Position numbers and translations under genes: made by a program
Assembly (NCBI RefSeq): GCF_000150275.1
Contig: NW_002060945.1
Coordinates: forward strand, 1,244,199 to 1,308,198
Direction of reading: 5' to 3'
Origin: Trichoplax adhaerens
Lineage: Eukaryota > Animalia > Placozoa
Length of the DNA: 64,000 nt
Notes under the pieces: model-generated
Database searches by the model: none
Seen by the model: only the letters and a program-made list of their open reading frames with translations
What the model was told of the DNA's origin: nothing
Shown: piece by piece, positions 1 to 64,000 of the stretch
How positions within the stretch are numbered: the stretch's first letter is position 1
Layout: each line of letters opens with the position of its first letter

Positions 1-3000
1 AGAAATTGAGCAATTTTTCAGTGATTAGCTTGAATTTTATTGACTGTAATAAGAATATCAAAATAACAATTGTTTACATTTTATAAATATAATTTTCTAT
101 TTTGTAATCTAGATTACATAATTTTCTATTTTGTGATCTAGATTATATAATTTTCTTAAATTTTTCAGATACAGTATATCATACTTTCACTTTTGTTATT
201 TTCCAAAATTTTTGGCAATTGCTGTAATAGTGAGTATAAAATGGATAAGATTTCAAATTCGCCGTTTCTATCAAGCCAACACTGTTCCGGGTATAAGACC
301 ACAGCGAGATCGTATGTATTACATATTTGTTATCTAGTAACGAAAGAATAGTACCTTGCTCTTCTTGACAATTTCTGCCATTCCTTCTATTATTTTTCTC
401 ACAATCTAGAATTTAGATAAATAAAAGAAAATTTGTGCACTATACTTTCCCAAGTAACTCTCTAAGCTATTATTGATAACATTAGTATTAGAAAATTTGT
501 AAAGAATAGCTTCTTATTTATTAATCATCAATAATTAATGGTAAGCTATACTGCCATAAGTGAGAATTATACCGCGCGGTCTTCACTTTTCATCAGTGTA
601 TCGTGTAAATATTGTATGATGTATTGATTTATTACTAATTGTTCCATCTATAGAATAAAAGATATCCTTTCGTTAGGGCGAATCTTTGATGTAGAAGTTC
701 AATATAGAGTATCAATAAATTTGATACATAATTTTGAAAATGATACCTGCTCAGTAGTTGCTAATCTTGCTATATCAGTCAGAGCTCTTATTGTCAGTAC
801 GGTTGGCAAGTCCGAAATCTAGAAAAATATTAAAGAATTATCATCTTGCAGTTGCAAGCACATAGATTATGAAAAAATTGATGGAGTAAATGTGTAAGTC
901 TGTACTACGGTATTTATAGTATAGACAAACCTTGCGGGTTGCCGTGAAGATAACGGAGAATAGATCGTGATCGATTATACCCTTCATTTAGTTGTAAAGC
1001 GCGATAATTAGACGATAGAGTACAAGTTAATTGTTATGCGCATGATATTGATATACCTGTAATAACATGCTATCCGAACTAGCCAGGCCATATAAAAATT
1101 GTAAAGCACTCTGTCAATTCAAATGCATAAATTCGTATAAAAAATGAGTACAATAATTCTAGTCAGTAAATATTCTTAATATTGTATAAGTTGCTATTTC
1201 TGACATGAAATTCGTTATGAGTATCTAGAAGTGTTATTTTCAGTACAGGAATCACTTTCAGTCCTATTAATATCTGGTAAAAACAAAAACGTAAATTAAT
1301 TTTTTACTACGTAGAAATAATTCGAGTTGCATATTTAAATTTTTAATATACTAATACCTTAACATCATGACGATCATCAAATCCGTGAACTAGCAGCACA
1401 TGTAATATTTCTAGTGCATCTTTCTAGAGTTTAAAAATTTTTCAATTTTCAAAATATTTTGAGCATTATGATCTGATATTTGATAGTAATACCGAATTAA
1501 ACAATTTTTAGTTCTTACACATAAACGCGGTGATTGACTTGCTAAAATCTCGTAAATACGAACGACAGGTATTTTCTTAAGTGCTGCCTATTGCGTGCAA
1601 ATAAAATTGCATATAATCACACAAAAAGATAGCAAAGACTCAATTTAACGTGTTGTTATTTGGCTACATGATCAGTATTAGTCTATATCGAAATCATGAC
1701 ATAGTATACTAAACTTTCAATACAACACATTTTCATTCATTATAAATACTGTAAGTAATAGGATGGATATCTAACCATAACTTCTTCATTGGAATGTTGT
1801 GATAAATTTGCAATGGATGATGATAAAATTTGATTTTTTTCAGTAAGTAGAGAGTGTAAAATCTTCGTAACTTCAATACATATCTATGGATGAAGAAATT
1901 TTATATTACTGTAATTACTAACCCTAAATTAACTGTAACAGATATGATTTGGATGATGCTACCATACATCGATATCGTTTGACTTTAAGAAATCGGACAG
2001 AATTGGAATTAACTATAATCGAATGATATGATAATAAGAAAATTAACTTCTAAACTAAATGTCAATTCAATATCTCAATTCGGGATCCACATACGTTGAT
2101 ACTATTGTCTCGCAATGCGACGTAATATTCTCGATCGTCTATATGTACCCCAGGAATGAAAGTTAAGGGTTTGTTCATACACTGTTTTATGGTACGAGCT
2201 ACACATTGAAGAAATTGCACCTACAATTGATTTATAACAGGAACTGTAATAATTTATAAGTATATTATTACATCTATATAGTGAATGATTGCTATATTTT
2301 ACCGATTTACCATTATGGATAACAGAAATTGATTTATGGATTATTTCGTAACGTAAGAACAATATCTCGACTAAAAATAAAGATCATACGCAAAAATTTT
2401 TACTTACACCGTAATTTTCTTTTCTTAAATATTATATACAATATCATAGAGCCATACATACTTGCATACTCTGCGATAATTTGTAGCGACTTTAGCGCTA
2501 AGCCTTCGTACGGTGAAGAGATTAATTCAATTAAGAGGGATATATCAGCTATTAGAATGACATCAAATATGGTATGAAATTAGGATTTCTTAAATTTCTA
2601 CTGATTGCATTTCTTAAAGCACCAAAAATAATAGTATTACCGATTGATAACGTATTTGGTGTAGGAAGTATTCCTTTCAGTCTCGTAAGTGAGAGTATCA
2701 TTTTAAGCGATTCTAGTCGTATTTCATAGCTACATAGAAATTGTTATCAATCACGATTTTCTTACATTAATATAACATTGCAGAGTATAATATTATAACC
2801 ATTTTATTTCAAGTAATCGATTTTTGAACTTACTCATCATGATAACGTAAATTCTTAAAAGTATTAAAGATGAATTCATCACTATGAAGGGAATTTTTAA
2901 GCGGTCTTAGAATATAAGCATAATAACCTATGATGATAGAGATACATACTTTCAACTGCACAACTTACTAGTCCGCTTGAGAAATTGTCTCTGTTTCATG

Positions 3001-4930
3001 TGTTCTGTTTAATCCATAGTTGATGGGCATCATGATTACATTAGAAATAGTAGAGTTATGTTTGTAGTTGATTTAGTTTTACGGTAAAATTTTAAATTAT
3101 CGGTAGTTTAATTTCGTTATTAATATCATTTATAAGTCTGGCATTCTTACGTATGTAGCATTTAAATCATATTGATATTCATTGTAATACTTTGAATACA
3201 GCATAGTAGTATCAAACTATGACAACTTTTATTAATCAAGCTTACGATATTTCGTATTCTTTTTGAACTGTACGATTATTTACAAAGTTAAGTAGAGTAA
3301 TCGGTAATGAATTAATTGAGATGATAATAGCAATAGGTATTTAGCTTGTTCTTAGTAAATACTGTACATTATTAGGCCAACATGATGAAATAATATTGTT
3401 AAGTAATAAATTATTTAGATATATTACCGTGGACTGGAAGATAGCGAGATAGGTTGTAGAATCTACCAGAATATGAAATATAATAACCATAGTAAGTAGA
3501 ACTCGGCTGAAAGCATTCGTGAATACATATAAATATTGACTATGCTGTGAGATAGAAAATGATAATAAATTAGAGTCAGTTTACCTTGTCTGCATTCGAC
3601 GTTAGTTCGTATAAATTTTTAATCTTTTCATAAAGACAAATTGATTTATGGGTTGTTAAACGATACGGTTATTTTATACAAGAAATGAAATAGATACTAC
3701 TAGAATGAGCAGTTAATATACTAATTAATTAGCAGAGATAGATTATTTTTATAGGTAACTATATGATCATATATCGACAGCATTACAATTTAGGTCTCGT
3801 GTTGCACTGATCGAACTACATATTATTTACTGTACATGAGGAGCAGCAGTGCTAGTAAGTAGAAGAACAGTTTACTCCATCACGTATGCAAAATCGTAAA
3901 GGAAGAGTATACGAGGGCTTTAGTTTCTGTAGAATAATTGATGAACTTATATACTTTCTGGTCTATATAGCCATATTTGCAACTTGCAACACAGAATCTA
4001 TTTACAAGTGATTTAGATGGAGGCTGTAAATTACTATAAATATAGAAAAATAGCAAAACGAAGAGTTCAGTCTCTACTCACTAATGATTAGATTGATAGA
4101 CGTGTACGTAAATAAATGTTGATCAACTTTCTACTTACTGATTTTGTATAGTGGAGATACAAACTAGGCAAGTATGATAGATACATGTATGCGATGCAGT
4201 TACTTAGTCTAATATTAATTCCAGGAGTGTAGTTTACTATTTATACTTTCCAGTTTCATAGGCAAGGAGTTATCGTTTTTCCTTGCCTATCTACTGTCCA
4301 TTGACCCTGATTGGGATTAGATTGAACGTAACCAATGAAGCTTTGTAAATCAGTTATTGTTTTATCTAATATACTTAAAGAAGATGGTAATCTTTAATGC
4401 CTTATTTTCCGATTTTATATACTACATTCATATGGTACATCTAATAGTCGGATCGTATTCTCCTATTATACCGATAAAGAAGTGAATTAAAGCTAAGTAA
4501 TCATTTTCATTATGTTTGTTGTGATGTATAGAAGACAAGAAATGAGAAAAAGGTAATCAATGTTGAAGTTATTGTAGTAAAAAATATGAAATAACGTAGG
4601 AAGACCGCCATTGCTTACTCGGCTAAATAATCTTCAATATTAAAGGGTAGCAAACAGTGCAATGATAATGTGATCGATTTTATCGCTTTCTGCGTATGAT
4701 GAAAATTTCAAAATCAGCATGAAATACTATAATCGAGTATCATAGCTATCATTATAAGTATAGGCTGATAATTTTAGAAAGAGGTCTATTTATATTAATA
4801 AACACGGAGATCAGAAACATCAAAGTCGTATATCCAAATTAAACAGGTAATCTCTATGATTCGTACTAACGGCTAGCAAGGAATCGTTGACGTAGTAGAC
4901 ATCTTCCTTTTTCAAATCATCAACCGCCAT
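1..4930 (-). CDS. Divergent importin-alpha-like ARM-repeat protein, paralog A (3' end at or beyond the window edge)
   Basis: About 20 small exons. Probable start exon 4871-4930 MAVDDLKKEDVYYVNDSLLA; 3585-3623 IKNLYELTSNADK; 2462-2548 DISLLIELISSPYEGLALKSLQIIAEYA; LIPILSDFLKSNDID|ICIEVTKILHSLL; IPVVRIYEILASQSPRLC|KDALEILHVLL; GIIDHDLFSVIF; RALTDIARLATTEQ. Segments are colinear with importin-alpha ARM repeats. 5' exons between 3623 and 4871 are uncertain. Confidence 0.75.
90..156. repeat. 29-bp tandem repeat, ~2.3 copies
   Basis: aattttctattttgt(a/g)atctagatta(c/t)at repeated. Confidence 0.8.
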
Positions 4931-5269
4931 AACTATTTATTGCTCTTCCATAATTATTTACTATATCTATGAAACAATTTCAGGTGTATTCTGGCTTCTT
5001 AGCAAAGTTTCTCCACTATTTGCGCTTACTACTGGGTGCTATAAGTAGATTGGGAAAGACGAAGTTTCGATAGCTTGCTTATACTGTTGTACTTAAAACT
5101 ATTATATTGCATTGTCATATACATGGTGATAGTAGTTGGAGCAAGCGCATTTAAGATGAACTTTTAAATATGTAATTAATTAATTAATTATATATGTATG
5201 TATGAGTCTCGCTGTCGTAGATTTACTATAGCTATGGTCTTTATTTGTTTATGTTTGCAATAAAGTATA

Positions 5270-5830
5270 TATTGACTATTATTATCCGTATATGCAGTAG
5301 AGCATGATCTATAGAACTGTAAAATGGCAAAGTACCGTATAGTATTTTCGGCTTGGGCATTTACAAAATCATTGATTATCTAAACGATCCGTATCTATAT
5401 AGCCTATTGTTACAGCTAATATGAGAAAGTAAATAATACCGAAATTATCCGGATAGCAAAGATATTAAATGCCAATTCGTATGTTAATCAATATTGTCTA
5501 ATGTCCATGTATGCAGTAGTGCATATTATGTAGTAGTAAAATGACGAAGTACAGGACAGTGTTTTGCATTTTTTAATGATCAAATTATTATAATTATTTA
5601 TTGTCTAGTGATCCATATTATGTATACAGCATATACATTGACTATGTAAGTATAGGTGCATGTTCTATAGTAGTAAAATGGCAGAGCATAATACAATATT
5701 TTCCTCGAACATTGTGCAAAATGATCGATTATCTGATGATCCATATCTTTTACATATTGACCATAGAGGCATAAATGCATGTTAGTGCTAAAACGATACA
5801 GTACAAGAGATCAGTCATTTTGCAAAATGC
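5270..5830. repeat. Degenerate tandem repeat, ~4 copies of variable length
   Basis: Recurrent attgact...gcat...gtaaaatg(g/a)c...caaaatg core near 5270, 5491, 5635 and 5754. Confidence 0.6.
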
Positions 5831-7155
5831 CTAAATCATTTAGGCACCCAATATAGTTTCTAGATGTAAATTAATTTATTTGGAAATATTTAATAAATAA
5901 TGCAAATATTCTTCCGGTTAAAACCTTTTAGATGTCGAAAAATGCTCTGAGTAGCCCAGCCGTTATTCGCCATATCTTTCTTCCTCCTAATTATCCCACT
6001 TTTACAATTTATACGATCACGGAATTATACTGATACTTTTATGGGTAAATACTAATTACCAAATTTTGCATTAAATTTGCAATTAATGGTGGAATTTAAA
6101 TATGTACAAATTACAAAAATTTCAGCATATAATTAATGCATAATTACGACAAAGTCATTAATTTTATAAAGAATCACTAGCTGTTTTTCATCTAATAAGG
6201 TAATTTTAAAAACTACAGATAGTAAATAACGCCCTAGCTGGACACATTTTACAAATAGTTTAACATCGTATTAGTTGATAGCGTATGTACTCATGATGCT
6301 GGATTATCTATTGAATGGTCAGACTCCTATAATAGTTCCCTTATTATATCAGCACAGCAGTATATTAATCATAATCGAAATCATTGCTACTGTATCCATT
6401 TTATGGTCTGTCATATACATAATGTACTGTAGTAGTGTGCGGCATCAATAGACAAGCATTTGCCACTAGAAGTTATCGAAAATTAATGATCTTGGAGGAA
6501 TAATTCGAAACTGCCACAAGAATTATCATGATGTTAGTACTTAGCTTAAAAGTAAAGTTATATACTATAAATCGTAAATTAATAGATCTACTTCATTCTA
6601 ACGAAAGTGATTATTAATTGTAAGATTTTGGTAGTAATCTTGTATATTTATATTGTTTTTGCTATTTCACAGTAGCTCAATTATAATAAATTACGGGCTA
6701 ATTGTCACAATTTCGCAAGATATATGATAAAACATTTTTGAAATTTATTATTGCTATGGTCTCATAATTCAATATGAAAATAATAGAGAGCAACTTTCAT
6801 AAAATAAATTGTGATGGAATAAAGTTAAAACCTCTGATTAAGCTTATTTTACAACTAATGCACTACCATATCACATACGGGTACAGTGCAGATGTTATAT
6901 TACAGTACAAGTTAATAAAAATCTGATTCGAAGTAGATTTTAAAATCAAAACTTATGATAAAATTAGTTTGAATACTTTGGATATATACATGTATAATAG
7001 AGTAATAAATTTGATAAGTATCATTAATGTCCCTTAAAATATTATAACAGTTTTCAAAGTTGACAAATTTTAAAATTTCTAGCCTACTTCCACATTTTTA
7101 GGTAGCTATCAGTGATACAGTAGGTACATTATTATTGCAGTAAATATTAATTTTT

Positions 7156-10100
7156 TTACTTTTTCTTACTTTTAAGATTCAATAAACGAACAAGTTGGTT
7201 TGCTGGTTGTAATACCGTTGAATGTTGAGAAAATTCAATACGTATCATTTCGAGTTTGGGTAGTACTAAAATAATAATATAAGCTTATTTATATTTTATA
7301 ATTCAATATTTAACGTACACGTACGTATATAACTGCTAATGCACCCTTCCGTGTTTACTCATTTCGTTATAGATATAGTCATAATCAATTAGAAAAATTT
7401 ACCTTTAGCTTTATTATTTTCGAATAATTCTGGTGATTGCTGTCATCACGATTATAAGAAGAGAAAAATATAAATATTTCTTATTTTCAAAAGTTAATTC
7501 CATAGGGTATACCGTGACAAAACATTCAAGCAGTATCGTATTTATTAATACTTTCGCTTTCCTAACGCAATTTTCTATAACTTTACGATACCTTGCTTTT
7601 TTTGACAAGATCTGCTATTCCTTGTATCGTTGGTCCTAAAATCTATAAAGTTTAATGATTACTATATTTTTATAGTCACTTGTTAGCCGATGCCATACAC
7701 AATTTTTGATACTGTAGTATTGATGTGGAAATTTTGTTCGGGAAGTTTCTTCAATACTACAATTATAATGGACTGAAAAGCTGCGCTATCATAATATCAA
7801 TCATGAATCGTACCTCATATTCTTCGTTTGTCATCAGTGTTTCAAATAAATGCTGTATTACGTAGTGATTTTCAGCTATTTGTTTAATCTGCAAAAGAAA
7901 AGCGATTATTCCCTTAAAATAAATTCTTTATACATGCATTGTGTAAGTAGAGTAAAATAAAAATTTTAGCATAATACCTGTGATGCAGTTGCTGATCTAG
8001 CCGCACAAGCAATCGTCCTTGTTATAAGAATATTGCGGTATTTTGAAATCTGCAATATCAAATATCTATCGTCACAAAGTGTGTAGACCACATAAATATT
8101 AAAAGATGACTGTGTAATATTGATGTACAAACCCTAGGCATTCCACGAAGGAGAACTGAGAACACATCATGATCGATTACACCCTTCATTTGTATATAAT
8201 CATTATATTTAATTAATCTGTTTATTGAAAGATAAGCTGATCAAAGCATACGTCATACGGTGCATACCTGCAATAATCTACTATTCACGCGGATTACATT
8301 AATCAGAAGTTTTAAAGTATTCTGTTAAATATAATTTCACATCAAAATATGTACTGTAAAGGGCAAATAATAATAGTAGCAACATGCCACATATATATTT
8401 TTATTTAGTATTTCTTTGGGTACCGTAATAACATCGAACTCGCAGGTGTTGTTTAGAAGGATTGCTTTCAGTACAGGGATCAGTTTTAACCCTATCAGTA
8501 TCTAATTAATACCAAAAAATGAAATTTTTTCATTATTTAATTTGCTACTTTGGATAATTTTACAACATTAATTGGTAACTGGTGCCTAGAGGTATTTCTC
8601 AGTACATGGGTTAGTTTCAATCCACTATTACCTAATTAAAACAGGAAATTAAATATTAATCATTCAATTTATTGTAAAATAAAACGAACTGAGCCTAATT
8701 TACTCTCCATAAATTTTGAAGCACGGTACCTTTACTTCTTGGTGGTCCTTACGCTGCGACATTAGTACATCTAAAAATCCTAATCCAGCAATCTAAATTT
8801 TATTAAGATGTATATAATTATTTCATATCTTTTCAGATAAAATATTGATCAAATAGCAATAACTGAGAAAATTTTAAAATAAACTTTAAATTGCTACAGA
8901 TCTTTGGAAAAAAGATTTACAAATATTTAGTATCTCTACAGATCAAATATCTAGTAGTACAGTAGTAACGAAAAAAACTTTAAAAACGGACTCAAATTTC
9001 TTACACGTAAATGCGGCGATTGACTTGCTACAATTTCAAATATGCAGATAATAGGCGTTGTGTTAAACGCTTCCTATAAATCATAAAAAAGGAAGGCAAA
9101 TTTTCAATTTCAAGATACTTCACTTTCCTTAAGCAATGAGTATTACTTAATCTTGTGATAGATTGACAGAGAAAGTCAATCTTTCGTATAATATATTATT
9201 TACTTAATCTAAATCTTTAAGTAATATTATGTGTGCCTCACCATAACTTTTCCATCTGAATATCGCGATGCGTTGTCTATTATAGATGATGATAAAATAT
9301 CTCCTTTTTCAATAAATAGCAATCGTAAAACTTGTATAATTTCTCTATAAATCTGTTAGAAGGAAACAAATATAAATGTTATCCTTGTAAATAAGCAATG
9401 AAAGTTTCTTTTACTATACTTATGAGTAAAATATATATATACATAAATACCTTGATATCGTTTGACTGTAAGAGAGTGGATATTATACTAGTCAGCTGTA
9501 ATTGAATGATTCACATCGGTATTAAGGAATGTCGGACAAGTAAAACTTTTATATAATATCTTCATTTATATAGCAGTGTATTGCCGTACGTCAATAATAT
9601 TATCTCGCAATGCAAGACAGTATTCTTGATAATCCACAGAGAAATGATAGTGCAAGCACTTATTTAAGGTATAAATTAAACCCTTAAGAAATAATACCTA
9701 AAGAATGTAAAAGATTTTCAGCGTCATATTAATAACTAAAGTACATGTTTAATGTATACCGTATTATAGGTAATTGCTTAACTTACCGATTTGCCGCTAT
9801 ACATAGCGGAAAGTAGTTTGGGGATAATCCCATAGTTTAGAAATAATATGTCGTCTAAAAATTAGAAATTGCATGACAGCGGTCTATAAATACCGATGCA
9901 TATGTGTATGTCTTGTACTACTTAAGTGTAGAATGTCATAAATGATTTACTTACTTGCATAAGCCGCAATAACCTTCAAAGATTTTAATGCCAGTTCTTC
10001 GATAGGTGATAATATTAGTTTAAACAATAGGGATATATCCGCTAGAGAATGACATACATAACGAATACCTTAAATATCTCAAATTTTTAGCTTAATTTTC

Positions 10101-11475
10101 TGCTAATACGTGTGTTTTGAGCATGGAAACACAAATACTTAAAGAGTATTAACTTGCCCATTGATATGGTCCTTGGATTAGTAGAAATTCCCTTTATATG
10201 GAGAATAATTTCGATCGTTTTAAGCAATACCATTCGTTGCTCATAGCTACAATGAACATAGCCATTAATGTTCAACTATAAATATGTAATTTAGGCTCGA
10301 CATAATGAATAATTAACTTACTCATCATGATGATGTAAATTGCTAAATATTTCAATAATAAGTCTGTCGCTGCAAAGGAAAATATTTAAAAGGTATAAGA
10401 ATTAAACTAAAGCAAAATGGGTCATTAAATTTAGCATGCGTATTTCATTTCGTAAAAGTTTTAATGTCAACAAAATATCCCACCAATTAGCTTGAGAAAT
10501 TGTCTTTCCTCCAGATATTCTTTGTTAAATTGACAAAACAATAAACGTATAAGTAGGATTATGTCGAGTAGTCAATTTTTAGGTTATATAATGATTCTAT
10601 TAATACCTAAAGTGCATATGAATTACCACAACTATAACTATCATATTTATCTGTCCCTTGCAACATTTTAATTCATTCGATAGCATAAATGCTCTTTCCT
10701 GATAATCATATAATTACACATTATGAATGTTGAATTCAATATACCGTAGTAATAAAGTACGATAACTTTAATGGAAAATAATCATTGTCATTCATACAGG
10801 TTATTCGTGCACTTATTGCTAGATCTGTGACAGCTTACTAAAATATTATGAAAATATAACTACCTTACATCAATGTAAGCGTAACCTAAGTCTAGCCACT
10901 AATTATTTTAGCTGATTCTCACTGATTTATGATGTACGATTATATTGATAAGTAAGATATCATGTACGGTGCTCATCAACTTACATATCATTTAAAGAAT
11001 GAACCTGGCTGGAGGGCAGTAACATGGACTGTAGGATCTACGATAATGTATGCAAATAAAATTAATAAGATTAGGCTCCTGTAATGGTCGCTTAAAGCCG
11101 CAAATAAATCGTATTGCATTTGAGTATCATACTTTACCTTAACTATTTTCGATATTGGATTATCTAAGTCATCCATCTATGATACAAAGAAGTGCATTAA
11201 CTAGCAATAAATTGGATGAATTTTGTCGATGAACTCAAAAATAGATGAATGCATCATATAATATTTGAAATAATAATCAGTTCAAGACTGTCAGAGATAA
11301 TGATGCTACACTTAATGAATGGGGTTAAAGTACCGCTGGTAAATGTTAATTTTTAATAGTAATTGGAACAGGAAAGTAGGCGATTACCATTACTTATCGC
11401 CTTGACGTCGATTATGGATAGTAATTTGATCATCAGGAATATCTTTGTTAAGGCCTGGCTCAATGATTAGGCCCT
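7156..11475 (-). CDS. Divergent importin-alpha-like ARM-repeat protein, paralog B (start not resolved)
   Basis: Exon-for-exon match to A: 11138-11176 MDDLDNPISKIVK; 9955-10041 DISLLFKLILSPIEELALKSLKVIAAYA; NYGIIPKLLSAMYSGKS; LTSIISTLLQSNDIK; 8424-8501 ILIGLKLIPVLKAILL; GVIDHDVFSVLL; ILGPTIQGIADLVKKSK; likely last exon VLPKLEMIRIEFSQHSTVLQPANQLVRLLNLKSKKK* with stop at 7156-7158. Confidence 0.75.
8560..8660 (-). pseudogene. Decayed tandem duplicate of paralog B exon 8424-8501
   Basis: GTAATAGTGGATTGAAACTAACCCATGTACTGAGA aligns with ATACTGATAGGGTTAAAACTGATCCCTGTACTGAAA 130 bp away, with the same taattag acceptor, but is 1 nt short and out of frame. Confidence 0.65.
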
Positions 11476-11729
11476 GTGTAATTCATTTTCAAATGGTAAG
11501 GTTACTACTGATTGAAAATTCACGAGGAAAGAGTAGATTCAGAGTTAAAACTGCCCTATATTGGGCAAACTTATGCATTCCATTTTCATTAATAATCAAC
11601 GATCATTTATTTCTAATTACCTGAAGTCTATAAACTTTGGTTTAGAGCATCCGGTTAATCGCAACTTATGATCAATGAATTTATAATTAACAGGCAGATT
11701 TATGCTTGGCTGTCAAGTAAGTATAATTT

Positions 11730-12284
11730 TGTTACGGTGTTATCTTACCGTTAGGATAGTTTAATATGTACAGTAGTAGTAGTAGCTAGTATGGAAGATA
11801 TTCATATTTGTAGTGCTAGGTAAGGTAAGTAATGCCTTAATAAGGATATTATTTGTGGTTGTTTATTACATATTAGATATTGATTGCTATTATGTGTAGA
11901 TAGTAGTAAGATGAATCAAGTTCTAGCTATTGATAGTTGAATTAGATAACATACATGCTTAGATTAAGATTAAGTATGAGTAAGAGATTTAAAATATTTA
12001 CTGATAGAAAAGCGATGTTTCGAATATCTCAGCTCGAGATGCCTCTCCGAGAAAGGTATAATAAAAATACTGTTGTTGTCTACAAATTACCGGTTTCTAT
12101 ATAAATGGGAACGTTTGAGTTGAGTTGGATGGTGAAAAGTTGTAAATATGTCTATGCTAATAAAAGTTCTATCTTTACGGTACTACGCTGAGTCTGTTCA
12201 ACGTTTAGTAAAGAACGTTTAAGTCAGTAGTTACTTAAAGACTTTTACTGTACGTTTCCTTGTCGCAGAGTTGAAATTGTGACA
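11730..12284 (+). mobile_element. Solo LTR, copy 1 (~555 bp)
   Basis: TGTTAC...GTGACA termini, TATATAAA at ~12098 and AATAAA at ~12159, flanks AATTT/GATTT (4 of 5 match), full-length similarity to 50383-50932. Confidence 0.8.
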
Positions 12285-13667
12285 GATTTACTTCAATGAT
12301 AGTAGAGGCGATCAATCTACTTGTGACTATACAACCTCCATTGGCAAAGCCAATCGTAACAGTAACCTGTTTTAGCTGTTAGTAAGCTATTAAGAACTAA
12401 TCATTTTTGGGGTAAAAGTTAGTATAGAAATTATCAAGGTACTGCAATCTACGCACGGATAGTTTGGAATTAAAAAAAATGAGATCAATATTTAGGCCAT
12501 AATTTTATTACAGTGGTCCCTAACGGAAGGTGCTACAATTTCTGCTCCCTTTGGCCTTAGAATATCGAAAGTATAAGCAATACTGTATAGTGCAAACACC
12601 GGTACGCTATGATTTCCATTACAGCAGCTGATTTTAAACTGCAATATAACTGTGATGATGGCGACGTTAACTGTGATATCTTGACAGCAGAAAGCGAACA
12701 TATACGTGTTATTAGTGTATATGTTACGTATATAGTGTATTTAGCTACATAAAATATTGCATCACTCTTATATCAATAACGACAGCAATGATCTTGTAAC
12801 TAAATGAAGAATTTCTTTAAATCGTTGTCTAGTGTATCACCTAGAAATCATCGTAATAAGTCGGTAAGATCGATACTTTTACTTACATTAACTTATCTTG
12901 AGACTTGTGTGAAGCAGATTAACTTTTCTAACTTGTTCAGGCAATAAGTCTTTAACGTTACTTTTTAAGAGTTACAGTATGCCAAACTCACGACCACTAC
13001 GACACTGACCAAATTTTTTGACTCCTTACAGCCTAAATAAGGAATCTGATTACAAGTAAATGAATAAGAACATCGTTTAAAGCTACTCATAAACTTTAGT
13101 AAAGAAGACGAAACGCATTTTGAATCAGATAGACGACGTTATTTCTGTCCTAAGCAGATGCCTACGACATAACTGAGCAGCCTCTTTAAAGGATGGATTT
13201 CCGGTAATATTTTTCTTTTAGTAGCTGCCCTGCCTCTTTATGATAGTTTATATATATATGTTTTGTTCTTTGTTTTACTACTCTAGCTAGTAATTACGAT
13301 GCCTATCGTGTATGGCAATTAATATTAATTACTAGGAATAGAGTACAGTTATTGAGCGGGCGCTATGATCAGCGTACTTGGACTATCTCCGGTATGAAAT
13401 AAGAGAATTCCAATACAAGGTCAAGTGGCTGTTGATATCCTTAAAACTTTTGCATAATCGACTCGATGTTTCATAATTTCGCTAAAAGTAAGGATATATC
13501 GATATATCTATTCATTCTATGCTACTACACTGTATCATTATCAGCAAGGGCTTACTAGGTTAATCTAAAATTCAGTAATTCGCTTTCTATTACGAGTGGT
13601 AATGGGTAAATTGATGACCTTGAGAACTATAATTAGCCTTAAAGTAAAAGTAATTGAAAACTTTACT

Positions 13668-14220
13668 GGTCTTGATTGTTGATGAATTGTGCAGAAGTAG
13701 AATAAAAGAGCTGCAAAGGCTATTGTGTAATATTATCAGTTTAAAAATTATGGCATCAATTATAAAGTAATTCTATCCGGAAGCTATGTCATACGTAATT
13801 AGTCAGCGCTTCAATTAATAAAATAATGATCCAAGATTGGCTAGATAGTGTAATGAGGAACCTTTGCTAGTCTTAATTGTTGATGAATTGTACAGAAATA
13901 AAAATAAAAGTGCTTAGGCTATAGTGTAATGTTGTCAGTTTAAAAATGATATCAATTATAAAGTAGTTTTACTCAGGAAGCTATCTCATACGTAATTATT
14001 CAGAGCCTATGAGTAATAAAATTATGATTTAAAATTGGCTAAATCTCAGAAGTAATGAGCAACCTTTGCTACTGTAGTCTTGATTGTTGATGAGTTGTAC
14101 AGCTACAAAAAATAAAAGAGCTGCAAAGGCTGTAGCATAGTGGTTTCAGTTTAAAAATGATACTATCAATCATAAAGTAGTTTTATGCAGGAAGCTATAT
14201 CGTACGTAATTATTTAGATA
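13668..14220. repeat. ~200-bp tandem repeat, 3 copies
   Basis: gtcttgattgttgatgaattgt...cagtttaaaaat...ggaagctat...tacgtaatta at ~13668, 13869 and 14077. Confidence 0.85.
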
Positions 14221-14916
14221 TTTACTTAATTTGATTAAGTAGTTTTAGTAACACGGAAGATGGTCTGCTGGCCTTAAAAGACTGGTCAATAAGGATTGCA
14301 CCAATTCATGATAGAAAATGTTAGTATTACAGCATAAATGAAGATTGATCTGTTCCCTTTTAGCCTAGAGTTAGGGTACGATTTACCTTGACTACCAAGG
14401 AAAACCGCTGCAATGTATTATCCTTCATGAAGGAATGAAATAAATATTCTGTCAAAACAAACAGTAGAAGGTACGATAGCGCAAAGATAGCGAATATTGA
14501 GAAACCAACAGGAAGTCTAGCATTTAAGTTTATACTTGATCATGACATTAAGCAATATTAGCAAGAAAAGGTTACAAGGTCAGTTAAAACTACGGCTCTA
14601 TTTTAGCCCGCTATCTTCAGTACCACAATCTCCTCGGTATCGTCCTCCTCAATATTAACATCTCTATCGTAATCGCAAGATGATGATAAATCATCGCCTT
14701 GGTGAAAGTTAAAAATTGCCATGTTAAAACCATGAATATCTGTATCCGAAGCTGTCGAGATCATACTTGTTGTCTTGGAGGTCGTAAAATAAATATAATT
14801 GTGTTCGTTAGATTGTGTATCANATTGATTACTTTATTTGCCTTCAAAAGCCATATTGTACAGCCAATTTTTACGAATCTTCTCAGTTTCTTATCTCTGC
14901 ATCGCCTTGCATGCTG

Positions 14917-15666
14917 TGTAACATTATGATCTTATATAGAAGATGCCTAGTATAGTAATATCCTAATATACGAATACTTATCATATACCGTTTAAGTACT
15001 GTATTGTATTACATTCATAATGTACGACATCATGACTACATATAGACGACATGCTATACATATAAAGACATTATCTCAATCCCATCTAAAACCTATAAAT
15101 ACCCTTGTACGCTAACTCGTTAGTCAGTTCCTACATTCCTGCTATCTCAAATACCTTATCTATAACAACCATATCATTGTTAGCCTGTAACTTGTATCTC
15201 AATAAAATCCTTTATACCTTCTATCATCGTCTACCTTAAAATACTTTACGCTACTTAAAGAAGATATCATTACAGCTGATAGCTTCATCAGAATAAGAAT
15301 ATACCTCTTCATCGCTGTCTTCCTCAGTGGAAGAACGTCGGAATTATCTATCTCACTGCCGTCAGAGCTATCAGTGGAGTTTCTAGTGGCCATTTGTGAT
15401 CTCAAAGTATAATCGATCAGAATCACACTACTTCTCGATACCCAGAACGTAGTCTACGACGATGGAAGAACTTGATCAGTTCAATCCACCAGTAATAGCT
15501 ACTTGCTACTCGCTGTCAACTATGTTCAAGGGTTGAAGATATAGCATTTAACCATCCATCAGCTGCGTTAAATAGCTGCCAGTCCTGTAGTTCACGCACG
15601 CGATATCAAACTTCTGGCGCCTTCGCTTTAGGCTTTAGCGCCAGCGGAAAATCCCCATGTGTTATA
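14917..15666 (+). mobile_element. Possible solo LTR or other insertion of a second family
   Basis: Begins TGTAACA and ends TGTTATA (imperfect inverted ends), TATAAA at ~15094, AATAAA at 15201. No TSD found and no second copy in the window. Confidence 0.3.
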
Positions 15667-15689
15667 CCAGAACAGACTAATAGTGCAGT

Positions 15690-16350
15690 AAAAATCAGTA
15701 ATACAGTAAAATAATCCGATTACTATAGACTGTAGTTATTAACAACCAACAACATGCGCAAAAATCAAGATATAGGCGGATTGGGATAGTGCCAAGTAGC
15801 AACTGCAGCGCTACGTTCCCCATAAGTTTCTCACGGTCATCACAAGCATAAAATAAGCGCAAGATCTTGATCGACAAATTGGCTACAATCAGTAAAAATA
15901 GCACTCTAGCTGCCTTCAATTTTTGGTACTACTATTTGTTGTGCTCATTGTAAGAGTTTTCCCAGCCATTTTCAGTCTACTGTATTTGTTTTGGATGTAT
16001 TACAGAGTGGCCATTAAATATTCATTCTTGAAAATAGCACAAGTATTCAATCAACTATGTCACAGAACGCAAACATGTGGTAAGAGATGGAAAGCAATAG
16101 CAACTTTGACATTGAGGTAAAGTGCTCTAGTTGACTACCGATCGTAATGCTCGAATAGGCTGGCTAAAGCAATGAGACTATAAATAATTGATGAATTTGT
16201 CAACACGAAGCAAGTTGCTACTGAAAGATAAAGCCAATAGAGGATTTCCTAGCCATATACAGTACCTGTAATAAAGTGATACAGAACCGGCTGCACTAGC
16301 AGGAATTGTGCGATCAATCTGCACGAAATGATAGAACAAATTTGGGATAA
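15690..16350 (-). pseudogene. Probable decayed intronless rhodopsin-type GPCR (TM3-TM7 remnants)
   Basis: Ordered fragments across stops and frameshifts: LLVQPVLYH (post-TM3), CIWLGNPLLALSF (TM4), SHCF (ECL2), LYLNVKVAIAFHLLP (TM5), KAARVLFLLIVA (TM6), VYSNRIILLYY (TM7-like). Confidence 0.4.
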
Positions 16351-16404
16351 AAGCCTAGACATATCCGTGCGGACATGCAATAGAGTGTCTATATAACATA
16401 ACAT

Positions 16405-16960
16405 ATATATAGCAGGCTACGGTAGCCGTGCACTAAATCTTCACTAAAAATGATGAAGGAAATCTCTGCTGGGAAAAGAAAAAGTCTATACAGGATTCTG
16501 TAGATATGGAATAGAGTCGATAACATGTTACGATAAATGACAAAGCCCATTCCGATTGGAAGATCAATCCTATGCAGGATTCTGTAGACGCATATACTGT
16601 AATACAGTGTAAGCCAATAGCAGATTGTGATAACTAACAGTCGTTTTATCTAAATCCTCCTAAAAATTCTAGCAGTATACTGTGCTCGTATGCAGCAGGC
16701 TACTGTAGCCGGGCACGAAATCCTTACTAAAAGTGATGAAGGAAACCTCTGTTGGGAAATGAAAAAGTCAGGATTTCGTAGATATGGAATAGAGCCTAGA
16801 TCAGTTTACGATAGCATTATGCCAAATCCTCACTAAATGATGAAGCACATTTCTGTTGGAAAATCAGTCCTATATTGTACAGGATTCTGTAGATACGAGT
16901 GTATAGCAGGTTGTAATAACAGTTATTTTGCGCTAAATCCTCGTTCAAATTCCTGCAAAT
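16405..16960. repeat. ~285-bp tandem duplication with internal sub-repeats
   Basis: agcaggctac.gtagccg.gcac.aaatc...gatgaaggaaa at ~16411 and ~16694; caggatt(c)tgtaga recurs four times. Confidence 0.8.
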
Positions 16961-19900
16961 TACTATAATGAGTAGCTGGATCAACAGTAATATCAGAGGG
17001 AAAAAATTAAATATCGATAAAGTCTATATGCAAATTGTAGCAGTTAATACTGTTGAGTATGGCTATATGTGCAAGGTCTGGACTGTTTTATGAATCAATA
17101 AAATATTCCATCTTCGACTGATATTTTAGAATGAAGGCCTAGAATTATTGATATCGTTTTGCAAAACATTAAAGGTAAACAAAGTTGTTGGAGTTCAAAG
17201 AAATGATGTGTCTGAATATTATCTTGAAAGCAATTCTGGCTAACTTGTGTAGGCTATACTCGTGCATTAAATACATCTACTGTATCTGTTGAAGTAGGCT
17301 CTTCAGCGAGTTAAATCGCCGGCAAAGACCTTACAGTTTGTTCATATAACTAGGTAGGTGGATGCATCAGTGGTAATATTCTTGCAACCATAATTTTTCT
17401 GCCTTGGATAGGAACCTTGCAAACATGTTCATTGGTTATGGTATTTTGCGACTGCCTAGTGATATTATACGCTTTAGCTACGCGTATATGGATTGACAAC
17501 GTGATCGGTAAGACTTGTTGTATAGTTTACTTTTAAAACTACTCTATTTTAATATTCAGTAAGGCATGTGTTGAATGATATGTAGTCGATTATATCGGTT
17601 AAAATCAGTTTCTGTAGTTAATACGAGTGGAAGTATTTTATGGCAATAACGCATTGATGTTAGGAGAAGGTGTCTAAATGAAATTATCTCGAATCATCTA
17701 TCTGCAGGAGAAGATATCATGAATTCGACAGAAATTATTTTGCCCTAAGGTAAGGAAAGTCATTGATGATTGATAAATAAAGTAGGAATATTCTGCCTTG
17801 ATATTATCATCATGTATTGGTAAGCCCAGCCATGAGGCATAGCGAGAATTAATACTAATTTTTTTGGAGCGGTTTAACGCCTCAATTATTTCGATTGCTT
17901 CGGACATAGAATCTGTAAGTCAATGAACATCATTTTCTTAGCTACTTATAAGCTATGCTTATCCTTATTTCTTATTATATACCCTTAGATTTGAGGTGAA
18001 AATTGATATTATGACCTTGTGGCGAATTTTAATTAACTAGGATCAAGTAACTAAAGATTTTTAAAATGAATGGTATAAATATATATTTATTATAACCGAT
18101 CTCAAGATCTATGGTAAAAATTTTGCCATATACAGTAGTTTGGCACAGCAGGATTGTTATAATGATCGAGATATATATGCTTACATGCTCTGTACACCAA
18201 TTAGGTCATATCGTTACAGAAACTATGCTACTTCATCAGTATCAGTACATACTGCACACGTATGTAACCGATTTCGTTATGAAATAGCTAATACCAATTT
18301 TAACTTTTCAGGTCATCCCTAGTATAAGCGAACTCGCAAAGGCAACCAGTGAGTTATAAACTCTGCCGTCTCACCATATGTTATAGCAGAACAAGTTTGA
18401 GTTACTGTTATCTGCATTGCAAATGTTAATATAAAAGGTTAAAATTTAATTTTTCAGTAACATCCAAATTTGCAGTGGACGGGGATGATGTATATAGTAT
18501 CGGTAGAATAATGACCGACTAATTTAAACAGTTATACCGATTCTTGATGCTGTTGAAACTAATAAAAGTTACTACCGAATATAGTTAACGACTCTCAGCC
18601 ACTATTGATAATCGTACTATCTTTAATACTTAACTCAATTTGAGGATATAAGTTTAATGCGTAACTTTTAAGAAACTTTATGATTTTAAGTATTACCGTG
18701 TGGTAAATGATTAATGAATCTCCATTTTATTTGGTCATTTCATATAATCAATTGCATGCTCACATAGTAGGTTGTACCGAACTTATGTTCTAATAATTAT
18801 AACGTAGTCAAAAGATCTGTTGTTAACGTGTAAACGATTTTACTCATGATGTTGGTATTAATTACGTACAGAATTTGCAATGACGGTAATAATTTCGTAA
18901 TATTCCATTTTAAAGTTTCTCTTTAGTCATGTTAAACGATTACTAAGATAAAGTCTCTAGTACGTGTATTATGTAATGATTCAATAAATAATACGATATG
19001 TTTCTGTATTTCTGTATGTTGAACGAGGGGTAGGAGAATGCTGTATTTTTCAATCCATTTAGCAATAATAACTGTTAAACACGCAGGATCAAGAAAAGGG
19101 TTATCATTTTATTTTACCGTCTATGATGATAAATATGAAATTTTTAACGGTGGGAAGGCCGTGAGTATTCTGTACAAGGAAGGTAACTTATATCCGTGTC
19201 TAGATGTGAGCTATAAAAGAAATCATTTAAGTTTATGGTCGGATACTAGACAAATCTTAGCATCAAGATTAGATTAAAAAATATCGCGACAAATATACGT
19301 ACATGAACGTAAACTTATTACGGATTGTCCATCTGGTGAATCAATATATGGTGTAGATGCGGATACGAAGCGGAAAGTGAGATGAACAGCAAGTAAAATC
19401 ATTACGGTAATAGATTTGCAATAAATGTTAAAATATTTCCAGTGGCGTTTATTTTATAGAATGTATTTATTACGATATTGAGCGATAAAATCCCATATTT
19501 ATTGCGTTAAAATACCTTTCACATAACTATCAACCATTAATCCAATTTCTGGATATAGGTATTTCAATTTGTAAAATTTTAAATGAATGACGTACAAAAA
19601 AGTAAAGTACTATGAAATTGTGATTTGTATACATCCAATTTTAAAGCGATGGGATATATGTGTGCAATTATCATAGGTCAGCAACCGATAGTTAGATAGA
19701 AATACGGTGTTACAGTATACTGTATTAAATAAAAATGGTTATTTTGCTCTACAGCCTAAATATTTTGCGAATAAAATAACCTAAAGTACTGGATGATTTT
19801 TCATAAAGTACCGTAGTTGTCTCTGTCCTTGGCGATATTTAAGATACGGATAATTAATTTAATTCAGAGCACACGACCAGTTAGGTTCTGCAAATTACAA

Positions 19901-22900
19901 GGACAGAAAATTATGTGAACACATTATGTAAGGAAGATATTACCATCGATAATTCAATGTGACTGCTAGATTAGATTTTGTTTTGCATCTTATGTTAGAA
20001 TAGATAAGCAGTAATATATCCGAATAAACTTAAGCAAATAGAATTGCAGCTGCAGAGAATGGAATTAGATATCGAATTCCATTACGCAATACGCGAGACA
20101 TTAAATACCTCAATGTAAATAAAACAGCTTAGATATTTTTAAATATTTTAAAGGTCAAAATTATATTGTTAAACTTCAATACCTTGATTTAAAGGACGAA
20201 AAGGCCTTAAATTATTGTCCATGATTTAAATACTGTAGCCACTATTAAAAATTTAGTATTGATCGTGATAGATCATTATTGCATCATTTTAAAAAATGCG
20301 TTATTTAGATTTTTGGGTGTGGCGTAGTTAGGCGTGATCAGCACTTAGAAGCGTATTATGTGAAACAAGTGGAAGAAAATGGTTAATTATTTATTTATCT
20401 TATAATTAAGCTTTGGATCGTGTGATAAAGTGTCTTCTCAAAAATACAACACGAACTACAGTTTCTTGTAAACTTCACTTTATTGCATAAGATCAGGTTC
20501 GTCTCATAACTACCAAGGACCATCTAGCTTCAATAGGACTATCTATTACAGTGAAAGCTCGCGGGTTATATACCCTTTGCTACAGAATGAATTTTACACA
20601 TTGCAATCATATCTTGCCAATTAAGTCGCAAGATAGCAGTTTATCATCGCGCGAACTATTCATTATTTACGCGCCCAATTAAAGCGCCACAATGCAACTC
20701 TCACACTACTAACATAATTATTGCTATCTATTACTATCATGAAATCTTAATATAAACATCTCAATAGTATCAAGACAATACGTATGTAAACCTCTGCTAC
20801 AAATAGATATCTTAAAAATCATACAATCCAACAAACGAGTACTACTACTCTCGTACAGTCTTACAATCATAATCCAAGCTATATTTGGGGCTGCACTACA
20901 GATCGATATATGAGATTACCTTACTTGATGAAATTTTTGTATTTTTAAATTAGAATTTAAGCATCTAAAAGTCAGCCTCTATTTGCTGATATCCGATAAT
21001 TAATTATCCGTAGTCCCACAATCATCTTTAATTTTGTTATGAAATCCAATTATTTACGTGAAAGGAGATTACTTTTCATCATTCAATCAAGTTCATTTAT
21101 TTATGCGTTAGTTAACCCGTGAATCCTGTAAATCATGCTCACCCTGTAAACTATTTATTTAATAGTAATTAATAAAAAATGGCAGCAATCTGTCATGAAT
21201 TGTTCTTATTCCTTTAGTTAATCAATTTATACCGATGTAATGTATGAATATTTCTTAGGAATACTTAACGTAAATATCCATACCAAAAGAAAACTACCTA
21301 GTATTGTACTGATTAATTACTGATATTTTCATTTTAAAACTGATTAATTACAACACCTTACTTACGTAGATATTTGTTCACTATAATTTTCCTTAAGTTA
21401 CTATAACGACGATTAGCAGAGAAGAAATAATTTTTGATAACAACTCTCTTAATAGGTTATTTCAAGCCAGGTTACGTAACTAGCCATAATTATATTCAAT
21501 CTTGAAAAAAATTGAGAGCATAGTTGTTTAGATGACAGTAAATTTGTAAAATTCATTTAGATAGCGTACCATGAAATTTAAAATCAATATTAAAAGCAGG
21601 GTGTTAGCGATAGACGTAACTGAGTGATTTTAATACGTAGCACTGTACGTGATCAACTTACTGTATTAATCTACCTGATAGTATAAATTCTGGAATTGCT
21701 TGTAACAATTTTGTAGCTCAGATGATATCATTATTAATAGCCGTAAAAATAACAGCCAAAATAAAGCTTTATCCCATCAGATTCTCAAATAATGATTTAC
21801 TTGGTGATCAATTATTTAATTTGATGACTTTAGTTCGAATTATTTGAAGTCAGACTATTACGTAGATCATTTCCGAAATAATAACAACATTTAGAAGTTA
21901 AAAATTCTTCTCATGATATTTGAGCTCTTTTATATTGGAGTAAATCAAGGATAATTACGAATCTGAAGCAACTGAGTTGATCATGAATGTCACTAATTAT
22001 GATTAGCATTTGAACTAAAGTAGCATGAGCTAAATTAATTGTACTCCATTTTTAAATATATTAAGAGATGATTTAATCCAATAAAATTGAACTCGTACAG
22101 ATATAGACTAGTATAATAGCTTCTTATGCCAGGATGAGGTAAAATCCTCTAATTTATACCATACACGCAATGCTGTGATTCTACCTTAGTGAAACATCAA
22201 CTCTCATAAAATGAATACTGCAACAGTGCAAATATTCATAGACATGTTAATAGGATTCTATAACTGCATATTTAGGAATGTATGTGTATAGAATTTTGAT
22301 ATTATGCTATTAGTAAATTGTTGATTTAATTTTCTATGCAATGATTATCTGTTCAAACTGATTACAAAGACTATAGAACAAATTGAACTTAAACATATGT
22401 TGATGATTAGTTGTCATGGCTTCTATTATGATCTGATTCTACAGATGTTAAAGATTTTATGTCTTGCGCATTAACAATTGATATTCCTAAATTAATCTTT
22501 TATGCATTGTCTACACTGTTTGTCTCAAAAGGTCAGTAGGAAATAAGTGAATTACTACCATCCATTTTTAACTAATCATATGGTTTAGTTCAAGGCAAGC
22601 CAGTTTACAATTGAGAAGTTTGACCATGGCACTGTTTTTACGTCATTAATCTTAAAAGATTGGAATTTACCCCTACTGATATCGTTCGATCATTTGAAGT
22701 ATTTCCTTCTAGATTAATAAAGAATTAATAGGATTGTCTTGTAAGCATTTATAAGAATAATTAAGGATATTCTTGTATATTCTTCTCAATTTGTAGTTAT
22801 CTCTCTCTTTTGGTCTTCATTTTCAGCTACGCTACTACACTATAATATTGAATGTGAATTTCTCTTTATTCCTACTCTGTTGCTCTTTCATTGTCATCAG

Positions 22901-24789
22901 TGACATTGTCATTCTTATTAAAAATTGATGGCATACAGTTGTTGATGATGAAAAGGTTTAAATAGTAACTTTCCATGAAAATTAGCTCTTAAATTGATCG
23001 ATTTCCATTTATTTATGCTAGCTAATATGATATAAAAATCTTTACTGTATTAAAAATGGATACCGAAACATATTAATCGATACTCTTATTTTATCTATAT
23101 CTTGCTTTTACCCGCTATTATAAGGTTAATCGTAGGAGTGCGATAGGAAGTAAGAGATAAAACATTTCAAAATCTAAATGTTGCAGGCATAGATCAGTAA
23201 AATATCTTTATCGCCTCTCTTTCAATTGATTTATAGGTATTAATCGACAATATTGATTGATATTTTATGATATTGGCCTTTCCGTGTTTACAGATTAGAG
23301 CTTCACTGGAGAAATACTAGCAAGGAAAAAGGTAAGCTAACGTTCATAAACAACGCATCCGCTTCTTTTACACAAGATGTTTTAGTAAGTATATTGCCTA
23401 CTGTAATAATGGAAAGAGAGATCAAAAACTTGCCACTATAATCAGTTTCCAAGCTACGGTATTCTTTAATATGCTCTATACGTATTATTATTTTGATGAT
23501 ATTATACGAAGATAAATGATTATGATCGCGATGATACTGACAGTATTTAGAAAATAGATATCAATCTTTTGACAAAGCACACTAGAATCAGCTTTATGCT
23601 ATAAAAATTTATATTAATAGTAAATCACTAACAAGCTTGGAGCAACAACTATCAAAGACTTTACACGAAATACAGGTACTTTGATAGAACAGCACTTGAT
23701 TTTGGGGCGATTTTAACGGTATCAATAATAACCCAATTGCTGCCATAAAATTGATTCAAGTGTGCTTCTTTGAGGGGAGGAATAGCCTTACTTTCTATGC
23801 TAGTAATTGCTAATTTAGCAATATCCATGGAATGAATAATGATAAAACAGAGCATTTGAGAGTAAAAACAGAATGATAGACCAAGGTATTTCCCTTCTTG
23901 CAATGATCATGGTTTCAGATTATATTCGCCATATACTACGTCTCCGAGTATACAGAAAATATTTGCAATTTTTTATTTCATTTCAGTTACTAATCTTAAC
24001 ATGACGTAGTCAGAAATTAACTACTGATTCCATGAATCAGATTTCACTTTCATGCATAAATATGATTCATTTTATGTTCTTTAACAGTCATCAATTTTAT
24101 GAATTATGAAATCACGGTTACACCTAGGAGATTGTCGAGCGAGGCAGAATATTCATATCAGTGATAAGAGATTCTAGAAGTACAGAATTCATCAACTTGA
24201 GTCAAGTAGCAAGTCAGAATTATGAACGAATTTTACCATCAGTTATAGGGGTTTGCGTTTAGGCTGGAACTAAATATATAAATTAGCTTAACGTTTACAT
24301 TGGATATTTATATTGATACCGGTAGAGAGGGATTCTAGATGCAATAAAGTCATGTACTTACACCTAGTTGAAGGTTTATGTTAGTATTAGGTAGATAAAT
24401 AGATAGATATTAAGAGGACTCTATTAACACTACAATCATTGCTTATAATATAGTAAGTAATCGGAAACATAGGCAAAGTGCTATCTACCTACAAGATTCA
24501 AGCGGCTAGTCTGTTCAGATTTTATCAGAAGCACACATTTATGTTTTTCAGAGTCATATAAATAGTTAGGAGAAGCTAAATAATTTCATAGATTTCTAGC
24601 CAACGGTACTTATGGATACTACTAAATTTCACGACATTGATGCTTCCTAAGATATACTTATATGATTAGAGTTTTAGAAAGGATGACTCTACTATATCGG
24701 TTGTTTCATGTAAATAAAAGTAAGTATTCACTCTATATAGTTTCGTATGCAAAAGGCAATCTGTATAAATTCTTAGCAATTACGTATAT

Positions 24790-25495
24790 TAATACTAAGA
24801 ACCCAAGCGAAGAAAGGATAAGTAGATGATACTGTTGATAGACTAATTCCTCATAATATTACTAGGTGAATGTTTTTCTATTATTTTACCTTTAGTAATA
24901 CTAAGAATTCATGCAATGGAAAGATACATAGATGATATCGTTGATAGTTTAACTGTTTATACTATAAAGAAAAGCATGATCGAATTTGATTCAACTCATG
25001 ATATTATACACTATAAACGATGCTTGTGATTTCTTTAGCAACGGTGTGGATAGCAAAATCAAAATACCAGATAGTAGCCAATGATTTATATATCACTTTG
25101 CTTAAATAAGAAATCGTTATGAGGCGGGCTAATTTTATTTTTTAAAATTCATGCTTATATTAGATAGTGCTGATAGATTAATTGCTTACAATCTTACAGC
25201 AGTAAAAATTTTTTAGTATTTTACACTTAGTAAGACTAAGAATTCATGCGATAAAATGATACACAGAAGATATTGTAGATAGACTATCCGTTTTACACCG
25301 TAATATAATGAAAAAGCTTGATTACGTTTGATTCAACTCATATTATAGATGGACGATGCTTCTGATTTTTTCAGTAACAGTATCGATAGCAAAATAAAGA
25401 TACTACATAGTAGCCAATAATTTATACATCATTTTGTTTTATTTACAAATCGATATGAGATTTGGCTGATTTTTATGACTAAAATTTATGCCGCT
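24790..25495. repeat. ~335-bp tandem duplication
   Basis: tagtaa.actaagaattcatgc...tttgattcaactcat...gatagcaaaat...tagtagccaat at ~24893 and ~25228. Confidence 0.8.
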
Positions 25496-27549
25496 AGATT
25501 GCTGATCATGGTAAATATTATGATTATGCAATCTTACGGTATGTTTACTAATCATAACATTCTTCTCTAGTGGTAATCTTAAATTCAGTTGACCTCTTCT
25601 GTCATGGTTTAGTTAGAGCTGGATGACAATAAGGTGTAAAATAATTGGCTGAGCAATGTAAGTTATAGATGTGTTTACTTTTGCAGCACTTTCAATAGTA
25701 GCAACGTTAAAGCCAATTATCCTCTTTCGTTACGCTCCAATGAATACTAAACATGCAGAGAAAGGATGGCAATTAATATCTTGAAGCGCAAGCTATAACA
25801 GTTAACACAGTTTAAATATACACCTTACGCTATTCCTTACCGATATAATCTTAAAGACAATTATCCTTTGCTAAGATGTTTTGATACAATCTCAATCGTT
25901 AAGAATTGTGAGAAGAATTTAATTGTTCTTGTGGTTTCATTTATAGACAAAAACAAGCGGATTAACTACCCCAGTTACTGCTCCATTTCATTTTTTAATT
26001 ATAATTTTCGTAATTATATTAGTTGGAAATAGATTCTGCGTTTACTTACCTTTAAATCTTATTTTTTGTTTATATCCTGGAAGATTTCATTACCGGGTGT
26101 CTAAATCTAACTTATTTACCCTTTCAGATATTCGTATATCATACCGCTATAGTAAATTTTATTACAGCGATTAATATTTTCGACGTTATCCTTTTTAAAG
26201 CTGTTAATCAGAAGTCCTATGAGATATTTAGCGTTCAAGAGAGGGTAGTAAATTGGTCAGAATTTAAAATATAAATACGTGTCTATCTTGAGAATATATG
26301 CTGGTTAGTGGATATGGTAAAAATTATTGGGAGGCTTGGCGAACTCCGAAGTGATTAAGAACTCAAAAAAAATTATATACCCCTTTACTTCTAATTTCTC
26401 TCAGCTCTTCCCTAATAGCTGATGTACTCAAAATTCGATGTAGAATATTAAAACAAACTCAGCATTGCCATTATTCACGAGTTCGAGTGCTTCTATGATT
26501 GGCTGCAAATAAGCTCAACGCTTCTCTGTCCATAATTTAAATTGATTGCTGGCTTAGTATGAATTTTAAAGACTGATCAAGGCTATTCAAAACATCCTTC
26601 TTCTTGCAGATAAAGTAAAAGTTCTAAAATTTATCAATTATTAGCAATTAGCTCATTGTTAAGCGTGCTTTTTCCGAAATCTTGCAATGATTATGATGGC
26701 TATTTTGTATTCAGAAATGTCTATTGTCCTGCACATTTCTGTACCGATTAACTATCTGCAAAGCTAACTGCATTGCATAAATAAAACTTCTGCCGGATGT
26801 ACTACACTCAATAAGTATTTTCTATCGCTATCCATTCATAACATATGAGTGCAGAGCAATTTATGCCTTACAATATTCTTTGATCAAGTCAATTCTGTGT
26901 GAGCTTGTACTATAGAGAAATACTCGGGTGTAAATCGTTCTCAATTCATGGTCTTTGCTATACTATTTGTTCATACGGGTAGTATGGATAGATTGGCCAT
27001 CAAAGTATAAATTCATCCATTCGCCAAGACCACTGGAGTATGACATTTTTACAAAATGATCTTAGATAGATTTGAAAACGTTTGAAATTGGCATTCTGTT
27101 TTTATTGCGTCAAGTTAAAATTCATTTTAAGTCAACACTATTGTGAATTCTTCATCGAATAACGAATAGGGAAGGTAATTTTACTCTAAATTAAGATTTT
27201 TTGTTATATTTTATCAGAACCACCTTGAGTTTTCCTTTAGTTATGCATGTCCTGAGTGTAGTTTACAATACGGACTCTTCTTTCGTTTTATACTTTATAA
27301 AGCTTTCCATGTTGGCCATTCCTTCCATTATCATTGTAATTAATATCATTTTATTGTGATATTTACCTGTTTACTAAAGTAATTACTGAAACGGGATTAT
27401 GCAGCAGTACCGTATTAATAAATATCTCAGAAGTGGTCATAAGGGTCGATTGACTCATGTTTTCATCAAGACTTTTAAGTATTTTATTAATCCTGACTCT
27501 ACTTTATCGCTCTTAAAAAGAATTTATAGAGATTATTAGTATAGAGTAT

Positions 27550-28035
27550 TGCAAATATTTTTATTTCTGATAATAATTGGTAATGACTATACAATTTTTA
27601 CATTAAATTAATGATTTTGGCCATATTTTACTGCAATTTATAAACCACTATATTATATAGAATCTGATTTTCGTACAAATATTTTTATTTTCAATAACAA
27701 TTGGTAATGATAATTTTACTTGACGGCAATAGTTTTTACCATGTTTTACTTAAACTTATAGCTTACTTATCTTACCGAGCCCGATTTTTCGTATCAATAT
27801 TTTTGTTACCGTTAGCTGATAATGATAATTTTTACCGCTATTAAATTAATCATTTTCGTCACACTTTAAAAGGACTTACATATCACTACTTTATATTGAC
27901 TCCGATTTGCATAAATATATTTTTATTTGAGTTAATAATTGGTAATGATAATTTTTACTCTAAATGAAAGATTTTTAGCACATTTTACGGCTGGACTTAT
28001 AGACCATAACATTATATTGAGTCCAAATTTCCGTA
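27550..28035. repeat. ~120-bp tandem repeat, 4 copies, just upstream of the LGR ATG
   Basis: atatttttattt...ttggtaatgataatttt...(t)ccgattt at ~27553, 27678, 27796 and 27916. Confidence 0.8.
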
Positions 28036-28262
28036 GTTGTTTAATGTACTTAGCGAATTCCGTAACATTTGCCCCATGACAGTTTAGTCATCAAATTGAT
28101 ATACAATAAGTAACTATGTTTGACATTAACAGCACATAGAAAAACAAGCTAGATGTATGATCCACTATCGGAAAGTTTCAAGTCACCTATCATTAAAGCC
28201 TTTTGTTCTAAATTCTATACAATTATCGCTTTCTGATAAATTAGATGAAGCTAGCGTGTAAA

Positions 28263-28606
28263 ATGAAATGGATCTCTTTGGTAGCTTTATGGATTTGGAC
28301 TACGATAACTCCAGGTAGCGTAATCTACCATTATTTATGCAAAACTCTTGAATATTTTTACGTTAAAAATACAAAATCATCTAATATATTGCTATAATAA
28401 TTATAACGCTTAACTCCTACACAAGAATGAACACTGAAATAATCTCATTAGCATGAAAAAATTAGCTTACGTATTCTTTCTTAATTAGGTAATGCGGAAA
28501 ATTGTCCCCAATACTGTTTGTGCTTGCAAGGTCTTATTTCATGTCAAGATGCTCGAACAAGCACGGTTCCAGTCAGCAATGTGACACGTCCAGATGTATT
28601 AGTTCT
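28263..28606 (+). CDS. LGR exons 1-2: signal peptide and LRRNT cysteine cap
   Basis: ATG at 28263, hydrophobic stretch, phase-1 donor G|gtagcg matching acceptor ttag|GT at 28489; CPxxCxC...C motif. Confidence 0.8.
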
Positions 28607-31600
28607 GTAAGTGATTCAAAAAGGCTTTTCTTAGGTATTTTCTAGCTTCAATAGATCATAAAGGTCCTTTTCTAGTATCATTTAATATAGACTAGATTTG
28701 ATTTTTGTAAAAGCTTTAGTTATCCTGTCTCTGATTAATTTTTCGATGACAAACCAAGTTGATAATTCTGAAACACGGCTGAGTTGTACAGTATACGAAT
28801 ATTCCGACATTAATATTCGCATTGTATTTAATACTCTCGCTTAATACCTCCCCTTCTTTGTACTTCTACATTCTTCAAGATATTTGCTACTTTTATATGT
28901 GGCATATACAAATAATAATTAATTGCTGATATAGCTATTTAGATAGTATATAGATACTTCAGTTGGATAGCTATTCCTTCCGTGGCTTTAAAATTTTACA
29001 ATTTCTATTAGTTGATCCCGCTTAGAAGCGTATCCATAACATTTTTACAATTATACAACAATTTAATAATTTTTTGCCTCTACAATATCTCCTAGATTCT
29101 ATAATGGAACTTCTGTTAGATCAATCAAAGCACAAAATTTTATGAACTACCCTAATTTGTTAAACATGTAAGTACCATAAAAAATGAAATACTATCTACT
29201 GGCCAACTTTTATCATCTTTTGCTATTTTGAGAGGAAGGATTTGATATCGTATGTATACTCGTATTTTTATAAGGAATCAGCTCACCTTTTTTTCCTATA
29301 TTTATAAAGACATTTATCTGCAAATTTTTATTTTTTGGATATCTCAGTTAACTACTACCCCAATTTAGGTATAGTATACGCATATACATTGCGCAGATCA
29401 GTTAGTTATGTAACTTTATCATTTAATGGAGATACTGGTCGGTTATACAACTAATACCAATTTATGCATAGTATAGCTTACCGTATTTTGAACGAAAGGT
29501 TAGCTATCTCAATTAGAAGCCTGATTACCGAATTACAGTTGCATAGTAAACAGGGATTAGCAAGATTTAGAAATCCTTGATGGTAAAGTAGATTACATTT
29601 TCCTATAGAGTATCTTAGTTCATTAGGCGGTGCCATTTTTTGTATATATATAATTATTTTGTAGCTATACGTATCAAGTACAACTAGCTTCCTTTAATCC
29701 TTAATTCGAGTTTAATATTGAAGTCAATTTATTTCCTATCACACCATAGCTAGCTACCTTATTCAGTTACAAAAGTTCTATATAATTTTTTTATAATTAT
29801 TGTATAGAAGGTCAGCAATCGGTAGTCATTTTATTCTCTAATTGCAATTGCATCCGGAGTAATTTGCGATTTGTATCTCAGTAAATTGTACAGGTTCATG
29901 TATAGCTAATAAACTATAACAAATATATATGCTGGTGTAATTATTTCAAATCAATCAAATCCTTGAAAAATAAATTTTTATTTTGCTTTCTTAAGAGGCT
30001 ATACTCAATCGAGCTAAACACTCGCTGCAAATATCCACTTAGAGTGGATATCAATATTTTTTTAAAATAAGCCGAAGAGAGTAAATCATTAAAGGCATTA
30101 AAGATATGAAAGCTATAGTAGAATGGAATAATATTATTTAGTCCTTGTTCGTAATACTGTAGATCATTCTCATTATTACTAGAATTTTTGCCCATAATGC
30201 CATCGAGGTCATTGAGCCAAATGCTTTCTGTGGATTAAACGGACTTCGGAATTTGTACGTATGATCATGAGTTAAATTAAAAAATAACCAATTTTCTAAG
30301 ACAAGCTATCATACTGCTACGGTATTAGTCTCAGTAAATTAATGAATAGTCGGCGAGAAGCGCTCTTATTTTGCGACTTCATCTGATCTTTTACTATCTT
30401 GTATGATTGCTATCGTGGTGAAGACGATTAAATTCCAATGGCTTGAAGCGGATTAACAATGACACTTTTGCATGTTTACCTTATTTAAAGATCCTGTAAG
30501 TTGGAGAATATAACATTAAAGCAGTGTAGTTTTAATTATTATTAGCTTATAATATTGCTACTTCTACCGTACCCGATGTAAATCGCTTGGTTGCAACATT
30601 TGAATAGCCAATAAAGTTTATTTCAATCTTGATAGCCTTAAAATTAGCTTATGATCCGATATTGCGACTGATTTATGGCTCATTGGAATATAAATCTATT
30701 TTTTCTCCTATAGCAATATGGATTATAACGATATCGATGCGATCGAATCGCGAGCACTGTGTGGACTGAAAAATCTAGAGACCTTGTAAGGCGTTCTTAG
30801 AAACTTGTTGCCAATGTAAAACTTTTCCATTCCAAAAAAGCATTCAGATAGCTTGATTTAGACACAGAGAACTCCTGATACATAATTTATTGCATCCTGA
30901 TTTATCTAAAGAATGAATTGATTGAAATGCTTGTTAATTGATTGGTCCTTCTTTATGGATTTACGTAGGCATTTAACTAGCAATAATCTGAAATCCATAC
31001 CGCAAGATACGTTTTCTTGCCTAACGACATTAAAATTTCTGTAAGTGTTTGTAAATAAATATTTGTACGGTAATACTATGTATGTCTGATAGTGACTATG
31101 TAGATTATAAGACTGGTTAAAGTCAAATATCTATTCTTTAACTAGAATCAATCAATTAAAATAAAACTTATTAAACGCATTCCATGCACATATATATAAA
31201 TTTTATTACTATTGTTTTCAAGATTAGAACTACTGTACATTTCATAAACGATTTGTTTCTGGCAACCAGCAAGATTATGCCAGCTACATTTTATGATTCA
31301 TAAAATGAGTAATATTAATGGTTTTGGGTTATGCAGAGCTATGCTTGATAGTCAGTGATTTTAAATAATACGTACAATGTAGTTAGCAACTCTGATCGAA
31401 ATTATCTAACCAGTGTTATAATTTTAATTTCGTAAACTCGTAAATAAAAATTTCCATCGATTTTACCTCCTAAAGAACGTCAATCGTATTACATACATCG
31501 ATAGAATTTTATTTAAGGAATCGAATCGTCACCTAAGTCTGACAAGCATTAATACAATTCAATTGTTTGCAGATATTTAGATTATAATGGCGTAGGAGTA

Positions 31601-34600
31601 ATTGATCCGAAGATGTTTTGTGGACTGAATTATCTAAAGACATTGTGAGTACAATTAACGTTTCTTCTGTTGTATCGCTCCTATTTATCGGAGAATTAGG
31701 AAAATGAATTAATTTTAAACTGATGAGATAAATGACATTTCTAACTCAGTGATGATGATATAGCTAACCCATTTTATCCATGATGGATTACGTTTTCGTA
31801 CCTTTGAATAGATCTCTTACTGGTAATCAAATTAAAAAAGTATCGAACGAAACTCTGGCATATTTAGATTCATTGACAACTCTGTAAGTTAAAATAGGAC
31901 CACGAGAATATAGTGACACTAGTGGAAAAAAGTTACTATAGTCGTGTAGATATGCTTCGTAGATCCGATATCTGATGATTCACAACGACAGAATAAGAGA
32001 TAGTCTTAATGAAATTATAATTACATTCTAAGCTGAACTAATATAAATCTGCCTAAAGTTCTGAAAATACTTTATATTTTATGACATTTCCTGGGATTTT
32101 AACTATATTTGTACTTCTCTTTTAAACCGTTTAGGAATTTAGGCTTTAACGATATTGATACATTAGATAATAATCCATTTTGTGGCATAATGGGCTTGCA
32201 ATTTCTGTAAGTTGCATTATAAAATTTTTGTATGATCAAAAAGAAATACTATGTGCAATTAAGAAATTAATTCATATCAACGTTAATTCAATTTTAAACA
32301 TTTTCTAATTATAATTAATTTCTTCAAATTCTAATAGTCAACTAACCAGTAACAAGATAAAAATTTTACGCAATAGAAGTTTGACATGCCTTCAGTCATT
32401 GCTGTTTTTGTAAGTTGTAATTTGCTATTTGGAAATTTATATTTTTATCCTTTGATTTTATACAAATTCAGTAGTAAATATCCATATTAGTCATTAATAT
32501 GGCTTATTTACACGTACATGCTACCATAGCTATGATTGCCAGTCTTATTATCTGAATGGGGAAAACAAGCTCAATCAAGCTTTTAACTAATAAAATAGTA
32601 AATCTTGTATAACTATTTTAGACATATTAATTAATTTTGTTTATTAATGTTTTGATCATTAAAATAAGATGTAGCAATACTTTTACATGCTAGAGTAAAT
32701 ATTTTACGCAATTATAGAAATATTATGATAGCTAGTTCCAAATTATGGCCCATTTTTACTGTTGATGCTGAATAGAGCAGTTATAACATATTTTCTTTTT
32801 CCTTTTTTTAAACTTGGATCTGAACGAAAGATCTCTTGATCATAATTCGATCGATACTGTTGAAGAAGATACATTTTCAGGATTGCGACAATTAATCAAA
32901 TTGTAAGTTTACTGACGAATTATTCTACTATTGGATATCAGTTCTTTTGCTAGCTTAGAATTAGTAACAGCGTATCTTGCTGCTATTCTTATTTATACGA
33001 TTCAATAACATTATGACTATTTTTAAAATAAAACAGCAACTAATTGAATTTATACTGTACAGATAGCCATATAACATTAGTATTTAATACGGCAATTTCT
33101 TATATTATGACTGATAATAATAATTATAGTAAATATGATGAGTTCTCTACACTGCTGTTAGTTTATTTAGTTATAACTCACAGCATTAGCTAGCTTTACC
33201 TACATCAAACCAGTATGAAAGGTTTTTATGTTAAATTACAAATTATCTGCTCAAACTACACCTAACTTTTACTTGAATTTGCGTTATTTGAAGAGATTTA
33301 TCAGCGAATCTTTTAAGGAGGGTACCGTCAAGCTTTTTTAGAGATCTCACATCATTGATATATTTGTAAGTATAATAACTACATAACTAAATTCAGTAAA
33401 ACTAAATATAGCAATTTACGTAGTATCATAAAATAGATCCAGAGCCGTGATGACGGTTAAGATTTAAATATAAAGTTCATGACTATTTGTGTTTTAATCA
33501 TGGACTTTGTATCCTTATTGTAGGGATCTCGATTATAATCTTATCGAAAGCATTGAGCCAAAATCCTTTTGTGGAATCAATCGGTTGCAAACTTTGTGAG
33601 TTAATACGATCATTTATAAGAACCTTCAAATTCCAGTACATGATTTCAAACAATAACTGATTAATATTGAGGTAATAAATGCATTAATTTGCTTTTTCCC
33701 AATAATCGCAATGATTAGGCTCTTAAATGGCAATAAAATCAAAGAAATAAAGTTGGAATCTAGTTTGGCCTGTCTATCTTCGCTACNNNNNNNNNNNNNN
33801 NNNNNNNNNNNNNNNNNNNNNNNNNNNNNNNNNNNNAGCCATGAATGCAGTAATACTAAAATTATCTTGTAAATGCTAGCCGATCATTCGCTGATTCTAG
33901 TTTTGTCACACGGCATCAATCAGTTCTTTGTTGTTCATGTACCCTTTCCATGATTGAGTTCATTTCTTACCTTTACTACTACGTAATATCACTATGTTAA
34001 ACAGTACACAGCGAATATATATACAAATACTAGTATTAGCTGTGTCGATGGATTGTTAAAATTTACCTTTTAGCTACAGATACTGATGGGCAAAATTACT
34101 CAATCAATGATTTATTTGTGATTGGTTCTATTTACATCGGGTTGCTTTTTCTATTCCTATAGAAATCTTCAGCACAATTTTATAAGCAGAATAGATTCTC
34201 GGTCTTTTTGTCATTTAGATAAACTAGCTCATCTGTAAGTCTTGATTTATTATTGTCTTATTAACTGTTAATACCAATTATTTGGGGGATCATTAATAGC
34301 AGTCATATCCTTAATCAACTCAGAAAACAATTGTTACAAATATGTAGATAGCATCGACTGATAATTTTTTCATATTTGTATTTGTAAGGTTCCTGCAGAA
34401 TAATTTTTTAAGCAAAATAGATTCTGGAGATTTTGATTGCCTTCCGCAATTAAAGACATTGTATGTAGCTTGCAATCAATCTATAAGATGATTTAGCTGA
34501 TTCAATTATTAACTTTATCAGCGCTGTAAATTTTATATTGCTTTACTAATATTCTGGCTTACGCATTTAATAATTAGGCGTTTATCATTTAACTCGATAA

Positions 34601-37600
34601 ATACAATAGCTGCTAATTCATTTTGCGGAGCCCAAATGATACAAGAACTGTAAGCAAAAGCCAATTTTATTATTTCATGTTCTATCATACTTAATATGAC
34701 GGTGTGCTTGATTCTGGGATCCAAGTAGTTGCAGACTAGTCAACCCCTAAATTAGCCTTTCATGTATCTTCTTAACTGTCCTCGCTAGATTACTGGAAGG
34801 AAATGAATTAAAAGAACTACACAATGATAGTTTTGCCTGTCTTTCATCTTTGACGAACTTGTAAGTTTCTAAAATCAATTAGATGGTTAGCCATAGATTT
34901 CTTTAGTTGAAGTAGAAAGCTGTGGTAGTCAACAGAAATTTTGATGATAACATCTGTGTTAATTAATGAGCGAATACACATCTTTTAGTACAAAATATCC
35001 GACATATAGCGCTTTCATTTAAAATATATGCAGAACGAACTATTAATTTCTCTAGCTGGGTGTAGATGATGAATATAATCGACATATTTCAAGCAATATA
35101 GATTACCTAAATTTAAGGCAAATAATAGCTCATAAACTTACAAATTAGAGACATTGACTTCGCCAAGTTGGAAACAATCCATCCAAGGACATTCTGCCCA
35201 TTATCAAGTATCGTAGATTTGTAAGTCATTAATCGATTTCTATCTACCCTAAATGATGATCATAACATTTTAATATCAGTACGGGATACAATTGGCCTAC
35301 TATAATATTCAAATGATACATATTAGGCACTTGGAAGGTAACCGTTTAACAGAACTTTGGTATGATAGCCTCGCATGCCTAGGATCCATTACAGGATTGT
35401 AAGTAGTTGTATAAACACGTTCGCTATCTATCAACAGCTTGTATTTTAACTGCCGTCACTTGCTAGATCGCTGAACGGAAATAATATTCAAGAGCTGCCA
35501 CCGAGGAGTTTTGAAACGTTAATATCCTTGAAAACGCTGTAAGACAGAAATTTTCGTAATATTTCGCTATATCCTGCCATGAATCGCTAACACTCCAGAT
35601 CTATGTCGATTAACATTATTAACGTAAAATATTTATAAGGAACTGTAATATCGTTTCCACAGTAATTTTAGTCCACAGAGGAATCCAGTACTATAAAAGC
35701 TTTTTATTACAAGGTTCTAAAGAATAGTACAGCAATAATTAATTACTCACAAGAATCTAGTCTAAAGTAATCTGAGCTCAATTAGATATCAAATCTTTTC
35801 TCCTCCTTTACGCTCAGATTTGTACACCTTATATACTTTTCTCTGAATCTATTTAAGGCAATAACATCGTCTACAATCAGACATGAATCATCACTACATT
35901 TTACAGTATTAATCAAACTGCTTACAATATTATTACTTTACCATTAATGTCCAACACCGTAAGGTATTGGGCATCTTTACAATCTTAGTATTTCAAGTCG
36001 TATAACGTCCTGTACCATAATTAGTTAACAGCTATATTAGTGAATAACACTTTCTAATATAGTAGTTACCAGTCACCTAAATCTAGCAGCACAAGAATAT
36101 CTATTTTTAGAAACTTAACTATTCTAAATATAGTACACAACACAATCAAATATAGCTATCGCTACAAGCAAATATAGGGTGCATCACTACAGGAACTAAC
36201 TATTCTGAGCGTACCCAACTATTAAATTTTCGTATTGGAGTTTTCATCATAACCATCTCCTTCGTCTTCATGCCGTATTTAATAACGTAATTGTAGCCAT
36301 TAGCGCGTTGTAAAATATTTGCTTACTCTGACATGCCATAAAATATACCAATATATTTGATATAGCTACATATCAAAAAGTTATAGAAATTTCTTAGTTA
36401 GAACAAAATACTTATAATAGATTGAGAGCTAGCGAAACAGATCTAAAATTAAAGCTGCGATAAACTACTAATTTTTGGCTGATATTTTTAAATAGGGAAA
36501 TCAGTAACTGCGAACTGACTGTCATAAATGAATATCAATTTATTGGTCTTATTAGTTTGGAGAAACTGTAATTGGATTAAACGTTTATAATATATATATA
36601 TATTATATTTAGATTCTCGGCGCTTTACCCAGACTATAATAAAATGTTAGTGATGCCTTAATAACGTGACTTAATAATCATTTATTCAAATAAATACTAG
36701 GGTATTAAGGTCTAATAATATCCATACCATTTTGAAGACAGCATTTGACGGACTGGATACATTGCAACGTTTGTAAGTTGGTTTGGATATTAAATCTTGT
36801 GCAGCGTTTAATAACATTATAGTAAATAAATACTTTCGAAATACATTTCATTTTGATGTTATAACTTCATTCTGTAGGAAATGGATTCTAAAAATATTCT
36901 TTGGATCATTTAACAGTATACTTTTATTGCAATTAGAGACTTGACTGACAACGCATTATTTGCCTTAAACTCGACAACATTTCAAAATTTAACTGCGTTG
37001 CAGGAACTGTAAGTTACCAAATACCAATTACTACTCGTGTGCTGTAATTTTAACCCAAAGAGTTAAGCAGCCATTGTATAAGCATCTTTACCCGTACAGA
37101 AATACTATAGCATAATTGAATATAATAAATTTAAACCCATTACAAATAAATATTACTTACAGAAAACCACTCAATGAGTAGATTTAATATTGAAATAGAC
37201 GAGTCTTGGTTTACGATACCGGATAATTACTATAATAAAACTTGAAGTAATCATTGTAACTTTGCTATAAAATTTACTCTCTTTGATAAGTTTTAGCTAA
37301 TTGAAAATATAACTGCTATGATTCGCGATTAGATATTTAGATGAGAATACCATTAAGAACTTGGAAGCGAAACAATTTGAAAACCTATGTAATTTACGAT
37401 TTTTGTAAGTTTACTCTAAAGCATTTAGGATTTACGATATATTTGATACTAGATATGGTATCGTAAGTGCGGTATATTCGTTTAGTAACTATGTTCTAGT
37501 TTAATATTTGATGGAATTTGCTTAGTTCTGCGATGTCTATGAAAAATTCGAATAGATATCGCAAGAGTAGGTGTTTCATTTGTCAGCTATACACTTGATA

Positions 37601-40600
37601 TCAGAAATACAATTGCGAAGATTAAATACTCAATCTTCTCTAATATACTATAGGATATATGTCAACAAAGAATTTGAAATTTTATAAAAATACAAACGTT
37701 ATTTTCTAAATTTCGATAATGTTTGTGTAGTGTTTAGGACTAGCTACATAGCTAAGAGTAAACAGTTGTGCGTAGCTGTCCATGACAGATGTTGCAAAGA
37801 AATTCCTTTAACGCAATATAATAATAGATGTTAAATTCCATGCGTATAAATAAAATTTATTTGAAGATGAATCTCATCGTTTGCTGCATATTAAACTTTA
37901 ATAAAATTACTAAGTCTATGGTAATTATTCAATATTAGATCGTTAAAAACTAATGGAATCGTAAGTGTGCATCCTGAAGCATTCTTTGGATTGCATAATC
38001 TCAAGAGATTGTAAGCATCGAATGATTATTATTATCTCTAGATTTAACGTTGAATCCTACATTACCATGTTGGATATTATTACTTACCAATTAATAAAAA
38101 TTACATCTGTAAATATCGTCTATAATTAAAATCTGTATTTGTTTCAGCCTTTACTTCTGTGATATTTTTTAGACAGCTCGATGGCAATCGTATCATCAAT
38201 ATAAAGGATTTAAAGTTACCGGATGCTTTGACATTGGATATTTTGTAAGCAAAATTAATTAGGAATTTAGTCTACAAAACACTAAAATTAATTCGATAAA
38301 GTAGGTAAGGTTATAAATTTGACTGATATTTGAAAGTAAATTTAGCGTTAATGTCAGCGAATTTATATATTGCTCATCTTTGTTATGAATAGTAACAGAA
38401 TATATCGTTGCTTTTAATTGTGGATATAGAAGCTTATCCAAATCTAACTTGCAAAATCTTGCAAAATTTGAAACTCTACTGAGCAATGTAACGGTGAAAA
38501 TAATGTAAGCACCATCGAATTCACACGCATTTTATAATTCCTAATATAACTAGCAAGATAATGTCGACGAACTATATTATAATATATCAAAATATCAATT
38601 ATATCTCTTCATTTTCAAGGCACACTGCTCCATGCTCGGTTTAATCTTAATCTAGTATAAGTTAATCTTTTTTTTCTCTATCTTGTCACTTATTTCAGGG
38701 ATTTATCCGATAATTTATTTCATGAAAATACTAATTTTCACTTCTATGATTATCAATCCTTGTAAGTTTGTAAATATCTAGTTGATAGCTATATATTTCA
38801 CGTATTTTAATCAGCAAAAATGGCCCATTTAATAGATTAGAACCGTTGTTACTCAATCTTACTAAAAATTATCTACCTGCAAGTAAAATTTTGTTCTTGT
38901 ACTTTTATCGTGCATATAAGAGAAAGTGTGGAGAGCTAGCGCCATCTTATAAGAATTAATTGTAGTTTAAAGTTAAACGCTTAGTATAAGAGCAATTTTT
39001 TTTACAATTTTTTCTCTAGAAATTTATCCTATAATTTCTTACAAGAAGATTTTCCCCTGAATTTCTCTAATATTCCATCGCTACGTCATTTGTGAGTAAA
39101 TTCTAGCGAATCGAAAATAAAATAGCTAGAAAATTCAAACTTTGGAGTAGGATGTGCTTAAAGTTAAAATATAATATTTATGTACAGTAAAATGCAATCT
39201 TGACCTCCAATCATTCTGGGTATTATTTTCATGCAATTTATGGAAGAGTTAATCATTGTTAGTATAGTGTTAGTCTGTTAGTAATCATACTCAGATTCAG
39301 TCTTGGATTTTTGCAATAGCATGTGCATGAGGTATATGTTATCCGTTAGAGTCAATTTTTTAAAGACACCGCCATGCACAACTTGCAACATTTTCATGAA
39401 GGTATTTACCACTTAAAGCCAACATTTTCGTTGTATTATCTTTTATTTACAGAGATTTAACTGGAAATCGATATCGACACATTAATGAACGTTTCATGGC
39501 CGTATGGAAAGGATCAATAATGCTATCAATGTAGGCTTAGGAAGGGTGTAATCTATTTTGGTTAAATGAATATGATATTCTTTATAGCAATCCAATTTAA
39601 TGATATTCAATTGAAAAAGTAGTGGATCTAATTTAAAAGACCACAATATCATTCCTTGACTACTTCAATTTTAATTTAAGTAACATTTCATCGAATTCAT
39701 TGGAATCGATTGAAGCTGATACATTTAAGTCTTTGACTGAGCTCAATTCGTTGTATGTATCCTTCTTTGCGTTACATTTTTCTTATTGAATTTATATCGA
39801 AAAGTATTGATAAATACAAACGGATATTGCCTAATAGATATTTGCGAAACAATTATTTGACCAAAATGACCTTTATACGACCTTTATCTAAACTCAGTAT
39901 CCTGTAAGTACTTATTCTCATTATCAATTTGGAATCACAGTTTTATTAACATATAAACTACTTCAAAATGTAGTCAAATATATATTTAGACAGACAAATG
40001 GCGGTATTAATGTACCGATACTGCAGAATATTATATAACTTTGAATCAGATATTTAATACTGTGCTTATTCGATGATTAAATTATACCTATTAGCATTCA
40101 TAAGTTGGAATAATTAGAAGTTATTAAACTTCAGAGAGGATTAACTGATGGTATAATTATTAAGATAACATTATATTTAAATTATTTATAGATCGCTGGG
40201 TAGAAATAATTTTAAAACATTGGATAAAGAGGATTTCATGAACTTAACTGATTTGCGAGAACTGTAAGCTACAGCAATCGCTAAACCTGTTTCTAATTTC
40301 CTTAGTTTAAAGTTATCAGCTATATTCTATAGATTTGTGTTTGATGTCGCTCGAATGCTTCTATTAAATTTCTGACTTACTTTAGTTACTTGGATAACAA
40401 CCGAATTGGATACCTACGTGGAAACTATTTTGAAAATATCCAGCTAACTACTCTGTAACAGAAAATTTTCTTATGATAATAATCATGTAGCTAGGTCACG
40501 ATTTAAATTGAGGAAATTAATTTTAAATCGTGCTATGGGGATACTAGGTCTCTGGAAAATAATATGATATCGTCAGTTGTTGATGTTTTTACCAATTCCT

Positions 40601-43600
40601 CATCGCTAAAGACTTTGTAAGCTTCACATAACTTATACTAATTCTACTGGGTATTTTCAATACATCTATAGACAAGTGTAGAAATTTATAATTTCATGCA
40701 TATATATTAGATAAGTGTAGATGAAAGAATCCATCATTTATTCCTTCTTCATTATGCTATTATAATGAAACGGATCTTAGATTTATTTCTATTCATTACT
40801 ATACTTTGGCTAAATCGTGGTTTTAACAACTACTTCAATAATACTAATTGTTTATCAAATAAGGAACTTAAATAGCAACCTGATAGAGAATATTGACAAT
40901 ATCTTCCATGAATCAATGGCACAAGTGAATGCTATGTAAGCATCCAAGAATTTATTGCATTGATAGATCAAGATGAAGTACTCTAACTAATTTCGACATG
41001 ATATAGTTATCTACGCGATAACAGGATCAAGGCATGGAGTGGTGGTCCGTTTCGTCACTCTCCTATTCTGGCTATACTGTAAGTTTGTCTTGCCTTCCAG
41101 CTACGGAATATCACTCTTAATAATTGATTCACTGGAATAAGAGCTATTTAATTCTTTTGATTAATTTCCTACTTGGCACTGTCTAAAAACATCTGAATCT
41201 TTATAGAGATCTTAGCGAAAATCTGTTGACGGAAGTTAGCGATCTGGGACTTGCTTCTATGAGTCAATTGTAAGTATATATATACATATACTTATCAGTT
41301 ATATGATATTAAAATTATAGTATCAAACTTAGACTATGCTATTAAAAATAAGCAACGATTTCAATAAGAATACTATGATAATCTATCAAATTTTGATGTT
41401 CTTGCAGTAATATAATTAATGAGATAGCGCTCGGTATCATTTTCGGTTCTATATTTTATTCATAAATATTCTACTTACAATTGAAGAAATTTTCTCTCCT
41501 ACAAATTTTAGAGATCTGCAAGGTAATGAAATTAATTACTTATCCTGCCGTGGATTACCAACTGCCTTAAAATCGCTGTAAGCAATATCAAGAATTAGTT
41601 ACTAATTTCAATTTGAGACTAAATCAAGACTGATAACATTACTATATGATATAATATTCGGATTTAATGAAGTTATTGGACATTTTAAATTTTTATATCA
41701 GTAATTTGGCCTACAACAACATTAAGAAAATTGACTCTGATTGCGACACCTTATTCCAACAAATAAATGAATTGTATGATTTTCAGTTTTAGAATTGTTT
41801 TATTTCAATGATGCCAATACTTGCCTAATTTTGAAGTTTATTTTGAATTTGTAGCGACATTAGTTTTAATAACTTAGTTTCCAACGGCATGAATATTAAA
41901 GAATCGGTACTTGATAAACTGAAGCAAATCCTAGTCTTGTACGTACAGCATGTTTAATTTATTATCCTCATGCTATTGTAGTCAATCACTTGGCAATATT
42001 TTCCAATATGGATATAGACTTGACCTAGTAAATTTTAAATTCTTGCTATCGGTTTGTTATTTTTGAATCAGTTTAATTACTATAGTTGGATTGAGAAAGA
42101 TTTAGGGAAAGTAACAACTAGATAGTAACTTACTCTTGATAAATTTTTAGATCAGAAGATTAATTAAATTGACTTAAAGTAGTTGAAAGTTCAATAAACG
42201 TCATGAATATATTCTGAATAATGTAATATTCACTTTTTGTATAGCTAAATAATACTAATTTATATTCATTAAGGGTGATCTTCTTCTAATATGTTTACCT
42301 TATCTTAATGAAATATGTTCATGGGCTTATTCCTAACTAAAGAAATATCGCTGGCAATAATATTACGCGTATACGGCATAAAACAACCTTCAATCAATAT
42401 CGGCGATTGTAAGTTCATCATCGGAATTTTATAATGTCATTTCAAACTACGGTAACAAGTATTATATTTAAACTATGATAGTTTAAGTCACTTATTTCCT
42501 TACACAGTAGATATAACTCTCATTTCCAATAAATACATCGAAAAGTTTCTATATTCTAGCCAAGAATAAACTTAAAATACGCATATACAGTTGAAGAGTA
42601 TAAAAGCAGTTTGATGCAAAGGGCTAGTCCAAAAATTTTAATGGTTGCGCATCCTACTGCAGCATTCCCTCCTTACTTAGCCAACTGCGACTTTTTGTAA
42701 AGCATAAAGTTGGATGATGTATTTTCGATATACTGACATTAAGCTGAGAAGATATATGCTTTGTAATAGCACAGTTTAAAGTAGCTCTTTCTTTTAACTA
42801 AGGATAACTTTTTAATATCTTGAGCGTAATACTTTTGATATACTGAAATTAACCTCGAAAATTTAGGATTTACACCAGAATTCTGTAGGTATTAAGCTTC
42901 TTTTCCTAATCAACTATGGTCTTTATAATACTATAATTAGAAACATTAGCTATAATCCGATGACACTGACAGAACTATCTGAATTTATGGGAAGAGGAAC
43001 AAGCTATCTTATGATGATGTAAGCCATTTCCATGCGTTAATACGAATGAATTTTTGTTGCTTTCATGTCGTATAGAATCTAAACCTACGGTATTTATTTT
43101 CTTGCAGTTAGATTATAATAGCAACTACTACTCTATTTTAGCCACTAAATGATTTAAATTTAGTTCAATGAGTCAATTTTCAGTTCTTTGTATCTTCAAC
43201 AAGATCCTTCCATTTACAGCTTTTGTGGCAAAATTTGCATCAAAGATCGACTATAAACGTTAAATACGATAAAATATAAAGCGAAATTTACTATTATGTA
43301 ATTTGCTTTTACTGTATTATTAATTTAATATTTTGAGTGTCATACTGCAGTAGTGATAGACTCGAAATGCTGCAGTAAAATTTTTACTTTACAATCAGGT
43401 AATAAATAGAAACGTAATCCGATAGAACTGTAAATTGGGCAATATGTAAAATGCTAATTTGAGAAAATTTAAACACAATCTATCAGAATATTTAATCCCT
43501 TCAAGACTAACTGCTTTAATAGAAAATGGATATATTCAGTTACTCGTTAAATTTCACTTTGAAGCTTGACATTATCTTCATTGATTAATGATTTTTGGTA

Positions 43601-46392
43601 AATTGAATTTCAGCTGATTAAGAGCGTTCATTTTGCTATTTCAGTGACATCAGCAGTTTAAAATTCGAACAGTTACCTGATGAATATTGGCGATTCTATC
43701 AAATTCTTAGAATCTTGTAAGGCATAGCACTCATAGAAGATTTTTTAGTTAAAATATTTGCGAAAGGATTTCGTATGTCGACATAGGATAAATAAAATCA
43801 CGTCATTCGCTTAGTATAATTTTACTCCTGGTCATTACGGAATTACAATTTACTTACCAGAATTAACTCTCGTCCACTTGATTTCCGCTTAATTTAGGCA
43901 CATTAAGGATAATGGTTTGAAGGAACTTAACTATGCTAATAGGACTAGATACGATAATAATGTGGTTTTAGAATTGTAAGTTATTCAGTTGATTCTATTA
44001 TTTGCGTTGTATCGATTCCTGAATAGACAGTAATGATCTGGGATAGATATTACCTAGCTTATAGATGAATCTAAGCCTGGAATTTTAATATGGCCAATAA
44101 GAACAGTATAATTATCACCGAGCTAATTAGTTTATTTTAGCTATAGAAAGATAATAAAGATCAGTATACATCTAGAAATCAACGAGGGTTGATCCTTCAC
44201 GCAGAGATCTTAATGGCTGCAGTTGTACCAGTATTCTTTTTCGATATGATCGATTATATGAAGATGCTTAATATCGACTGTTAAGATATGGATATATCAA
44301 CAAAATTATCGATGATTAAATTGTATACTGCATTTCATGGTCTTATTGATGAATTTAAACTATTCTTATCATTATTAATTGAAGAGACGTTTCAGGCAAC
44401 AAAATGAACAATTTCTTTTCCAGTATTGAAGCTCGATTAGTGTCCTTGGAAAAATTGTAAGCTCTAGTTCAAAGATTTTCTTTATACTTTTTCCGATTTA
44501 GGCTTTCCGTGAATAAAGAATATATATTCTATCTATTAGTGACTCAGTAGTAATTTAGAATTTTATGTCTAAATTCTCTATTTTAAATACTATCTGAGAT
44601 TTTAAATATGAATTACTCTCGATGGTTTAGAAATGTGGCAAGAAATGGAATTTCTGACATTTGTTATCGCAGCTTAGCAATCCAGTTTCCAGTTATTCAA
44701 ATTCTGTAAGTTGGTTTTGTGTTAATTGTAATTAAGATCTTTTTCGTTCCTTTCACTCTCAGTCTAGTTATTAATAATAATGATAGAATAATGATAAGAA
44801 TGCGTACACGCAATATTATAGCGATGCCAGGATGAATAAAATTGATCGTTTGCAAAGGAGATGCTTCAAAGGAATGGGAAAATTGCGAGTATTGTAAGTT
44901 AATTTATTGATCAGCAATGGAAACGCTAAATTTCTAACTCAAACTAGGAATATCTTACAAATTGATCTAGTTGTGTATCCTCATATGCCCTTACAGTTTA
45001 GGAAAGTATATTGAATATCACGAGAATACAAATTTATGCACACAGTTTTCAATTAAACTGTAACTTACAGTTAGTACTTGTAGTTGCCTTATAACATAGA
45101 CTTTTCGATTTTAAATTAATTTGAATGGTAATGTAAATTGGTCATGTATATCAGTATTATCACACTTACTAGCTATGACAGTTAGTTATTTCATTTTTAA
45201 TATAAATGACAGTATTTATTTAAATAATTAGACTTTTGCAAGGCAATAACTTGGCATATGTTAGCGGAAAATCATTCTATGGTCCGCCTGAAATGGTCAC
45301 AGTGTTAGTAACTACAGAAGTAAATGTAATAATGATTAAATTAGCAAGCACTAATCCTTTTTATGTTAATGTTGATATATTAGATTGACAAAGCGTGATT
45401 ATCTTTGTTGTATGGTTCCCGCAAAAATTAAACTTTGTCAACCGAGTATGGGTTCTGACGATTTATCATCATGTGAAAATTTGTTGTCTCATTTTTCACA
45501 AAAATTATTTATTTGGATTGTGGGTATCTTAGCTGTTGTTGGTAACCTACTCGTGTTTATTCAAAATCATTCCATTCGCAAACAGAAAAATAGCTTGGTT
45601 CCAATTTTTCTTATCAATAGTCTAGCTCTATCGGATCTCCTAATGGCGTTTTATTTGATAATTATTATTGTAGCTGATTTAGCTTTTAGCACTGGAGAGT
45701 ATGGTCTGAATTCAGAAATATGGCTATCCAGTCCGTTTTGTTTAATAGCATGCTTTCTAGTTAACGCGTCTAGTTTAACAACTGTACTTTTGATGGTTAC
45801 TATTTGCTCAGATCGCTATATTTGCTTGGTTTATCCTTTATCACCGAAAAGAATGAGTATTAAGACAGCACGCATAGTTGTCGTGTTCGTATGGATCTTA
45901 TCGCTTTCATTTGCAGCAGCTCCGGTAATATCAAGTGCTAACATGCCAGGGTACCTTCGATTGTATACTTATAACAGCATGTGTATGGCTAATAATTACC
46001 AGATTGACTACTATCGAGTTTGGATGATTTCTTATTTGTCCATAATATTTATTGCATGGGTAGCTATGACAATCTTATATATGCGTTTATTTATGACTAT
46101 TCGTCGTAGCGGCAAGAATTTAAGAAGATCGACCGCAACTGACAATACAGTTATAGCGATACGCCTAGCATTAATTTTAATTTCTGATTTAATCAGTTGG
46201 GTTCCATTCTACTATGTTAATTTGCATGGGTTGTTAACTTCTGGGCGTGTAGACGTAATAGCACTTCAATTTGTTGGTATATTTTCTTTGCCCATCAATT
46301 CAGCTATTAATCCATATTTGTATACATTTACAAATATTGATATTATTAAGAAGTTTTTAGTTCGCCAGAAAACATTTAGCACTAAATCTTGA
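28263..46392 (+). CDS. Giant leucine-rich-repeat-containing GPCR (LGR; type-C-like hinge, no LDLa), ~52 coding exons, ~1,550 aa
   Basis: Exon 1 28263-28314 MKWISLVALWIWTTITP(G) is signal-peptide-like. Exon 2 28489-28606 NAENCPQYCLCLQGLISCQD is an LRRNT cap. Then 49 AG/GT-bounded phase-2 exons of 63-87 nt between 29096 and ~45303, nearly all one xLxxNxIxxI...FxxLxxLxxL repeat (e.g. 30183-30254 IFAHNAIEVIEPNAFCGLNGLRNL, 36937 DLTDNALFALNSTTFQNLTALQEL). The last splices in phase into the hinge+7TM exon 45384-46392. Confidence 0.9.
33787..33836. other. Assembly gap (50 N) truncating an LRR exon
   Basis: The N run begins inside the exon starting at 33719 (LLNGNKIKEIKLESSLACLSSL...). Confidence 0.99.
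45384..46392 (+). CDS. Terminal exon of the LGR: hinge plus class A 7TM domain
   Basis: 335-codon ORF preceded by a tag acceptor at 45381-45383. Hinge YLCC..C.P...DDLSSCENLL; TM1 GN; TM2 LALSD; TM3 SDRY; TM4 W; TM6 SDLISWVP; TM7 NSAINPYLY; short C-tail. Confidence 0.95.
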
Positions 46393-46721
46393 TGACTGCT
46401 TATTACATTCCTCACTGGAACTAATCTTGATCAATGATAATGATTAAACAAATTTAGTAGTAGCTGGCATCTTTTCATTATATAATTTATTGTTTCATGC
46501 CTGTAGATATGAGACTGAAGATACTTCTATCAACCTTATAATTTTACTACAACTTAAGGGATATCTAAAATTAAATGTAACATTAGAATGCAACAGAAGT
46601 TAAATCTTCACGGGTATTGTAGTTGTGAGCAATCTAGCCCACACACATTTTTTAACAAGGCTTTATAATAATTTAGCCGAAATTTCGGCGATAAAATGAT
46701 AGATGTAATAAAATATTAGCT

Positions 46722-49700
46722 TTAATAAAAATTCAAGTAATATTGGTACATGTTTGCAAATCTACTGCTGATATAGATGTTCATACTGCTTTCAGGGAGA
46801 TGAAAGGATTTCATATCTATCGTTTCGGTGAAAGTCTTGAAAGATGAGTGTAAATATCTAATTAGGTCTTATTTATATAGCGATGCTCAGTCGATACTCA
46901 AAATGCATAGTTAAGACCCAAAGTAAGAGAATGACACTTAGTCAGTTAAAACTTTAAACTATAAATATCGTAAGGCTAACCTAAGTTCCTTCATGCAAGG
47001 TAAGTCGTCATGGTCTTTAAAGATTGCATCTAACTTCTGCGTCTGTAATAATGGTCAGAAGAGCAAGTTTAATCCTAAAACTGATAGTTGCAAAATTAGC
47101 TTAAAATACTGTATTTCGAGACGGACCTGTTCCTTGGTACCACTATAAATTGCATTACGGGAAATATCTGTAAGACTCCAGCTTAACGACGGCATCTAAA
47201 AACAGATTTCGCAGATATGATGTCATTACCGTTTTATGCAGTGATAGATTTGCTATTTCAATATCTTACTTGTTTTACGCAATTTATGACATCAAGTACA
47301 ACATCTTCATCTATTATTTTCTGAAGTAGATTAAAAAAGTCAAGAAATTATTTTATTGGCAAATTTAATCGAAATAAACATTATCAATTGACATACTTTC
47401 CTTACCTGCAATAGGATCCGATCAGTAAGGATTAGATTAGTCAATATTAGTAAAATACTCTATATAATCGATGATAGTATGGAGAGGTTTGCTTAGAAAT
47501 TCGATAATTTCATATAACATTGAATCACCATTATTATATCGTTTCTATATGAAGTAGGTATAATACCGTAACATACCTCTAAATTTGTTATACTCAATTT
47601 CTTATAATTTTGTATCATTCCTTTCATAGAAGGTATTAACTTAATACCAATCGTTAACTATTAGATTAGAGACAAAGAATTTCACATATTTAATAAATCA
47701 TCAAATGTATTGGTGAAAGAAATCTAGTAATATCATATAAATAAACGTCTATACCACTGAGTGAGAGTGTTCTACCATAACAAGGCGATTTAGCAGTTGC
47801 AATGCCGGTTCCTTTAATACGATAATCAGAAAGAAAAAAGAAATTTTTATATGACTGAAAATCTACTGCAGCCAAGTAAAAGTAAACGGTATATGATTTA
47901 ATATCTTATTAAGCAACATACATATAAGCGAGGCGACCCACTTGTAAACACTTCAAAGATACGAGGTAGCGTTATATGATTATGCAATCGCTATAAATCA
48001 CGTAAGATGTAGAATCAGTACGATTATTCATAAGCGCTTTGTGCACTATTGCTAAGTTTGCTTCTATCAATTTAATCTGTGATTAGCGTATACACAAACC
48101 GCTCCATACCGCAAAAATAGGTTCATGTCGAAGCGCAAGCAAATTAATTAAAGTTTTAATTGTGTATTGTAGGACCTGCATAGTTCAATTAAGTTATTTC
48201 ATTAGTTAATAAATATGAGGTGTAAAATAGCTTAATATAAAAAGACATCAAAGAATATCTAGTCTTACGTATTTAATAGTAAGCATATGGCATAATTTAC
48301 AAACGTATCAGTACCTGTACATCATCAGATTGTATTAGTATGCCAGTAATATGGAGCAACTAAACGCGAATGAAGTAAGAATCTATAATCAGTATAAAGA
48401 TATAATCTAATTTTTAACAAACAAGAAAGTTATGATTAGCTAGCTATCATATTGGTAGTTTTCTGACATTATAGCTGAAGGCTTCCCAAGTGAAATATCG
48501 CGAGGTAGCCAAGATGTATGTGACGGAGGCAGTCATCTGCAAAAATTCTATCTGCGTAGGGCAATTAAGAATTGATATTAATACTTTTCGTATACAGTAC
48601 TTCAGGCTACCAGCATGATGTAAAGTACTAATTAACCTCATAATATCATTTATCTTAATACCTACCGATTTATTTAAATGGACAGCCTTGATTAAATTTT
48701 GGATCATCGCACTTTGAAAATTAATTTCGCTAACTGAGTATAAAATAAGGAAAAGAGTATGAAATATTTCCTAATCTATATTTGTATACTGTCTGAATAG
48801 GGTTGCACGATGCCATTGCAAATCAAAATAACGCATTAGTTACCATTACTAGCAATCGCTTCTAAAATTTTTAAGCAATTTATAGTAAGATTTTCATGCG
48901 GAGAAACCAACATCGGAAGTATTAGAGATATTCTTTCTGTTAATTTTTTCGAATAATGTTATTCATCAAAGCCTCAATTGAGTTAAGAAAAAGTTCTGAT
49001 GAATAAAAGTAATTGTAAACCTAGTTCTATGATAGGAACGGCTTCATTAGCATTTGGTATTTTTATAGGATAGAAGTATCGAAAGAGTACCGCCAGAGAT
49101 GTTGATATTTCCATTAGCACCTCATAGCTATATGTGTAAAAATATCACAATATATAGTTTAGTAATTAACGGAATAGCTGAGTACAGAACTGAAAGCGTT
49201 TGACTGCTGCTTTTTTTGTTATATCCTCAGTATATGTAAATTGTTTGCTAACTGATCATAGAGTTCAACCAGTTCAAGTAGGCAAGATAATAATCTAGAT
49301 CTGTCCAAAATATTTAGGCCATTATTAGTATCAAAGTGATACAGTGCATTTACTCAATATTAATTGATAGTTTGTTTCAACTCTTGGCTATTACTTTTTT
49401 CTTATTAGGGCTTTGTCTTCATCTGATGTCCTGCAACATGAGAAGTTATCGATATTATAAGATTTTTGTATTTAAACACTAATGAAAAATTAAATTTTAC
49501 AAGGAAAGATTGAATAAAACATTTGCAGTCACTAACTTTATGGACGGAGCTGACAGATGATGATCTCTTTCGATGTCATTCAAGTTGGATTTATTTATGT
49601 ACTGCAGTATTAATTGCCTAAATATAAATTTAATAACTTATAAAGCTAGTAAATCAGGAATAATATAGTATTATTGATCATTACTGTACGATACAGGTTA

Positions 49701-49935
49701 AAATATAAATATTATTTTATTCTTCTTCTTACCTCAGGCAATTAAGACGATAAACTAAATCTGCAGTTGACCTAGCATCATTGACATTCTATATAAGAAT
49801 TTTGAAAATCATAGGAGTTTACGCGTACGATTAGAATATTATCGAAGTAGATGTTGGTATTAATTAGCTGTTTAATTTTCCAAAATTGATACAGACCATT
49901 AATGCAACTGATAACTGTCTCTCCTGGCGGCTCTC
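46722..49935 (-). CDS. Divergent importin-alpha-like ARM-repeat protein, paralog C (5' exons and exact C-terminus uncertain)
   Basis: 49897-49935 ESRQERQLSVALM (same 39-nt exon); 48844-48936 RISLILPMLVSPHENLTINCLKILEAIASN; LLHITGILIQSDDVQ|VLQYTIKTL; LPRIFEVFTSGSPRLY|EPALQLLNRLV; KIIDEDVVLDVI; WSLTDISRNAIYSGTKEQ (compare importin-alpha WAITNATSGGTPEQ). Confidence 0.72.
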
Positions 49936-50029
49936 CTATTTCAGATGATGCATAAGTTATGAAAGAGGAAATGGGTTATCATAGTAAGAACAGCATAATT
50001 ATATTATATGTATAATCAATACAATTACA

Positions 50030-50382
50030 TTGATCGTTGCATTCTATTATGATGGTATAAAGTGCATCAGTTACATTGAATTACTTGACATATTAATCAA
50101 TCGAATATATTCATGAGTGAGCTAGATAGTAGAATATAGATTTACGTTGATCCTTGCACTCTCTCGCGATAGTATTAAATACACCAGTTGCATTGAATTA
50201 CTTACTATATTAATTAATCAGTTAAATAAATGAATTTTACGATAGAATACGAGTATAGATAGATCGTTGCACTCTTTTGCAATGGTATAGAGCACGTCAG
50301 TTGAATATTTCCATTGATTGTGGTACTCTATTCCTATAGTACGTGTATAAAGTACGTCAATCGGATTGAATTAGTTGATATA
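50030..50382. repeat. ~115-bp degenerate tandem repeat interrupted by solo LTR copy 2
   Basis: ttgca.tct...gat.gtat.aa..ac..cagtt.cattgaatta.tt recurs 3-4 times; the last unit resumes after 50937. Confidence 0.65.
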
Positions 50383-50932
50383 TGTTACGGTGTTACCTTA
50401 TTGTTAGAATAGTATAATAGTGCAGTATAGTAGTAGCTAATATGGAAAATATCCATATTTGTAGTGCTAGGTAAGATAAGTAATGCCTTAACGTGGATAT
50501 TATTTGTGATAGTTTATTATATATTTGATATTGATTATTATTACGTGTAGATAGCAGTAAGATGATTCAAGTTCTAGCTAATGATAGTTGAATTAGACAA
50601 CATAAATACTTAGATTAAATATAAGTAAGAGATTTAAATATTTACTGATAGAAAAGCCAAGTAAGGAACATTTCAGTTCGAGATGTCTCTACTAGTAAGG
50701 TATAATATTAATACTGCTGCTGCTGTTTGCAAATTAGACGGTTCCTATATAAATGGGAACATTTGAGTAGCGTTGGGTGGTGAAAAGTTGTAGATGTGTC
50801 TATGCTTATAAAAGTTCTATTTTTACGGTACTTTGCTTTATGTGTTTAACGTTTAGTAAAAGAGCCTTTAAGTCAGTAGTCACTTTAGACTTTTACTGTT
50901 TGTTTCCTTGTCGTAGAGTTTAATTTGTGACA
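50383..50932 (+). mobile_element. Solo LTR, copy 2 (550 bp) with perfect 5-bp target-site duplication
   Basis: TG...CA ends, ATATA directly on both sides, roughly 85% identical by eye to copy 1; no internal domain follows. Confidence 0.88.
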
Positions 50933-51272
50933 ATATATGAATCAGCTAATCGGTTACATAAAGGAGATGTACATTAGAATATCTATACCAATTATAACAA
51001 GTCTAAATCAGGATACGCCTGCATTAATTAAGTACACACTCTATGGACCATCATCAGTCTCGTGGCTAGTTTAAAGTATATCCAACTCCATCTCTGCCCA
51101 TAACATACAGTAACCTCAACACCTCCATTAGATTCAATAATCATAAAACACTTCATCTACCAATATTAATGAAATAACTTTTGCCTTTGTCATATTCATT
51201 TACTATATAATCATTTTTAGCATACACAGGATATTTTAACGTTCAAGTGCTACTCCAGTAATGGATCAATTG

Positions 51273-51735
51273 GCTAACAACAAAGCGACATTATCGAATT
51301 GACTGCCTCGATTGATCTAATATTAGTCAATATTTAAGCTGAGCTTCTACTGCTAAATCATCTAGATCTCCTGACTAAATTACTGCTAACGACAAAGCGG
51401 CATTATCGAATTGACTGCCTTGATTGAGCTAATATTAGTCAATATTTGAGCCGAGCTTCTACCGCCAATCATCTAGATCTCTAAGACCGCTAAATCATCC
51501 AGATCTCCTGACTAAAATACTGCTAACAACAAAGCAACATCATCGAATTGGCTGCCTCGATTGATCTAATATTAGTTAATATTTGAGCCGAGTTTCTACC
51601 GCTAAATCATCTAGATTTCCTGACTAAAATACTGCTAACGACAAAGCGATATTATCGAATTGACTGCCTCGATTGAGCTAATATTAGTCAATATTAGCGC
51701 TGAGCTTCTATCGCTAAATCGTCCAGATCTCCTGT
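51273..51735. repeat. 112-bp tandem repeat, 4 high-identity copies
   Basis: gctaac.acaaagc.acattatcgaattgactgcctcgattga.ctaatattagtcaatatt...agatctcctg at ~51273, 51385, 51522 and 51634; unit 2 carries a ~25-bp internal duplication. Confidence 0.9.
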
Positions 51736-53967
51736 CTATAATGCCGATGGAAGTCTGCTCATCCATCCTTCATTCTACAGTACATCATAAACTTTATCAA
51801 TATGCATTACCATAATCTTGCAGAATAGACTTTCATTTACTGCTGGTGATGGAAACTAGGTCCAGGAATGCCCGTATTAATGGAGTTTTTCTACCAAACG
51901 TTAACCTGATCATTTACTTTGGCCGGAATGAATTGGAATGGAGGATTGATTTTGTATCACTCACCATGGTGATGTAACTCGGTAAAGTCTTCTATAGTAT
52001 ATCATGGGTTGTATACCTGTACAAGGAAGAGTATAGTCGACAGAGTCTAGCATAGTACTGTATACTATAATGTATAGTACTCTCTTAACACCTCTAATAT
52101 GAAAATAATATGCAATACTGTCGCTATCTACTGTATGATGTAAGAGTCATATTCATAGAGATCAAAGATAGAACAGGAGAGCTTGGTCTTTTTAAACTTA
52201 AGGTAATTTTCCGACTGTACTCTTGCTCTAGCTCGAGAAATGGACTCCTAGAAGTCCATGGCCAGGTAGTGATAGATGGGGCTGGAGGCAAATATCTTAT
52301 GATATCTTTCTTGTCATTGCTGTTGACAACAGCTAACTAATTTAATGTGGTAGAGACTAGTTGGAAGAGAGAGTAATGGAGTAGTCCCTGACGCCTGCAA
52401 TCATACTTATAGTATAATAATAGAGCTGGGAATTATAGGTGATAATAGCTCTATCTAACCGTAAGTTACTCCGATTCGAGATACTATAAAATGGCTGAGG
52501 TTGCTTTGCACGAGATGATGTTAAGGCTATCAGTAGCAGAATAGTTACTGTACTGTAGCCTAGCAATTTTTGAGATTCTTAGGTATTTCTGCTCAGATAG
52601 CTTGTGATACTGACAGCAAGTCAGATAGATTAGATCGAGTGGGGTCTTTCCTTTTATCCGAGGTAGTAAACATCAGCCTGATAACATTTCAGTTTAGGGG
52701 ATGACAAATTACCAATCAACGATTGTGGTTGATGTCTTGTACAAGATGATGGAATCAGTAGCAAGACTTAGGTGCAGTATTTCTGCAATGGTAGCCACAG
52801 TAGCTTAGCTTGCGGTACTGTCATTGATTTAAAATATCAAATTTATAACTTTTCGGTTTAGGGTATTACAAATTACAAATTAAGGCGCCTAATAAGAACC
52901 ATTTTAACGGTGTAAATAAGTGAATATGGGCAATCAGTCCATATTTTAAGACTATCTTGTGCCAATAACGAGGTTAGGAACAGCACTGGTAATCTATCTT
53001 CATATAGTCTACACATTATTAAGACTTGTAAATCACTGAGAATCTATAGGGAAAAAGGTTGCCAGGAATTTCAGATTTTAGTGCTCTTATTTTATAATTC
53101 TACGAACTTCACGGACTGTTTAATGTTGGAGGATATTATACGATCTCTTGCGCTAAAATACAAATAGATGAGGCAATTCATTTATCTTTCCTTCGATATG
53201 CATAAAATACAGCAAATTATATGCGGTAATCAGCATTCTGAAATAGGCTGTAATGGAAGAGCTAGATTTATTTTAGACTCTATTCTTAAAATGATTATCT
53301 CATGAATAATTGATTATCATTCTTGATTTAGGATCACCGTTATTTGAATAAATTTTACATTTCATATAAATATAATACAAATTGCATGTTAAAATATATG
53401 AGAAGAAAACGCCAGGCACAAATATACACGTATGTATTTTCTATCTAGAGTATCAAGTTTTATAATCACTACGCAAATAAAGATAAGTTAGATGTTGCAA
53501 GCAATCCTATGAATCATTCGATTTCTAAGAATACGCATGATGACGTTATTTAATGTCGCGTTAGCATCTATTTAGAAATTGCCTAACAGTAAAATTGCTA
53601 TGGACAAACTCTGCAAAACTTGACTGCAGATACGAAATTATTTTCTAGGGCGTTACGGGATCATAACCATAACTTAGTGGAACCCAAGTGATTGGGGTAT
53701 GTCGATCGAAATTAAGGCTATGTCATAAATGTCATAAGTGGTTTAACCGAGGCGACCTAAATAAATGAATCCTCACGGATAATTCGAAATAGTTTAATAC
53801 ATCGAAAGAAATCGATTATCAAGCGTATTCTAAAAGTAGCTTTTCGCTACGCTGGTATATCATAATTAAGGAAAATATCACCTTGAAGCCATCCACACCC
53901 CTTAAAAAAATTTTCTCATATCTTTCGAAAAAATAACCTTAATTGACATCTTGGTATAAATTCAATG

Positions 53968-56900
53968 TTATTTGAACTTTTGTATGAAACTGTACAGCTC
54001 TTCCGCTAACGCAGATACTTCCGGTTGCCCATTTGTATGAATAATCCGTAACTGTGCTAGAGCTATATATAAGCACAAAATAAGCGGTATTCATTATTTT
54101 AACTTTTAAATTACTTCTTGATACTTCATATAAAATAATTTTTCTTGTATCTTACCAATAGCAATTCGTCTACTAATATCTGTTCTATACTACATTCGGT
54201 TAGCATTTATCCATTGTATACTTACCATCATTCTTCATTTCTTTCGATAGATTCGGTAGCCACTAAAATTATAATATATATTAGTATACATGATTTCATG
54301 TTTTTAATATATTTCAGATATACTATCAATAGACTTCTACCAACACAAAACTATTAATATCAGATTTCGTATTAAGAAAGTAACCATACCTTACACTTTG
54401 ATACCACAGAATGTAAACCAAAGAAGGATGGCATCATATTCTATTACGTAGTAATAACAAATATTTACAAATTAATGTGGGTCTTTAAATCCTAATTACA
54501 CTTAAAAACAAGCAATAACGTATATAACAGAAATGAGTAATCTAACCTTATATTTATTTTGATCAATTAATGATGCAAACAGGTAAATAATCATTCGGTC
54601 ATGCTTTTGGACAAGATCACGTACCTATTACAGTTTAAAATAATAATAATTACGGAATAATTATAGATTTTGCTTAGTAGATACAATTTCAGTAAATGTT
54701 TTATCGAACCTGATCATCACTTGCAAAATTGATCATATCTGCGAATATACTTGTTATCATTTTCCTATCCAAGCCAGGTGACTGTCAACGAGATTATAAT
54801 TACTAATGTCATATAATGATACTCTCTTATTGAATTGGCAGTAAATTATCCTGCTTAATTAAACTATTTTTACCATTTCTGAACATTTAAATATTGTAGA
54901 GACCACATCTTCATCGATCATTTTCTATTTAATGGAAAAAGGAACCGCAAAGTTAATGTGTCACATTCAGATTTCTGAGCTTTAATGATTGATATTTTGC
55001 ATTGGTATTACGTTAATTTCGTTACCTGTACTAGTTCGTATCCATGATAAATTAATCGATTGATAATGGTTAATATCTCCTATAAATTACATTAGTTAAT
55101 TTCCAATAAAAATATATGTATCGCTGTAACAGTATTATTAGTATCAAAACGATATGTTAATAGTTTTGTTGTATTTACTAACCGAAAGATCAGAAGTACT
55201 ATGAATACACTTTTTACGTAATAGATTATGAAGATAGGACAGCACTTTGCTATCTAGCAGAAACTGGTAAAGGGAAATAACAATTAGTTTTGAATAGATA
55301 TCATATTGACAGAGCTATTATAGCATATGAAGTATGAAGATTATTAATTTGTATGAAGTCAAATTCGTTAATTACTTTATTTTCATTGTGAGAAACCTTT
55401 TCAATCGCGAAGTACAACAACTCAACGATAGGATTCTGTCAAGAAAAACGAATACAAGTCTAAAGCAATCGTAGTTTCTAACTCATTGAATATTGCCTAT
55501 TCTACCGATAAATTTACGTTAATTTGTTCACAATTTTCAAGTACCTGCAAATATAATGACTGGCTAGCTACAATTTCGCATGCATAACCAGTAGGAATTA
55601 AATCCATATTTAATTGCCAAAGCTATTAATTTTTAATTTATTAGAATGGTTACTCCGATAAAATAAGTTGATGGACAGCATTTATTTGTGATAGCTGACA
55701 CTTAAACAGTTGCTTTTACAAGAATAAACATCACATAGAATTATGTAATACTTTAAAAAGATAAAATAGCTAACCTCATCATCAGTTTCATCTCTTATAT
55801 ACGAAAAAATTGTATGCCTATTGATTATGATGACAGTCCATGCCTTTAAAATTTCTTTTAATACCTATAATATCGTATATTGAAAAGCTATGGTATAAAA
55901 AGAGAAACATAGTACAATCTTTGCTAATTAATTGCACCGGGTTAAAGTATAAATTAATACTTTGACTGTATTGCTTACTCTTTATATGAATTTCATTTCA
56001 CTACATGTACGTACCTTGACATCATCCGATTTAATTAGCAGAACGACGATTTGCAGCAGCTACAAAAAAGTCGTGAATGATATACCATTTACTTTAGCAG
56101 TAAACACAACGTATAGCAATATTATTTGCAGATATCGTTCATATACCGGAATGATATGAGGAGATTGATATAAATATTTCATGCAAGCATATACTAATGA
56201 CGCTGTTGATCGAAGGAATTGAGTCTAGCGGTGTAAAAAATAATACAAGCTAAAATTAGCAATCGCATGCAAGCTATCATCATAGTACGGTGTAACAGTG
56301 CATTACTTACGGATCTACCCTTTGCGATTACATCGGCAATTTTTTGAACATCATCAACTCTAGTGATTAATATTTCCTCTATAATTTTTAATAAATTGTA
56401 CATCATTAAAATTAATTTATGGCTATGCAACGCTTACTCTTTATTAACTTGAAACCATACCCGCACAATGGATGAGTAGCTGCATCGATTTAATGGCAAG
56501 ATCTTCATATGGAGAAGCTAATAAATTAATCAATACTGGGATACAATCTATTTACATTTAAGTAAAGGATAAAATCAAAATTTTAGATTGACCTGCAGTA
56601 AAGTTACAATCAAGAATAAGTACTTCATTTTTTAAACATTGATAATTTTCACACGAAATCATAACCTGAAGCTATAGGAAAGGAATAAAAATTTGAATCA
56701 CGACTACAAACTGATTCCAATAGTAGCATGATATCCATATCTAGATCGAAACTGCAAGACAAGTTTTAGTTGTAGCGTCAACAAACGTGGATGCTGTTTA
56801 ATTATGAGCTATAATGCAGTATACCTATCGCTTTTTTCTATTAACTGGAATAGTTTTGAAACCAATTCACTTCTATGTCAATGATGATAGACAAATTAAG

Positions 56901-58940
56901 TTGGTAAATTTATTGTTAGACTTGGTTCTGATAAAGTTTTAAATCAGTGACAAGATAGGTGTATGCATATTTTATTGCTTTTACCTAGAACGGTTAAAGA
57001 TAGTACAATCTTGAATATAACCAAACACGTCACCTCTGCAATTTAATTTAATTTAATTCTTTATATTATAATAAGGCTTCCAACGGCTATTTTTGTAAAA
57101 AAACATTAATGTAATGATTGTCTATGTTATAAATTCAAGTTATTTTATAGAAGTAGAATGAGTCAATATAATTTATATCGCTTAATAATTCTCAAGGAAA
57201 ATCTTAGATTCGTGGCTATCAATGATGAAAAAAGAAGTCGATTAAAATATCTGACCTTCCGGCAGCCCAATAGCGATGAGATACTATTCTGGGCAGTAAA
57301 AGTCTAAAATTTCAAGAGCGTCTAGTTATTAATACATGTAAATAAAATTCAATTAAGGTTGATAATAGTATACGTATAGTATAAGCTAACAAAAATAAAC
57401 ACTGATGTTTGCGTTTACTTTAAATGATGTATTGCATTTCGAGTATCATTACAACGTGGACCATGTCGGACATTCTTCTTACAGGGTAAAGACATACATA
57501 TAAAGATATAAAAATAGTAACGATTAGTGTATATAGGTACTGTAGAATTGATATATAAAAAGTTGTATTTAAATATCAAGATACCTCGACTGCGAGTGAA
57601 AAATGATCCAATAAAGCATCAATCTAAAAGTTTAAGATTGAAAAAATTTTGACTATTAAGTTAAATTAGTTAAACCTCATATTGTTATACATCAACGATA
57701 TTTTTCTATAGTAAACACCCAGAAAAATTGTAAGGCTACCAGAATTTGTCTTACAAAGTGTCTTATAATGAACTCAAAATTACAATAGCATGGCTTAGTG
57801 TTTCGTTTTGCGAACATATTTTTATTGGTATGACTAATACCAAAGTTTAGTTACTCCTAATCTTAAATTGTTTTACGCCAATTGAAATGCTTAATTCTAC
57901 TATAACACGCATATAGTCGTGCAGATTGTATTTTGATACACAACCTTTGCTAGATCTTCATCTTCACTGTCATTAGAATCCTATAAAGGAGTATTAAAAA
58001 TTGATTGATGAGAATAGTTAACACTGGTAATATTATTAACATTATGTCAATGATGGAAAAATATTAGTAGTTTGTAATCACCTGCTTTAAACAATTTGTT
58101 ATTGTGATATCAAATATTGTGCATGCAAGTTACCATTTTGTGCCTTTTAGTATTACCGTTGTGTTAGTGGTTATAGTTAACCGACATAACTAGTGAAAGT
58201 AAAGAATTTCATCTAGTACGGTGTTTGTTAATTAAACAAGAAAACCCTAAAGCTTTCGATACTTGTATGTTGCTAATCTACTCAATGTTGTCCCAGGTAG
58301 TATTTGAATGACATTTAAAAGACACACATCATCGATTAGCTAGCTTTCAAAGTTCTGATCTATTCGACAAATGAATGTCATCATTTGGATATTGCATGTG
58401 AAATCATACTCATTGAAGGAATTGTTTTCTATAAGCGTATTTACCTAGGGATCTAGACAATCCTATAGCTTATGATTGAGGTAATTAATCAACATAAAGA
58501 CAAGATTGTCATCTGCTATGGAACATGTTTAGCCGGTCATTTTCGTGATTGAAATGGAAAAATCCTCCAGCGTTAGCAACTACAAAGGATTACTATTGCT
58601 CTTTAATCGCAACAATTATAGATTCCATTAAACCATTAATAACGGTGGAAATTGTGAGAAAAAAATCTAGTAATTATTCAAATTGTATACTCTTATTCTA
58701 CTATGTATAGAATTTGCACACCAAAAAATATTGATCAGACGATTGACGTATACAAACATGACTAAGACAAGGTATTACAAAATGATTACTGCTGTCTTAT
58801 CCCTATTTTCGTTAGATTCATCTATCTATAGCGCAAAACTGCTACTTCATATCCATCCAATACGCCTATTTCAATCACGATTGATTCCTTCTTACCTCAG
58901 TTATCGAATCGTCCTCTTCTAAATCACTGAAACTAGCCAT
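53968..58940 (-). CDS. Divergent importin-alpha-like ARM-repeat protein, paralog D (apparently complete)
   Basis: Start exon 58896-58940 MASFSDLEEDDSITE; DSNDSEDEDLAK; 57585-57623 IDALLDHFSLAVE; 56461-56547 CIPVLINLLASPYEDLAIKSMQLLIHCA; LLQIVVLLIKSDDVK|VLKEILKAW; FLLDSKVLSYLHNLL; KMIDEDVVSTIF; last exon LAQLRIIHTNGQPEVSALAEELYSFIQKFK* with stop at 53968-53970. Confidence 0.8.
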
Positions 58941-60004
58941 AACAACAACGTACGCGTATCAATTAAATTAATGCAAATAGCTAGCAATTCGTTCTACAGC
59001 AGTCGTGTTTGGAATGGAATGGATCGCTAATTCCTCTACTCAATTGCTTTGACTACTTAAAAATCCAATTCAAGTAATATCAGAGTAAAAATATCTAAGT
59101 CGAGCAATTGATGGATATATAATGCAAGTTTGAACTATGTATCCTCACATATGGTGATGAGAATAATAGATTAGTAATTAACGAGCAGCATCCTATATTG
59201 ATGTAGTATCTCCAACTTGTGATTGGTTTTTTGTCCTATTTCTTTAGATAGTATCACATGGCAACTGGCGATTGTCTTTAAGTTATATATAGAAAGTGTG
59301 TATTGTTTTAATGCCATATAGTACGCTATATTATGAAGTGCTGTGTAAGAACTAATCTATGCATTGCTCTTATTATATATTATGAGAGGTGAAAGATCCG
59401 TTATGGGGGATATTGGATTTACTTTCGCACCTCGAGCAGTAGCTCTCGATCAAGCAACCCAGGCGTCAAAGATAAATAATCGAGCCTAAGAATCAATTGT
59501 AATTATCTTTCTAGGGGTGCAATCATTATCCTGCATGTTGCAATCAGCTAGTTTGCACAGAGGATGTCTTCAACGGGATAAATCTATAGGTTTATCCGAC
59601 CCATGGTGGTTCTTTGATGTTCTATACCATGCCAATGAGTCAGTTCATTTCCATATAGTGTATAGGAAAGTATACCAAACAAAATGGAAACGATCATACC
59701 ATAGCCTTAATGTGTTGTGCGATCCTTTTACTGCTTGCAACACAGTGCCGCCATAGCATTTGGAAAAAGGCTCTTTACGGTAGCTTTTTTCCTGTGCTAT
59801 TGAAAGAATGAAGAGGATTAACTAGATAAAAATAAAGTCTGGAAATAAAATTGACTTTTGTATAGAGTAGATCTTTTGGATTAACCTGAAAGAACGATTC
59901 CTACAAATGCTGTACTAGGGCTGTTTGATGCCCAATTCTTAAGGCAGTAATTTAAATAATAAATAGGGGACATTATTATTAATTATTAGTCGTTTAGCTT
60001 AGTA

Positions 60005-61200
60005 TGATCGTGGTGCAGTATTCAAGTCGCCACAAAATTAGAGACGGAATGTTACTTGTTCGTAGGCCTACCATTAGCTCTATTTACTGTATCAAAGTTG
60101 ATAATAATAACTATTTTTCAGTGGTCCGAACAATCTGTTATATGAAATGCTTCCATTAATTGTGGAAATAATATTAGTGATTCATTCGTAATTTACTTCA
60201 GTAGAATCGTAATACAGTATTTAGGAATTTACAAAGTTGCCACAAAATTAGAGACTAAATGCTGTTTATGGGCCTCCCATCAAATCTATTTACTGGATAG
60301 AATTTGATGATAGTTACTTTCGGTAGTCCCGAACAGTCTATAGTATGAAATTCTTCTATTATATAGTTACTTGTGGAAGTACTATCAGTAACCCATTCAA
60401 GGCAGCATTTATAAAATAAATGATTTCTCATATTGTAATAGTTCGTAGTACTATAATTTATGGTTTTATTTTTCAGTAGCCCAGAACAGTCTATCATATG
60501 AGTTTCTTTCGTTAATTGTGAAAATACTATCAGTAACCCAGTTATACAGTAGATTAGTTTAGTCTACAATGGTCGTAAGGCAGCATTTAAGATTTTATGA
60601 ACTTACCTCAAAATTAGAGACGGTATGTTATTTATAGGCCTAGCATCAAATCTTTTCACTGAATAGAAGTTGATAATAGCTATTTTGCGGTAGTCCCTAA
60701 CCGTCTATTATATAAAATTCTTCCATTATGTGTGAGAATACCATCAGTAACCGACTCGCAGTTTGGTTTAATGTAATCGTCGTGCAGTATCTAGAATTTT
60801 ATAAAGTTGCTATAAAATTAGAGGCGGAATGTTACTTATGGGGCCTACCATCAAATCTATTTACCGAATAGAAGTTAATAATAGCTATTTTTCGGTAGTA
60901 CCAAACAGTCTATTGTATAAAATTCTTCCATTAACTGTGGAAATGCAATCAGTAACCCACCCAAGGCACCATTTATGAAAATGAAATCAATTGTCATATT
61001 ATAATAGTTCATAGTAATATAGTTTATGATTTTATGATAACAAAATATATAGAACCTTATCAAAGTCGCAAAAAAATCAGATGGTAAGCCATTGCGGAAA
61101 GTCTACCACTAAAAGTATTCATTAATAATCGATACTATACGATTGCTCCTGAAGCTGATGATAGCTATTTTAGATAGTTCTTAACAATCTATGATATAAC
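60005..61200. repeat. ~210-bp degenerate tandem array with interleaved partial units
   Basis: caaaattagagac.g.atgtta...ggcctaccatcaaatctatttac...gtagtcc.gaacagtctat at ~60032, 60243, 60609, 60813 and 61068. Confidence 0.85.
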
Positions 61201-64000
61201 ATTCTCTCTTTATTTGTTAAAATATCGTCTTCAATCACGTTATAAATTACCTACTATACCGAACATAGCATAATATGAGTTGAAATGTGTGATATAACAT
61301 TCGAGGTGCTCTGTAGTGTTCATTTTATTTTAAAATTTTCCTACATTAATAAAATTGTGACGATAAGATCTATCAGAAATTAGTGGCAAGTAGATACTAA
61401 TAGCCGCGGCACTGTAGATACTTTCATTCACTTGCAACCAAAAATCATGATAAGAAATTGGCTACTCTAGCACCTTTGAAGAGCAATGTGTAGTGATAGC
61501 ATATATATGATATTGAATAGCTATATTGACCTTAATAAACATAGTAATTCGATTTCCTAAAGTTAAGAAAGATCCGATTCTTATTTTAAAATATGCCGGT
61601 AAATTTAAATGCTGTCATTTATTGCACTTTAAGTTGTCTTTATCTTATGATGGCAAAGTTCATTGAAAGGTAAGCAAAAAGAATATCCGTAACTTCACAA
61701 AGAGAAATAAGGGACGGCAGGGTAGAAAATATATTATGCAATAATCCGTAAAACGCTGTGATAATGCAATCTTAAGTCATTGTCCATCCAATGTAGTGTA
61801 GGTTGCAGTATAATTTTTACGTCCTAAAGGAGCATACATAACTTAACTCGAGTCAATTTCTTCCAATATACTTCATAATAATCTAGTCTAATAAAATTTA
61901 ATTGGTACTCTATGCTGAAGAATTACTACGTGCGTAGATGTCTATTGTCACGAACTACACCACAGTAAATCTTATTTAATTCAGGAAATAAGATAAGGCA
62001 AATTAATTACAGCATAGGCGTATTTATTTCCCAGTTGTTCACAATCTTAATATCAGAATGCCCCCTCTGTTTACTAAAGTATTTACCTTTTAAGTTGTAT
62101 TGATAATTAATTACATAAAGTGAAGCATATTTTATCATGATATCATGATATTTAGCATATAAGTATAGGGAACGGAAAAAATCAATCAGTAGTCAATCTT
62201 ATACAGCCTAAACAGTTATTAAGTGGTTTTAGACATTTTTTATAGTAAGGACTAGGATTTTCGACCTATTATCTATTCTATTTTGACAATCAATAATACC
62301 CTTATTGTATGGTTAGATGCAATTTCAGGTCTATTCACTTTCATCTTTGCTTCTGGTTAGTCATATAAAAATGTCAACAGTAACTGAACTGGTCATTGAT
62401 GGCGTTAAAAGTTCTTAACCCGACTAGATTAATGGAATTATTTAATTTATTCCAATAATCTTGATTTTCTTATTAGAATCGACTACACCACGAAATCTTT
62501 ACTGCAGTGATTAGCCTTTACTGCTGTCGTCATGAAACTGAATTTATGAAATTGATCAAGATTTCTGGATCAATCAACTAATATGATCTCATCTATTTTT
62601 GTGCCTGTTACTGTAGGAGATTTATCATTACACCCGTAGTTCTTAGTGCTAAAATAATAGCATTACATGCTTAAAATATTGCCACATTTACTTCTCCAAA
62701 ATCAATTGTACAAGAATATCTTTGTTGCAGTAATTGCCATTTTGTATTTATTGGTGCTAATGATTTTATTTACGAAATCAGTCAAAACTTATCTGCGATT
62801 TCTATCTCATATATTCATATATCATTAAAAAATGCCCTAAATTTTCTTGTAAATCACTGTCATGACGATATATTTATTTGTTTATGTAAGATGGTGCAGA
62901 TTATCACATAATAAAATTTAATCAGCCCTCTGCGCATGCAAATTCACTTCAAATTAATTTTCAATAAAGAATAATAACAATTAATCCTTGTATAACTTCA
63001 AAATAATACGACAGGTACAGTTAAATATATAAATATCCCTTTTCTCGGAGATAAAGGTAACAAAAATTGGCAATTAATTGATCTAGGCAATCATTTGTTA
63101 TATTGTACGATACATTTCGAAATTGTTAATATAACAGAGATAATAATATCAGCGATAGAGATGATTCACAATTTAATAATAAATTTATTGTTAACTGAGA
63201 ATTAGTTAAAGTCACGTTGCCGGTAATTAATAAAGTGAGTATGATACTGATTTTTAATAATTAATCTAATAAACCTTTATTATTTGATACTTATTTACTT
63301 TTCTCGCAGCTAGGAGTAGTTGGGCTTTAAACAAAAATAGGATGGAGGATCACGCACAGGTTTGATATTTGTAGAAATTTTCATGGCTTGTATCCATTAA
63401 AGTGGCCTAGAATTGCCTTTAGTAAATTGATATTCTAATATAATAATCACACTAACATTAAAGCCTATTTTAAAAGATATTTAGGCCACGTAATACTTTA
63501 AATAAAACTATTAGCACTAATCTGTTAAGAGTATTTATGCAGATAAAATGTCTATAAGAATTTAAATGCGAGTATGTAGGTAGCGATTAAAGCGAACTTA
63601 TAGCTTTTAATTTAGTTTATTTATTATAACTAATGTCTTTTAATAAAATCTATTACAACTCATAATTATTGTTATAAAATTCGGACAGCTCATTCAATCT
63701 ATTACTTTTCTAGCCATTGGATGTTGAGCCATTATGGTATATTTGGAAGGTAAGAGTTAAAGTTGATATATCATTTTAGCCATTATTATGGTATCTTCCA
63801 TAACGTGATTGGAATTTCACGAGGCTATTGAAAATATTATATGATAATATTATAGAAACTCGAAGATGCTACAAGCCAATCCCTTATTCGACAACATATT
63901 CATTCTTTAAGGTAAAAGTTTATTATGTAGTTATATCACTAAATCCGAATGTATAAAATATGACTAGTGCCGGCAAGTACATTAATTCAATCTTCTTGGT

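What the first reader, a model, noticed from the sequence alone, without database searches (positions are those of the whole stretch)
1..58940. Four-gene tandem family of importin-alpha-like proteins that have lost the NLS-binding groove
Seen: four minus-strand genes with matching exon phases and lengths (a 39-nt exon in all four; an 87/87/93/87-nt exon) whose segments follow importin-alpha ARM order. Known: importin-alpha binds NLS cargo through conserved WxxxN motifs and is usually highly conserved. Here the site equivalent to QAVWALGNIAG reads KSLQIIAEYA, KSLKVIAAYA, NCLKILEAIA and KSMQLLIHCA. The site equivalent to RNAVWALSNL reads QCVARTIKQC, KGLIYTLNKC, QMTASVTYIL and RSTASLVYAC. Frames and splice sites look intact despite strong divergence. 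Inference: a lineage-specific, fast-evolving family repurposing the scaffold as decoys, novel adaptors or conflict genes.
Basis: partly seen in the sequence, partly recalled or inferred. Interest (0 to 1): 0.8.

Follow-up and report, generated by a model that had tools for sequence, protein, structure and literature searches.

The report
Importin-alpha-derived family lacking NLS groove
Four neighbouring Trichoplax genes, part of a family of at least ten, descend from the nuclear-import adaptor importin-alpha and keep its exon layout, but they have lost the parts that bind importin-beta and classical nuclear localisation signals, so they probably do something new.

Summary
The window is Trichoplax adhaerens (C1412:1244199-1308198). 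Four minus-strand loci (A 185-3033, B 7156-10519, C 47127-49617, D 53968-56872) share one 18-exon architecture: an 87-nt exon 3, a 68-nt exon 4, then a run of phase-0 exons.

An evidence-based Trichoplax sp. H2 gene model reproduces the exon chain of A.

Importin-alpha descent is strongly supported. At least 11 of the family's 17 introns coincide in position and phase with introns of the host's canonical importin-alpha genes. A less-derived paralog on another contig still carries importin-alpha helix-3 signatures. Profile searches hit only importin-alphas among natural solved proteins.

The proteins start at ARM2, with no IBB or ARM1. They have replaced the Trp/Asn pairs of the major NLS site in all four genes.

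dN/dS is 0.24-0.45, and about twice as high on the former cargo-binding helices as on the scaffold helices.

Corrections:
- The family has at least ten members, not four.
- The "39-nt exon in all four" was not reproduced.
- Exon 3 is 87 nt in all four.
- Locus C lacks a traceable 3' end, and B lacks the conserved start codon.
- The assembly gap lies in an unrelated plus-strand LRR-GPCR gene.

Function is untested.

The parts
185..3033 (-). Locus A (TRIADDRAFT_54148), exons e0-e16; the terminal exon e17 lies just before window position 1
   Evidence: Exons (hi-lo): 3033-2969, 2881-2834, 2729-2641, 2548-2462, 2370-2303, 2220-2095, 2012-1968, 1883-1776, 1587-1519, 1423-1358, 1273-1205, 1110-1057, 981-931, 818-747, 647-573, 405-355, 221-185. 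They match the H2 model P0005 at 98.7% amino-acid identity.
7156..10519 (-). Locus B, exons e1-e17 plus an e0-like block without ATG
   Evidence: Exons: 10369-10322, 10246-10131 or -10110, 10041-9955, 9854-9787, 9697-9590, 9495-9451, 9352-9242, 9073-9005, 8792-8730, 8501-8433, 8321-8268, 8183-8133, 8049-7978, 7888-7814, 7642-7592, 7439-7403, 7265-7156. It is 47% identical to A.
47127..49617 (-). Locus C, exons e1-e13 only; the 3' part was not found
   Evidence: Exons: 49617-49555 (weak), 49127-49021, 48936-48850, 48733-48666, 48599-48468 (5' boundary uncertain), 48359-48315, 48175-48110, 47990-47922, 47811-47755, 47657-47577, 47459-47406, 47320-47270, 47195-47127.
53968..56872 (-). Locus D, exons e1-e17; start exon unresolved
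   Evidence: Exons: 56872-56825, 56751-56666, 56547-56461, 56378-56311, 56224-56108, 56059-56021, 55864-55775, 55622-55545, 55435-55376, 55263-55183, 55079-55026, 54924-54874, 54781-54710, 54624-54547, 54440-54390, 54262-54226, 54062-53968.
2462..2548 (-). Exon 3 of A (ARM3; 87 nt). Equivalents: B 9955-10041, C 48850-48936, D 56461-56547
   Evidence: This is the most conserved exon of the family (44.9% mean pairwise identity). The canonical Trp is replaced by Q, K, K and Q in A, B, C and D, and the paired Asn is also replaced.
2095..2220 (-). Exon 5 of A (ARM4 helix 3). Equivalents: B 9590-9697, C 48468-48599, D 56108-56224
   Evidence: The canonical Trp is replaced by R, Y, S and S, and the Asn by Q, K, I and A.
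63919..64000 (+). Possible first coding exon of a fifth paralog (E) that continues beyond the window end
   Evidence: Chain finder on the window end plus L014: exon 1 at 63919-63966 (weak, z 2.9); exon 3 at window-equivalent 65117-65203 (z 6.0).

Best explanation
**Shown.** A-D are tandem, DNA-duplicated descendants of an intron-rich importin-alpha gene. They belong to a Trichoplax family of at least ten members. They encode roughly 430-residue all-helical ARM superhelices corresponding to ARM2-ARM10.
- They lack the importin-beta-binding (IBB) domain and ARM1.
- They have replaced the Trp/Asn pairs that hold classical NLS peptides.
- They are under purifying selection overall, with about twofold faster protein change on the helix-3 exons (the cargo-binding face of importin-alpha) than on the helix-1/2 scaffold exons.
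- One ARM3 motif is conserved family-wide.

**Inferred.** They no longer act as classical NLS receptors coupled to importin-beta. They serve instead as importin-beta-independent binding modules whose concave face has diversified towards non-classical ligands, acting as adaptors, chaperones or decoys. C, and possibly B, may be decaying copies.
For: **Exon architecture.** It is shared by A-D and by paralogs E-I and is validated by the H2 model P0005.

**Shared introns.** Canonical gene L024 has exons of 87, 45, 63, 69, 57, 72 and 54 nt, all phase 0. Paralog H has 84, 45, 63, 69, 57, 72 and 54 nt. Canonical gene L023 adds the 51, 72 and 69 nt exons. Canonical gene L022 shares three junctions.

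**Bridge paralog H.** It keeps the importin-alpha ARM5-8 helix-3 signatures. It matches canonical exons collinearly at E 8.9e-6, 7.7e-5 and 0.01. Its exon 13 alone hits only importin-alphas among natural PDB proteins.

**Profile and structure.** The profile of P0005+P0006 hits only importin-alpha 7 and 3 among natural PDB proteins (E 0.0045-0.04), aligned ARM5/6-ARM10 in register. The AF2 model (pLDDT 72.9) gives importin-alpha and designed ARM proteins as Foldseek top hits (E about 5e-7). The Atlas's ten nearest structural neighbours are all importin-alpha.

**Lost features.** W/N table. No IBB or ARM1.

**Selection.** dN/dS is 0.24 between the H1 and H2 orthologs and 0.35-0.45 between paralogs. 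It is 0.52-0.67 on helix-3 exons against 0.26-0.36 on scaffold exons.
Against: - There is no direct transcript or protein evidence for A-D in this genome. Only the H2 models are evidence-based, and per-gene support was not seen.
- A-D on their own do not reach significance against canonical importin-alpha exons or Pfam Arm.
- Mean dN/dS below 1 on the helix-3 exons fits relaxed constraint as well as diversification.
- B lacks the conserved start and C lacks a 3' end.
- The functional reading rests entirely on inference from lost features.
Confidence: 0.8

Rival explanations
1. The four loci are decaying pseudogenes: dead importin-alpha duplicates with no present function.
For: - B has no ATG at the conserved start.
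- C has no traceable exons 14-17.
- The reference annotation holds only one partial model, P0001, for the cluster.
- No Pfam domain reaches threshold.
Against: - Seventeen or eighteen exons remain open, with GT-AG sites and preserved phases, in A, B and D despite saturated dS.
- Exons are conserved while introns are not.
- dN/dS is 0.24-0.45.
- A family-specific ARM3 motif is conserved across ten members.
- Evidence-based H2 models exist for two members (PMC6057997).
Confidence: 0.08
2. They are still NLS receptors that bind basic signals through an atypical groove and enter the nucleus without importin-beta. This has been reported for IBB-less importin-alphas.
For: - IBB-less importin-alphas are reported to be functional in transport in yeast and Drosophila (PMC8645118).
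- The overall ARM2-10 superhelix is retained.
- The ARM10 start motif is partly conserved.
Against: - All three major-site Trp/Asn pairs are replaced in A-D, and the minor site is gone in A, B and D.
- The helix-3 exons are the least conserved part of the family. That is the opposite of canonical importin-alpha.
Confidence: 0.08
3. They belong to a different ARM or HEAT family and resemble importin-alpha only by convergence of the repeat fold.
For: The structural search over cluster representatives ranks axonemal ARM proteins, ARMC8, plakophilin and p120 as high as Kap60. Weak sub-threshold Pfam hits go to ARM_ARMC5 and ARM_LIN_2nd.
Against: - Eleven or more shared intron positions and phases, including six consecutive exons of identical length, link the family to the host's importin-alpha genes.
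- Paralog H forms a sequence bridge.
- The profile hits importin-alphas only.
Confidence: 0.02

Closest known systems
Canonical importin-alpha (KPNA/SRP1); in this genome the genes at C1410:~1.25 Mb, C1410:~5.91 Mb and C1411:~0.93 Mb
   Same: - ARM2-ARM10 are collinear.
- At least 11 intron positions and phases are shared.
- Linker motifs between ARM7, 8 and 9 are retained.
- The predicted superhelix has the same overall shape.
   Different: - No IBB domain and no ARM1.
- The Trp/Asn pairs of the major NLS site are all replaced.
- No Pfam Arm, Arm_3 or IBB hit reaches threshold.
- Only 13-26% identity to the canonical exons.
- At least ten fast-evolving copies, against three conserved genes.
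Drosophila IBB-less importin-alpha duplicates (alphaKap4, alphaKap5, alphaKap6 and alphaKap2 copies; PMC8645118)
   Same: They are lineage-specific extra copies of importin-alpha that lack the IBB domain and evolve faster than the parent genes. They have been discussed as specialised or conflict-related.
   Different: - The fly copies are mostly retrogenes with zero or one intron. The Trichoplax copies keep 17 introns and arose by DNA-level tandem duplication.
- The Trichoplax copies also lack ARM1 and the NLS Trp/Asn array.
- They are far more numerous and far more divergent.
- Tissue specificity is unknown, and placozoans have no described testis.
Other ARM-repeat scaffolds (axonemal ARM proteins, ARMC8, plakophilin, p120, beta-catenin)
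   Different: No evidence of common descent closer than the ARM superfamily. Gene structure and residual motifs point to importin-alpha instead.

Membership tests
Importin-alpha (karyopherin-alpha) | Descent from an importin-alpha gene, shown by shared gene structure and sequence continuity | tested here: met
   At least 11 of 17 introns are shared in position and phase with the host's canonical genes. Paralog H bridges the sequences. The tree places H beside the canonical clade.
Importin-alpha (karyopherin-alpha) | N-terminal importin-beta-binding (IBB) domain, PF01749 | tested here: not met
   The genome scan finds IBB only at the canonical gene on C1410. There is no IBB hit in P0005 or P0006. 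No IBB-like ORF lies upstream of any member. Caveat: small split IBB exons could escape detection.
Importin-alpha (karyopherin-alpha) | Ten ARM repeats including ARM1 | tested here: not met
   The H2 models begin about 20 residues before ARM2. Exon 1 aligns to ARM2 helices 1-2 of the canonical protein. No ARM1-like exon lies upstream.
Importin-alpha (karyopherin-alpha) | Trp/Asn (WxxxN) array on helix 3 of ARM2-4 (major NLS site) and ARM7-8 (minor site) | tested here: not met
   All major-site Trp and Asn are replaced in A-D. The minor site is lost in A, B and D, and C keeps a W...N in ARM8. P0005 has only two Trp, both in the last exon.
Importin-alpha (karyopherin-alpha) | Pfam Arm (PF00514) or Arm_3 (PF16186) above the gathering score | tested here: not met
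   None of the 31 genome Arm hits falls in the window. P0005 scores Arm at E 0.28, below the cut-off, and has no Arm_3 hit.
Importin-alpha (karyopherin-alpha) | Binding of NLS cargo, importin-beta and CAS/Nup50 | not testable with these tools
   This needs pull-downs or ITC. No complex prediction was run.
IBB-less importin-alpha duplicates of the Drosophila alphaKap4/5/6 type | An importin-alpha duplicate lacking the IBB domain | tested here: met
   compared with PMC8645118.
IBB-less importin-alpha duplicates of the Drosophila alphaKap4/5/6 type | Origin by retroposition (intron-poor) | tested here: not met
   Seventeen introns are retained, and the copies sit in tandem or head-to-head arrangement.
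ARM-repeat fold | Right-handed superhelix of three-helix repeats | tested here: met

The most novel reading that the evidence does not exclude
The family could be a diversifying recognition system built on a disarmed import adaptor. Copies of importin-alpha would be freed from transport (no IBB, no NLS ladder), and their former cargo-binding face would evolve quickly to capture lineage-specific ligands. One example would be decoys or sensors for proteins of intracellular bacteria or selfish elements that target importin-alpha. Haplotype-level copy turnover would fit this: locus B in H1 and the P0006 gene in H2 occupy the same position but are not alignable.
Probability: 0.12. Interest if true: 0.85.

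Novelty: new variant of a known kind. Interest (0 to 1): 0.55.

Why it matters
Importin-alpha is among the most conserved eukaryotic adaptors, and extra copies are usually few and recognisable. Here an early-branching animal carries at least ten copies that databases list only as hypothetical proteins without domains.

These copies keep the ancestral exon layout but have shed the importin-beta handle and the NLS-binding ladder. The former binding face is the fastest-changing part.

That gives a natural series, from canonical genes through paralog H to A-D, for studying how a transport receptor scaffold is repurposed. The exon models also improve on the reference annotation of TRIADDRAFT_54148.

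The finding is a clear case of neofunctionalisation or relaxed duplication rather than a new kind of system.

Tried and rejected
- **Single-exon Pfam scans** of A, B and H gave nothing.
- **The genome-wide Arm scan** found no hit in the window.
- **The exhaustive HMMER search** could only be run on one 42-residue exon. It returned the locus A model plus three long repetitive proteins, which I did not pursue. It therefore says nothing about distant relatives.
- **Word-indexed full-length searches** found only Trichoplax proteins.
- **The structural search over cluster representatives** did not discriminate importin-alpha from other ARM proteins.
- **The ten-member family HMM** against ARM-locus ORF fragments was only weakly selective.
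- **A-D as single queries** gave no significant hit to canonical exons.
- **The 39-nt exon** was not found as a homologous set.
- **IBB or ARM1 exons upstream** were not found.
- **Expression look-ups** by gene identifier found nothing.
All later work used coordinates only.
- **Joined (spliced) models** of B-I and of the canonical genes were assembled only inside scripts from coordinates, for local alignment, HMM, tree and dN/dS work. They were not submitted to the database, family or structure tools.
- **No complex prediction** was run.
Full report
**Scope and constraints.** The window is Trichoplax adhaerens contig C1412:1244199-1308198, from a 105.6-Mb, 1414-contig assembly (organism named). 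Spliced models cannot be handed to the database tools. Those tools therefore received single exons by reference or database protein ids. Joined models were built only inside scripts from coordinates.

**Observation.**
- A DNA alignment of locus A against locus B shows indel-free blocks of 55-75% identity, each bounded by AG and GT. The stretches between them are full of indels.
- Fifteen exon pairs have identical or in-frame lengths and the same phases.
- The exhaustive search with exon 5 of A returned TRIADDRAFT_54148 (P0001, 315 aa), a model that skips five of the conserved exons.
- The Trichoplax sp. H2 ortholog TrispH2_002527 (P0005, 432 aa) comes from an evidence-based MAKER annotation (PMC6057997). 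It reproduces my exon chain exactly and adds the start and last exons.
- A splice-aware, homology-guided chain finder then recovered the same architecture in C and D. Most exons rank first with z of 3-7 and are collinear.
- Exon 3 is 87 nt and exon 4 is 68 nt in all four.

Locus C has no phase-compatible exons 14-17 before the neighbouring gene. Locus B has no ATG where A starts. The last exon of A lies just outside the window.

**The gap.** The gap at 33787-33836 sits in an array of LRR exons of a plus-strand gene that ends in a rhodopsin-type 7TM exon. An LRR_8 exon lies at 33498-33596, and 7tm_1 (E 1.2e-23) at 45385-46392 (earlier notes). No family exon is within 10 kb, so continuity across the gap does not bear on this finding.

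**Family size.** A profile of P0005 and its neighbour P0006 finds further exon-3-like hits. Three lie on the plus strand just beyond the window end, one on C1410 near 5.03 Mb and one on C1290. The chain finder recovers the same exon architecture at all of them, giving paralogs E-I. Together with the P0006-type gene the family has at least ten members.

**What they are.**
- Pfam gives nothing above threshold.
- P0005 hits designed consensus armadillo proteins at E 2.6e-6.
- The two-member profile hits only importin-alpha 7 and 3 among natural solved proteins (E 0.0045-0.04). The alignment runs ARM5/6 to ARM10 in register and includes the linker motifs around ARM8.
- An AF2 model (pLDDT 72.9) is an all-helical repeat. 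Foldseek's best matches are importin-alphas and designed ARM proteins. The Atlas's ten nearest models are all importin-alpha.

**Decisive evidence.**
- Paralog H still carries importin-alpha helix-3 signatures in ARM5, 6, 7 and 8. It matches exons of the canonical gene on C1410 collinearly, at E 8.9e-6, 7.7e-5 and 0.01. Its 23-residue exon 13 alone hits only importin-alphas among natural PDB proteins.
- I resolved the junctions of that canonical gene and found two further canonical genes.
- The chain finder shows that one of them (L024) has exons of 87, 45, 63, 69, 57, 72 and 54 nt, all phase 0. Paralog H has 84, 45, 63, 69, 57, 72 and 54 nt. The other (L023) adds the 51, 72 and 69 nt exons.
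- At least 11 of the family's 17 introns are thus inherited from an intron-rich importin-alpha ancestor.
- A tree groups the three canonical genes (100/100). It places H next to them and unites the other nine members (100/99).

**Lost features.**
- The models start about 20 residues before ARM2. No IBB or ARM1 exon is detectable.
- The canonical Trp of ARM2, ARM3 and ARM4 is replaced in A, B, C and D, and so are the paired Asn.
- The ARM7/8 pairs are gone in A, B and D.

**Selection.**
- A differs from its H2 ortholog by 5 non-synonymous and 6 synonymous changes (dN/dS about 0.24).
- Paralog pairs A/B/P0006 give dN/dS of 0.35-0.45. C and D are 26-31% identical to the rest, with dS saturated.
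- Exon 3 is the best conserved exon (44.9%).
- Helix-3 exons are the least conserved (16-23%), against 27-37% for helix-1/2 exons.
- dN/dS is 0.52-0.67 on helix-3 exons against 0.26-0.36 on scaffold exons. The bootstrap interval of the dN difference excludes zero.

**Mechanism (inferred).** Without IBB there is no coupling to importin-beta and no autoinhibition. Without the Trp/Asn ladder there is no classical NLS binding. A conserved scaffold with a fast-changing concave face suggests binding modules with new, diversified ligands. Relaxed constraint is an alternative that the present data cannot exclude.

**Comparison and novelty.** The nearest described case is the set of IBB-less, faster-evolving importin-alpha duplicates of Drosophila (PMC8645118). 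Those are mostly retrogenes. The Trichoplax copies are intron-rich tandem duplicates that have also lost ARM1 and the NLS ladder. I found no paper on this family.

**Limits.** I have no transcript evidence for A-D and no full-length exhaustive homology search. The 5' ends of B, C and D and the 3' end of C are unresolved.

Noticed in passing
window 28263-46392 (+): A large LRR-GPCR gene lies between loci B and C. It has many about 33-residue LRR exons (LRR_8) and a 335-residue 7tm_1 exon at 45385-46392. The assembly gap at 33787-33836 falls inside its LRR-exon array, so the number of LRR exons there is uncertain.
   Followed up: partly
window 5988-10520 versus L013 (H2 contig NOWV01000018.1): H1 and H2 align at 98.7% over window 1-5988 and then lose all DNA similarity. 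H2 carries TrispH2_002528 (P0006) where H1 carries locus B. The two unplaced H1 contigs C128 and C329 are 98-99% identical to the H2 P0006 gene. This points to divergent haplotypes or an unassembled copy.
   Followed up: partly
window 11764-12378 and 50388-50945: A repeat of about 600 bp with roughly 80% identity, similar in all reading frames and so non-coding, lies 1.3-1.9 kb upstream of both B and C.
   Followed up: no
window 185-3033: The reference annotation TRIADDRAFT_54148 (315 aa) skips exons e1, e2, e6, e10 and e14 and uses another frame for its start and a different 3' end. The H2 model and paralog conservation indicate a protein of about 432 residues.
   Followed up: yes
window 59998-61102; also 51338-51769, 13568-14182, 16392-16833: These are local tandem or dispersed repeats that show up in several reading frames on both strands in the self-comparison. 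They lie between D and E and in other intergenic stretches.
   Followed up: no
L022, L023, L024 (C1410:1248000-1257000, C1410:5911000-5920999, C1411:931000-940999): The three canonical importin-alpha genes differ strongly in intron density. L023 and L024 keep half-repeat phase-0 exons. L022 has fused many of them and has shifted some junctions by 4-7 codons.
   Followed up: partly
one search hits P0002-P0004: The exon-5 query matched three long proteins (1072-1897 aa) in 4-8 stretches each, at E 3e-9 to 1e-4. These are probably repetitive sequences unrelated to the family.
   Followed up: no

Follow-up and report, generated by a model that had tools for sequence, protein, structure and literature searches.

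The window, by which is meant the whole 64,000-nucleotide stretch of Trichoplax adhaerens DNA that was analysed, very probably contains one intact, expressed plus-strand gene for an LGR that has 49 LRRs, lacks an LDLa module and belongs to a placozoan-specific expansion of LGRs; this assessment includes the mechanism proposed below. The exon chain read from the window sequence gives a CDS of 4716 nt and a predicted protein of ~1572 aa, in the order signal peptide, LRRNT cap, 49 LRRs, a four-cysteine hinge of ~45 residues, the 7TM and a short cytoplasmic tail. These are the parts that define an LGR: a rhodopsin-family 7TM, an LRR ectodomain behind a signal peptide and Cys-rich cap, and a Cys-rich hinge joined to TM1. 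Sequence searches used single exons or public paralog proteins as queries. Evidence for the repeats is of three kinds: LRR exons 1-15 are present in spliced RNA contigs from an RNA-seq run (X6) and a second run from a different study (X7), LRR exons 39-49 are matched by an orthologous contig of another placozoan (L013), and LRR exons 16-38 are predicted from splice sites, phase and LRR motif. The features are as follows.

23289-23331 (+): 5'UTR exon, observed over at least 43 nt, joined to 28245 by splicing, in-frame TAG at 23296-23298; X7 RNA contig loose end, unique match 23300-23329, then AG followed by GTAAGC
28245-28314 (+): first coding exon, ATG 28245, second in-frame ATG 28263, signal peptide, final phase 1; RNA contigs splice into 28245 and from 28314 to 28489
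28489-28606 (+): 118-nt exon of the LRRNT, the Cys-rich cap, final phase 2; RNA junctions 28314 to 28489 and 28606 to 29096 in X6 and X7
29096-29167 (+): LRR exon 1, 72 nt; RNA junctions
30183-30254 (+): LRR exon 2, 72 nt; RNA junctions
30424-30495 (+): LRR exon 3, 72 nt; RNA junctions
30714-30785 (+): LRR exon 4, 72 nt; RNA junctions
30969-31040 (+): LRR exon 5, 72 nt; RNA junctions
31573-31644 (+): LRR exon 6, 72 nt; RNA junctions
31812-31883 (+): LRR exon 7, 72 nt; RNA junctions
32135-32206 (+): LRR exon 8, 72 nt; RNA junctions
32338-32409 (+): LRR exon 9, 72 nt; RNA junctions
32831-32902 (+): LRR exon 10, 72 nt; RNA junctions
33294-33365 (+): LRR exon 11, 72 nt; RNA junctions
33524-33595 (+): LRR exon 12, 72 nt; RNA junctions
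33719-33786 (+): LRR exon 13, 68 nt read and the last 7 nt inside the N gap, 75 nt in all and in frame; X6 and X7 contigs
33787-33836 (no strand): assembly gap over the 3' end of exon 13, the donor of this exon and some of the intron; bridged by X1 DNA contig record 7
34163-34234 (+): LRR exon 14, 72 nt; RNA junctions
34389-34460 (+): LRR exon 15, 72 nt; X6 and X7 contig loose ends past exon 14 match from 34391
34578-34649 (+): LRR exon 16, 72 nt; predicted (AG/GTAAGC, phase 2-2, LRR motif)
34789-34860 (+): LRR exon 17, 72 nt; predicted
35149-35220 (+): LRR exon 18, 72 nt, without the Asn; predicted
35327-35398 (+): LRR exon 19, 72 nt; predicted
35467-35538 (+): LRR exon 20, 72 nt; predicted
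36496-36567 (+): LRR exon 21, 72 nt, weaker donor GTAATT; predicted
36701-36772 (+): LRR exon 22, 72 nt; predicted
36937-37008 (+): LRR exon 23, 72 nt; predicted
37333-37404 (+): LRR exon 24, 72 nt; predicted
37939-38010 (+): LRR exon 25, 72 nt; predicted
38173-38244 (+): LRR exon 26, 72 nt; predicted
38433-38504 (+): LRR exon 27, 72 nt, degenerate motif, alternative acceptor at 38430; predicted, weaker
38699-38761 (+): LRR exon 28, 63 nt; predicted, weaker
39020-39091 (+): LRR exon 29, 72 nt; predicted
39453-39530 (+): LRR exon 30, 78 nt, donor GTAGGC; predicted, weaker
39681-39752 (+): LRR exon 31, 72 nt; predicted
39838-39903 (+): LRR exon 32, 66 nt; predicted, colinear with paralog exons
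40192-40263 (+): LRR exon 33, 72 nt; predicted, best match of positionally equivalent exons in four paralogs
40386-40454 (+): LRR exon 34, 69 nt, donor GTAACA; predicted, colinear with paralog exons
40548-40616 (+): LRR exon 35, 69 nt; predicted, colinear with paralog exons
40864-40935 (+): LRR exon 36, 72 nt; predicted
41007-41078 (+): LRR exon 37, 72 nt; predicted
41207-41269 (+): LRR exon 38, 63 nt; predicted
41512-41577 (+): LRR exon 39, 66 nt; equal length in L013, 12/21 aa identical
41702-41773 (+): LRR exon 40, 72 nt; ortholog-conserved, 17/23
41855-41938 (+): LRR exon 41, 84 nt; ortholog-conserved, 21/27
42343-42408 (+): LRR exon 42, 66 nt; ortholog-conserved, 18/21
42941-43018 (+): LRR exon 43, 78 nt; ortholog-conserved, 20/25; part used by TRIADDRAFT_54151
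43645-43716 (+): LRR exon 44, 72 nt, without the Asn; ortholog-conserved, 14/23; not in TRIADDRAFT_54151
43898-43975 (+): LRR exon 45, 78 nt; ortholog-conserved, 14/25; in TRIADDRAFT_54151
44385-44456 (+): LRR exon 46, 72 nt; ortholog-conserved, 12/23; in TRIADDRAFT_54151
44631-44705 (+): LRR exon 47, 75 nt; ortholog-conserved, 16/24; not in TRIADDRAFT_54151
44822-44893 (+): LRR exon 48, 72 nt; ortholog-conserved, 19/23; not in TRIADDRAFT_54151
45232-45303 (+): LRR exon 49, 72 nt, donor GTTAGT; ortholog-conserved, 14/23; in TRIADDRAFT_54151
45384-46392 (+): last exon, short Cys-rich hinge, rhodopsin-type 7TM (DRY, NPxxY), short tail, stop at 46390-46392; Pfam 7tm_1 1.2e-23, RXFP1 6.9e-34, ortholog 80% aa identical

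The 49 LRR exons occupy 29096-45303; every one is bounded by AG and GT, is of phase 2-2 and encodes a single repeat. Most (36) are 72 nt long, and the others measure 78 (3), 66 (3), 75 (2), 69 (2), 63 (2) and 84 nt (1). Five predicted exons, starting at 36496, 38433, 38699, 39453 and 40386, have weaker splice sites or motifs; the count is 49, and values of about 44-50 are plausible. A first-pass annotation made from the sequence alone had proposed much of this structure, and its exons are where it placed them: the signal-peptide exon (its ATG at 28263 is genuine, though the exon truly begins at 28245, with another in-frame ATG), the LRRNT exon with the Cys pattern C..C.C......C, the 49 one-repeat exons (16-38 by prediction) and the last exon with the hinge CC...C.P....D.LSSCENLL. 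It had also remarked that the ORF track registers only the 7TM exon, which is indeed the sole ORF of at least 110 aa in the whole window; the remaining ORFs of the window, on examination, held nothing notable.

Other candidate exons, at 35689-35766, 35907-35987, 36241-36309, 38815-38898, 39130-39186, 41353-41406, 42607-42696, 43464-43538 and 44997-45069, were dropped for a poor LRR motif or donor, and the one at 42607-42696 additionally has no counterpart in the orthologous contig. A tblastn comparison of six paralog proteins with the window yielded no further reliable exons. The public NCBI model of the gene, TRIADDRAFT_54151 (429 aa), is badly truncated: it uses five exons and takes an internal Met of exon 43 as its start. 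Within the length window and word filter applied, protein search with the 7TM exon returned only this model and an 80%-identical ORF, and search with the paralog P0002 (584-1858 aa) returned only other paralogs. A corrected gene model would permit expression cloning, deorphanisation and structural study.

The 7TM of the last exon scores 84 bits against Pfam PF00001 (cut-off 30.5 bits) and its translation retains N1.50, D2.50, DRY, the TM3-ECL2 cysteines and NPxxY. The reading frame ends ~20 residues past NPxxY in the gene and in its ortholog, at a conserved stop codon; there is no kinase-like tail. Characterised LGRs of types A and C have roughly 7-10 LRRs, those of type B 16-18, and RXFP1 requires its LDLa module for activation. 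Compared by sequence, the hinge and 7TM are most similar to those of the type-C LGRs (RXFP1, GRL101). Among solved structures RXFP1 (7tmw) is matched with 120.9 bits (E 6.9e-34) and TSHR with 83.9 bits (E 1.2e-22), and no LGR4-6 chain appears among the sequence matches at E<=1e-10. All 12 of the nearest non-placozoan relatives sampled have LDLa and a short LRR domain. The hinge segment C..C.P..D.SS.ENLL aligns with RXFP1, and the segment C.P..D...CE.L aligns in both RXFP1 and TSHR. Type-C receptors (RXFP1/RXFP2, that is LGR7/8, and GRL101) share with this gene a short hinge and the match over the 7TM and the TM1-adjacent hinge segment, but the gene lacks LDLa, has 49 LRRs where RXFP1/2 have about 9-10, and carries an extra CC pair and the Cys of SSCENLL. 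Type-B receptors (LGR4-6 and Drosophila LGR2, the bursicon receptor) are, of the characterised LGRs, those with the longest LRR ectodomains; the number here is ~3x as great, and the ~45-residue hinge is unlike the long hinge of type B. What the gene specifies is, then, the LGR scaffold stretched to 49 repeats, ~3x LGR4-6 length, on a relaxin-receptor-like 7TM and without LDLa.

The type-C-like character of hinge and 7TM asserted in the first-pass annotation holds in part: RXFP1 is the best match and the 12 relatives are type-C-like, but the hinge of this family has been described as a type of its own (PMC9545775). Affinity to type C is a matter of similarity, since the published tree (Fig. 6 of PMC9545775) separates the placozoan-specific LGRs from the type-C clade. 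Absence of LDLa stands: the transcribed 5'UTR exon contains the in-frame TAG and contig C1412 carries none of the genome's 116 PF00057 matches, so that an LDLa module is excluded.

The architecture is already on record for this species, a circumstance that the first-pass annotation had itself named as counting against its proposal. Hauser, Koch & Grimmelikhuijzen 2022 (PMC9545775) describe, in the same species, 41 placozoan-specific LGRs (Tadh-LGR6 to LGR46) with unusually many LRRs and their own hinge; because the class is thus published, the present gene adds little as a discovery. It shares with these receptors the many LRRs, the Cys-rich hinge of its own kind, the lack of LDLa and membership in a large lineage-specific expansion, and differs from Tadh-LGR15, which is drawn with 34 LRRs, in having 49. 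By these sequence features (many LRRs, no LDLa, common hinge/7TM) the gene is placed in the expansion, whose 41 gene models go by TriadITZ identifiers; Supplementary Table 2 of PMC9545775 gives CoGe identifiers only, without sequences.

Searching the genome with the hinge and 7TM gives 120 matches, more than 50 of them with E<1e-55. More than 60 such exons are found, the family is tandemly clustered, and identity to more than 50 paralogous exons is 35-57%. A hinge consensus with invariant Y..CC..P..V..C.P is common to 10 family proteins. The survey of repeat numbers in paralogs that had been suggested finds long arrays of LRR exons, on the gene strand only, in 20 of 20 sampled; these fill the upstream 9 kb or persist 10-20 kb upstream. 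The upstream regions were covered in part, so that total counts are estimates, and in some paralogs the distal LRR exons may be parts of other genes. Window exons 32-35, 38-41 and 47-49 have colinear counterparts in paralogs. In Trichoplax, giant LRR arrays are the family norm and the exon-for-exon structure is ancestral; the array was probably long already when the paralogs diverged, and its N-terminal part (exons 2-20) probably expanded by duplication of two-exon units.

In the orthologous contig the last 11 LRR exons are of identical length and 69% aa identity, and the 7TM is 80% identical with its stop codon at the matching place. Over the LRR exons dN is 0.21, dS is saturated and dN/dS is about 0.09, by which measure purifying selection on these exons has been strong between placozoan lineages.

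The shape of the ectodomain can be approached through a paralog. An AF2 model of a 1062-aa family member (~28 LRRs; mean pLDDT 72.6) superposes on the ring-shaped ectodomains of TLR8 and TLR13 (TM 0.5-0.58 by target), and its top Foldseek matches are full-length LGR4 structures. Read from this model, which gives indirect support, the solenoid of the 49-LRR protein would exceed one turn. TLR8 and TLR13 are alike in having a long solenoid of typical 24-residue LRRs; they differ in having 26 LRRs (the array here is ~2x longer) and a single-pass TM with TIR in place of 7TM, and sequence relationship is limited to the repeat. In the mechanism proposed for the gene, a protein-sized ligand would bind the concave face of a solenoid too long for a single turn; the signal would travel by way of the disulfide-knotted hinge, in which D.LSSCENLL aligns with the TM1-adjacent segment in RXFP1/TSHR; and the 7TM, with its retained motifs, would then couple to a G protein. 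Receptors of this class may tell how early animals lacking neurons sense proteins or surfaces.

A different function, recognition of surface patterns or of other cells by a GPCR-coupled counterpart of Toll-like receptors instead of reception of a hormone, is unlikely, if the most tenable of the alternatives. The very long solenoid and the superposition of the paralog ectodomain on TLR8/TLR13 are consistent with it, as are the large, tandemly clustered family and the fact that placozoans lack canonical TLRs and have other GPCRs with lectin domains (PMC6321704). On the other hand, the likeness of LRR folds to TLRs is generic, the exon-for-exon colinearity of paralogs argues for a conserved scaffold, and purifying selection on the LRR exons is strong; their low dN/dS, as estimated from sequence, gives no sign of an evolutionary arms race. 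Neither binding data nor data on expression pattern were found. A fuller version is rather more doubtful still: the giant placozoan LGRs, this one included, might not be hormone receptors but a GPCR-coupled system that recognises large or repetitive surfaces (of microbes, algal food, other cells or matrix) and fills the niche of the missing canonical TLRs, activation without LDLa proceeding by way of a hinge-borne tethered segment upon loading of a two-turn LRR spiral.

That the chain wrongly joins exons of two genes, one upstream for an LRR-only protein, secreted or anchored, and another for a short LGR resembling the 429-aa model, is very improbable. The internal start of the public model would fit such a division, as would the fact that exons 16-38 are predicted and the RNA contig comparison covered window positions 28240-34239. 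Spliced RNA contigs, however, carry all junctions between the 5'UTR exon and LRR exon 15, and the X6 contig measures 1992 nt, with only 964 nt before 34236, so that it continues for ~14 exons further. The N gap, raised beforehand as a possible point of division, is bridged by RNA and DNA contigs: in RNA contigs of both runs 33786 is joined to 34163 with 7 letters between, and between 33786 and 33841 the X1 DNA contig reads 89 letters against 54 assembly positions. Exon 13 is therefore 75 nt long, the frame is kept across the gap, and no exon is hidden there. Throughout 29096-45303 all exons keep phase 2 and are free of stops, and neither a further signal peptide or LRRNT exon nor a terminal exon occurs. 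Moreover, the exons at 43645, 44631 and 44822, which the public model omits, are conserved in the ortholog, and paralogs have equally continuous arrays. The reading as a single gene is accordingly preferred.

Use of the one-repeat exons as cassettes, shuffled by alternative splicing into many isoforms, has an equally slender chance. All 49 are symmetric (phase 2-2, length a multiple of 3), so the frame would survive the skipping of any one of them or the use of any subset; LRR exons of LGR genes, however, ordinarily have symmetric phase. Assembled transcripts of two runs from two studies include LRR exons 1-15 without exception, in genomic order, and no skipping joint is reported, though assembled contigs lose rare variants and minor isoforms are possible.

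Least probable of all is a genuine type-C LGR, orthologous to RXFP/GRL101, with overlooked LDLa exons, a reading in keeping with RXFP1 as best solved match, with LDLa in all of the nearest non-placozoan relatives sampled and with the NCBI label 'GRL101-like' on Trichoplax sp. H2 paralogs, but opposed by the stop in the 5'UTR exon and the PF00057-free contig, by 49 LRRs in place of 7-10, by the separate count of three type-C LGRs beside the 41 specific ones (PMC9545775) and by the three LGR 7TM exons that do adjoin LDLa clusters (C1407:2284041, C1410:6918957, C1402:733095), which are 32-35% identical to the one here, against 35-57% for paralogs of the expansion.

The window, G000:C1412:1244199-1308198, consists of AT-rich eukaryotic DNA (GC ~0.30). 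Its sole long ORF, 45385-46392 (+), encodes a rhodopsin-type 7TM domain (Pfam, 1.2e-23), and the first-pass annotation was right that the ORF track displays the 7TM exon alone. Reading of the DNA, combined with a scan for open AG...GT intervals in the frame that the first exons set, yields a chain of 49 LRR exons and reproduces the count and all coordinates originally assigned to the gene. Every one of the 49 is in phase 2 at both ends and divisible by three in length; 36 are 72 nt long and the others 63-84 nt. The summed exon model has a coding sequence, from the ATG at 28245, of 4716 nt (1572 codons).

Exons of the LGR-type receptor gene
Starts 28245, + strand: signal-peptide exon, preceding the LRRNT exon
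28489-28606, + strand: LRRNT exon, upstream of the LRR chain
29096-45303, + strand: 49 LRR exons; irregular repeats are encoded by the 63-84-nt exons 28, 30, 32, 34-35, 38-39, 41-43 and 45
Starts 45384, + strand: last exon (hinge and 7TM), beginning with a short four-cysteine hinge

Sequence reads and contigs were compared over 28240-34239, an interval that includes both the gene start and the N gap. In two RNA assemblies (X6, recorded as RNA-seq, and X7, from a different study) GT..AG joints fall at the exact predicted borders from the signal-peptide exon to LRR exon 14, and beyond that point both contigs run into sequence matching exon 15 (34389). In each of them 33786 is followed by seven extra letters and then by 34163, which makes exon 13 75 nt long and leaves the frame intact, and a contig of the DNA run X1 spans the N gap with 89 letters against 54 assembly positions. 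A split of the gene at this gap therefore finds no footing in X6, X7 or X1: the gap is small, conceals no exon and preserves the frame. Of the 1992 nt of the X6 contig, just 964 lie before 34236, so that it must run on through ~14 further exons. Exons 16-38 are predicted from their splice sites, phase and LRR motif, together with a partly colinear match to exons of paralogs; five are weaker. (Over 28240-34239, the X1 DNA contigs depart from the window at ~1-5% of positions, which include intron sequence and some exon sites; these contigs probably come from another strain or haplotype that bears the same organism label. The exons of this interval are at least 99% identical in runs labelled organism B.)

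Upstream of the acceptor at 28243-28244 the X7 contig extends by 41 letters that map uniquely to 23300-23329, which a GTAAGC donor adjoins. Read in the frame of ATG 28245, this 5' exon has a TAG at 23296-23298 and then no ATG, so that the start of translation must be 28245 or 28263 and the signal peptide is not preceded by any coding exon, whether for LDLa or anything else. A six-frame search of the whole 105.6-Mb genome with Pfam LDLa places none of its 116 matches on contig C1412, which harbors the gene. The proposed absence of an LDLa module is thus upheld both by the stop codon in the transcribed 5' exon and by the genome search. The first intron (23332-28244) measures 4.9 kb, as against 68-1015 nt for introns within the LRR array.

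The 3' half of the gene can be compared with a 7.1-kb metagenome contig, L013 (ENA ERZ27263980, k141_326868), that holds a piece of the orthologous gene. Its ORF is 80% identical to the 7TM exon in amino acids and 76% in nucleotides, and L013 represents a different placozoan lineage. Counterparts of the last 11 LRR exons are retained there in order and with lengths identical to those of the window (66, 72, 84, 66, 78, 72, 78, 72, 75, 72 and 72 nt); the introns among them differ in length. Protein identity over these exons is 69% (dN 0.21, dS saturated); dN is 0.11 in the 7TM domain, and the two stop codons coincide in position. Strong purifying selection acts on the LRR exons, which argues for a conserved partner.

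The public annotation of the locus is badly truncated. TRIADDRAFT_54151 of Trichoplax adhaerens is 100% identical to the 7TM-exon product, spans 42960-46392 and comprises 429 amino acids; its first residue is a Met inside LRR exon 43, and it omits exons 44, 47 and 48 (43645, 44631 and 44822), all conserved in L013. About 73% of the 1572-codon protein model is absent from the public record. The placozoan LGR family is represented among public proteins by fragments or partial models, for example RDD37320.1 (1062 aa) and RDD37287.1 (1270 aa, partial), both 'GRL101-like' proteins of Trichoplax sp. H2.

The genome contains 120 sequences matching the hinge and 7TM exon; over 50 match at E<1e-55 (35-57% identity), and many are tandemly clustered. 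Paralogs were surveyed at 20 loci, 10 kb per locus (11 minus-strand, 9 plus-strand), with a stringent LRR exon detector that recovers 39 of the 49 window exons; LRR totals of the paralogs are estimates. At the 11 minus-strand loci LRR exons occupy the whole 9 kb that precedes the 7TM exon, up to the edge (13-28 detected in each), and at the 9 plus-strand loci 10-25 LRR exons are still found at 10-20 kb upstream. LRR exons are confined to the gene strand at 19 loci, with one opposite-strand match at the remaining one (L024). The suggested survey of LRR counts thus turned up long arrays at 20 of 20 sampled loci. The best counterparts of exons from the four closest paralogs are window exons 32-35, 38-41 and 47-49, in matching order, which implies that the long array is older than these duplications. 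LRR exons 2-20 (30183-35538) display a period of two, with mean identity of ~7.5/23 at lags 2, 4 and 6 versus ~5.5 at odd lags: a '..DYN.I..IE...FCGL' type alternates with a '..L.SN.LK.I....F.CL' type, and the position of the Cys is characteristic of each type. This pattern fits growth of the array by duplication of two-exon units; no two-exon period was found in exons 21-49. (One LDLa match of 33 bits, at G000:C1414:4905068-4905154 (-), precedes a paralog 7TM at C1414:4887418-4888368 by ~17 kb on the same strand; it could belong to an LDLa-bearing member of the expansion or to a neighboring gene.)

Among solved structures the hinge and 7TM exon matches RXFP1 best (6.9e-34), followed by TSHR (1.2e-22), FSHR and LHCGR; no LGR4-6 chain is matched at 1e-10. 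RXFP1 aligns with the exon through the hinge segment C..C.P..D.SS.ENLL. TSHR is aligned at the same segment, and the extreme end of the hinge is therefore common to LGRs. Non-placozoan relatives (exhaustive protein search, 30-36% identity) combine LDLa with a short LRR domain in 12 of 12 sampled; where such proteins are very large, the extra length comes from CUB, F5/8C, kringle and lectin modules rather than from LRRs. The three Trichoplax 7TM exons that adjoin LDLa clusters are just 32-35% identical to that of the window. The proposed type-C-like character accordingly survives in part: the membrane half is nearest to RXFP1, but LDLa and 7-10 LRRs, which define type-C LGRs, are both wanting. 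On sequence criteria the family may be called type-C-like in its membrane half without being filed as type C. Novelty of the architecture does not stand, since it has already been described for T. adhaerens, whose 46 LGRs comprise two of type A, three of type C and 41 that are placozoan-specific (Hauser, Koch and Grimmelikhuijzen, PMC9545775). The gene is a well-documented newcomer to a placozoan receptor family that was already known, rather than a receptor of a new kind; what the first-pass annotation observed is confirmed and its interpretation is partly supported.

In translation the 7TM domain retains N in TM1, LALSD in TM2, DRY, the TM3-ECL2 cysteines, W.P in TM6 and NPYLY, residues that would be expected of a signaling class-A receptor. 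The AF2 model of a paralog protein, P0002 (1062 aa, mean pLDDT 72.6), has ~28 regularly spaced beta-strands; over its whole length it matches LGR4, and its ectodomain matches TLR8 and TLR13 (TM 0.5-0.58 by target), on whose nearly closed ring-shaped ectodomains it superposes. If ~28 strands make a nearly closed ring in this model, 49 repeats would need close to two turns, and the solenoid might be a spiral or might consist of sub-domains broken at the irregular repeats of its C-terminal third. Lacking LDLa, the receptor cannot follow the RXFP1 scheme of activation; the most economical guess, modeled on the glycoprotein-hormone receptors, is that a ligand would move the ectodomain, which would then act on the hinge segment adjoining TM1. 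A role in recognition is possible, given how large the family is and that placozoans lack TLRs (PMC6321704). The cytoplasmic tail of the gene product is short and, in contrast to that of some paralogs, has no kinase-like extension. Two non-placozoan LDLa-LRR GPCRs, P0055 (1367 aa) and P0060 (1348 aa), have weak kinase-domain matches C-terminal to the 7TM domain (Pkinase, 5.2e-05; PK_Tyr_Ser-Thr, 2.1e-05; both below or near cut-off), and fusions of LGRs with kinase tails may therefore extend beyond Placozoa.
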